Of a stretch of 64,000 nucleotides of DNA, positions 1 to 64,000 are shown in pieces. The notes below the pieces were generated by a model. That model saw nothing but the letters and a program-made list of their open reading frames with translations. It was not told where the DNA came from and searched no databases. The DNA is from Paragordius varius (lineage: Eukaryota > Animalia > Nematomorpha): assembly GCA_964247055.1 (NCBI GenBank), contig OZ176058.1, forward strand, positions 3,410,001 to 3,474,000, written 5' to 3'. Numbering within the stretch: the stretch's first letter is position 1; every line of letters starts with the position of its first letter. Made by a program: the position numbers and the translations under genes.

Positions 1-3000
1 CTACTCGATGTGATGAAGCCCATTCATTTATTTGTAAAATAAATTTGGGTAAACTATATAAATATTTTTTATAAAATTTATTTTTAAACTATGAAGATTC
101 ATAAAAAAAATGTAATTTTTATGGGTATAACAAAATCTCTTATCCATATATATATATATATATATAAACATATATGTAGAGAACCAATCGTTTTGGTTTC
201 GCTAAAGGGAATGTTAATTGATAAAAAACGGAATCTCTAAGTTAAAAAAATATTAACTTTTTTATAAGGAGAACAATGTTTGCCAAAAATTCTTAAACAA
301 ATTTGGTATATTACAAATAAGACTAGAGGTTAAAACAGAAGTATGCAATGATAAAATATATCTTACACTTAAGAAATTATTTACGTTTTTGTCCATACTT
401 TATTTTAAATAAAAGGTGTTTAGGACAATATTGAACTAATTTAATGGTTCCCAAACTTTGTATTGAGACCTTAATTAAAAATCAAATGTAAACTATTATA
501 TAATAATTGCCCAAAACACGGTAATAAAATAATTTAATTGTAAAGACAACAGGTAAAACTAAAAAATTTACTAATCTATTCTCTAGTTTTCTATTACCTG
601 AATAATTATTGTCATATAAATATTTGAGTGCATTAATTTTCAACTCTATTCCTTATATCGTTATTTAAAATAATAGGTTATTTTCCATATCCAACTGTTT
701 TATTAGTTTAAAAAATTTGCTTATGCTTCATATATTCACTAAGTAATTCTTTATAACTCCCTTTTCCAAATCCCATTTTTCAAATTGTTCGATTTTTATT
801 AAATAACCTTCTTTTTTTGAATCAAAATTTAATTTATATGTCACTAATTCAAAAAATTCATATGCTCAAATCCATATTCTTTTATTCATAGTTTAATTAT
901 ATAATTTAATTGGTTTAATTATTTGCCATAGGTAATTGCATTACAAATCAAACGTTTAACAATCCCTTGTTGCCAGATCAAATTTTAAGGCCAGGCGAGA
1001 TTTTACCGGAACCCTCAGGTCAGGATTCTATTCCCCCCTCAGGTCAGGATTTATTTGATCCACTTTTGGGAAAACATGGTCCAACACGGGTTAATGTTCA
1101 AATTTTAAGTGACACTCAACCGCTTGTATTCAATGGTGTACCTGTGAGCAATAATACATCTCAAGGTATTTAAAAGATTCAACGTAAAAAGACTAATTTT
1201 GTAAAGGAAAAAATCTAAAAACCCATTTGTACTCAAAAAATGGTTATCTTATTATTTTTCCTTTTATGTTGTATAAAAAAAATTTATTGTTAATGGTTAA
1301 ATCTAGATATGTGTGGCTATGGCATTATAATCAAAATGTTCGGCCCAAACTAATATATTTTTAAAATCTTTCAATAAAAAGCGGAAGCTTAAAAAGTTGT
1401 CTTTTTTTTCGAAGGGTATGACAAGAATTTAAATTAGATTTAGGCAATTTTTATAACAGGCAATACATAAAAATAAAATGTATCCTTTAAATAAGTTTTT
1501 TTTAAAAATATATTATTTATTTACATTTTATGTTTTGAACAATTCACATTTACCCTTAATTATGTGTTTTTCGGCTAATATAACTCATCAATAATTTGAA
1601 TTATTTTTTTATATCAAAGTGCATCATTTTTTAATATTATGTTGAAAAACCAAATTTTATTTTTTAAAAATGTAGGTAGTTTTTAACATTCGAAAACAGA
1701 TAGTTTATTTTAGGGTTCAAGAATAATTTTTGTTCGAGGGTGAATTTGAATTGTCCAAGGGTGAATTTCGAAAATGAATTCGTGCTTTAAATGGGTCCTC
1801 CACCCACCTTTCCATATGAGAAAATAATATAAAAATTTTATTTTTACTAAATTTGCACCTTTTTATATATTTAACAGTTGACTATTGATACAGTAAAAAC
1901 TGAAATTATACGAATAAAACGTAAAAATATAAAAACAATTTTTTTTTGTAAACCATACTTTTTAAAACCTTAATTTTTGCTATATAAAAATATTTAATCA
2001 CAATCGTAAATTACATAATTGATTGCACCACCAATATACATTTTTATTTTAATATTTTGCAGTTTAAAAAACTTTACAAAATCTTTCAAAAAATATGGTT
2101 GTCTTTTAGAAAAAAATATAGTTGTCTTTATATTTTACGTTTTGTCCGTATGATTTCAATTTTTACTGTAAGAAAATTCGCATTCGAATTTTCCATAAAA
2201 ATAATGATGCCAATGTAGAGTTAAATAATTGGGCCTCTATATTAGAGAAGTTTACTGGACAGAAATGTTAAAAATGAAGGTAAAATTTATTACATATCCC
2301 ATTTTTTTTATAGAAATAGCAAACATTGGAAAAGATGAACGGATTAACCAAGCAAGGATTGCTGATTTTATCAATAGTCTTCCTTTGGTCGGTGGTGATT
2401 CCAATAATAGGCTTGGAAATAGTACAGGTTTTATGATTTTATTTTATTAATTGGCTTGGATATTGATAATTTTTTATGAGCGATTCAAAATAATTTTATA
2501 TATCATGACATATCACGATACGATATATATAAAAATGGAATGTATATTGTAAAAATAGAAATTGTGTGCGGACAAAACGTAAAAATATAAAGACAATTTT
2601 TTGCAAAAGATAACCATACTTTTTCAATCTCCAATTTTAAAGATATTAATAATTGCTTAAAATTGCCAAGTATGAATAGAGATGTATATTGGTGACAGGA
2701 TCAATTATATACTTTATCATTGTAAATTGATAATTTATATGGGAAAAATTAGATTTATAAAAGCATGAATGATTTTCTTTTGAAAAAAAATATTTGTCTT
2801 TATATTTTTACTTTTGGTCCGTGTATATTTCCAATTTTTACTGTAATTGTGGTAAATGTAAAAGCTGTTTGTTTAACATTCTTATACAGGGATATAAACA
2901 TTCCCTTTCCTGGCAATCAATTTTAAACAAAATTGCGCTTATATGTATACGTTAATTCACTGTGCTTTATAAATTTTTCAGATTAAGATCCTATTAAAAT

Positions 3001-6000
3001 TACATATAATTCGCAATGTGTATTTTTGGTTAGTTTTAAACATAAACATTGATAAATTTAAATAATTAAGTTGATAAATTAATCAAATTTTACACTCGAC
3101 CAGTCATCTGCAGATATTTTTATAATACTATTGAAGTGACTGAAATTACATCTCTGTTTATAAAAAAAATATAATTTTCTTTTTTTCTAAAAATAAAAGA
3201 TATCATCCACTTTTTTTAATTTATGTCATTGATCCATAAAGTGTTTTATAGTCTCCGATCTTAATTTTTGTATTTGAGCTTTAGGTTTTTAAATATGATT
3301 ATTAGATTGGAGTGTGACTGGTTAGAGCGCCCTTACCATTATAATTATGATCTACGTAGGAACACATCATCTAAAAAATTTCAAAATTTCTTGTACAATG
3401 ATATAAAATAAATAAATATCAATTTTTTTCCACAAACTAAAGCACAATTGTAAAATTTTTAGTTTTAAAACTTTTATTGTACAATAACATTAACTAAGCG
3501 CTATATGTTATACTAGCTTATTATTTGTATAATCATATATTTAAATTTCCAACAACCAGCCAGCTCATTTAAAATTATATTATTGCCTATTTTTGTGACG
3601 TGTAAATCTTATTTAAGAAGATTTGGTTTCAATGTACATATTAAAAAGTGAAATTATACAGACAACACAGGAAAACCAAAAGACAAAATTTTTTAATAAC
3701 CATATCAAATTTTGTTAGGTGCCAATATAATCTAGCCTTTTGAGTTGCAAAAAAAGGATTAGAGTTGTAAATTGGTAACAAATTGTATTTAATAGTTATT
3801 TATTTACTATAAGGGGCAATTTGCAACACAGGCGTGTATGAAAAAAGAAAGGAAATAATTGTTTATCCAACATTTTTTTTCATACACTACTTTGTTGCGA
3901 ATCGCCCTACTATAGGCGAAATAAGCAACCATTAAAATGCCCACTGTATATAATTTAAATTGTGATTATATAGTTTATGTAAAAATCAAGGTTTTATTTG
4001 CTTAGTTTACTTATCAGTATAATTTCAAGTTTTACTTTAATTGAACCAGAAAATATAATTAATAACATCCGTAAATATTAACATTATAATGACAACTGTA
4101 AAAACTAAGACTAACATTTTTTATAATGAAATGATTTTTTCATGGATCCTAAATTACAATTGTCAAGTATTTCTTGAGTATTTTCAATTTACATACTATA
4201 CCTTTATTCGCAACCCATAAAAATAGTTATTTTTGAATTTAGATGTAGCAAAACAATATGGTTGTCTTTTTTTAAATACTTATAATTTTAATGACTTTGT
4301 AGATAGTACCAAATTGCTTGAGCCCGACACGCCATCCTCTTCTGTTGTAATTACGATTCAAAAGGGTTCAATAAATCCCTCCCTACTTACAAGTTCCCAA
4401 AACAAGTCTGCAAAAAATTTCCCCGTTTTCAATGATGTGGTCCAACCCGCTTTTAGCGCAAATGATTTAACCGATTTACAAACACTCAATAGCATTGTGA
4501 ATGCTAGGAATCAAAATTCTACCTCTGGTATTGAACTTACGGTTAAAACGACACAAATTGACCCTAATTTGAGGCCAAATTTATTGGATTTAGCACAAAA
4601 TTTAGCATTGGCCAGTGCTCAAACTGCCAACAATTTTACATTGCCTGATCAGAATGCTGAAAATGTTAATTCTTCTATCGACCTATCAGCACTAAATGGA
4701 ATATCAAGTACAAGTACAAACAGCTTAAATAGTGCCAACAATAATGGTAATAATATCGGGGTACACCGGCCTATTTTTGTTTCAGAGTTCCCAGTCTTTA
4801 CGAAACCACAAGCAGGAGAAGAAATGGTGACTGATATGCGGTAAAAATGTTAAATAGGAATCTAAGCCTAAAAATCATTACCAAGAATGAAAATATATTT
4901 TTTGAAAAAGAAAATTGTAAATATTTTCTTATCGTAAATAATTTATATGCGATTTCGAACTATGTAATAGAAGGATAACACCCTTAATATTATATTTAAT
5001 AACCCATAGAGATATATAAAAATTAAGGATAATTAAATAAATGTCCTGCCTTCCTCATAAAAAATGGCATTTTATTACTTGTTGGTTTACGAATATCATA
5101 AATTTAAACATTTACTTTCACAAATTATTGAAATTTTGAGAATGTACACAACAATTAAAGTAAATTAATATTCAATACTCTTCAATATGACACATCTATT
5201 TGACTTGGGTTTTCATTTTTGATATATATATATATTTACAGTAAAAACTGGAATTATACGGACAAAACATAAAATTATAAAGAGAAATATTTTTTTCTAA
5301 AAGACAACCATACTTTTTATATCTTGATTTATTTTAATATGATTCATTTTAAATGGCGAAGTCTGAATAGAGATATATATTACTGACACAACCAAATGAT
5401 AAAAATTAAGGTTTAAAAAAGTATGGTTGTCTTTATAATTTTACGTTTTGTCCCTGTAATTTCAATTTTTACTACATATATGCCGACCGCCTTCTGTAAA
5501 ACCCCAATAGTAGAAATAACACATGGCTCAATATCCGCATCATGACTCTTTTTTTTAATAATTTAAATTTAATTTTTTTAAATTAATTTTACATTAATGG
5601 TTAATTTTTTCTATAATTTACGAATAATATATTGTTAAATTATATAATTTAACTTTATTATTTTCCATTTTCAACTTTAAACTGTTATAACTATATACAA
5701 AGGCTTCACTTAAAAATTAAAAAAGTGCATTATTTTTTAATAGACGCTGGATATTTACGGGGTATATCGACAGTTTACTGTATATCCAACCTTTGCCTTC
5801 TATTATTTATTTAATTCGTAAACTCCTACAATATTATAAATTTACAGCAAAAATTGAATTTATACACACAATCCGTAAAAACATAAAAAATATTTTTTCA
5901 TAAGACAACCATCCTTTTTTTAATCTTGATTTTTCTTATTTAAATTATGTGATAACAATTATAGAATATAATTGATGGTGTTACCATTTTTTTATTTAAT

Positions 6001-9000
6001 ACCTACTTTGCAGTTTTAAACAATGAGAGTTAATATAAAAATCATAGCCGTATACGTTAAATCTCGTTTTTTTCAAATATATTGTTTTAAACTGCAAAAT
6101 GTAAAATAGAAATGTAATTTGGTAACACACAATTAATTATGTAGTTTACGAATGTAATTAAATATTTTAATAGCAAAAATTAAGTTTTTAAATGTATGGT
6201 TGTCTTTTGTGAAAAAAATATTTCTCTATACATTTTTACGTTTTGTCCGTATAATTTCAGTTTTTACTGTAAGTACATATATATATATATATATTAACGT
6301 ACTCATAAAAAATATAGCTGTTTTTATAAAAAAATGCAGATGTTTTCCAATGCATTTCCTTCAAATAAACGATTCCCCCCTCTAAATATATTTATTTTTT
6401 AACACCTTAGATATCCTGCATCTAATGAGGAAAGACCCGCCTTTGGACCACAAACTTTTATAGATGATAAAACGCACAGCGCACTAATCGAAAATGATAT
6501 AAGCGATAACAATGAGGACGTAATTGATGAATTAAATATTCACATGGAGGATGGGCTTATAGTTATCCCCGATGGTCGGGGTGGTGGGATACGTATTGAT
6601 CCAGACACTTATCAAGTATATAATTTTTACTCAAAGCTTTATTTGAAATTTTACGGGTACAAAATGTAAAAACTAAAAGACAAATATTTTTTTATGCGGA
6701 CCAAACGTAAAAATATAAAGAGAAATATTTTTTTTCTAAAGGACAACCATATTTTTTGGATCTTTATTTTTTTAAATATAAATGATTGTTATAAACTGCA
6801 AAATATAAAACTTAATGTAAATTGGTAGCACAATCAATTATGTAATTTACGATTGTAATTAAATATTTTATATAACAAAAATTAAGGTTTTAAAAAGTTT
6901 GGTTTTTGAAAAAATTTGTCTTATATTTTTCCGTTTTGTCCATATAATTTTAGTTTTTACTGTAATATACTTTCCAGGACAACCATATTTTTTAAAAGTC
7001 CTAACTTATCGTTTTTGGATTGCAGTTAAACTTAGAGATTGATCTAAATAGTAACACAATCAATTATATAACGAAAAATTTTACATCGAAATTATACGGA
7101 TACAAAATGTAAAAATTAAAAGTTTATTTTAAAAGACAACCATATAAAACCTTAATTAATTTTTGTTATATAAAATATTAATTACAATCGTATAAACTAT
7201 ACATAATTGATTGTGCTACCAATTTACATTTTTATTTTATAGTTTGCAGTTGAAAACAATCAGTTATATATAAATAAATTAACATTCAAAAAAATGGCTG
7301 CCTTTTAAAAAAAATATTTGTCTTTATATTTTTACGTTTTGCACATATAATTTCAATTTTTACTGTATTATACGGATACAAAATGTAAAAACTAAAATAC
7401 ATATATATTTTTATAAAAGACCATGTTTTTTAAAAATATTCCTGTCATATGATTTTAATTACTATAAGTAAATCTATTAGAAATTTAGATCTCTAATCCC
7501 CATTTCACAACATAAAAAAATATTATTTTCAAATGTATGGATTTATTCAAAATATACGGTTATTATTTTTACGTTATATTTTGTATAATTTCACTTTTTA
7601 CTGTATTTCACCCAGAGTAAAAATGGCTGCCAGAATAGGAAATATGCTTTTTAAAAAGTTACATTTCTTGAAGTAAAAAAAAATAAAAACAATATTTTTT
7701 TACCCTGTACTAAATGGAAACTTATCTAAATATACTTATAAACTATGCAAATATGTTTTGAAATGATCCATGCTTTTATTTAACTGAGATTTAAATAATT
7801 GAATGTATCAACAATGTATTAACTCCCCGTTTCCCCAAAACGATAGTTTATAATATAAAAAACAGGATATGAAATATATAGTTGTATTTTTGTAAAAAAA
7901 TTATTTGTCTTTTTTTTACGTTATGTCTATATAATTACAATTTTTTTCTCAAAGTCTACCGAAGACTCCAAAAAATAGAAACTATACTTTTTTCATAAAC
8001 TCTATTTTTACTGTCAATAATTAAAATTATTGGCAAATCTAAATAAAAGTAAAAGACAACAGATATTTTTACCATATATTTGTATATAAGATACGTTTTT
8101 TGGGTTGCGAAATAAGTAAAATAGATATGGGTGACACACAGTAAAATTAAAAAAATACGGACAAAACGTAAAAATATAAAAACCAATATTTGCTTCATAA
8201 ATACCGCGTAACTTTTTGAATTTTAATGGAATAGAGATGCATATTGGCAGAATCAATCAAGTGTTTTACAATTGTAATTATATGATAATTTATGTAAGCA
8301 ATATTGGTAAAATAGTATGGGGTTGTCTTTTTAAAAAATATTTATCTCTATATTTTTTACGTTTTGCCTGTATATTTCAAGTTTTACTTTACAATCAATA
8401 AAATTTTTTCCTTTTGAAATTATTAGTACTTATATCTTTATTGTTGATATAATTTATTTTATTGTAATCAAGCGTCTGAAATAGAAATGCGGTGCCAAAA
8501 TTATACATTATTTTTCATCCTAAAACTACACATTTTTTTATAAAACTTTTTTTAATTTAAAAACTACATATATAAAAAACATTATTTATTTATAAAATAA
8601 CTCGTGAATTGAATTCAAAATATTGTTCTTCTATAATTTATGAATATTTTTTTTAAAGAAGCAGTCAAAACTTGAAAATACAAAGACAAATTGTCGTTTA
8701 TCAAAAAACAATTACATTTTATACCTATTTTTCTTAGAAAAATATTTGTGATAAGTTACCAATATATAAATCCAATTTTATCCTTTGGATTTTAAAACAA
8801 TAAGTTATATTTGATAAATATCAAGATGAAAAATTTGGATATCTTTTGGGAAAAAAATTTGTCTTTATATTTTAATGTATTGTCCGTATAATTTTTAGTG
8901 TAATATGTTTCCCAAAATATAACTGTCCATTATTATTTAAACTTTTAACTTTTATTTAAAAATGTGAATTCGTTTTATACCAGACCGAAAAAGTCGAAAC

Positions 9001-10341
9001 ATTATAATTTATTGATAGCAATAATATTTTATATTACAATACCTGTTTTTCTTAAATAGATGAAATTACATTAAATAGGAAATTATTACAGATAAACGTA
9101 AGGATAATTTACCATATTTTTTGAAACTTGATTATTAAGTCCTAACTTATCATTTTTGGATTGCAGATAAACATAGAGATTGATCTAAATAGTAACACAA
9201 TCAATTATATACCTAAAAATTTTATGGTAAAAACTGAAAATAAACGTAAAATAAAAAGACAAATATTTTTTTTTGAAAAAGACAACCATATAAAACCTTA
9301 ATTTTTGCGATATATAATACTTAATTAATGGTAAACTATACATAATTGATTGTGCTACTAATTTACATCATTTTATATTTTTCAGTTCAAAACAATCAGC
9401 TCTATTTAAAAAATCTAGATCCAAGAAATATGGTTGTCTTTTAGAAAAAATATTTATCTCTATATTTTTATTTTGTCCGTATAATTTCAATTTTCACTGT
9501 AAATAAAAAGGTTTTATTATAGATTACATAAAGGTACAATAAAGTATGGCTGTCTTTTAAATCGAGTATTTGCCTTTAGTTTTTACGTATTTCTCCGTAT
9601 TTGAATTTTTACTGTACTGTGAAATTTTTGAGTTTGTGAGAAAAAAAATGCTGTTTTAATTAGATATTGAATGATAAGGGGGCTGAAAAGAAAATTAATA
9701 CGGGTGAAGAGGGCTCACCTGTCGTATCGCTAGTTGCCAGGAAGAATGAAAAAACTGGTCGGCTTGAAATTATTGGACTAGCAAATCAAAACCAAAAAGG
9801 TATTAATATTAATTTTTAAATAACTGTTAAAATAATGATAAATGAAAATTAAATAGAACTATTTTTTTTGTTAAGAAACATAGGATAAAGATGATATTAT
9901 GACGGATTGATTATGTTTTGTAATAACTGTTAAATCTGTAAAATAATGATAATCGAAAATTAAAAAGAAAATTAACTGATAGATATATTGCAGTTTATAA
10001 TTTGGAATATTTTATAATAAAAAATTAAAAAAATGTCATTTTTACGAGCCAAAAAGTATAAATTGTAATATATTAGTATAAAACGAGTTAGGAAAATTTC
10101 AATTTTTTAACACAATTTATCTAAAATAAAAAATTTCTCAAAAAATTTTATGATATATATATATCGATTAATTTATTGGTTTCTAGATGTCACAACGTCG
10201 CAGGAATCAGTAGAATCTTTGAATAAAATTTTGAACATTTACAATCAGCAAAAACAAAATGGGTTGGAAAACGCCGCAAAAGGAAACACAGAAGTTAAGA
10301 ATGCCTGGGCTGATGATACAATAAAATCCAATAATATATAA
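1..10341 (+). CDS. 3' part of a multi-exon gene of unknown function; low-complexity N/S/P-rich product, possibly following a C-type-lectin-like domain
   Basis: Hand-spliced exons with matching phases: <1-48, 932-1165, 2314-2427, 4303-4840, 6411-6615, 9664-9799, 10187-10341 (TAA). All junctions are GT-AG. The first exon reads TRCDEAHSFICKINL, resembling the C-x5-FIC end of a CTLD (weak, few residues visible). Extra small exons near 3.1-3.4 kb cannot be excluded. Confidence 0.75.
1891..2168. mobile_element. MITE family A (Tc1/mariner-like, TA-flanked), representative full copy
   Basis: TA|CAGTAAAAACTGAAATTATACG...GTCCGTATGATTTCAATTTTTACTG|TA with ~75-bp imperfect TIRs containing GACAACCATA/TATGGTTGTC. 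Other full or partial copies at about 2547-2843, 5239-5474, 5845-6269, 6650-6962, 7085-7365, 8139-8390, 9226-9499, 11770-12060, 12455-12684, 13296-13575, 14317-14583, 14838-15124, 17220-17501, 19776-20040, 25785-26226, 28805-29060, 44137-44602, 47302-47534 and more. Confidence 0.85.
3808..3915. mobile_element. Small degenerate inverted-repeat (MITE-like) element
   Basis: Left TATAAGGGGCAATTTGCAACACAGGCGTGTATGAAAAAA is an imperfect reverse complement of right TTTTTTCATACACTACTTTGTTGCGAATCGCCCTACTATA. Confidence 0.45.
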
Positions 10342-11090
10342 TGTTGAATGCAACCAAATATCACTAGAACTTTTTTTTTCTATCTACTAATTTAATAATC
10401 ACATTTTATTAATTTAAGTTTTTGTTTCTCACAAATATTTAATAAGTAAGTAAGTAGTAAGTAATAAATTGTAACATATAAACATTATTATATTATCATT
10501 AAAGAAAAAAATTTATAAATCCTATTTATTTTGAAAAATTGCCAGGAGTTTCATGCAGGGGTGTCCAACACAAATGGTTTCGCGGGCAAAAAAATGGGTA
10601 TAATTTTAAGAAGCTTGTAAAAAAATATAAGACAATAAAACTAATATTTATCGTAGAATTTTTCGGTATTTTGTAAAAATTTGGAAATTTTATGAAAAAT
10701 TCCTTTAAAGTATAAATTTTACTAAGATTTAGTAAATATTTTTTTAAGTTGCGTACCCCAGTTTAATGGTTTTGAATTAACATTTCAACAATTAAAACCA
10801 CTATAATCAAAAAAAAAATTAAAAACTTATTGATTTTTAATACCTAAAAATATGTATAAAAAATATAGTAAAATGTAGATGGAGAAAAGGCATAAAAAAA
10901 GAACATTTTATAAAAACGCCTTTTGTAACAGTAAAAATTAAAATTATACGACAAATAGTAAAAATATAAAGTAACAATTTTTTGGTTTATGAGTTGCGGA
11001 TCCGGGAAATAAAAAATAAAATGCTTACACTTCCAGTATATGCATTTGAACACTTTGAAAATACACCGTTAAATATCTATAGACCTAAGT

Positions 11091-11341
11091 CAGGGGTGTC
11101 CAACACTAAAGTGGTCCGCATCCGATTTAGAGTTTTCAATCATTGGATTGTAAAAAAATATGAAAATATATTTCTCTTTAGTTAGTTCGTTTTATCAAAA
11201 TTTGATTGACTTATCCAGAAAATTGTTATAAAATAACATTATTAGATTTTTTATTTTCATTATAAATTGTTATTTATTGGCATTTGAAATTTCCCTTGAT
11301 CTCCAGAAAGATTTATGTGGGCTGAGTGTTGGACACCCCTG
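11091..11341. mobile_element. Non-autonomous hAT-type MITE
   Basis: TIRs CAGGGGTGTCCAACAC...GTGTTGGACACCCCTG with an 8-bp flanking duplication ACCTAAGT/GCCTAAGT (7/8 match), typical of hAT. Related single ends near 10556, 15400-15450, 25277, 33615 and 42862. Confidence 0.85.
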
Positions 11342-12845
11342 GCCTAAGTTATGACTACGGACATTGGACGCTTTACTTCTTATCACAAAGTCAGTCTAAT
11401 GGAAAGCAGAACCTATTACCCATTTCAATTAAAAAATATCTTATAAAACGATATTTATAAATATTCAAAAATATTTTTTTTGTTTACAATTCGCAAACTT
11501 TATAATTTGAATAAGTAATTCGATAATAATAATAATAGCTGGAGTAAACTAACTATAAATGACAATCTTATTGAGGCCAATGTAAAAATGACAGATGCCA
11601 AAAATAAAAAATTGGAAAACAAAAATAGTTCAAGCCTTTCTCAATTTAACTATATTTTAAACAGATCCTGATAATAATTTATGTAAGAATAAATATAACA
11701 TGCGCTTTCAGAGAAAAAAAGATTATGAACGTTTTTTAAAGAATTAGGTTTTTTAGTGATGCCATGTTCTTAAAAACTGAAATTATACGAGCAAAACATA
11801 AAACTACAAAGACAAATATTTTTTTCTAAAAGACAACCATACTTTTTAAATCTAGATTTGTATCAATATAACTATGTTTTAAATGGCAAAGTCTGAAATA
11901 GAGATATAATACTAACGCAATCAATTTTATATTTTACAAGAGTAACTAAGTAGCCATTATGGGAAACATTAAGGTTTTAAAAAGTGTGGTTGTCTTTTAG
12001 TTAAAAATATTTGTCTTTATATTTTCACGTTTTGTCTGTATAATTTAGATTTTTACTATATTTGGCTATTTATGGTGAATAAATACATATGTTTTATTTT
12101 AGATGCAAAGCGTAACATGTAGAAAATATTTTATTCCAAAAAAAACTGCCGTTATATGTTTACATCATTTTTTTAAATAACTTGTAGTTTTGCAAAATAT
12201 GATAGTGATATGTACCTTATTTATGCACCTAATAATATATATATATATATATATTTATTCATATCTTATTTGAAAAAAAACTAAGATTTAAAAAACTACA
12301 ACCGTCTTTTTAAAAATAAATGTTGCTTTTAGTTTTTACATTATAATTTTATATATATATTACAACTTTATTTGCTAAATCAGCTTGCAAAAATATATTA
12401 CTTGAATAAACATCTTAGCCGTATTGTAATTTGTTCATCATTATTTTAGACATACAGTAAAAATTGGAATTATACACGCAAAATGTAAAGTATTTTCTAA
12501 AACACATTTTTTAGGCCTTGGATTTTTTTTGAAATATAAATTACTATTTAAAATTAAAAAATAGAGATGCATATTGGCTATACAATCAATTATATATTTT
12601 AAAATTGTAATTAAATAATATAAAAAAATTAAAATTTGTTGGTTTTCCTTTAAAAAATTGTTTTGTCCGTATCAATTTTTACTGTAAGTTTAATGCTGCT
12701 CTCATTCAATCAATTTCGACCTAAAATATGAAATTCATTACTTTTTGCACAAGATAAGATAAGTTTGTATAACTACCGTTCCGAAATAAGTGGTCTCTAA
12801 ATTTTATTATATTTTATATACATAAATAAGCCTGTTTTATATATA

Positions 12846-13080
12846 CCATTTACAGTTTACCCTCGAACTCAAATTCACCCAAAAAGAAATTATGTGTTTT
12901 TAAGATATTACCTATATTTTTTTATAGTTAAAAAAATTAAATTACGTTTAAAATTAATATAATACACCGAAATAATAAGCTATGCTATAAGAATATATTT
13001 CATATTAAATATGAGTTATGTTAGCCCGAAAACACATAATATATTTTTAGGGTGAATTTGGATTTAAGGAATTTGAATGG
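12846..13080. mobile_element. MITE family B copy
   Basis: Starts TA|CCATTTACAG with AATTCACCC subterminal repeats and ends GGGTGAATTTG...GAATGG. Same family as 26557-26903. Confidence 0.7.
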
Positions 13081-15157
13081 TAAATTGTTGTGAATAAATT
13101 TGAAAAGGTTAATCATTTATATCTTGAGGGATATTAACTGCCAATGACAATTTCTTCCTTCTTATATTTTTCCGTTCTGTATATTTAAAAAATATATTTA
13201 ATTGTTAACCCATCATTATTTTAAAACCTAAGTTCTTAACTAATATTTTATCCATATAAAAAGAATTTTCATTTGACCGTTAATGTAATCAACGAGTAAA
13301 AATTCAAAACTATACGGACAAAACGTAAAAATATAAAGACAAATATTTTTTCCTAAAAGACAACCATACTAATTGAATCGTGATTTATTTCAATATAACT
13401 CATTGTTTAAATGGCAAAGTCAGAAATAGAGATATATATTACTAACACAATCAATTCTTTATTTTACACTTGTAAGATAGCTTATATGAAAAAAGGTATT
13501 AAAAGTATGGTTGTCTTTTAGATAAAATTATTGTCTTTTTATTTTTACGTCTTATCCTTATTTTAATTTTTACTGTAAATAAACTAACTGTATCAAAAAA
13601 ATTTTTACATGGTCGTAATTAGTTAAGAAAAATTTGTTCTGATCATATTATAACAATATTATTTGTTTTGTTTCTAGTTAGTCCATTAAAAAGATACCCT
13701 TATGTATTGAAAATTTTGGACATAGTTTAATTTAATAAATAAATTTTACGATAATGTAAAATTAAATTAAATTTTAAACTTGGTTTACGATTTGCTAAAA
13801 AACGGGTAATTGTATTATTTAATATTGTAATGAGAAAAATGATTTTCCTTTCAATAGAAAATAAAAAAAACCTTGAATGCATAATAATATTAATTATTAT
13901 AAATATATTAAACTAGATGCTTTGTGATTCAATCATGTTTTTACAGTTTATCAATTTTTTAAGTGACAATGTGGTATACATGCAAATCTTTATAAATTAC
14001 ACTGAAAGAATAAAAATAAATTAATTTCAAATTTTTGTTTATATAGCCGTTTCAAAATATTGATTGTTTTTATTTCCTTGCGCTTAAAAATAATTAAATA
14101 CAACATTAAATAATTAAATTTTATTGAAATATCAAAATAAAAATGGCAAATCAAAAAATGAACTAATTCTGATATCACAAATGGTAATCGCTTTCAAATC
14201 CTTAAAAATGAATGAACATCTGAATGTAACACCTTAAATGAAAATTATTTTAAATTTTTAACATTGTGTACATTGGTTTTTGTTAAGAAAACATTTTATA
14301 AATTAATATTTTTATACAGTAAAAATTGAAATTATACGGACAAAAAACGAAAAGAAAGACAAATTTTCCAAACATATTTTTTAAACCTTATTTTTTTCTA
14401 TAAAAATTTTATAACAATTTATACATAATTTATTATTTATTTTATTTCTATTTTATACTTAGATAAAACAATGAGTTATATTCAAAAAAACAAGATTTAA
14501 AAACTAAAGTATGGTTGACTTTTAGATAAAAAAATTTGTCTTTATATTTATACATTTTGTCCATATAATTTCAATTTTTACAGTAACTATTTTTTATACC
14601 TATAGGTATTGAAAATTAAATCATATAATTACTATTTAAATATTTTTAAAATAATGCGCCGCAATACATATGTTTTGGAAGACTCATATGATCGTATCAT
14701 AGCAGTTATATGTAAAAATAAAAAAAAATCGATTACTAAGACTGATTATATTTTAAAATAGCAATATTTTTACGAATTAGTATACCGTTAAAGAAAAGGG
14801 TTAAAATAAATACAAAATTCTAAAATTTAATCATACATTAAAAACTGAAATTATACGGACAAAATATAAAAATATAAGTAAAAATATTTTTTTTCGAAAA
14901 ATAACCAACCATAATACTTTTTAAAACCTTAATTTTTATTATATTGAATTACAATTGTAAACTACATAATTGATTGTGCTAATTTACATTTCTATTTTAT
15001 ATTTTGGAGTTTAAAACAATCGTTTAATATTTAAAAAAAATTAAAATTTTAAAAATATGGGTGACTTTTAGAAAAATAATTTGTTATATTTTACGTTTTG
15101 TCCGTATAATATTAATTTTTACTGGATATTTTAGTGGTTACTTTTTTTCGAAAATGG

Positions 15158-15162
<5 letters not shown>

Positions 15163-15205
<43 letters not shown>
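15163..15205. repeat. (TA)n microsatellite
   Basis: Uninterrupted TA run of about 21 units. Confidence 0.95.
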
Positions 15206-15209
<4 letters not shown>

Positions 15210-16149
15210 TCCTACATAATACACTATGCTTTATTTAATAATACTACTTCTCTATGGTAAAAATTATCATGTTTTTATAGATGAAAAGCTAACTTTTGAT
15301 CTATAAAAAAAGTGCCTAAATCTCAATATAGTTTTCCAAGTGTCATGATTAAAATATTATAAAATGTTTGTTGATATCCATTAGTAGTTATTATTGTTTT
15401 CGATGCGGCCCGTCGAATTTTTTCAGTTAAAAATATTGCGGGCGAAACCATTTGTTTCAAATACACCTAATTTATAATACTAAACTATTATCCACCCCAA
15501 AATTGAAGTTTTTTAAGACAAATTTTGCATGTTAAACAATGTGTATTACACCATTAAATGTGATATGGATTCATTCTATTTGATTGAATGTTCTTAACAA
15601 AATATATCAAATATCATTTTTTCATTTAGCATACACCTCTTTTCTCATGTTAAAACGAGATGATAAAATTTGATTGAAAAATTATTTGGGTATTTAGATT
15701 AGTATTTCAAGAGCATATATCATTTTATTTATCAAAAACTAACTAACATTTTTACTTTTTATGTAAAATTGGTGTGAAAATAATTTTTTATTAAAAAAAT
15801 TATATATATAGTTTGATTTAGGGGATGAATGAGTTTTCAACATATTTTATCATTTTTATACCTGAAAAGTTTAATTTTACCATTTTTTAGTAAAATTTGG
15901 GTATCCAATGAACTAAGTTTATAAAAATTTTACCTTTTTAAGGTTTAAAATTAATACAAAAAATAAAGAAAGATTTAAAATTAACGTATGACCCCAGCTA
16001 AGATACCTAAAATTTTAAAAAAAATTCCTTTTCTTTTTCACTCAATACGATATATATATATTAGATTAAATATTTAAAAACCAGATCCTGCATTTTTTTA
16101 TTCTAATATATGCAATCGATGGCAAACACATGCGCACTTTTTTTCGAAC

Positions 16150-16151
<2 letters not shown>

Positions 16152-16199
<48 letters not shown>
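16152..16199. repeat. (TA)n microsatellite ~500 bp upstream of the coiled-coil gene start
   Basis: Uninterrupted TA run of about 24 units. Further TA runs at ~146-166, 6279-6294, 12236-12254, 40207-40241 and 44919-44945. Confidence 0.95.
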
Positions 16200-16201
<2 letters not shown>

Positions 16202-16715
16202 AAATATATTATAGGTAAAATTTCTTTTTTTTTCTTTTTGAGATTCAACAGTTATTATTGCACATTTTGGCACGAGGTATAAGTTTTGTAAAAAAACCCA
16301 GTCACTCAACTTAATTCTGATGAATATTTTTAATAATTATATTTTTTTGTTTTTCAAATATAATATTCTACACCGGTTGCTGTTAGAATGTTTTTTGCTT
16401 TTAAAATATTTTTATATTCAGTTTTTCTTTAATTCTCCTGGCTTTTGATCATAGAATAAAATTACATTATATATTGTTGATAATAAATCGATATTTCTTC
16501 AAATAATATTTTTTTTCGATTCTTTTAATTAAAATAATAAACCTTAATGCATTTTGTTTATATTAAAGCTCACATCTCCAATGTGAATTTTTCAAATACA
16601 TATTTATTTTTATTATATACGGAAAATTTTAAAATTAATATAAATTAAAAAAATCGACTTGTAGCATATCGGATTTTTTATTCAATAATATAATTGCAAC
16701 AGTCTCCACACACCT

Positions 16716-19700
16716 ATGAAAGATTTAAATTCCACGGAAAATAGCTGCTTAAACAACAATAATGATAGACTGCCATCAGACCTTTCACTTTTAAAGTCAT
16801 CATCAGAAGAACAAAATGGTATATATGATGACAAAATTACTACGACACCATTAAAACCCAATCCTCCACACAACAACAACAGTAAAATTATGGAAAAAAT
16901 TGAACGGATTAAAACAACAAATGCATCACGTCCAAACAGTTTAGGTCAGGGACATGTTTCATCCAAGCTACCTATCTTACAAAAATATCGTGACAATGTT
17001 GGTTCAACCGCTAAAAATAGTAGAATAAAACCTACTCCCCCCATCACAAATGGCACTAACTCAAGCTCTTTAAACAAAGAAAGCAAGGCAACCGCTATAA
17101 CTACATCGTGCGATAAAGGTATTTTTATTATTTATCTCTTAAGTTTAATTAAACTTTTCCAAGGATAAGGTTTTTGATAATGATTATTTGGTTATGTTAC
17201 CCCTCTCTAAAAAGATACATTAAAAATGAAACTATACGGAAAAATTTAACAATATAAAGACAAATATTTTTTTCCTAACGACAACCATACTTTGTAAAAC
17301 GTTTTTTGCTATAAAAATATTTAATTACAATCGTACACTACATAATTTGATTGTGAGGATACCAATTTATATTTCCATTTTATATTTTACAGTTCAAAAC
17401 AATCAGGTATATTTAAAAAATCAACATTCCAAAATATGGTTGTATTTTAAAAATAATTGTCATTATTTTACGTTTTGTCCGCATAATTTCAATTTTTACT
17501 GTAAATGAGAATTTAATGTAAATAGTTTTACCAAGCAACGTTTTTAAATGGGAAAATATACAAGAACATCAAATTAAAGTTAGTCGGTGAAGTATAATTA
17601 ATTAATTGAATTTGCTACTGGTATTTAAGTCAAATTTACAAAATATAATAATTTTATAACAATTTTCCCTTAAAATACGCAAATTCTACTTTTGGTAATT
17701 TATGGATTGTTTCAAATTTAGTAAATATGCCTTTTTTATTTTGTTATTTATTTTTTTCAATCCAAAAAAATCGGAGTCAAATAGCATAAAATAATCAAAC
17801 CAAATTTTGAATAGTATTGAGTTTTATATTATTTATTCTCTAGGAATTAATCCAAATTGCAAATTACCAGATAATATTTTATTTATTAATATCAAATATA
17901 GCATAATAATTACATAAATTAGGTATCAAAATGCACCAATCAGATTTTAAAAGATAATTTATGAAAAAAACTTTAATAAAATCTTGACATTATTTAAACA
18001 TAAGATCTCGTTAGGTACCTGATATGGAGATATACAATGTAACCCTTTAGGTATTATTTTAATAAACTAAATTTTTTATTGTTCAATTAAGATAAAAATA
18101 TTTTTTTGATATTTTATTATTTCATTCCAAGTACCAAACGAGTTAATTATGTGTTATCATAAAAATTTAAAGTGGGTAGAAACAAGGTATGCGAAAGCTA
18201 CAGTGGAGCCTATTTAATCGAATCAATTTTGCGTTATAAATGCTGCCTCTTTTAGGCATCAAAGTTTAATAAAACACAAGATGCTATCAATAAATTTGAG
18301 AAAAGTTTTATAATGAAAATTATTTATTCCTAATAATTGGCTTTGCTCAAATCAGATTTGGTATTTATTTTCTTATATGCTTCCTTAGCCTTCCATAACT
18401 TTGTATTGTAGGCCAATTAGTTTTTTATTCAATATTATTGAAATTACAAAAAGTGCTATAATTTTAACCCATATTTGTAGATTTGGTCGAGAATGGAACA
18501 CCGCATAACAGTACCGTTTGTAGTAGCGTGAAAACAGAATTTTCAGCTCTCAATGAAAACATAAATAATAAATTGCATTTGTTGGAACAAACTCTGGAGA
18601 AACAAGAAACTGTGGCCCTATACTCTACTTCAATGAGTAATGGAGATATGACCACTACACTCAAGCTTGAAAATAGCATTAACAATAATTTGGAGAACGG
18701 GTCTTTGGAGGATAAATCTGCTATAACTTCGACATTTCCCACAAATCTTAAACACCTAGAAACTGATTTAGATGATTCATTAAACATAACTTCTCCCCCT
18801 CCCTTAAATGGCAACAAGGAAATGAAAGTTGATGCAACACCCGAAAAAACCGAAATTGATAATCAGTATGATAAACCGCCCACTCCTCTAACAAATTCTT
18901 TTATGATACCCAAAATTTCTTTGAAAGATTTCGATTCAGAGTTAAGTGATTTATCCCTTACGGCAAGTAGCATAGCCTCAAACTATATGACAAAAGGTGG
19001 AACGGTTAATCAATTTACCAATCAAAATAAGGAGGACACAACAGAAACCACCAACACGAAATATTCCGGGGAGGGCCGTGGTTACGGAACAAGTAAAGTC
19101 GAGTTAAATGGATTCAGGAAACAGTATAGTCGAGATAGCAGTGTGGATGACACTGAAAACAGAAAAAATGGGTCTGCTGGGACCGCATCACAAAGACGTT
19201 CTTTGTATTCATCCGTAATTGCTTTTTAAATTATTCTTACATTTACAATGAAAGAGAAATGGTAAAAACTAAAGGACAAATATTGTTTTATAAAAAGGCA
19301 ACAATACTTTTTTCAAACCTTAATTTTTTTACCTAAACTAAGTTTCGAATTATGTAATTGAGTGCAATACCAATTTACCCGTCTGATTCCCATTTCGCAA
19401 ACCCATATGATAATTTCATTTAATAAATCGACATATTTTACAGGTTTGTTTAAATTTTTTGGTTTTTAAACGAATAAAGATTACTACTGCACCTTTTTAA
19501 AATACAAATGTGTTTTTTAAAGCTGGATAATTGCTTTACCTGAGATTCAATAATTAGTGCAAAAGCAAAGCTGTTTTAATTATATCAAAAATCGGGTATT
19601 AATATTGTTGGCATAAAATTTTCTCAAAATCGATTGATTTTTATGATTTAACTATTTTAATACAAAATCAAAATTTTATACCTATAATTTAAGTTATGAT

Positions 19701-22700
19701 GAAATGCGTGCACTGTGATAGACATGGGCAGTGCATTCATGAGAAAGCATTAAAAAATAACTACATTTATATTTACAGTAAAAATTTGAATTATACGGAC
19801 AAAAAGTAACAAATGGCAAATATTTCTAAAATCTTAATTTTTTTTCAAATAAATCATGTTTAAAATTGTTAAGTATGAAATAGAGATGTACATTGGTAAC
19901 AAATTATATATATATTAAACAATTTTAATTTAAAAATTATATTTAAATTTAAACAAGTATAGTTGGTTGTCTTTTGAGATAAAAAATTTTGTTCGTATAT
20001 ATTCACGTTTAATTGTCCGTATAATTACAACTCTTACTGTATATTTTAACAATTGTACTTTTAAACAAGTACGGTTGGTTGTCTTTTGAGATAAAAAAAT
20101 TTTGTCCGTATGTTTTAACGTCTAGTTGTCCGTATAATTACAATTTTTACTGTATTTTTTCAATTTTACTAATTATTTAAACAAGTATGGTTGGTTGTCT
20201 TTTGAGATAAAAAAATTTGTCCATATGTTTCCACGTTTAGTTGTCCGTATAATTTCAATTTTTACTGTATTTTATATAGGAAAAATTAAGTTTTAAACAA
20301 GTACGGTTGGTTGTCTTTTGAGATAAAAAAATTTTGTCGTTATGTTTTGCTATATAATAAGGTCATTTTTGTTTTAGTCTTTGAATCGTAATAAATACAA
20401 CACCAACAATGGCACTTGGAGACGGAGTTATAGCAAGGATCCCTCTTCCCAAAACACTGCCGGGCGAGAATCTTGTAGTATGGATAGTATTGGGACCGGT
20501 CCAACTGATTATTTTAGCAGTTCAAACTTTAAAACATCTTACCTGGATGACGATTTCGAGGAATTGGAAAATTCATTGAATCAAATTGCCAACAATACTG
20601 GTTCCTACAATAAAACTAACAATAATTGTAATACTGCTGAAAATAAGGCGAACTCTAATAAAACGGATAACCCAAGTAGCAACAGCAAAAGTAAGAGCAG
20701 AAGCTCGAGTAAACCACCAAATTGGAATCGTAATATCGCCAACCTAATGTATTCGGATGAGCTCGAACAAGAACTCAAAAGACAATATGAACGCAAACTC
20801 AAGGACAAAGATAATTTGCTGAATGATTTAAGGTAAAAAATATCTCATTTAAGAATGAATAGATACCATCTTTTGTAAAAATAATAAATATTGGCTCTTG
20901 AACAAAAAAAATATAATTTAAAATAGGTGTAAAAATTGAATGCGGACCATAAATCAAAAGATTTCCAGTAAACTTAATTGCTCTTATAGTAAAACCCTTT
21001 TTTTATCATATTAATTTTCACAAAACGAAAACTTGGTTAAATAGATTATTCTATTTACAACAATAAATTTACAATCTTGATGAAACCGCGACTCTCAATA
21101 AGTTTACAATATCTATAAGCTACACATCTGAAACCGAATTTTTTAGAAAGATAATTCAATTGCTTTATTATACAGGGCCTATTTTTCAGTTTATGATTGA
21201 TGTTAATACAATCCAGAAACTATGCAAGATTTGCAATTGACCCTAACCTTTAATACTGCTTGAATTGTTTTAACTAATTTATAACAATTTATTCAATTCT
21301 CACCTTAGTTGGAATGGTTTTATTGTTGATATCTCTATTTATAGCAATCCAGAATCGGTAAAATGTCAATCTCATTTTTCTCAACCGTTAATAACTTGCT
21401 TTGTAATGATATTTCGGTAAAATATATTAGTGGTACTCATCATAAAAACTAAATACCAAATAATATTCCATATAATACCGATATATAATGCACGGCTGTT
21501 TGACACATGCAGATATACATTACTTTTAATTAAAAAGAAATAAATAATTCTGGGCCATAAAAAGCACATGTAGGACCGCATTTGAATACCACTGATACAC
21601 ATCATTCAATCTTTATAAAGCATGTAATACATAAGATGCATAGTTTATAGTTGGCTATAAGCGTTACGTTATATTCAGTTTCAGAAACTTTTCTACTGTT
21701 TGACATCCGTGGGTATAGATTATTTTGGCAAAAAGGTCTTTAATGATAATGCTTTTTGAAATGCCAAATTTAATTACCTCTCGACGCCTGCACCTACTAG
21801 ACTTGCCAAACCTCGATGAAAGTCTTAAAACAATTGTTTAAACCATCGAATCTCCGTAAGCAGATAGACTAGATCTTTGACACGAAGCTCACCAATTAGT
21901 AGACTATCTGATGGTTTTGTTTGCATTAATCCTAAGATTCAAAAAAGAAATCAGGATTTATTGCACTAAATTCTGACTTTTTTTAAGTGGCAACGTAAAT
22001 TTATTTATTTATTTCATGAAAGTATATATATATAGTATATCTGAAAAAAAAGTCTAGCACCTAAGAATTTTTTATTGGGGCTTATTAAATTTTTTAGCCA
22101 GATTTAACATTCAACAAGGTCTCAAAAGTTTTAGATGTGTAGCCATGAATATAATTAATAGATTTGAATTAATATAAAATTAAAAAAAACTTTGCATTTG
22201 GTTTGCTTTATAATAAATATCATTATCAAAATTATTTTACCTAATGGATACTAAAATGCTTAGTTATAACTGTAAATTTATTACATAATGGTTATAAAAG
22301 ATCAAGAATGCCTTAAGCTTTATTTTTTTTCTTTGGAGTTATAAAATTTGTCCTGTTAAGAAAATATTAAATAGAAAAAGATAAAAATGGCTTTTTCAAA
22401 TGACATAAATGCAAGAATAAGTTTTTTTATAATAACAACTTTTGTGTTATCATTCATTGCCATCCATACAAAGTGTGAGCAATTTTCATTCATTAAAGTA
22501 GATATATTAATTAAAAAACGCTCTCGCTTCGCGGGTATCTCCAATATTAACTATTGATGTGAAACATATTAATATGCATTCACAGAGTTTTTATTCTTTC
22601 GAATATTATATTACAAATGGGCATTTGTTAAATATTTATCAAATTACATTAAATTCTTAGGTAGAATCATAATAATTCAGATTTACTGTTAATAATTATT

Positions 22701-25700
22701 ATCAGCAAATGAAAAAACTGGGGTACCAGAAAAATTTGTTGTCGCGCTATAGCAAAACCAAACTATTGAAAAGGGGGCATTTATATTCGGTTTCAGTAAA
22801 AATGTATTGGCGCTTAGAAAATTGATAGTAATTTATTAATAAAACTATTTCGGGTTACAGAATTATCTATATTATATAATTATACAAACTAAATGATAAA
22901 GAGTTATATATTACCATAATAGGTGAAAATTAAAAAATAATAAACTAATTTATATAGTTAGCGTGATCTGATATAAGGTGTCAAAAACAAAAATTTAAAT
23001 ATTTGATGTATTATATGTAGGGATGAACACAGAAGAGAAATGATTAAAATCAAGCAAAAATATGAACGCGAGAAAATAGATTTAACCATATATGCTGAAG
23101 ATCAAAAGAAGTTATATATGGATTCTTTAAACTCATCCAAGGATATAAAGAAAGAACTTCAAGTAATTATTAGTAAATATCATAAATGTAAATGAAATGG
23201 CATGGATATTTTTTAAAAAAATTACATACCTAATTATATTGCTAAGAACCAGGATTCAAGTATTTTCAGTAGGCATCATCTGGTGTTTTATAACCCTTGA
23301 CCTTATATGATAAAATTAGTTTTTTTAGTTTCATATCTGGCGATTTTTATCTACTAATATTTTCACCTTACTGACGAAAAATAGAATAAGAAATGGAATA
23401 TGGAGATGTTGGAAACTGATTTGCAGACCGCCAGAGAACAAACACAATCATTTCAAAAACGTATCGATATGCTACAAAAAGAAATAATTACGTTGCAGGA
23501 AGAACGTGATAAAGTACTAAAAAAATGATTTTCCCTAAAATTTCCAATGATTTTTATGCGATAGGTCATATTTTATAACTATTTTTTATTGGGTGATTAG
23601 AAAATATAAATGATACATAATGACTAAAAAGGGTTACCATTTATGCTTTTTAAGAGACTCTTTTAAATCTCAATTATTTACCTTCAGAATTGGAAAAAAT
23701 GGGTGTTAGGCACGATATAAGAGAAAAAGATTCATAAGCAAAAAATACAGCTCTTTTCACTTTTTTGACTGTATAATTTTTTTGGCTAAATGAACGACTT
23801 AAAATTTTTGCCATATGTTTGCATGTGTACAAAAACTATTTTTTAGGGTACTCCAACTGGTTGGAGCCAAAATACTGTGAACAGCTGTATTTTTATTTTT
23901 TAGTTTTCATTTTTATCTTATATGACCGCTAATTTTTTCATATTTTAAAAGCCCATTCTTGCAAATCGTACAACCATTACCCCTATTCACAATTCTAATA
24001 AAATATTTTGTAAATTTTGTTAATATAACTGCACTATTTTTTCCATACACCAAAAAAAGGTTTACAAACAAAAAAAGTATTTGGATGGTGCTCTTTGTGA
24101 TTGTGAATCCGAATTGGCTGAACTCAAATCGGCCAAGGCTGCCCTTCAAAACAGTCATATCAACGTAAAAAATAGTTTACTAGAAACACAAGAGGAATTA
24201 TCTGCAAAGGAAGAAATTATACGGGAAAACGCACTGAAACTTACGGCATACAAAAGTGAAACTACCAAATTAACAACGGAACTTGAGAGTGCCAAGCAAG
24301 AAATTGAAGAACTTAAAGTATTAGTTACTGGTCTCCGACGCGAACGCGATAATTTGGATGTTCAGTTAAAAACTCTCGAAACAAAAAAATCTGACAACAC
24401 AGGCTATAAAAAACACATTGGTGAATTGGAGAATCAGGTAGTAAATAATTTTTATATGTTCATTAAAATATTGATATATTTCAAATGTTACTTAACGTAA
24501 TCATTTCATGCTGTTGTATCTAGCTCAAAGAACTTGAAAATGAGACTTACGTCAAAGAATTATCGCTTCGGGATCGAATTGAGGAATTAGAATACGAATT
24601 AAGTCAAAGCACCACAAATGCTAGAAATTTACAAGAGACCTTGCAAACTGAACTCCCAGAAATAAGGAAAAAATGTCAACGCTTTGAGGAAAAATGTGAC
24701 GAGGAACGCAAAAAAGCGTTTCAGATGGTTAGTTATTTTACATAAGTTGCAGTACTAGTTTTTTCAAATATTGCCAGGTAAGATATGCAGCAAAGAGCAT
24801 TATTACTAGTTTATAGCAGTAAAAAGCGAAAAGAAATAGTGCTATATGGCAATAATTAATAAAATTCTTGTATACTAACTCATACTGTAAAAGATGTTTA
24901 AATAATAGGCATCATTTAATTAACATACTAAATACACAGACTGGGTTTGCTAATTAAATTAATTAGTTTTTAAGATAAAATTAATCATAATCTAAATACA
25001 TGTCTTTTTATATTGTCATTATTATATGTTTTTTGTTAAACAATTTTTTCTTGTATTAAATATATTTATTGAGAGACAAAATACGTTTTAGAATTTTTAA
25101 TCACTGTTTTTAATGCGCTAAAAAAGGAATTAAAATGTCAAGAAAAAGATACACAACTCAAAACTACCCAAAAACAATTGACAAAATTGTCGGACAAGTA
25201 CGATAATCTACAATTGCGTCTTAACACTTGGATGAGATACGGTAACATTCAATTTTTATTTAATATTCTAAGCCAGGGTAGGGGTGTCCAATATAAATAG
25301 CTTCAAGGAATTAACAAATAATTTTGATAGTTTATTTCCGAAATTGAAAAAGAATTTTTTGGATTAAAATTTGTTTAAGACATGTTAATATTTCTAAGAT
25401 TTAATAAATAGCACAAAATGAACACTTGGATTTATTGGCAGATTTTAAAAATTTTTCCGTGGGCCTCACATTATTTCTCAAAGGTCAAAACCCTCTTTTA
25501 GACCATTATTACTCTGATAAATAAATCACCTTTAAACTTTGTAGAAAATAATATATCAAAAATCCTAAAAATGTAGGGGTAATATTAAAGAACAATGTAT
25601 AATAATTACATTTTTACCTAAACAGCATTTAAAACAGTAGTTTATTTGCCAAATTTTTTTGTAAAATACTTTCTTAAACTAATTTTTTTTTGTTCGTTTG

Positions 25701-28700
25701 TGAATTAGGATCCAGACGAGCAGGGACAGGACCAGCTACCGCAACTGCTTATGGCAACGCTGCCGAGGGAAACCCCTATAACTACAGTAATATATTATAT
25801 ACAGACAAAATGTAATACGCTAAATATTTGTTTACAAAAGAACAACCAACCATACGTTTTTAAACTTTATTTTTCCAACATAATTATTTTAATACAATCG
25901 TAATAATATTATTGTTTTCCAATCTACATCTCTTCTCTATTTCATACTTTGCAATTTATTTAAATTAATGTAAAATATTTCAATTAAGTGTTAAATACGC
26001 ATATTTTCATCTTGTTTAAGAAAAAAAATATTTGTCTTTTATAATGGTAAATAACGGATTGGTTATGTTTTGTGATAACAGTCGTTAAAATCCGTAAGAT
26101 AGCGATAAAGGAAAATTAAATAGAATTAAATGAAGTATAAATATTAAATTCTATTTAATTTTTCTTTATCGTTAGATTACGGATTTTAACAACTGTTATT
26201 TGTCTTTTTCTCTTCAATTTTTACTGTATTATCTTATCATATCATATCAAGGTATGAATAATGCCGCAAACCCGTATATGCCAGCCTCTCAAAATAACTA
26301 TTATTGGAATAATTCAAAAAGTCCCATGTCTCCGACCTATTTAGGACAAAATGGGGCATTCGCCCAGCAATCCAGTTTTTTGCCTAATAATAACAATAAT
26401 TATATAAATAATAACCAATCATCTTCAACTAATAATGCCTTTAACAATTCAAATGCCGCCAACCCAGTCAATTATTTTAATAACCATGGGGCGGCCGTCA
26501 ATGGTGGTACAAACGGAATGTATTATGATTACATGCAGGGTATATATACATATATACCATTTACAGTTTAAATTCACCCTCGAACAATTCTAATTCACCC
26601 TTGAACAATTCAAATTCAAAACCCTTCAACAATTCTATTAACCCTATAATAAATTATGCGTTTTTTTATATTAAAAATTACTTTTATTTTATAATATTTT
26701 TATACAACGAAATTCTGGTTAAAATTAATATAATGCTAAATAATAAACTATGTCGTAAAATATATTTAAACTTAATGGTGAGTTATATTATCCCGAAAAC
26801 AGATAATTTATTTTTAGGGTGAATTAGAATTGTTTAATGGCGAATTTGATTTGTTTTGAGGGTGAATTTAAATTGTTTGAGGGTGAATTCGAATTGTAAA
26901 TGGTATATCACTCATTGAAATTAAAATTATGTGAGTTATCCTTCGATCCCTAAAACTATGCAAATTTCTATCATAGCTGTCAGCTCTGAACTGTCGAATT
27001 TAACATATTCACATTAATGTTTGTCAATTCACATGATTTTTGGTTAATTGGTAACAGAGTAAATATCATTTCGGTAATCAACAATAAATACTTGAAAAAT
27101 TACAATATTTTCCTCTCTTACAACATTAAATTTTAATTAGTTATGGAGACAAAGTTTGTTTTATCTCATACGCTACTGTAATACCAATTGGCAAATAATC
27201 ATTTGAATCGACCAACATTAAAGTGCATACTGTGCTTTCACCTAATTCCTAAAACAATTTAATTACCCTTCAATAATAGGAAAAAAGAACTATAAGTCAT
27301 TTATTTTATATACATTCAAAATTTTTGTTTTTAAGTTACAAATATTTAAATTTTTGACTTTAATGCCGAATTTTATGATCACAAGGGTAAATTATAGATA
27401 ATCAAAATAATAATGAGTCAATAATTTTGGGGGATCATTCTATGTATTACTAACAAATTCTTTCACTATTCAAATGATTATTATTGCAGTAATATTGAAT
27501 CTAAACAGGCAAAATGTGAAAACCAAAGGATTTTTTTTTGTTTGGACTTTAAAATGTCCAATAGGGATAAAATTGTTAACAACATACTCAATTATACATT
27601 TTACAACTGTAATGTGCAAAAATCAGGATATAAAAAAGTATGGTTGTTATCTTAATTTAGTTAGATTTTGTCTGTTTAATTCAATTTTAACTTCAAATAA
27701 GCCTTTGTATTTATATTACCGCGATATATTTCTATAGGTTATGAGTATGGCAATGGCTTAAATAATAATTATGCTAGTAATGGAAAGTACCCTTACAATA
27801 CAACCGATTTTGAATACGATGAATATGGACAACAGTATATATTAAATTTTTATATCAAACTTATTTTTTTCTGGCTCTCTTGTTTAAATTATTAATTTGA
27901 TTTACTAAATACAATTAGAAAAGTATTGATATTATAAAAAACATTAAAAGACAAATGTTTTTATCTTTTTTTTCTTTTAGAATATCAGTCAATGTTTTAA
28001 TTTAACAATTGATGTAAAAATCATACGAGGTTGTAAAATAAAACAATAATTATACGGTTTTCTTTTCTGTATGCTATGAGCTCCTTTAAATATTACTTTA
28101 ACTTTAACCCAGTAAGCGGAAAACGCCATCTTTATAGTAATTATAAAAGATTTTATGGAGATTATATTTTTAGCCTACCTTTGCAATTAGAAGTCATGCA
28201 ACCGATTGTAGTTATATTAAGCCAATTATCATATCTCCTTTTGATCCATCAGCCATGATGGGGCTTATATAATTAGAAAATCACAAAAATTTTTCCTGGC
28301 CTAAGTTTGCTCTTTTCTCTTTCACCATCTATAATTGGTCTAACCTCTTAAAATACTCAGTGACAGTGTTTACCCGTGTTCATTATGTGTGACTGATGAG
28401 TCCACAACAAGGACGAAACGCGTCTCACACTATGACACGTAATAAACACTGTTCTCTTTAAATTTTCGTTTCATAAAGCCACCTATTGCTTGATAGGGAC
28501 TACTATGAATTCTAATTGCAAAGGTAGGCTAAGAAAATAATCTCTATAAAATGTTTTATATTTAACTTTAATATCCAACAAAAATTGAAATTATACGGAA
28601 CGTAAAAATTAAAAGACTAATATTTTTTTCCAAAAGACAATCTTATTTTTTAAATCTTGATTTATTTAACTCTAAATAATCGCTTTCGTTTGCAAAAATT

Positions 28701-30340
28701 AGAGATGTTTGTTAGTAATGCAAATATTTATTTATTTAAAATTGTAATTTTATAGTTTTATAGTTTTATAGGAAGTTAAGGTTTGAGCACGGTATTTTGT
28801 TTTACCGTAAAAATTAAAATTATACGGACAAAAGTGTAAAAATAAGACAAATATAAAACCTTAATTTTTCTCATATTTATTTAGTTACAATCGTAACTAT
28901 AGAATTTATTGTGTTAGTTCCATATATCTATTTCACACTTTGCCATTTAAAACAATGTACATTGAAATAAATTTTGATTAAAAAAGTACGGTTGCCTTTT
29001 AGAAAAACATATTTGTCTTCATATTTTCACGTTTTGTCCGTATAATTTGAAATTTTACTGTATTCGTAAAATTCAAATTTTTTCATTAATTTTATTAATA
29101 TATATTTTTTTAAATATCATAATTAGGGGTTATAGCGTAACTTCTCCATCAAATTTTGTATCCAGAAATGCTTATGGAAATACGACAGGAATCGAAACAT
29201 ATGTAGACGAATTTGGATTTGAAAGACCCGTTTTTAATAATAATACTAACGCCACGACGAATCATAATAGTATGGATCTATATATACCATTTACACTTAA
29301 ATTCACCCTTGAATAATTCACCCTGGAACTATTCAAAATAACCCTAAAAATAAATTGTGTTTTCAGGCTAATATAACTCATCATAAACATAAATCTATGA
29401 CATAGGATATATTATTTATTAAAATATAAAAAATATAGGTAGTTATTAATATTCGAAAAAACTTACTTTATTTTAGGGTGAATCGGAATTGTTCAAGGGT
29501 GAATTTGTCTGTAAATGGTATATAAAAATATATAATAGCAAATAAGTAAACGATTTCAAACTATTTGCCATTATGATATAATAGTATTTTAGGTTCATAT
29601 TTTATATTATAAGTTTATACGGTAAAAATTGATATTATAGAGACAAAGATGTTTTAAAAGACAATTTTTTTAAAAAAATGTCATCTAATTCATAGTATAT
29701 ATTTATCAGATATACCATATCATTACAAAGGTGAAATGATAATTGAGTCTGCTAACTATTTAAATCTGTTTTCCTTATTATGCCGCCAAAATAATGAATT
29801 ATATTTAAAAAACTAAATTTAATACAATATGGATATCAATAAAAATATTTGTTTTTTTAGATTTTACGTGTTGCCTCTATAATTACAATTTATAAGGTTA
29901 AAGTACTATTAACTAATAAACTTTGTTGTTTTCCTAGCTAAGATTGGGGTCGATTTGTCCCTATTTTGCAAATTCACCCGTAAATATTATTTTAAATTCA
30001 CCCTTAAACAATTAAACCTCAACTTAAAAATAAATTATATGTTTTGAAAAGCAAAATACACTTATATTTTTTGATATTTTTATGAAGAAATTTCGTTTAA
30101 AACCTATATAATATCGAAAAAATTAAAACTATATGGAAATCTTATCAATATTGAGTTAAAATATCCCCAAAACACATAAATTATAACTAGGGGATTCCAA
30201 AATGTTTCGACGGGTAAATTAAATGGCATATTTAAATTTTTTATCTGCATTTTTTAGGGGAACCCAATAAAAATTACATTGTTCAAACCGCTGAAGGCTC
30301 TGATCCACAATCTAACATTAATACAGTTTTAGGGGAATAA
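16716..30340 (+). CDS. ~1096-aa protein: S/T/N-rich N-terminus, long central coiled coil (myosin-tail-like heptads), N/Y/G-rich low-complexity C-terminus
   Basis: Exons 16716-17118, 18481-19214, 20378-20832, 23021-23162, 23385-23513, 24060-24437, 24524-24727, 25127-25241, 25709-25786, 26252-26539, 27738-27834, 29127-29269, 29938-29979, 30258-30340. All GT-AG, phases consistent, total 3291 nt ending in TAA. Coiled-coil exons are K/E/L/Q-rich (ESELAELKSAKAALQ, LKELENETYVKELSLRDRIEELEYEL). Start ATG is inferred and the family is not recognised. Confidence 0.85.
19948..20345. repeat. Tandem array (3 full + 1 partial, ~110-120 bp units) of the MITE-A right arm
   Basis: Unit TTTAAACAAGTA(T/C)(A/G)GTTGGTTGTCTTTTGAGATAAAAAA...TTGTCCGTATAATT(A/T)CAA..TTACTGTA starts at ~19948, 20060, 20177 and 20293. 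Confidence 0.85.
21270..21760 (-). pseudogene. Probable highly decayed Penelope-like RT fragment in intron 3 of the coiled-coil gene
   Basis: Minus-strand translation across stops and frameshifts gives, in the expected order, LPK*SIPTDVKQ (cf. SFDVKSLF), QNYLFLFN*K (cf. QNYFQFNGK), YMEY (cf. YMEYFE) and LTVEKNEIDILPILD..INRDINNK (cf. FTVEKE...LPFLD..I.R). No intact YVDD motif. Confidence 0.45.
26029..26208 (-). mobile_element. Short tail + inverted-arm insertion with 12-bp target duplication (Penelope-like architecture), nested in a MITE-A
   Basis: TATTTGTCTTTT (26029-26040), 34-nt unpaired segment (26041-26074), arm 26075-26131, 11-nt spacer, inverted arm 26143-26199, TATTTGTCTTTT (26197-26208). 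A related tail+arm sequence is at ~9898-9966 and the duplicate copy is at ~44390-44565. Confidence 0.65.
26557..26903. mobile_element. MITE family B (TA-flanked, CCATTTAC...GTAAATGG termini)
   Basis: TA|CCATTTACAGTTTAAATTCACCC...GGGTGAATTCGAATTGTAAATGG|TA with repeated AATTCACCC(T/C)TGAACAATTC subterminal units. Other copies at ~1545-1790, 12846-13080, 29287-29518, 29970-30230, 33042-33270, 44947-45260, 47760-47975, 48425-48670 and 51510-51740. Confidence 0.85.
28097..28571 (-). mobile_element. Hammerhead-bearing inverted-arm insertion (Penelope-like pLTR derivative) with left arm mostly deleted
   Basis: TTTAACTTTAA at 28097-28107 and 28561-28571, 29-nt unpaired tail (28108-28136), left-arm remnant 28137-28197 that is the reverse complement of ~28505-28566. 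Complete version in the duplicate at 46390-47089. Confidence 0.65.
28364..28451 (+). ncRNA. Minimal type-I hammerhead ribozyme
   Basis: Stem I GTGTGA (28387-92)/TCACAC (28425-30), core CTGATGA (28393-99), stem II GTCC-acaacaa-GGAC, GAAA (28415-18), palindromic minimal stem III ACGCGT, GUC cleavage triplet ending at 28424. Stem I extends via CAGTGTTTA/TAAACACTG and CGTGTT/GACACG. Confidence 0.92.
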
Positions 30341-32482
30341 TTTTTCAAAACGCATTTCAATTTTTTAGTTTTCAAAATTCATATTAATTTTGATATATAT
30401 TATACCAATTTTTATTTTAATACTCGCATTTAGACAATTGATTTTTAATAACTATTTTTTATTACTAATAGTTTATTTAGAATTTGGTAAAAATTATATT
30501 TTATTACATTTTGTGTTTTATAGTACTTAGAGTTAATATATATTTATATTGAATTTTGAAATATTTTTAAAAATACAGTATGTACATTTATTCGGGCTAA
30601 TTCACAGTATAGTTGAATCTATTGACAACACAGAAGTGTATGGAAGAATATGTACAAAATGTTGTGATTAAACAATTTTTTCCAATCTTACATAACTTTG
30701 TTTTATTTGATTATGGACAACATTTGTTTTATGACACACGCTCCTGTATTACTAATTGGTTAACAATACTGTGAATAAGCCTGGATAAATAAGCAAATCA
30801 TGATATTTATTTATAATAATTCTATCCGGTTTTTGTGCAAAACTTATTTTTTATTTTATACATTCAAATAAATAAATATTAACATTTTTTACGATGAAGC
30901 ATATTAAAAAATTTAAATTTACAACGTCTACAATGGTAAAATTAATATTATACAGACATATAAAACTTAATGACAATAATTTGTAAAAAAGACAACTATA
31001 TTTTAATGAAAGTTAATTATTCTGACAATGAACCATTAAATTACATTGTAACGGACACTTAAACCTATATTTCCCATTTTGCGACAAATAGTAAGTTTTT
31101 CATTAAAATATGGTTGGTTGTCTTCAAAAAAAGTATTTGTCTTTTAGTTTTTACGTTGTGTCTTTAAGTTTTTATTTAATGTATTATTATAACAACTTTT
31201 AATATTTGAATCATGCCCTGTAAAGTTTTTTTGATATTCGGCCAACTCGTAAAAGTTGATCAATAAAATGAATAAACGACATATATATGTTGGCAACATA
31301 TATCATTAACTCACTAAACTTTCTTTAATTGTCGCGTTGACATTTTGGGGTAGTTTTTTACCTAAGATCTTTATTTAGTAAACAATATTAACCTTGTTTT
31401 GTTTTAAATTTAATTATCAAACCCCATTCTCCTGCATTAGTTAGACAATCTTATAGTTTTTAACTTCATCTAGAGTCCAAATTCAGATAATTCCAAATCA
31501 CGACTGGGCAAACAGCTGAAGTAAATTAATAAATATCGATTGCTGGTAGATTGTAATCTAAAAATTTCCAAATTTAATTGTTTATAATTATATGGCGGCG
31601 AACAGAGATATGATTTTTTTAAGATACTTTTTAAATTACACCCTTAAAACGCTAAAAAATATTTTGTTAAATTTGGCTTTATGCTAATAGTGTATTTTAT
31701 GACATATAAAAATTATATAGCTTTGAATCTTAAAACAACCTAAAAGGTCGTGTGTTGAAATTGAAGTTTTAATTATTTTATATTATGTGAATAGTTTTTA
31801 GCCATTAGTAAATGTAGATATCAGCCAACAGTTTGAGTAAGCTGAAATATTTAAATATTTTACATTTTAGTGTACCAAATTGTTAAAAACTTCGTTAAGT
31901 TGCAAAAAAAAACTCTTCCAAGAAATTTAAAGAAATGCTTTAATAAAATCGTACACTTTTCCAAAATATTACCAGAAGCAACATTTATATTGAATAAATT
32001 GGGAAATATATAATTTGTTTTTACAGCTTGCATTTACAAAATAATTATAAATTAAGTTTTCGTTGTAAACTGAAAAAAACTGACTTTGGAGATATATTTC
32101 TGATAATAACAGCCTGCCGTTTAAGATATTCTAGTAACCCGCTTTGTATAACTAGGAATTGCTGAGTCATTTAAACAGAATTTTATCACCTTATATAAAA
32201 ACAAATGAGATTTAGAAGACAAAATCAGCTATGTCAACACAAGTGCAAATAGTAGCTCTGCCTATTACAAACAATTTCTTATAATTGAACGTTAAAAATT
32301 TATAACAATTATTATATTATATAGAATATGAAGATTTTTTCGAAGAAAAAATCATTTTAAAAGAATATTATTGCTTTGTTAACGGTATACTAATCATCAG
32401 CTTAAAAAAAGTATATAAAGACGAGAGAAATCTAAACTGCCACAATTAATAATTTTGCATTTTTTATCACTCAAAAACAAAA

Positions 32483-34659
32483 ATGAATGTTAATTTGGGT
32501 TTTTTAACCTACGCTATCCTATTCAGTCTTTTTGCCCTTTTTACTGTTAAATGTGAAATCAAAGAATCCGATAAACCTGCGGCAGTCGAAGCCTGTGTCA
32601 AACATTATTCAACGTAAGTCCTTACAAGTCAATAGTTAGAGTTTTTTGAAAAAAAATATAAAAATTTAAGGGTAATTATTATTTTTATGATTAAAAGACA
32701 ACCCCACCATACTTTTTAATATTTAAATTTTTACTTACAGAGTTATGTATCCTTTATTTTATCAAAAATCTAATTTTTTTCCCCCTTAAATGGGTATAAA
32801 TATTTGGTAAATGATGGAAAAAACAAGAGTTCTATGGTATTTCTTATACTTTTTCGATGAAAATGATATTTGCTCTTGTTTTTTCCATTCTTTGCCAATA
32901 TTTATATCCATTTGATGAAAAAAATAAATTATTGATAAAATAAAGGATACATGGTATATACATGGAAAATTGACGGACAAAACGTAAATATATAAAGGCA
33001 AATATTTTTATCTAATAGACAATCATACTTTTTTACAGATAGCATTTACAGTAATTCACACTCGAACAATTCAAATTCCTAAAATAAGTTATGTCTTTTT
33101 AACGCTTTATTTTGAAATATTTTTAAAAAAAGAAATTTGTTTAAATAATGCTGAAAAAATAATAAACTATGTAGTAAAAATATACTAAAATTAATAATGA
33201 TCCCGAAAACACATAATTTATTTTTAGGGGGAATTTGAATTGTTCAAGGGCCAATTTGAATTGTAAATGGTATATAAAGTTTCCCATTTATAATTTTACA
33301 AATATAAACTCTATTTCATAATTTGCAATTATAAACAATTATTTATATTTCAGCAATCTGAGGTTTAAAAAGTTTAATCTTTAAAAAAAATATATGTCTT
33401 TAATTTTTACGCCTTATCCGTATTTAATATTAATTTTATTGTAAATTAGTGTGGTACTCACTAAAATTTTTAAAGGGCGGAAAAATTATATTTTAATCTT
33501 GTCTCAAGAGCTGTGGACAATATAATATGGGGATAAAATTTTATAGTTGTTTAATAACACATTCGTAGATGTTTATACTCAATAATAAATATCCATAAAT
33601 TTCTATAAAAAAGGCCCTATGCGGCCAGTGGGCCGCGGTTTGAGTAAAACTAATTATTTTAATTTTATACGCTTACAAAGTCTCCTGAGAAAGAGATATA
33701 TAATTGCATATAAATAATCCTTGAAATAAACGGAAGAATTAAAAATGTTGAGTTTATCAATTTTTTACGTATTTTTATTACGTATGTATGTAGATTTGGA
33801 TTCGGTAAACCTAAAATGTGCGCTAAGAATGCTGCCCGGTCAGCTTCCGAAAGACAATTTAAAAAGGTTGGAGGACTTAACAAGCAATGGACTTGTTTAA
33901 AAGATCCCCTTGGTTTAAAGAAAAAAATGTGCATGTGTGGAAAGTATATAATTTGTTCATATTTTTTATACAGTTCATAAAAAAAACTATTAAAAAAATG
34001 AAGTAAAAATATATGAGCTAGTGTCGTCTACATTTTTAGACTTAATAAATTTCTCTAGCAAAGATAAAATGTTTAATGATTGATTAATTGAGGATTATGT
34101 TTCATGGTCCCCATAATTATAAACTATAAGTGAAATGTTAAAATTACTTGCTACCTATAAACTTTTAAAATCTTTTTTTTGGGAACCTAAGGTAAAAATT
34201 GTATCCATAACATAATCCTTAAATAGTAAAAGAATGTCGCATTCGTTAAAAAATATCATGGATTTTACATTAAAAGCAACTCTTTTATATATTTTTTTGA
34301 ATTAATAGTTTTTTTTTATTATTTAAGCTATGTTAATTTAATGATTCAACTAATAATTAAGTTTAAGTAAAGGATTTAATCTTGTTATTGCTTTGATAAT
34401 GAAAAAATCTTTCCATTTCTGTAAGTTATTGAGTAAAAAAAAATTGTCCTTTTAAAGGAAACGTATTTTAAGTCGATATACTAGGCATAGATGAATTTTC
34501 TGTCTGTTTAACGGTTTAATTTATAGGCAAACAAATATTCTTATTTTAACATCTTTAATTAATTTGAGTAAATTAATTAATAATTCATACTTTTAATAAT
34601 TACTATTTAGGAGTTCGAACCCGCGTGAATCTGATTTTATAGAAGTGCACGAATGTTAA
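32483..34659 (+). CDS. Small secreted, basic, Cys-rich protein (~109-112 aa), paralog a
   Basis: Exons 32483-32613 (GTAAGT donor), possible 9-nt microexon 33354-33362, 33794-33943, 34611-34659 (TAA). Protein: MNVNLGFLTYAILFSLFALFTVKC|EIKESDKPAAVEACVKHYST(NL)RFGFGKPKMCAKNAARSASERQFKKVGGLNKQWTCLKDPLGLKKKMCMCGKSSNPRESDFIEVHEC. Hydrophobic signal-peptide-like N-terminus and 6 Cys in the predicted mature part; structure conserved in the paralog. Confidence 0.8.
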
Positions 34660-35085
34660 CTATGAAAAGCACTGCAAGAACTCATTAGCCATTTTTTTTA
34701 GTTTTTTCATCATCAATTACATTTCTTATTCATATTTAGTTTATCGAATTATATAAATTATTTAAATAAATAAATTTACAGTAAAAATTAAATTTATACA
34801 CACAACACATAAAAAACAATACTTTTTTATAACAGAATTTAAATAAATCTTATCATTTTTGCAATTATAATTCAGCTAAAATTGATAAATTTGTTAGAGT
34901 ACACTTCCGATTACTACAAGTAATCTATGTCAAACTTTAATAATAAAACTAAAAATTAAAGTGCGAATTACAAATATTTAATACTTCGATAATTGGGGTA
35001 TATAAATAATCCAACTTAATTTAAATTCATATTTTCAAAAAACTACCCAGGGTCCCAATTTAAAATCATGCTTCTCTCCTGATAA

Positions 35086-35454
35086 TATCCTCAGTCAGAT
35101 CAGCCTACAGAAAATTTGTCCATGAAATCCTGCAAAATGTCTAATATTAACTACGCTGTGTCATTCATTCGCTCATTCAATACAACCAAAATATTAAAAA
35201 TTATAAATCAAACAATTTATTACAAATTGCCAAATGTAAAGTGAAAAAAAAGTGTAGCATAATAAATGAAACAAATTATAAAATATTATGGGGAAATGTA
35301 TAAGTACAAAGGTATGAGTGTAAAAGAATTATTGCACCAAGCGATTCGCTCTGCTTCTCACGTTTGAAAGTATAAAAATTACTTTTCGAATATACCATTA
35401 TATTGGCTGATTCAAATTCCAAAATTGCATCTTAAATAAAAACGAAATTATTAT
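35086..35454 (+). mobile_element. 5'-truncated 3'-end copy of the RTE-like LINE
   Basis: Matches 55000-55403 and 36693-37165, ends at the same AAACGAAATTATTAT terminus, and is absent at the equivalent position of duplicate copy 2 (~53540-53610). Confidence 0.65.
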
Positions 35455-36229
35455 CATGTCAGACTACTTCGACGCCATTTATACAATATTTGCAAAATAA
35501 CGTGTTCATTTAATTTTAAAAGTAAAATTAAAGCTTATTTTTTATTTAAATTACATCTAACGTTGATAAAAATAAAAAAGTGGTTTATTTGTATTAATTT
35601 TCAATTTAGCCAATGCACACATGTTACGTTGACTAAATTTTTACCTCTTTGGGTTTCGCCCAGGGCTTGAAACCTGTTCAAAAAAAGCGGAACTGAAACC
35701 GGGTCGATACCGCGTTGTTTCTTAAGAATTTAATAGGGAACTTAAACCGGGGTGATTCCTAAAAAATTTATCAACCTGTTCTTTACTTTTAGAATTGGTT
35801 CCATTTTCGGTTCCTGACTTTTGATTAGTTGATTTACTTCAAAAATATCACAATATTAATAATAATAATACAACGAGAGGGATGTAATATGAAGTGTGGG
35901 ATATTTATGATGGATTAATAAAGAAGTTCTGTTGTTTGTTATGCGTTAAATGTTTAGGATAAAGCATGCTAGTTTAAGATAGGTATTAAAAAACTGTAGA
36001 TATATTTAAATGAGGTTATTGTGCTCGTCATTGAGAATGATAAAAAAATCATTTCATAAAATCATCAAAGCAAAATTTAAAGGGTAGGGCATGGCTTTCC
36101 CTTTATCTAAAAATATAGGAATAAAAATAGTATTAAGTAAAAAACGTTAAAACGGATATAATTTCATGGCAAAAACAAAAGTCATATCAAATGACGCCAC
36201 ATGCTGACAATCAAAATGGGCTAACACTG

Positions 36230-37165
36230 TATAGAAACATTAGACAACTATATATATATTTAGGAGTCAAAATTAATAATCCTAAAATTAAACAAAGATT
36301 AGCCATATCCAGGGCTAAAATGAAATCAAATCGCAAGATATGGTCTTCACGAAAAATACCAAAACTACCCCCCAAAAAAATTTAATACAATAATATTCCC
36401 AAACGCAACCTATAGCTGTAAAAGCTGTTGGGTATGCAAAAATTCTGACCAAACAAACTATACAAGCTTTTAGGCAAACTTGTTGGAGAATGCTACTTGG
36501 TAGAAAAATGGACAGACAAACTCACTAATAAATGAATCAACCCTAAGATTACATTACTTCAAATGATAACATAATCCACGATAACAAATTGGAAATCATT
36601 CTTGCTTGGTAGAAGGTAAATTTAAAAGACTCAGAAGATGGTCAAAACAATTAACAGATGACACCCACCTTACAATCTCCAATCTGATCAATTTATCCTC
36701 AGACAAATCAGTCTACAGAAAATTTGTCTATGAAAGTCTTGCAAAAAAGTATAATATTAACTACGCTGTTTGGGGAACATATTTTGATTGTTGAAAACAT
36801 TATTTAATTGTTGAAAATATATGTTTGATTGTTGGAAACGCTCGTTCGATACAACCAAAATATTAACAATTATAAATCAAACAATTTATTATAAAGTGCC
36901 AGTTGTATAATCAAAAAAATATAGTGTAGCATAATAAATGAAACAAATTATAAAAAATATTATAGGGTCAAATGTATAAGTACAAAGATATATCATGTAT
37001 AGTATCTAAAAAAATCTTTATTTAATTTTAAATTTAAAAAATTATTGCACCAAGCAATTAGTGCTTCTCACGTTTGAAAATATAAAATTAAATTTTCCAA
37101 TATTCCATTATATTGGCTGATTCAAATTCCAAAATTATTGCATCTTAAATAAAAACAAAATTATT
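36230..37165 (+). mobile_element. Decayed RTE-clade non-LTR retrotransposon, 3' fragment
   Basis: Frameshifted translation KQRLAISRAKMKSNRKIWSSRKI...YSCKSCW...QAFRQTCWRMLL...LVEGKFKRLRRWSKQLTDDTHLTISNLINLSSDKSVYRKFV matches the post-RT C-terminus of RTE ORFs (RIAMAR...KIWKSRKI...FPI.TYGCESW...AFEMWCWRR...VEGKR.RGR). Confidence 0.75.
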
Positions 37166-39487
37166 CTAATATTCTGTTTTCTATAATATCTAAAGGTTTT
37201 TTTTTCAAATATTAATCGTAAAAGAGTCAAGTATGGTTAAATTGGGTACCTAAAATAAAATAATAAACATTAAATTAATAATTATTTGATTAAAAAAAAT
37301 CAGTTATTATATATATATATCACATAATTGCAATTTATTAAATAAATAATTTTTTATAACCATAGTTTGTTATTTAGTTTTAAATTTTTTAAATAATTTT
37401 TTAAAAATAATTAAATAAAATTATACCTCATTATCCAAATTTTTATTATAGATATTGTTGGTTTTTAATTCCCTCATATGATGTGATCGTATTCACCTTC
37501 ATAAGCTTGTATTAGCTAACACATGTTCGACAAATCGCAAAGGTGGCGAATATATTACTGAGGTATTTTTGAAATATTAAAATATTAATTTTAAATATAT
37601 AAAAATTAATAAATAAAAATTTATTATATTATTCATTATTATACATTTGAATATTTTTGAAAATAAAAGATATAAATTACAAAAATGAAACAATTATAAA
37701 ACTTATAAAAATATCAAAATAAATAATTAAAAATTATTTGAAAAACATTTAAAATATTATAATAATAAATATTAAAATAATGTTTTATTATATATACATA
37801 TATGAATATTTTATTTATACATTTAAGCTCTTGTAAGTTAAACTCTATTATATGTTTATAATAAAAATTCCAAAAAAAATAAAATTATTCATTAAAACTG
37901 TTAAAAATAAACGATATCTATAAAAGGAAAATTAAAAATGTAAATATTTATTTATATTAAAAATTAAAATTTAATTAAAAAAATTATTTTTAATAATAAT
38001 CAAAATTTTAAACCTACAAGTCGTATCAAATTATAATTATAGTTAGGGCATATCGACCTAAATATTTATAAAAATTAAATATTAAAAGTTAATTAAGTAT
38101 TTTTACAAATTTATATATCAAATAATTGAGACGAATATCTTATAAAAGACGATACTGTTTCTCAAACCTTGATTTTTTAACATAAAACTATTTAATTATT
38201 ATATATATATGTATATTAAATTCTCAATTAACACCAAACCGATAAAGTAACATTAAATTTAAAATTTCATCTTTTTATTCCAACTTTTTATATAATACAA
38301 ATTAATATTTTTTACACATATATACTGATTTTAAAAAAATTAATTATTAATTAAAAATAAGAATTGAAAATAAATACCAATTTGGTACACACTTTTGTGC
38401 GTTTGAAGCAAAATCTCCATCTGCTTATTCAGGTAAAAGACGGCATTGAAAAATCTATAATTTTAAATGGTTTTAGATATAAAAAAAGTTAAAGTAAAAT
38501 AATAATCCACTGTTCTTGTGAGTCGCAAATTATGGAATTTATATGTCAATTATTAAGGTACTCATCCCGTTAAATAATTCAAATTTCTAATTTTATATAG
38601 TTAATATAAATGAAATTAATCAAAATTTAAAAAACGTAGAGTTGCCTTTAAAATATTGTGTTTTATAGATTTTGTATGTACAATGTTCATTTTTACTTTT
38701 AACTGATCGCTCTGGAATAAAATATGGATTTTGAATATTAAATTCTAAAAAACTTATAAAAATAAGAGAATTTTTATCTAACGTACTGTGGTATATTATA
38801 GAATATAAAAGATTATTTTACAAAAAGTATCGATTTCAAACAAAAAAAGAATAATCAAAGTGTTTCCTAAAAATCTAAATTTAAGTAATAAAAAACTAAC
38901 CTGAGGTGTTTCAATTGAAATTTTTTGATTTTATGCATGTGTGGGTATCATATAAAAAAGATAGGATAAATTTTTAAATAAAGTTAATCTAAAAGCATTA
39001 TTTTATTGACTAATTACGATATATGAAAGTTAATTTTGACAACATTACTAAATTTCAAATAAAATCATGGCTCGCATTTTGATCACACTTAAATCGTATG
39101 AAAATTTTATATTAGTAAAAACTTCTTATGTAAACTTTTCCTAATACTATTTATTTTACTTGGACTATTACCAGTTAATTAGTTTAGTATAAAATTAATC
39201 ATGTGTAAGCTTACTATTATTATATTGATAAGGGGTACAATCAAGCATAAGCGATTTAACATAATGAATATTCTGGTAAAATTATGATGAATATGCCAAA
39301 ACTTAAATACAAAATGTCTTTTTGTTAAAAACCGTATTCAAATATAAATTATAAGTTGGTCTTATTAATTATCTTATAATATCACTTCTCCAGGCCAGAT
39401 TTTTAAAATAATTATAAAATGCAAGACTGGAAATTTTAAAGAATTTGTTTTAAGATTAAGGAAATAAAGGTTACCGAAGGGCATTGT

Positions 39488-39590
39488 GGTGAGTCTCGAC
39501 CTGCTTCGCAGCCCAAGAAAGTCCTGCGGAGTTAAGGAAAGAATCAATACCAATCCTGCATTTAAGCCTTAACTCTCAATCTCGAAATCT
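39488..39590. repeat. Degenerate copy of the GC-rich double-hairpin repeat
   Basis: GTCTCGACCTGCTTCGCAGCCCAAGAAAGTCCTGCGGAGTT...CCAATCC...CTCGAAA aligns with the 61031 and 61994 copies. Confidence 0.65.
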
Positions 39591-40202
39591 TTAACTATCA
39601 TTTCATAAATTTTTTACTCATATTGATTAAATTTAATTTAATTTTATTTTAAATTTTAAATAATCAGTGGTGTTGTCGTGGAATTCTTTGGTACATTTAA
39701 TTCTATTATATTTGAGCAATAATTACAAATTAAAAAAAATAGTCTATTTGTTGGATTCTTTGGTATATTTAGAGTTTATATTACTAAATTTCATTAACTT
39801 AAATAATCAAATAAACGAAGCATCAATTACTTTTTGGCAAAGAGGACTTTCCAGAAATAATATAATAAAAGTAGTAAATACGGGATTTAGTTTTATAATT
39901 ATTAGATGATGAATAATTTTTATAGCCTTTCATATATTTAACGATCTCGCTTCGCGTGTTTGTGGCTTTCTATCTCCAATATTAACTATCGATATGAAAC
40001 ATATTTATTTCCTTTCGAATGATATATTACAAATGGGCATTTGTTGTATATTTTAAAATAAAAATAATTTTTGGTAAGATTTTCATAAAGAGGACTTATA
40101 ATCCTAAAAATTAAAATACATAAAATTATTAGGTAGAATCATAATTATTCAGATTTACTGTTAATTAAATAGTTACTATCAGAAAATGCATAAAACTCGA
40201 GT

Positions 40203-40243
<41 letters not shown>

Positions 40244-40598
40244 AGGCCTATAACTAAAGCCAAACTATTAAAAGAGGGCTTAAAATGTATATCCGGCCTC
40301 AGTTAAAAAGTATTGGCGCTTAGAAAATTGATAATGGTTTCTTACAAAACTATTTCGGGTTACAGAATTATCTTTATTAGATAATCACGCAAACTTCAGA
40401 AAAAATTTCACAAAATTTATACAATATAGGAATGATTTAATTAAAAAGAGTTATATATTACCATAATAGATCAAAATTAAAAAAATGAAGATAGATCAAT
40501 TAATATAGTTAGCGCTTAAACCCTATCTTTTGAAGTTTTTTGATCTGATATAAGGTGTCAAAAACAAAAATTTAAATATTTTATGTATTATATGATAG

Positions 40599-43500
40599 GG
40601 ATGAACACAGAAGAGAAATGATTAAAATCAAACAAAAATATGAACGCGAGAAAATAGATTTAACCATATATGCTGAAGATCAAAAGAAGTTATATATGGA
40701 TTCTTTAAACTCCTCCAAGGATATAAAGAAAGAACTTCAGGTAATTATTAAATATCGTAAATGTTTATGAAATGGCATGGGTATTTTTTTAATTATCTAA
40801 TTAATTTTATTGCTAGGACCCAGGATATATTTTTATTAAGCACCCTAAACCTTGACCCTATATGCTAAAATTAGTTTTTTTTAGTTTCATATCTGGCGAT
40901 TTTTATCTATACTAATATTTTCACATTATGGATGAAAAATAGAATAAGAAATGGAATATGGAAATGTTGGAAACTGATTTGCAGACCGCCAGAGAACAAA
41001 CACAATCATTTCAAAAACGTATCGATATGCTGCAAAAAGAAATAATAACATTGCAAGAAGAACGTGATAAAGTACTAAAAAAAATAATTTTCCATTAAAT
41101 TTACAATGATTTTTTATACGATAGGTCATATTTTATAACTATTTTTTATTAGGTGATTAGAAAATGTAAATGATACATAATGACTTAAATTAAGGGTACC
41201 ATTTATGCTTTTTAAGTGACTCTTTTTGGATAGCCTCAATTATTCGACTTCCTAATTGAAAAAATGGGTTTCATCACGATATAAGAGAAAAACACGCATA
41301 AGCAAAAAATACAGCTCTTTTCAATTTTTGACTGTATAATTTTTTTGGTTAAATGAACGACTTAAAATTTTTGCCATATGTTTGCATTTGTACAAAAACT
41401 ATTTTTTACGGTACTCAACTGGTTGGAGCCAAAATACTAGGAACAGCTGTATTTTATTTTTAGTTTTCATTTTTCTCTTATATGACCGCTAATTTTTTCG
41501 AAGCCCATTATCACTATCAATTAAATTGAATCTTCCAAATCGTACAAGCATTACCACTAAATTTGACAATATTATATTTTAAGAATATTTATAAATTTTG
41601 TTAATATAACTGCACTATTTTTTCCATACACCAAAAAAAGGTTTACAAACAAAAAAAGTATTTGGATGGAGCTCTTTGTGATTGTGAATCCGAATTGGCT
41701 GAACTCAAGTCGGCCAAGGCTGCCCTTCAAAACAGTCATATCAACGTAAAAAATAGTTTACTTGAGACACAAGAGGAATTATCTGCAAAGGAAGAAATTA
41801 TACGGGAAAACGCACTGAAACTTACGGCATACAAAAGTGAAACTACCAAATTAACAACGGAACTTGAGAGTGCCAAGCAAGAAATTGAAGAACTTAAAAT
41901 ATTAGTTGCTGGTCTCCGACGCGAACGCGATAATTTGGACGTTCAGTTAAAAACTCTCGAAACAAAAAAATCTGATAATACAGGCTATAAAAAGCACATT
42001 GGTGAATTGGAGAATCAGGTAGTAAATAATTTTGTATTCATTAAAGTATTTATATATTTCGAATGTTACTTGATTAAATTTATTCATTTCATGCTGTTGT
42101 ATCTAGCTCAAAGAACTTGAAAATGAGACTTACGTTAAGGAATTATCGCTTCGGGATCGAATTGAGGAATTAGAATACGAATTAAGTCAAAGCACCACAA
42201 ATGCTAGAAATTTACAAGAAACCTTGCAAACTGAACTCCCGGAAATACGGAAAAAATGTCAACGCTTTGAGGAAAAATGTGACGAGGAGCGCAAAAAAGC
42301 GTTTCAGATGGTTAGTTATTTTACATAAGTTGCAGTATGATAAATATATATTACTAGTTTGCTAGGTAGGATATGCAGCAAAGACCGTTATTATTAGTTT
42401 ATAGCAGTAAAAAGCGAAAAGAAATAGTGCTATATGGCAATAATTAATAAAATTGTATACTTACTCATACTGTAAAAAATGTTTAAATAATAGGCATCAT
42501 TTAATTAACATACTGAACAACTGACTGGGTTTGCTAAAATTAAATTAATTAGTTTTTAAGATAAAAAATCATAATCAAATGCATATATCGTACATTTTCA
42601 TCATTATATGTTTCTTGTTAAACAATTTTTTCTTGTATTAAATTATTGAGAGACAAACGGTAACAGCCTATATAGGTGTTAGAATTTTTACTGTTTTTTA
42701 TGCTCTAAAACAGGAATTAAAATGTCAAGAAAAAGATACACAACTCAAAACAACCCAAAAACAATTGACAAAATTGTCGGACAAGTACGATAATCTCCAG
42801 TTGCGTCTTAACACTTGGATGAGATACGGTAACATTCTATTATTTTCTGATATTCTAAGCCAGGAGGGCGTCCACTACAACTAGCTTCGAGGAATTCACA
42901 ATCGAAATCGGATGAGATTTATTTGGATAAAATTTGTTTAAGACATATCAATTTTTCTAAGATTTTGTAAATATTAAATATTTTCACAATATGCTATTCG
43001 GATTTATTTGGTAAATATAAAAAATTTTTGGTGGGCTATTTATTTCTTAAAAGGACCGCCTGTTGGACATTTTTAGCCCCTTATACTTTGTTGGGTAAAA
43101 TATATCAAATAACCCAAAAATGGATAGAAGAATGGATATGAATAAACATGATTTTGTTATGCCGATATCGTTTGTTGTCCAAAAATATACGATTTCATTA
43201 ACCGAAATAAATCTTCTCATTTAATCGAAATGCTAAATAATTAATTAAGATAACGCAGATTTTAAACCATGAAAGTTTTATAAAGAATAATTTTCAAACG
43301 AGATAAGATCTAAATATATTCAATGGCATAAGAAAGTATTGGTTATGATTGATTCAATATATTAAATAAATAAAAAAATTGAAATAACACCTACCAAAAA
43401 ACGTGTGTTAGTTGAATATATAAATAGAAAAATTGGCACTTAGCGTAATTACATTATCAAAAATAGAGTTAGTTTTCATTTATTATTTCAGACATTTATA

Positions 43501-46500
43501 GTTAGGATCATTATTATTGGCTTAAAATTAGTACAATTAAAATATTTTCCATTCCCCTTTGCTTCCTTTTGGCCCATAAAACTTCTATTACCTGTAAATG
43601 CTATCTACAAACCGTAACGCCGTTTCGAATTTATTTTAAATTTTATAGTTTGGGTCAAATTCAAAAATATGCATTTTTTAGCATTTTAGTCACATGACTC
43701 ATAAAATTCAATAAATTTGTAATCGTAATAAAATCCCCATCTCAAACTTTTTCGCAAATCGCTAATACCATAGTATAATATAGTATATTATGGTTAATTT
43801 GTTTATAATTAACTTTAAAAGTTTTAAAATTACATTATCTATAATATTGAAATCGCCTGTAATCGGGTTTTGGAGCTAACCCCATTACGGAGTAAAAAAT
43901 TTAAAACTGTAATATAAGTTTTCATGTACTACCAAAGAACACTGTTTGATTATTATTAAATTTTAAAATTATTTTTCTAACTATGTATACCCAAAAATAT
44001 GTTTTTGTATAAAGCTGATGCTCTCTTAAACTAATTTTTTTTCGTTTGTTTGTAAATCAGGATCTAGACGAGCAGGGACAGGACCAGCTACCGCAACTGC
44101 TTATGGCAACGCTGCCGAGGGAAACCCCTATAACTACAGTAATATATTATATACAGACAAAATGTAATAAGATAAATATTTTTTGTACAAAAAAACAGCC
44201 AACCATACTTTTTTAACCTTAATTTTTCTTTAAAAATTATTTTAATACAATCGTAATAAAATATATTTTTGTCTGTATGTTTCCAATCTACATCTCTTCT
44301 CTATTTGATACTTTGCTATTTATTTAAATTAATATAAAATATTTCAATTAAGTGTTAAATACGCATATTTTCATCTTGTTTAAGAAAAAAAATATTTGTC
44401 TTTTATAATGGTAATTAACGGATTGGTTATGTTTTGTAATAACAGTTGTTAAAATCCGTAAGATAACGATAAAGGAAAATTAAAAATGAAGTATAAATAT
44501 TTAATTCTATTTAATTTTCCTTTATCGTTAGCTTACGGATTTTAACAACTGTTATTTGTCTTTTATGTTTTTACATTCGTTTATTCTCTTTAATTTTCAC
44601 TGTGTTAACATATCATATATATCAAGGTATGAATAATGCCCCAAACCCGTATATGCCAGCCTCTCAAAATAACTATTATTGGAATAACTCAAAAAGTCCC
44701 ATGTCTCCGACCTATTTAGGGCAAAATGGGGTATTCGCCCAGCAATCCAGTTTTTTGCCTAATAATAATAATCAATATATTAATAATAATAATCAATCAT
44801 CTTCAACTAATAATGCCTTTAATAATTCAAATGCCGCCAACCCAGTCAATTATTTTCATAACCATGGGGCGGCCGTCAATGGTGGTACAAACGGAATGTA
44901 TTATGATTACATGCAGGGTATATATATATATATATATATATATATACCATTTACAATTCAAATTCACCCTTGAACAATTCGAGTTTACCCTTCAACAATT
45001 CTATTCATCCTATAATATATTATGCGTTTTTTAGGATTAAAAATTACTTTTATTTTATAATATTTTTAAAATATGAAATTCTCTGGTTAAAATTAATATA
45101 ATGCTAAATAATAAACTATGTCGTAAAATATATTTCAACTTAATGGTGAGTTATATTATCCCGTAAAACACATAATTTATTTTTAGGGTAAATGTGAATT
45201 GGTCAAGGGCGAATTTGAATTGTTCGAGAATGAATTTGAATTATTTGAATTTTAAATGGTGTATCATTATTTAGCGCATTGAAATAAAAATTATTGTGAG
45301 TTTTCCTTCAATCCCTAAAAATTGTGCAAATTTCTCTCATCACTGTCAGCTCTGGGCAGTCGAGTTTAAGAGTATACACATTGATGTTGGTCAATTTACA
45401 TGATTTTGGTTAATAATTGGTAACACAGTAAATAGCATTTCGGTAATCACAAATGCTTGAAAAATTACAATTTTTGCCTATCTTACAACATTAAATTTTA
45501 TTTAGTTATGGACAAAGTTTGTTTCATACGCTATTGTAATACCAATTGGCAAATAATCATTTGAATCGACCAACATTAATGTGCATACTGTGCTTTCACC
45601 CATTTCCTAATACAATATAATTAACCTTTAAATAAAATAGGGAAAAAAACTCTAAGATGTCGAATTCTATGATCACAAGGGTAAAATATAGATAATCAAA
45701 ATGATAATGGGTCAATATTTTTGGGGAAAACATTCTATGTTTTACTAATTTTTTTGTACAACTTGTTTACTATTCTTATGATTATTATTGCAGTAAGAAT
45801 TGAATTTACACAGGCAAAATGTGACCAAAAAGAAATTTTTCGAAAACTAACCATATCTAAAAAATTTTTAGTTTTGACTTTAAAATGTCAAATAGGGATA
45901 AAATTGTTAACAACATACTCAATTATACATTTTACAACTGTAATATGCAAAAAATTAGGATATAAAAAGTATGGTTGTCGTTTTAATTATTTAGATTTTG
46001 TCTGTATACAATTTTTACTTCAAATAAGCCTTTAATTTATATTACCGCGATATATTTCTATAGGTTATGAGTATGGCAATGGCTTAAATAATAATTACGC
46101 TAATAATGGGAAGTACCCTTACAATACAACCGATTTTGAATACGATGAATATGGACAACAGTATATATTAAATTTTTATATCAAACTTATTTTTTTCTGG
46201 ATCTCTTGTTTAAATTACCAATTTGTTTTACTAATAATTAGAAAAGAGACAAATGTTTTTATCTTTTGTTTTTTTAGAATATCACTCAGCGTTTTAATTC
46301 AATTGATGTAATCATCTACGAGGTTGTAAAATGAAAGAATAATTATACGGTTATCTTTTCTGTATGCTATTGGCTCCTTTATATATTGCTTCAACTTTAA
46401 CCTATAAGGCGGAAAACGCCATCTTTATAGTAAATATAAGATTTTATGGAGATTATTTTCTTGGTCTACCTTTGCAAATAGAAGTCATAGTAGTTCCATT

Positions 46501-48785
46501 CAAGCAATAGGTGGATTTATGAAACAAGAATTTGAAGATGACAGTGCTTATTACGTGTCATAGTGTGAGACGCGTTTCGTCCTTGTTGTGGACTCATCAG
46601 TCCCACTTAATGAACACGGGTAAACACCGTCAGTTAATAGTTTCTATATATATACTGAGTATTATAAGATTTAAGACCAATTATAGTTGGTGAAAGAGAA
46701 AACAGAGAACTTTGGCCCGGAGAGGGCAACCGATTGTACTTATATTAAGCCAATTACCATATCTCCTTTTTATCCATCAGCCAGGATGGGGCTTATATAA
46801 TTAGAAAATCACAAATTTTTGCCGGCCCTAAGTTCTCTGTTTTCTCTTTCACCAAATATATTAAAATACTCAGTGACAGTGTTTACCCGTGTTCATTATG
46901 TGTGACTGATAAGTCCACAAGGACGAAACGCGTCTCACACTATTACACGTAATAAACACTGTCCTCTTTAAATTCTCGTTTCATAAAGCCACCTATCACC
47001 TATTGCTTGTTAGGGAGTACTATAACTTCTAATTGCAAAGGTAGGCTAAGAAAATAATCTCTATATAATGTTTTTATATTTAACTTTAATGTCCAACTAC
47101 TGAAATTATACGGAACGTAAAAATTAGACTAATATTTTCTTATAAAAGACAATCTTTTAAATCTTGATATTAATTAGAAATAATCGTTTTCATTTGCATA
47201 AAAAACCAGAGATGTTTATTGGTAATGCACATAATATAATTTAAAATTGTAATTTACAGGAAAAGTTAAGGTTTGATAAAGCACGGTATTTTTTAGTTTT
47301 ACGGTAAAAATTAAAATTATACGGACAAAAGTGTAAAAATAAGACAAATATAAAACCTTAATTTTTCTCATATCTATTTAGTTACAATCGTAACTATAGA
47401 ATTTATTGTGTTAGTTCCATATATCTATTTCACATGCCATTTAAATTTTGATTAAAAAAGTACGGTTGTCTTTTAGAAAAACATATTTGTCTTCATATTT
47501 TCACGTTTTGTCCGTATAATTTCAAATTTTACTGTATTTGTACAATTTCAATTTTTTCATCAATTTTTAATATGTATTTTTCTGAATATACACGATTAGG
47601 GGTTATAGCGTAACTTCTCCATCAAATTTTGTATCCAGAAATGGGTATGGAAATACGCCAGGCATTGAAACATATGTAGACGAATTTGGATTTGAAAGAC
47701 CCGTTTTTAATAATAATACTAACGCCACGACGAATCCTAATAGTATGGATCTATATATACCATTTACATTTAAATACACCCTTGAACAATTCAAAATAAC
47801 CCTAAAAAAATTGTGTTTTCAGGCTAATATAACTCATCATCAACATAAATTTATGACAAAGGAAATTTCATTTATTAAAATATGTAAAATATACGTAGTG
47901 TTTAATATTCGAAAAAACTTACTTTATTATAGGGTGAATCGGTATTGTTCAAGGGTTAATTTGGGCTTTAAATGGTATATAAAAATATATAATAGCAAAT
48001 AAGTAAACGATTTCAAACTATTTGCCATTATGATATAATAGTATTTTAGGTTCATATTTTATATTATAAGTTTATACAGTTAAAATTATTACAGAGAAAA
48101 AGATGTTTTAAAAGACAATTTTTTTAAATAATGTCATCTAATTCATAGTATATATTTATCAGATATACTATATCATTACAAAGGTGAAATGATAATTGAG
48201 TCTGCTAACTATTTAAATCTGTTTTCCTTATTATGCCGCCAAAATAATGAATTATATTTAAAAAAACTAGATTTAAATAATATGGATATTAATAAAAATA
48301 TTTGTCTTTTTAGATTTTACGTGTTGCCTCTATAATTACAATTTATAAGGTTAAAGTACTGTTAACTAATACACTTTGTTGTTTTCCCCTAGCTAAGATT
48401 GGGGTCGATTTGTCCCTATTTTGCAAATTCACCCGTAAATATTATTTTAAATTGACCCTTGAACAATTGGATTTCAACCTAATAATAAATTATATGTTTT
48501 GAAGAGCAAAATTCACTTATTTTTTAATATTTTTAAAAAGAAATTTCGTTTAAAACCTATATAATATCGAAAAGAAAAACTATGTGGAAATTTTATTAAT
48601 ATTGAGTTAAATTATCCCCAAAACACATAAATTTTCAAAATGTTTTGAAGGGTGAATCCCAAGTGTAAATGACATTTTAAATTTTTTATCTTCATATTTT
48701 AGGGGAACCCAATAAAAATTACATTGTTCAAACAGCGGATGCCTCTGATCCACAATCTAAAACAAATACAGTTTTAGCGGAATAA
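40599..48785 (+). CDS. 5'-truncated paralog of the coiled-coil gene (last 11 exons, ~566 codons, frame intact)
   Basis: Exons 40599-40740, 40943-41071, 41641-42018, 42107-42310, 42714-42828, 44061-44138, 44627-44917, 46064-46160, 47600-47742, 48393-48434, 48703-48785. Lengths are identical to copy 1 except one extra codon, splice sites are kept, and most changes are synonymous. Exons 1-3 are not duplicated; an in-frame ATG lies at 40618. Confidence 0.72.
46563..46606 (-). ncRNA. Minimal type-I hammerhead ribozyme, intact core
   Basis: Reverse complement reads GTGGGA CTGATGA GTCC acaacaa GGAC GAAA CGCG TC TCACAC, with one stem-I mismatch. Confidence 0.85.
46900..46940 (+). ncRNA. Hammerhead ribozyme copy with a mutated core (probably inactive)
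   Basis: GTGTGA CTGATAA GTCC acaa GGAC GAAA CGCG TC TCACAC; the conserved G8 is changed to A and loop II is shortened. Confidence 0.75.
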
Positions 48786-50940
48786 TTTTTCAAAACGCAT
48801 TTCAATTTTTTAGTTTACAAAATTCATATTAATTTGATATTTTATACCAATTTTTATTTTAATACTCGCATTTAGACAATTGATTTTTCTATTTTTTATT
48901 ATTAATAGTTTTTAATTTGTTAAAATTATATTTTATTACATTTTGTGTTTTATAGTTATTTAGAGTTAATATATATTTATATTGAATTTTGATATATTTT
49001 CAAAATACAGTATGCTATTCGGGCTAATTCACAGTATAGATGAATCTATTGACAACACAGAAGTGTATGGAAGAATATATACAAAATGTTGTAATTAAAC
49101 AATTTTTTCCAATCTCACATAACTTTGTTTTATTTGATTATGGACAACATTTGTTTTATAACACACGCTACTGTATTCTAATTGGTTAACAATACTGTGA
49201 ATAAGCCTGGATAAATAAGCAAATCATGATATTTATTTATAATAATAATTCTATCCGGTTTTTGTGCAAAACTTCTTTTTTATTTTATATATTCAAATAA
49301 ATAAATATTAATATTTTTTACCATGAAGCATAATAAAAAATTTAAATTTACAACGTATACGGTGGTAAAATTTATTATACAGACATATAAAACTTAATGA
49401 CAATAATTTGTAAAAAAGACAACCATATTTTAATGAAAGTTAATTATTCTGACGATAAGCCATTAAATTACAATTTTGAAGAGTTTAACGAACACTTAAA
49501 CCTATATTTCCCATTTTGCGACAAATAGTAAGATAATTTATTAAACAAGGTATTGTAAATATGGTTGGCTGCCTTCAAAAAAAGTTTGTCTTTTAGTTTT
49601 TACGTTGTGTCTTTAAGTTTTTATTTAATGTATTTATATAACAACTTTTAATATTTGAATCATGCCTTGAAAAGTTTTTTTGATATTCGGCCAACTCTCT
49701 TTTGTAAAAGTTGATCAATAAAATGAATAAACGACATATATATGTTGGCAAAATATATCATTAACTCACTAAACTTTCTTTAATTGTACGCGTTGACATC
49801 TTGGGGTAGTTTTTTTTACCTCAGAGCTTTAAGTAAACAATACTGTTTTTAAACTTGTTTTGTTTAAAATTTATTTATCAAACTCCATTCTCCTGTATTA
49901 GTTGGACAATCTTACAGTTTTTTAACTTCATCTAGAGCCCAAATTCAGATAATTCCAAATCACGACTGGGCAAATGCTGATATAAATTAATAAATATTGA
50001 TTGCTGGTAGATTGTAAGCTAAAAATTTCCAAAGTTAGTTGTTTATAATTATATGGCGGCGAATGGAGATAGGATTTTTTAAATATTTTTTAAATCATGC
50101 GCTTAAATGGCCAAAGAACGCTTTGTTATATTTGGCTTAATGCTAATATTGTATTTTATGACATATTAAAATTTTATATAACTTGGATCTTAAAACAACC
50201 GAAAAAGTTATGTGTTAAAATTGAAGTTTTAGTTATTTTATATAATATGAATATTTTTTAGCCATTAATGAAATCTAGATATCAGCCAACAGTTTGAGTA
50301 AGCTGAAGTAATTAAATATTCTACATTTTAATGTAAAAAAATTGTTAAAAACTTCGCTGAGTTGTAATAAATGTATTTCAAAAATTTAAAGATAATGCTT
50401 TAATAAGATCGTACTTTTTTCCAATATATTACCAGAAGCGACATTTATATTGAATAAATTAGGAAATATATAATTTGTTTTTACAGCTTGCATTTACAAA
50501 ATAATTATAAATTAAGTTTTCGTTGTAAACTGAAAAAAACTGACTTTGGAGATATATTTCTGATAATAACAGCCTGCCTTTTAAGATATTCTAGTAACCC
50601 GCTTTGTATAACTAGGATTGCTGAGTCATTTAAACAGAATTTTATCACCTTATATAAAAACAAATGAGATTTATAAGACAAAAATCAGCTATGTAAACAC
50701 AAGTGCAATTATTAGCTCTACCTATTATAATCAATTTCTTATATTAAACGTTAAAATTTATAACAATTCTTATATTATATAGAATATGAAGATTTTTTTT
50801 CGAAGAAAAAATCATTTCAAAAGAATATTGCTTTGTTAACGGTATACTAATCATCAACTTAAAAAAGTATATAAGGACGAGAGGAAATCTAAACTGCCAC
50901 AATTAATATTTTGCGTTTTTTTTATCACTCAAAAACAAAA

Positions 50941-53133
50941 ATGTATGTTAATTTGGGTTTTTTAACCTACGCTATCCTATTCAGTCTGTTTGCCATTTTT
51001 ACTGTTAAATGTGAAATCAAAGAATCTGATAAACCTGCGGCAGTCGAAGCCTGTGTCAAACATTATTCAACGTAAGTCCTCACAACAAGTCAATAGTTAG
51101 AGTTTTTTGAAATAAAATATAAAAATTTAAGACTAATTATTATTTTTGTGATTAAAAGACAACCCCACCATACTTTTTAATATTTAAATTTTTACTTACA
51201 GAGTCATGTATCCTTTATTTTTTCAAAAATCTAATTTTTTTCCCCCTTAAATGGGTATAAATATTTGGTAAATGATGGAAAAACAAGAGTTCTATGGTAT
51301 TTCTTATACTTTCCGATGAAAATGATATTGTTAATGCTCTTGTTTTTTCCATTCTTTGCCAATATTTATACCCATTTGATGAAAAAAATAAATTATTGAT
51401 AAAATAAAGGATACATGATTGTATATACATGGAAAGTTGACGGACAAAACATAAATATATAAAGGCAAATATTTTTATCTAATAGACAATCATACTTTTT
51501 TACAGATAGCATTTACAGTAATTCACACTCGAACAATTCAAATTCCTAAAATAAGTTATGTCTTTTTAACGCATTATTTTGAAATATTTTAAAAAAAAGA
51601 AATTTGTTTAAATAATGCTGAAAAAATAATAAACTATGTAGTAAAAATATATTTCTAAAATTAATAATGATCCCGAAAACACATAATTTATTTTTAGGGG
51701 GAATTTGAATTGTTCAAGGGCCAATTTGAATTGTAAATGGTATATAAAGTTTTCCATTTATAATTTTACAAATATAAACTCTATTTCATACTTTATAAAT
51801 AAAAACAATTATTTATAATATTTCAGCAATCTGAGGTTGAAAAAGTTTAATCTTTTAAAAAAAATATATGTCTTTATATTTTTACGCCTTATCCGTATTT
51901 AATATTAATTTTATTGTAAATTAGTGGTACTCACTAAAATTTTTAAAGGGCGGAAAAATTATATTTTCTTGTCTCAAGAGCTGTGGACAATATAATATGG
52001 CGATAAAATTTTATAGTTGTTTAATAACACATTTGTAGATGTTTATACTCAATAATAAATATCCATAAATTTCCATAAAAAAGACCCTATACGACCAATG
52101 GGCGGTAGTTTAAGTAACACTAATTATTTTAATTTTATACGTTATATAAAGTCGCCTGAGCGAGAGATAATTGCATATAATTAATCCTTGACATAAACGG
52201 AAGAATTAAAAATGTTTAGTATTATTTATATCAAATTTTTATTACGTATTTTTATTTATATGTATGTAGATTTGGATTCGGTAAACCTAAAATGTGCGCT
52301 AAGAATGCTGCCCGGTCAGCTTCCGAAAAAAAATTTAAAAATATTAATCTAAACAAGCAATGGACTTGTTTGAAAGATCCCCTTGGTTTAAAGAAAAAAA
52401 TGTGCATGTGTGGAAAGTATATAATTTGTTCATATTTTTTATACATACAGTTAATAAAAAACTATTAAAAAAATAAATATAAAATTTACAAGCTAGTGTC
52501 GTCTATATTTTTAAACTTTATAAATTTCTCTAGCAAAAAATAAAATGTTAAATGATTGATTAATTGAGGATTATGTTTCATGGTCCCCATAATTATAAAC
52601 TATAAGTGAAATATTAAAATTACTTGCTACCTATAAACTTTTAAAAATTTTTTTTTGGGAACCTAAGGTAAAAATTGTAACCATAACATAATCCTTAAAT
52701 AGTAAAAGACTGTCGCATTCGTTAAAAAATATCATGGATTTTACATTAAAAGCAACTCTTTTATATATTTTTTTGAATTAATAATTTTTTTGAATTATTT
52801 AAGGCTATGTTAATTTAATGATTTAACTAATAATAAAGTTTAAGTAAATGATTTAATTTTGTTATGTTGCTTAAACAAATGTAAAAATCTTCCAATTAAA
52901 AGAAAAATAAAACTGTGCTTTTAAAAGAAACGTATATTTAGCCGATATATACTAGGCATAGATGATGAATTTTCTGTCTGTTTAACGGTTTAATTTATAG
53001 GCAAACAAATATTCTTATTTTAACATCTTTAATTAATTTAAGTAAATTAATTAATAATTTATACTTTTAATAATTACTATTTAGGAGTTCGAACCCGCGT
53101 GAAGCTGATTTTATAGAAGTGCACGAATGTTAA
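50941..53133 (+). CDS. Small secreted Cys-rich protein, paralog b
   Basis: Exons 50941-51071, possible microexon 51827-51835, 52270-52416, 53085-53133 (TAA). Same 6 Cys; the central segment reads EKKFKNINLNKQ instead of ERQFKKVGGLNKQ. Confidence 0.8.
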
Positions 53134-54539
53134 TTCTGAAAAGCACTGCAAGAACTCATAAGCCATTATTATAGTTTTTTCATCATCAATCAAGTTTCTT
53201 ATTCATATTTAGTTAATCAAAATTATATAAATTATTTAAATAAATAAATTTATAGTAAAAATCAAATTCATATGCACAAAACATAAAAAACAATAATTTT
53301 TTTATAACATAATTTATAAATTTTATCATCATTGTTGCAATTATGATTCAACTTTGATGAATCTATTGAGTAAACTTTCTATTACTACAAGTAATCTATG
53401 TCAAACTTTAATAATAAAACTACAAATAAAAATATTTAACACTTCGATTCAAATTGGGGTATATTAATACTGCGACTTGATTTAAATCCATATTTTCAAA
53501 AAACTACTGAGGGAAACGGCCCCAATTTAAATTTATGCTTTCATCCTAATAAAATTATACAAATAAGCTAAAATATTACATTAAAATTTTAGTTTTGAAA
53601 AACAAGATTTATGTCAGACTACTTGACGCCATTATTATTATACAAATATTTGCAAAATATCGTGTTCATTTAATTTTTAAACTTAAAATAAAAGCTAATT
53701 TTTTATTTAAATTACATCTAACGTTGATAATAATAAAAAAGTGGTTTATTTTGTATTACTTTTCAATTTAGCCAATGCACACATGTTACGTTGACTAAAT
53801 TTTACCTTTAGGTTTCGCCCAGGGCTTGAAACCTGTTCAAAAAAAGTGGAAAAATGGATTAAATATAAAGAATATCCTACTAGAATTTTTCCCAGAAAAA
53901 AGACTGAACTTGATTAAAAACGAGTATTTACTTACTTGCGCATAGGATGGGGTAAGTCGGTCAAAGTATTATTGTATTAGTCCACTAGTAAAAGGTATAA
54001 AAAAACAGGCATACAAGTAAATTATGTAACGGAATAACAAAGAGTAAACGACACAAATATTTTTTGAAGACAACAAACATATTTTATTAATTCATATAAT
54101 TCAACTTTAAGAGCGCTACTAAGGAATTATTTTTTTATATTACAACCACATAATATGAAGTGTGGGATATTTATGATGGATTAATAAAGAGGTTCTGTTG
54201 TTTGTTATGCGTTAAATGTTTAGGATAAAACTTCTTAGTTAAAGATGTTTAGTATGAAATCTAACTGTAGATAGACTTAAATGAGGTTAATATACTTGTC
54301 ATTGAGAATTTAAAGATAAAAAATTCATTTTTAATTTGACCATAAAATCGTCAAGGCAAAATTTAAAGGGTAAGCATGCCTTTCCCTTTATATATAAATA
54401 TAGGAATAAAAATAGGATTATATAGGAAAAAAAAGTAAAAACGGATATAATTTCATGGTTTCGAAATTAACTTGGCATAAACCAAAGGCATATCAAATGA
54501 CGCCACATGCTGACAATCAAAATGGGCTAACACTGTATA

Positions 54540-55403
54540 GAAACATTAGACAACTATATATATATATTTAGGAGTCAAAATTAATAATCCTAAAACTAAA
54601 CAAAGATTAGTCATATCCAGAGCTAAAATGAAATCAAATCGCAAGATATGGTCTTCACGAAAAATACCAAAACTACCCCCAAAAAAATTTAATACAATAA
54701 TATTCCCAATCGCAACCTATGGCTTTAAAAGCTGGGTATGCAAAAATTCTGACCAAAAAATTATACAAGCTTTTAGGCAAACTTGTTGGAGAATGCTACT
54801 TGGTAAAAAAATGAACAGACAAACTCACTAATAAATGAATCAACTCTAAGATTATTACATTACTTCAAATGGTAACAAAATCCGCGAACAAATTGGAGAA
54901 AACAATTATGCTTGTAGAAGGTAAACGTAAAAGACTCAGAAAAAGTGGTCAAAATTTTAACAGATGACACCCACCTTACAATCTCCAATCTGATCAATTT
55001 ATCCTCAGTCAGATCAGCCTACAGAAAATTTGTCCATGAAATCCTGCAAAATGTCTAATATTAACTACGTTGTGTCATTCATTCGCTCATTCAATACAAC
55101 CAAAATATTAACAATCATAAATCAAACAATTTATTATAAATTGCCAAATCTAAAGTGAAAAAAATATATTGTAGCATAATAAATGAAACATTATAAACAT
55201 TAGAAATGTATAAGTACAAAGGTATGAGTGTTAAATTAAGTATGGCATCTAAAAAATCTTTATTTAACTTTAAAAGAATTATTGCACCAAGCGATTCGCT
55301 CTGCTTCTCACGTTTGAAAGTATAAAAATTACTTTTCGAATATACCATTATATTGGCTGATTCAAATTCCAAAATTGCATCTCAAATAAAAACGAAATTA
55401 TTA
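54540..55403 (+). mobile_element. Decayed RTE-clade LINE 3' fragment (duplicate copy)
   Basis: ORF 54628-54831 KSNRKIWSSRKIPKLPPKKFNTIIFPIATYGFKSW...QAFRQTCWRMLL matches the RTE C-terminal region. Confidence 0.8.
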
Positions 55404-57580
55404 TTTGTAAGAATTTTTTGACGGAGATAATTTTCAAAATCATCCACTGTATCATGATTTTTCACAATGATAGTGTCTCATTTAGTTTTTCTTTTATCCA
55501 ACATAAATAAATGTGGGGGAAGGATGTTTTTCCCTCAAAATCCTCATTTTTAATCCTTGAAAGTATATACACATCTGCGTAAGCCACAGAATTCTTCTGG
55601 TTTTCCTGATCACACAGACTGTACGAAAGAAGACCAGTTCTATCAACAACATCGCAGGCTCGCCATTCAGGACTTTGTTCGTTTTTCACCATTATGCGTT
55701 GGTATATTAAAACGCACGACGTGGACGGGGTGCGTCTAAGACTGTTGTTTTTGTGTTAATCCAGGTCGGGGGTGTTTGGGAGACTCGTTTAAAGAGTAGT
55801 TGGAAGGGGGTTTCCTTTGTGGTAGCGTGAATGGAATTACGGTAAGACCATAAAGTAGTATTAAAAGCTTCCTCCGGTGTATTAATATAATTTTTGATTT
55901 TCCTATACTTGCCCTTTAGGGTCCCTACTAACCTTTCTACCATTCCATTACTTTTAGGATGATAGAGGGTTACCCTCACGTGCTTAATTCCCAAGTTTGT
56001 CAGGGTTGATGTAAAGTACAAATTATTGAAATAAGAAGCGTTATCACTTTCTACCGTCTTCGGAAACCCAAACCTGGCAAAGGTTTCCTCGAGTTTGTGA
56101 AATATATTTACCGAATTAACCCGTTTTAACATAAACCCTTCCGACCATTTTGATGAGCTATCAATCAACAAAAACCAAAAATACCCGTCAACTGGTCCCG
56201 CTATATCGATGTGCAAACGCTCCCATATCGCAGCATTTGGATCCCATTGCTAAGTGGTTTTTTTACTAGGCTTGGCTTGTTTCCTTGGCATGAGCTACAT
56301 TGACTGTACCTTCTTACCAATTGTTCTCTAATTTTAGCTAAAAACAGGTAAACCTTGCCATTACTTTCATCGTTTCTACATTATTATGCCCGCTGTGTAA
56401 ATAATTGACCATATTCGCCTGTCTTTCCGGGATGATGATTCGATCGTTCAAACTTAGCAATCCATATTGGTACAAAATTTCTCCTTTACGGTTGGTGAAC
56501 TCAGCCAACTCAACATCACTCCAATCTTGATAATTAATAGCCTTGATTACCTTTGGCAAAATTTTATCCTTAACTGTTTCTCTTCGGATCTCATCTCGAC
56601 TTAAATGAACGTTATGACAATTTCGGAACCTAAGATGTCTCGTTACCATGTAGTCTCTATCAATTGTGTCTACATTATCTTCACCGGGACATCTTGAAAG
56701 TAATTGGCTCTATTTTTCGGACCCGCCTGATAACTAAATTAAAAATCAAAATCATTCAGTCAGTTAACCCATCTTAAAACTTTCGCATTCTGAATTTCTT
56801 TCAAATTTCTATCCCTATTTATCAAGCTAACCAGTGGTAAGTGGTCTGTCAAAATTTCAAACTTTCTACCATAAACGAAGTTATGAAACTTTTCTAATGC
56901 AAAAACAATAGCCTTTAATTCCTTTTCTATCGTGTAGTAGTTCAATTCTGCAGTGCTACCTTTTCTTGAACCATAGGCAATGGGTTTCCTTTCACCATTT
57001 ACAACATGAGATAAAATATCAAACCTATATCTGAGGCATCGGTTTCAATTACTAACTTTGTATCCGGATTGTATGGTGTTAAAAATATTATTTGTTCACT
57101 TAAAATTTCCTTTGCTGCTTTCCAACTTTTCACGTGTTTTTCCGACGAGTTCCATCTGACGTTCTTACTCGTTAAACTATGTACACTTACAATCAATTGA
57201 AGCTTGGGTATAAATCTTTCATGGAACGTTAAAAATCATAAAAAACTTCTTAAAGATTTTTATCCACAGGTTTTTTAAAATCATTGATTGCTTTTATTTT
57301 ATTCTTGCATGACTTATACCTTTATTACTTATTTCAAATCCCAGATCACTTATCGAAGGTTCACCAGTTTTTATTTTATCTTTTCTTAATCTAAAACCTG
57401 CTAATTCTACCCGATTTAAAACATTATTAAGATTTATTAAATGTTCCTGTTCAGATTTGCCAGTTACTAAAACATCATCTAAATATAAGTTGAGTGGGTG
57501 ACGACGAAGTGTTGTTAAATAAGATTCGTGTGTTAACGTCGTGTGAATAATGAAAGAAAATAAAAATAAATTTATTATAG

Positions 57581-57614
57581 ACTCAAATTTTCGCCCAATG
57601 GCATCATCAGGAGT
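57581..57614 (-). ncRNA. Minimal hammerhead-like motif (left arm)
   Basis: Reverse complement of the 58149-58182 motif. Confidence 0.55.
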
Positions 57615-58148
57615 TGTTAAAAGAAAAAACTTAAAATAAAGTATAACCAAGAAAAAAATATAAAATGAAATTAAATGTGAGACAAATCAATGCTTATAAA
57701 TTGATATAATAGACAAAGGAAAGTAACATAAAAGAAAACCGTTATAATCTTGAGCGCATGTGCAATATATTTTTTATAAGAACATAAATATATCTACATT
57801 AGACAAAACAAACAAATTATAAAAAATAAAAAATTTAAGTAATATCAATGCTGTCACAAACCAAAATTTTTATAAAAAACCATAATATTTTTATTCCAAA
57901 AACTTTATACAGCATTGATATTACTTAAATTTTTTATTTTTTATAATTTGTTTGTTTTGTCTAATGTAGATATATTTATGTTCTTATAAAAAATATATTG
58001 CACATGCGCTCAAGATTATAACGGTTTTCTTTTATGTTACTTTCCTTTGTCTATTATATCAATTTATAAGCATTGATTTGTCTCACATTTAATTTCATTT
58101 TATATTTTTTTCTTGGTTATACTTTATTTTAAGTTTTTTCTTTTAACA

Positions 58149-58182
58149 ACTCCTGATGATGCCATTGGGCGAAAATTTGAGT
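58149..58182 (+). ncRNA. Minimal hammerhead-like motif (right arm)
   Basis: ACTC CTGATGA T GCC attg GGC GAAA ATTT GAGT: 4-bp stem I, intact core, one extra U before stem II, loopless palindromic stem III (AAUU), UUU cleavage triplet. Weaker than the 28.4-kb ribozyme. Confidence 0.55.
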
Positions 58183-61014
58183 CTATAATAAATTTATTTT
58201 TATTTTCTTTCATTATTCATACGACGTTAACACACGAATCATCTAAATATGCACAAGTGCCGGGGCAACCTTTTATAACATGGTCCATGACCCGTTGGAA
58301 TATTATTGGTGCTGTTGACAGTCCGAAAGACATCAGCGGTAAAATTCCTTGTGAGTTGCAATTGTTAGAAGGTGTTGTTCTTTAGTTATGGGTATTTGTA
58401 GATAGGCATATTTCAGATCAATCTTACTGAAAACTTCTTCGCCAATCTTACTTACTAAATCATCAAACGTTGGAATGATATGAGAATCCTCAGTCAGCCA
58501 CTTGTTGATCGTAACTCTATCGCTACAAATTCTTACCTCTCCATTCGCTTTGAGCACATTGACGGTGGGCGTGGCCGATGTCAGAGGTGTAAGGTTGGGA
58601 TCTATTGGCTCCAAAATGTCTAACTTTTGTAATCTTAGCAATTCGTTTTCAACTCTCGCTCTTAGGGGAAACGGTACTCGGCGACAAAACCAAACTTTGG
58701 GGGAGGCATTGGGTGCTATATGAATTGTAACTGGCTCAATAGCCTAATTCCTTTTTAAATAGATTAGGAAAACTTTCAATAATTTTATCAAGTTTAAGAA
58801 AATTAATTCTTACCTTAGGAATGTCGATGTTGAATCTTGTGATCTAATCTAAGCCACAAATGAGCGGTGCCTTTTGACATTTTTTCTTTCAATCCACAAC
58901 ATTCTGCGTCCCCCAAGTTTTGCCCATTGATTTTCACTGTGACTGTTGTTACGCCCAGGAAAATATATTTTCGTACGACTATGGATTTGTGATTGACCAA
59001 CAGTTTGAAGTCTTGGATCTATAGGCGGTTTATGGTCTAATGATTGTTGCATTTTTTCATTGGGATATCGTTCTTGGAAAAATTGATCAGATTTTTGGCT
59101 CTTTTGATTAGATCGTCGCCCCTGTTTTTGACTGGCTGATGTGTCTTTATATCTTTTAAAAGAAGAACCTTTTGTATTATGAATCGGCGTAGAGAATAGT
59201 ATTGAGAGTTTGGGTGTACATATAAAGGACAAAACACATTAAAACGATAAGTATTATTGAATGACATAGGAAACGTTACAGAAAATATAATTACAGTCAT
59301 GTATTTGATTAATTGCCTAATATTCGTGGAAAATTGTGTTTGTTTAATCTTTTTAGATAGTTTTACTTAAACTCCCCATATTCCATAACTTATATATTTC
59401 ATATGTTAAAAAGTTGTCATAACAATATAAAAATAATTATGACAATAACGCGTACGAAACAGAAAATCCGCTTTAACACAAAAGACACAAAACATTTATC
59501 CATAAAAATCATTATTTTCTAAATGAGTTATGAAAAAAATTATCTTAAACTATTAAACTTATGATGAATATAATTCAATTTAGGATATATATAAAGCTAC
59601 CAATACTTGATAATCAGTAGTAATTTTAAAAAAGGTAAAGAAGGAATACAAAGGAGATTCAGTAAGAATCCGGGAATGGTTTATTGATACAAATAATTTT
59701 AAAAAAAATATTTGAAAAGAGATTTTAATAAAAATAATTTTGTTAAAAAATTATAATAAAATACATGTACCGAAATATTTTTCATATAACACAGTTTAAA
59801 AATATTTATCTTACCAATATATTTTGGAATATATATAATATAAACGCTTGATTACTTACCGTGTTTTATAGTATATTGTTGGGTAGATTCTTTACCAATA
59901 TCTTTCTGCATCAATTCACATGCAATAGAGGGGATACTTTGCGTTGATCTCAAGGGATAATTGAATGTATTTGTTGTTTTAACCAGTTTACGGGTTGATT
60001 AAAAGTTTCATTGTACATATTATAAGATATTGGCCGTTCATCTGACAAAAAATTCTCACTCAAAGTACTATAATGCGTCTAATAATCCGAAAATAAAATT
60101 TTTCTGGTTGTTCGTCAATATAATATATCTTTGGTTACATTGTGCCATGCTGTTCACTTCCAAATTAAAGCCAAATACTAAACCTAAATTTTGTCCTTGT
60201 TCCTGCATACTATATCCATTTTAAATTAATTTTAAACCTCGTCTCAAACATTTATCTGACATAAATGAATATGTGAGTTTCATGTGCAAATTTATTTTTG
60301 CTTTTCACCCCAAATATGTTATTAATTTTTTTAAATTATATTCCCATAAGTAAAAATAAATAATAATTACATATAAGTTTTCCATGTTTTTATTATACAA
60401 TAAAACGCAAACGCGTCTTTTCTACAATTTACACAATTTTCAAATATTTTTGTAATTTCATATTGCGCCCAAATATTATATTAAGTTTTCTTGATATAGT
60501 AGGTTATCTACGACTCCTTAAACATTTGCAACATACTAAAAATAATAATTGTTATAAAAACTTATAGGTTACCGGATTTATATGACATTAATATTTACTT
60601 CGAAATTTTATATCATAGTAAATGCAATAAATTTTAAAACATGGTTATAACTTTGGTAAAAAAATAGTTGTTTGGCACAAAGATTTTGCTTTCTGTAATC
60701 TGAAGCATAATTAAAAAATTTGTAATTTTTATTCAATTGAGGTTATAAAAAATTTAACTATAAGAAATTAATAATTTAAACAAGGATATTTATTTTCGGA
60801 AAAGTTTGCGATACTATATAGCAATTCTAAACTTATAAAACTTACATTAAACCTTATAAAACTAATTTCTTTAAAGACTTTTTGTTTCCTAACTGTCTAA
60901 TGTTCCTGTCGTAGTTTAGAAAAGTTTAAAAATACAGGTGTTTTCCTATATTGTCTGAAGACATGGTAAATATAAATTTTAATAAACATTTTTTTATGAA
61001 AATATTATTGCTTT

Positions 61015-61170
61015 AATATATTTGAATAAAATGCGTGGGTCTCGGCCTGCTTCGCAGCCCGAGGAAGTCCTGCGGACTTCTTTAAGCAAATGAACAACTC
61101 CAATCCCTCACCCTTACCCTAGCCCACAAACTCGAAACCCTTAAAGCACTTTGCCCGTGTTCAAAATATT
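61015..61170. repeat. GC-rich double-hairpin interspersed repeat, longest copy
   Basis: ATGCGTGGGT[CTCGG C CTGC ttc GCAG C CCGAG][GAAGTCC tgc GGACTTC]...CCCTTACCCTAGCCCACAAACTCGAAACCC, bracketed by imperfect inverted repeats AATATATTTGAA (61015-26) and TGTTCAAAATATT (61158-70). Confidence 0.7.
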
Positions 61171-61975
61171 AAAATTTTGTTTAACCTTTTTTTATATAAC
61201 GTATATATTGGGTAAATTCTATACATATACTATAGTTAAAATAAATTTAAAATATATTACCGAGAAATAACTTTAAAGTTTGAGCTAACACATATTTATA
61301 CATAACTTATATTTAAAAAAATAATCTTATTGTTGTCAAAATAGCTATGCCTTTAAAATTTTTAGGATTTCACATAAATTCTTTTTAAACTGGAAATTAA
61401 CATTGAAAATAATTTATTATGAATTTTAGCCTCGATTGGATTCATAACTTAAAGTATTACGCTAGTTTGTCATTCAGAATTCATATTTCTCCCTCAAAAC
61501 ATTTTTAAAATGCTATATATTTATATAATTGTACATAAATAATTTAGTATATTTATAAACGAATTTCTACTTTTAAACCATAAGTGGTCTGGTTTGGAAC
61601 AAACATCCTTATTTCAAAAATAAATTTTTTAATTAAATTAAAATAAATAAGTATCTTTATATAGTAATATTTTTAGATTTGAGAATTAATCAAATTAAAT
61701 AAAACAGGTAAAATTAATATTGAAATAGCAGGAGAGATGTTTTTATCCATCGCTCTTTTTGACTGAAATTAACACAGATCTCTACTTAGTCAAATAATAA
61801 TTTAAACCCTTTTCCTAACTACTATCAAACATATTTTGAGTTGAGTTAAAAATTTTTCGAAAAATATGTCAAATCTAACATAAAAATACCATTAACGTAT
61901 AGTTTAGTAATAAACTACCAACATTTTTTTCATAAATATAGATAAAAAAACTTAAAATTTGATTATTACAAAACC

Positions 61976-62106
61976 AATATATTTGAACAGGAAATGCGTG
62001 GGTCTCGGCCTGCTTCGCAGCCTGAGGAAGTCCTGCGGACTTCTTTAAGAAAATGAACCAACTCCAATCCTTCACTCTAACCCTAGCCCACAAACTCGAA
62101 AACCCT
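61976..62106. repeat. GC-rich double-hairpin interspersed repeat, second copy
   Basis: Highly similar to 61015-61145 over ~115 bp with both hairpins retained (one C>T change gives a G-U pair). Confidence 0.7.
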
Positions 62107-64000
62107 ATATAATTATATCTGTGTATATTTACATAATTGACAACCATATAATCCCAAATATTTTAGTTCGGTTTTACAATTTTAGAGTATAAAGATGAAT
62201 GCTTATTGTTGAAAAAGTCTTCCAGATAAAAATATTAATTACCTTGTTTCAAAAACGATAGGAACTAATATTAATTCATGCTTGTTAATCATAAAACCAT
62301 TCAATATTATCGCATTTTGCCCAACTCCTTTATTAAAAAAGTTGGATGGAATTAGTTTAAATTTAGTTTAGGTTTCATTAATTAATAATTGATAAATTTT
62401 CAGAAATAACTGATTATTAAGTTACTTATTTCCATATAGTATAAAAACATTTTTAACTCTTAAAGTATATGTCATAATATTTGATTAATTTTAATGATTT
62501 ATTCATGAAAATAAAAGTCAACGTTTGGAATTAATCTTTTTAACAAGTAGTTAATGATTAATGGAAACAAGAATCGATATTATATTAAATAAAAGTTAAA
62601 TTAAATCTTAATATTTATAACTTATTTTGAGGAAAATTTAAACCTAGATCGCTTGAAATCTTAATAGACCGATATTGAAATAAACTAATTTCCTTATATA
62701 TATTAAACCAAATGTTTAATTAATCTAGAATTAGTTCTAGAGGTAATAATTTTTTTAAATAATTAATAATTTGTTTGTTTTAGATATGCTAATAATCAGC
62801 CCATATTTGAAACATATTGCCAATTAAATTTAAAGTTTTAAAAATAAAATTGCAGATATAGAAATATAATAATAATTAGCTACAATTTAATTAGAATTAA
62901 TTATGTTCTAAATTATTTTTGAGATGTTTAGAATATCAAACTTATTACGTAATAATTTATTAATTACAATAATTTAAAATATTTTTTAGATTAATAAAAT
63001 TATTATTTAATACCTAATATATATATAATTATTTATGAATTATTTCAGACAATTTAATTAGAAATAATTTTGTATTGTAAATTCATTTTGAATCTAAAAC
63101 TTATTACGTAATAATTTAATAAACTACATATATATATTTGATTTATTAACAATATAGAATTAATTTTATTAATAATATATGTTAAAATTATTTGAGACAA
63201 TCTAATTAAAATTAATTATTTTCTAAATTATTTTTGATATATAATCTATTTCATGTAATAAATATAATATAATCTAAAATATTTCCTAAATATATATATA
63301 ATTAAATTTGTTTAATCCTTAATAAATATTATTTGTAAATTATTTAAATTATTTTAAACTTAAATTTCTTTTTTCACAAATTAATTAATTTATTTACTTG
63401 TTACTTTATTTTGTTTATTCCAATATTCCCTTTATCCTAAATACTAAGACATATGTGTATACTGAATAATATTTTTAGACAACACATAAAAATATTTAAC
63501 ATTGTAATATTGCACATAAAAGGGGGATAAAATAAAATGTATGTGAAACAATGTTGCATAACACATAATAAACAAAAACAAGAAAGGGAAATGTACATAG
63601 GATTTTTCTAGAAGGGGGGAGAAAAGGCATGCAAATGCGCACAACACATTGTTTAAGATGCACGTGTTCTTTCTTTGTTCCCCCCCCCTACACATATATA
63701 AAGACAAAAAATATTTTTAAATTTATTTTTTTAAATTCTTTTTTCCAAATTTACATTTGTTGCATAGAATGTATTCAAGTGCTTTTCCTCTTATGCAATT
63801 CAATGTATTGCCAACATGGATGGATTATTTTATTATTCAAGTAAAATTTAATTCTATTTAATTTTAGATTATAAAACTCAATATGCAAATCAAACAGGAA
63901 ATGGTGAAACCGATTATATTTTAAATGATTTCTGGTAAATTAATTTGTTAATAATTATAGATTAAGATTAATTCAAAGTTTAAAGAACAATGTACAGTGA

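Follow-up and report, generated by a model that had tools for sequence, protein, structure and literature searches.

Penelope-like elements (PLEs) leave a characteristic insertion signature. Their standard features are an inverted, 5'-truncated copy of the element and a 30-40-bp tail on one end (PMC8557442), and the combination of these features with a hammerhead has already been published for PLEs. In elements with a C-terminal GIY-YIG domain (EN+ PLEs, of the Penelope/Poseidon, Neptune or Nematis type), 5'-truncation is strong, the inverted copy is often head to head, and the targets are AT-rich. In an in-vitro study with purified PLE protein, both strands were cut and extended, two adjacent start sites on the RNA delimited the tail, and initiation did not need homology to the target (PMC11167929). 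Pairs of minimal hammerheads (min-HHRs) on opposite strands, 100-700 bp apart, have also been reported (PMC4209133). And retrozymes have been proposed to be passengers of PLEs (PMC7229834; bioRxiv 10.64898/2026.07.22.740005).

We analysed a 64,000-nucleotide stretch of the Paragordius varius genome (the window) and found the PLE signature at three sites (Table 1): 26029-26208, 28097-28571 (with a complete counterpart at 46390-47089), and 57474-58250. Each has an 11-13-bp direct repeat, a one-sided tail of 30-36 nt, and two inverted arms. Every feature that the initial annotation described is present: the target duplication, the tail, the inverted arms, and the overlap of the direct repeat with the end of an arm, which we measured at 3-4 nt. 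The arm sequences of the three families are unrelated, as had been supposed; the hammerhead core is the sole similarity between families. Dispersed repeat families of the 110-Mb genome include all three sites. Because every site belongs to a repeat family, chance is excluded. The common layout is a genuine PLE insertion signature, but an ordinary one, and EN+ PLEs share the strong truncation, the frequent head-to-head copies, the tail on one end, and the AT-rich targets. All three sites are very probably retrotransposition products of PLE machinery.

Table 1. Features of the three insertions, their paralogues, and the host element, in window coordinates
Feature	Position	Strand	Remarks
Family 1 left 12-bp target-site duplication TATTTGTCTTTT	26029-26040		direct repeat
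Family 1 tail-bearing copy, unit positions ~345-454	26041-26147	-	tail at 26041-26074 (34 nt)
Family 1 tail-less inverted copy, unit positions 362-419	26143-26200	+	
Family 1 right 12-bp duplication TATTTGTCTTTT	26197-26208		4-nt overlap with arm end
Family 2 deletion derivative, exact 11-bp duplication TTTAACTTTAA at both ends	28097-28571		
Family 2 hammerhead, complete core	28372-28448	+	HH9 36.3 bits, E 8.8e-6; min-HHR descriptor
Family 1 paralogue in second copy of the 18.4-kb segmental duplication	44393-44566		same flanks, 92% identity
Family 2 left duplication TTCAACTTTAA	46390-46400		10/11 match to right TTTAACTTTAA
Family 2 full unit of ~413 nt, tail-bearing	46401-46820	-	tail at 46401-46430 (~30 nt)
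Family 2 hammerhead in tail-bearing copy	46545-46621	-	HH9 30.5 bits; one G-A mismatch in helix I
Family 2 tail-less, 5'-truncated inverted copy	46822-47082	+	unit positions 101-390, without 140-169
Family 2 right duplication TTTAACTTTAA	47079-47089		
Host of family 3 insertion: decayed LTR-retrotransposon pol, RT then integrase	55710-58659	-	
Family 3 left 13-bp duplication ATCATCTAAATAT	57474-57486		YLDD codons of host pol, minus strand
Family 3 tail and 332-nt copy of PLE 3' end	57487-57854	-	tail at 57487-57522 (36 nt)
Family 3 tail-less 386-nt copy of PLE 3' end	57855-58240	+	
Family 3 min-hammerhead-like motif	58153-58182	+	min-HHR descriptor; mirror copy at 57581-57610, minus strand
Family 3 right 13-bp duplication ATCATCTAAATAT	58238-58250		3-nt overlap with arm end

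Family 3 is the dead-on-arrival stump of an autonomous PLE (RT and GIY-YIG). It had been taken for a coding-less family, but what remains of the coding element after heavy 5' truncation is its final 332-386 nt, which form the arms, and the tail-less right arm includes 23 codons from the end of the RT/GIY-YIG ORF (57857-57925). Longer family 3 copies continue into an ORF with RVT_1 (E 4.7e-12; L058:1-1569). The initial annotation had suggested matching the arms to copies attached to RT plus GIY-YIG ORFs, and for this family such copies exist. The GIY-YIG domain of L058 scores 17.3 bits, under the cut-off of 22.6, and its motif is visible with a CCHH signature; RT followed by GIY-YIG with CCHH is also the arrangement in EN+ PLEs. 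The protein-atlas clusters nearest to the ORF combine HTH_animal, RVT_1, and GIY-YIG, and this domain combination suggests that the RT is PLE-type. The genome contains at least 93 matches to the family 3 protein; the longest open frames reach 868 aa, and several matches are arranged as head-to-head pairs.

The family 3 copy in the window interrupts the host pol at its YLDD box (the host also has a frame change near 58333). In searches with the left and right flanks, the overlap between the two hits is exactly 13 nt, both at C9:3578026-3578038 and in more than 30 other copies of the host element. These paralogous empty sites prove the 13-bp duplication. The two arms (332 nt, 54 nt apart) are 100% complementary, and assemblers have trouble with long palindromes (PMC8557442). 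So we also considered that this palindrome might be a fold-back chimera from assembly or sequencing, and that the other two sites might be chance inverted repeats in AT-rich DNA. We give this idea practically no credence. This filled site is present in three copies on the contig, which are 98-99% identical and carry independent substitutions, the exact 13-nt overlap at the empty sites fits a real insertion, and the architecture is repeated at dozens of unrelated loci from three families, each with its own duplication. The 54-nt "spacer" between the arms does exist, but it is not a separate component: it is the first 54 nt of the 386-nt tail-less copy.

The copies at 26 kb and 44 kb, and those at 28 kb and 46 kb, are not separate insertions but paralogues within one 18.4-kb segmental duplication. 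In family 2, the insertion at 28097-28571 is the 46390-47089 insertion without unit positions 96-332: these are missing from its left copy, while its right copy spans 100-390. At 46390-47089, the arms match in blocks of 76, 80, 58, and 39 nt at 84-93%. The family 2 unit is about 413 nt (GC 35%), and its copies include junctions between unit end and unit start, 5'-truncated solo copies, and inverted pairs. Partial tandems of up to about two units are found in six loci (L002-L006 and L012).

For family 1, the unit is about 450 nt (GC 27%), with a tandem junction in L082. There are partial tandems of up to about two units in L082, L086, and L087, and composites range from 150 to 1086 bp. In the window copy, the 57-nt arms are 89% complementary and 11 nt apart; the stretch between them is present, as described, but it is an extra 5' part of the tail-bearing copy rather than a spacer. 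We also noticed that the family 1 paralogue at 44393-44566 is missing from the initial annotation.

At Rfam gathering thresholds, no match was found in the window. Permissive scans identified family 2 only, with two sub-gathering hits to the Rfam model HH9 (36.3 and 30.5 bits, E 8.8e-6 and 6.7e-4), and the Rfam hammerhead models had no match in the window's family 3 copy or in twelve family 3 loci. The published min-HHR descriptor matches 18 copies from family 1, 11 from family 2, and 9 from family 3, with 0 hits in 30 shuffled windows. For the two long insertions, which had been said to carry hammerheads, the evidence differs: sub-threshold HH9 hits for family 2, and the descriptor, not Rfam, for the hammerhead-like motif of family 3. 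Copies from families 1 and 2 that fit the descriptor have a type-I hammerhead with a complete core, a helix I of 6 bp, a helix II of 4 bp, and a palindromic helix III. For instance, in the hammerhead at 28372-28448, a palindromic ACGCGU replaces the helix III hairpin. In the hammerhead of the tail-less family 2 copy (46900-46940), the core is mutated, and in family 1 only the longer copies have a hammerhead, so that the window copy is without one. The family 3 motif consists of CUGAUGA, a 1-nt bulge, a 3-bp helix II closed by G-C, GAAA, a palindromic AAUU, and a 4-bp helix I. Like that of the Anolis element, the hammerheads here, including the candidate one of family 3, are minimal type I, and they lie 60-175 nt upstream of the 3' ends (PMC8557442, PMC11167929, PMC4209133). 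The family 3 motif differs from those of EN+ PLEs in its unusually short helix II, which has uncompensated changes in several copies. The hammerheads may have a role in mobility. By inspection, there is at most a mild excess of arm 5' ends near the cleavage site.

Families 1 and 2 fit the description of non-LTR retrozymes, as small, ORF-less, hammerhead-bearing units. The initial annotation's proposal of coding-less hammerhead families holds for these two: the longest ATG-ORF of a dimerised unit encodes 45 aa in family 1 and 51 aa in family 2. A non-LTR retrozyme has a type-I hammerhead in every unit, and its units measure about 150-450 nt. Like the non-LTR retrozymes (PMC7229834), families 1 and 2 have a low GC content, a length of about 410-450 nt, a single type-I hammerhead whose helix III is palindromic, partial tandems, and duplications of over 4 bp. 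However, non-LTR retrozymes form long tandem arrays, while families 1 and 2 are mostly dispersed truncated monomers and inverted pairs, with no long arrays in the sampled loci. Also, non-LTR retrozymes have canonical ribozymes with a loop-loop contact, while families 1 and 2 have the minimal PLE kind. Another defining property of non-LTR retrozymes is that they are expressed as self-cleaved, circularised RNA (circRNA). At 53 sampled sites of these two families, we found no PLE ORF within about 1.5 kb and no PLE-protein match inside the loci, and by coordinates, none of the family 1 or 2 hits was adjacent to a PLE-ORF hit among the 40 candidates scored per search. With the family 3 PLE and one other, partial PLE as references, families 1 and 2 showed no sequence similarity to an autonomous PLE. 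Neither the window nor the sampled loci contain an empty site for families 1 and 2 (both paralogues in the 18.4-kb duplication are filled). We infer that the two families derive from a PLE and that they are moved in trans by PLE machinery.

The ends of the copies follow a simple rule. Of the 39 inverted pairs that could be classified in the three families together, 37 combine one tailed end with one short end, and none has two tails. For family 1 this holds for 21 of 21 pairs (the loci were chosen with a tail-containing query, which biases them towards at least one tailed end but not against two). In family 2, 12 pairs are tailed plus short, 1 is short plus short, and 4 are complex; in family 3, the counts are 4 tailed plus short and 1 short plus short. 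Outer ends are constant, while arm lengths vary from about 20 to over 400 nt. Head-to-head inverted pairs occur in all 3 families, tandem junctions in families 1 and 2, and many copies are solo 5'-truncated units without an inverted partner.

These insertions could be mistaken for MITEs or foldback elements, that is, for DNA transposons whose terminal inverted repeats are recognised by a transposase and which move by cut-and-paste with a duplication of fixed length. They too are small and non-coding, with inverted arms between direct repeats, and the window does contain symmetric MITE-like elements (such as 26552-26908 and 32745-32952). But fixed length, symmetry, and a constant duplication, which the initial annotation expected of true MITEs or foldback elements, are not what we see: copies are asymmetric, their lengths range from 94 to 1086 bp, and the duplications vary from 11 to 18 bp. 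A tail on exactly one end, arms that vary so widely behind constant outer ends, arms that cross tandem unit junctions, and the many solo truncated units also contradict this reading. Furthermore, family 3 is continuous with an RT/GIY-YIG gene, the 3' end of which makes up its arms, and none of 90 loci (0/90) contains a transposase ORF. A DNA transposon is therefore very improbable.

At the junctions, we found microhomology of 0-6 nt (mean 2.4 ambiguous nt per junction), and 14 of 32 junctions have at least 3 ambiguous nt, versus 10.8% expected. This differs from EN+ PLEs in vitro, where no homology is involved. We dropped a candidate "tailed end without microhomology" once the tandem continuation of the unit served as the reference. 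Microhomology is typical of LINE priming, and we considered that a LINE-type retrotransposon (with an APE or REL endonuclease) rather than a PLE might have produced these insertions by twin priming, as in L1 inversions. In twin priming, too, both nicked strands act as primers and inverted segments arise, with microhomology at the 5'-5' junction and duplications of more than 10 bp (about 10-20 bp). However, twin priming copies adjacent parts of one RNA and inverts a different, more 5' part, while here both arms come from the same 3' region. The poly(A) or simple-repeat tail is absent, and the enzyme family is different. A one-sided tail of 30-36 nt and minimal hammerheads are hallmark features of PLEs (PMC8557442, PMC4209133), and family 3 is continuous with a PLE ORF. 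We consider a LINE origin very improbable.

The data themselves show the anatomy of the insertions, the structure of the families, the empty sites, and the capacity of family 3 to code for protein. To explain how PLE machinery might give rise to this layout, we propose a double target-primed reverse transcription. The PLE endonuclease/reverse-transcriptase complex would make a nick in each strand of an AT-rich target, with 11-18 bp between the nicks, and element RNA would be reverse-transcribed from each freed 3' end, with about 2-5 nt of microhomology aiding the priming. On the first primer, synthesis would begin at the distal start site and give the copy with the 30-36-nt tail; on the second, it would begin about 30-36 nt upstream, in a looser zone, and give the tail-less copy. 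The two cDNAs, with variable stops, would then be joined 5' end to 5' end, which would leave a duplicated target, a single tail, and a pair of inverted arms that differ in length. For families 1 and 2, the templates are probably multimeric or circular RNAs, because the arms often cross the unit-to-unit junction. The short 3' ends are scattered here (at unit positions 369-428 in family 1), while the in-vitro study found one discrete short start site.

A 6-7-bp hairpin holds the short start zone of families 1 and 3 in its loop, and the tail contains the 3' strand of that hairpin. We considered that a common 3' hairpin might be a shared recognition element and rejected this: families 1 and 3 have a weak hairpin (z -1.7 and -2.0), and family 2 has none. 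More tentatively, the 37-of-39 rule and the 2-5-nt microhomology could reflect a single dimeric PLE particle that holds both 3' overhangs on one RNA, with start zones about 30-36 nt apart, so that a single template molecule would serve for both arms. We consider this possible but doubtful. In a test of one versus two templates by arm-to-arm identity, the arms are each other's best match only in L004 and in the window's copy of family 3. If the single-particle reading is right, it would provide a concrete and testable model of how PLEs, and the ORF-less units that travel with them, integrate.

Neither the one-tail rule nor the microhomology at the junctions points to a new class; both are small clues to mechanism. 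The three sites are clean examples of the PLE signature that can be verified independently; its marks are exact empty sites, outer ends that are constant, and inner ends that vary. For genome annotation, these elements mimic MITEs, and tools based on terminal inverted repeats will misfile them. Finally, two ORF-less hammerhead families and a coding PLE have the same signature in one genome, which gives structural support, from an invertebrate, to the proposal that animal retrozymes are passengers of PLEs.

At site 1 (26029–26208), site 2 (28097–28571, with its counterpart at 46390–47089) and site 3 (57474–58250), we found all of the features that the initial annotation had described: a direct repeat, a one-sided tail, and inverted arms. 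This shared layout is the published signature of Penelope-like elements (PLEs), which encode a reverse transcriptase (RT) and a GIY-YIG endonuclease. In PLEs, heavy 5' truncation, an adjoining inverted truncated copy, and a 30–40-bp tail, often at one end only, are standard (PMC8557442). Site 1 has a 12-bp repeat, a 34-nt tail, and 57-nt arms that match at 89%. At site 2, the two ends of the 11-bp repeat are identical in the 28-kb copy and agree at 10/11 positions in the 46-kb copy; the tail measures about 30 nt, and blocks of the arms are 84–93% complementary; positions 96–332 of the family's repeat unit are missing from the 28-kb copy. At site 3, the 13-bp repeat ATCATCTAAATAT lies on both sides of a 36-nt tail and arms of 332 nt, which are 100% complementary, with 54 nt between them.

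Site 3 interrupts a decayed pol gene of an LTR retrotransposon at its YLDD codons. We compared 300 nt of each flank to the genome, with the 13-bp repeat included in both queries. In over 30 copies of the host element, the left and right matches share exactly 13 nt; the best-matching empty site (C9:3577744–3578038 and 3578026–3578325) is 99% and 98% identical to the two flanks. These empty sites prove that site 3 was inserted with duplication of 13 bp of the target. (The host pol gene has at least 40 genomic copies, at 78–99% identity, and the copy in the window has a frame change near 58333 in addition to the PLE insertion.) We also looked for empty sites for sites 1 and 2 and found none in the window or among the sampled loci.

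The assembly comprises 110.6 Mb in 44 contigs, with about 25% G+C, and the window corresponds to C9:3410001–3474000. An 18.4-kb segmental duplication, with copies at 23.3–37 kb and 40.9–55.4 kb of the window (87–99% identity in blocks), carries the insertions of both family 1 and family 2. Because of this duplication, site 1 has a paralogue at 44393–44566, and the two copies of site 2 represent a single ancestral insertion rather than two events. The filled family 3 site also recurs at C9:3521437 and C9:3545940, with an empty paralogue at C9:3578026; this stretch of C9 is therefore a larger array of duplicated segments. The three filled copies of site 3 on C9 are due to later duplication of the host segment. 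The inverted structures are unlikely to be an assembly artefact: there are three filled paralogues that have diverged, and analogous loci number in the dozens.

Coordinates of features in the window and elsewhere in the genome
Feature	Location	Strand	Comment
Site 1 repeat TATTTGTCTTTT	window 26029-26040, 26197-26208		12 bp
Decayed LTR-retrotransposon pol gene	window 55710-59232	minus	RT then integrase
Symmetric MITE-like elements	window 26552-26908, 29268-29537, 44953-45223, 47772-47962		
Symmetric MITE-like elements, further group	window 32745-32952, 51197-51425		
Stem in families 1 and 3	window 57487-57560, 26041-26110	minus	
Stem in families 1 and 3	L072:1540-1611		
Longer family 3 copies	C9:1538540-1541156; C7:1531974-1534567; C8:2164838-2167551		
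PLE sequences near contig starts	C1:7357-9049; C2:7496-9144; C5:6670-8219; C4:9313-9619; C7:7716-8132; C28:8398-8814		
Further such PLE sequence	C3:14411682		L043-L045

Searching the genome showed that each site belongs to a dispersed repeat family, with 96 matches (from 286 first-look candidates) for family 1, 147 (from 159) for family 2, and 111 (from 119) for family 3. The only similarity between families is a stretch of 31–34 nt that families 1 and 2 share at their hammerhead cores. Two additional fragments of family 1 lie in the window, at 5177–5235 and at 9866–9979 (minus strand); the latter contains a junction from unit end to unit start.

Families 1 and 2 are hammerhead-bearing units and are indeed coding-less, as initially proposed. 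The family 2 unit is about 413 nt, and at many loci its end runs into its start, giving a circular permutation of the kind that partial tandems show. The family 1 unit is 450 nt (1607–2056 of the sampled locus L082) and has the same type of junction. In the dimerised units, the longest ATG-initiated ORFs are 45 and 51 amino acids for families 1 and 2, respectively, and none of 53 loci from these families (each about 3.3 kb) had a match to PLE proteins. Sampled copies of family 2 are 94–99% identical to each other; such copies, in family 3 as in family 2, are taken to be young. The window's family 2 insertion is old: it is about 88% identical to the sampled copies, and its own two arms share 82% identity.

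The family 2 motif has, by inspection, a complete hammerhead core with a helix I of 6 bp, a helix II of 4 bp, and the palindrome ACGCGU in place of helix III. Its scores against Rfam's hammerhead model HH9 are 36.3 and 30.5 bits (E = 8.8e-6 and 6.7e-4), which is under the gathering score. Longer copies of family 1 have an analogous motif with the palindrome ACUAGU; the window's copy is too truncated to contain it. A descriptor for minimal hammerhead ribozymes, written from the published description (PMC4209133), matched, within the window, the motifs of families 2 and 3 but nothing in 30 shuffles; among the family loci, it had 18, 11, and 9 matches for families 1, 2, and 3. In family 3, the motif shows a bulge of 1 nt following A9, G10.1-C11.1, a palindromic AAUU, and a helix I of 4 bp. 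Its helix II is just 3 bp, several copies carry uncompensated changes there, and no Rfam model matched the motif. We regard it as a plausible candidate hammerhead. The predicted cleavage sites are 60–175 nt upstream of the 3' ends, a distance comparable to that in the Anolis PLE (PMC11167929); in family 1 the predicted cut follows unit position 303, and in family 2 it follows position 252.

The overall interpretation in the initial annotation, of coding-less PLE-derived ribozyme families that resemble MITEs, is largely right, but family 3 is not coding-less: site 3 is the stump of a coding PLE. In longer copies, each of which consists of two inverted 5'-truncated copies, the arm leads into an ORF that encodes YVDD and a GIY-YIG motif (CCHH signature). 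A 523-amino-acid open frame (L058:1–1569) matches RVT_1 (E = 4.7e-12) and, weakly, GIY-YIG; the protein-atlas clusters nearest to it contain HTH_animal, RVT_1, and GIY-YIG. This protein has at least 93 genomic matches, with open frames of up to 868 amino acids and several head-to-head pairs. Of the PLE, the insertion in the window retains just the final 332 and 386 nt. The 54-nt "spacer" is the beginning of the longer arm, and this arm includes the ORF's final 23 codons. Separately, a family 3-type fragment followed by a second PLE (39–52% protein identity) lies about 7–9 kb from several contig starts. Together, these sequences resemble a subtelomere-like block of endonuclease-positive PLEs that the contigs have in common.

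Our census covers about 25–30 loci per family. Unit positions refer to single natural copies, not to a consensus; these references were extended to mimic the tandem junction, by its own first 25 nt for family 1, and by the natural junction and next-unit start of the same locus for family 2. Copies are 5'-truncated solos, inverted head-to-head pairs, or pairs with a tandem junction; total lengths are 94–1086 bp and target duplications are 11–18 bp. Outer ends fall into two classes, long (tailed) and short. Family 1 loci were picked with a tail-containing query, which favors at least one tailed end, but this bias does not explain why there are no double-tailed pairs. Junction ambiguity averages 2.4 nt and is at least 3 nt in 14 of 32 cases, versus 10.8% expected.

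Outer ends (unit position) and inverted pairs in each family
Family	Long ends	Short ends	Long+short	Short+short	Long+long	Complex
1	448-460	mostly 416-428, outliers 369-408	21	0	0	0
2	about 405-434	371-394	12	1	0	4
3	419-425	386-401	4	1	0	0

In families 1 and 3, the short 3'-end zone sits in an AC-rich loop of about 30 nt, closed by a stem of 6–7 bp whose 3' strand is inside the tail. The folding z-scores are weak (-1.7 and -2.0), and the stem is absent from family 2.

If these were MITEs or foldback elements, the asymmetric ends, the varying lengths of arms and duplications, the solo copies and tandem junctions, and the continuity of family 3 with coding sequence would not be explained, so this alternative fails. 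(The window does contain symmetric MITE-like inverted-repeat elements, which lack a one-sided tail, in contrast to the PLE-type insertions; one such family has subterminal repeats AATTCACCCTYGAACAATTC.) Twin priming by a LINE also fails: here, the same 3' region is copied in both arms, and poly(A) is absent. Instead, we infer that the insertions most likely arose when a PLE enzyme carried out double target-primed reverse transcription. Purified PLE protein cuts and extends both target strands, and it starts at two adjacent internal RNA sites, which bound the tail (PMC11167929). The enzyme would act on family 3 in cis and on the two ORF-less families in trans.

Paired minimal hammerheads on opposite strands, 100–700 bp apart, are on record (PMC4209133). 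Non-LTR retrozymes, which are small ORF-less mobile units that bear hammerheads, are known from many invertebrates (PMC7229834), and it was recently argued that they derive from PLEs and are non-autonomous (bioRxiv 10.64898/2026.07.22.740005). Insertions of the kind seen at the three sites are already known, and the three families add further members.
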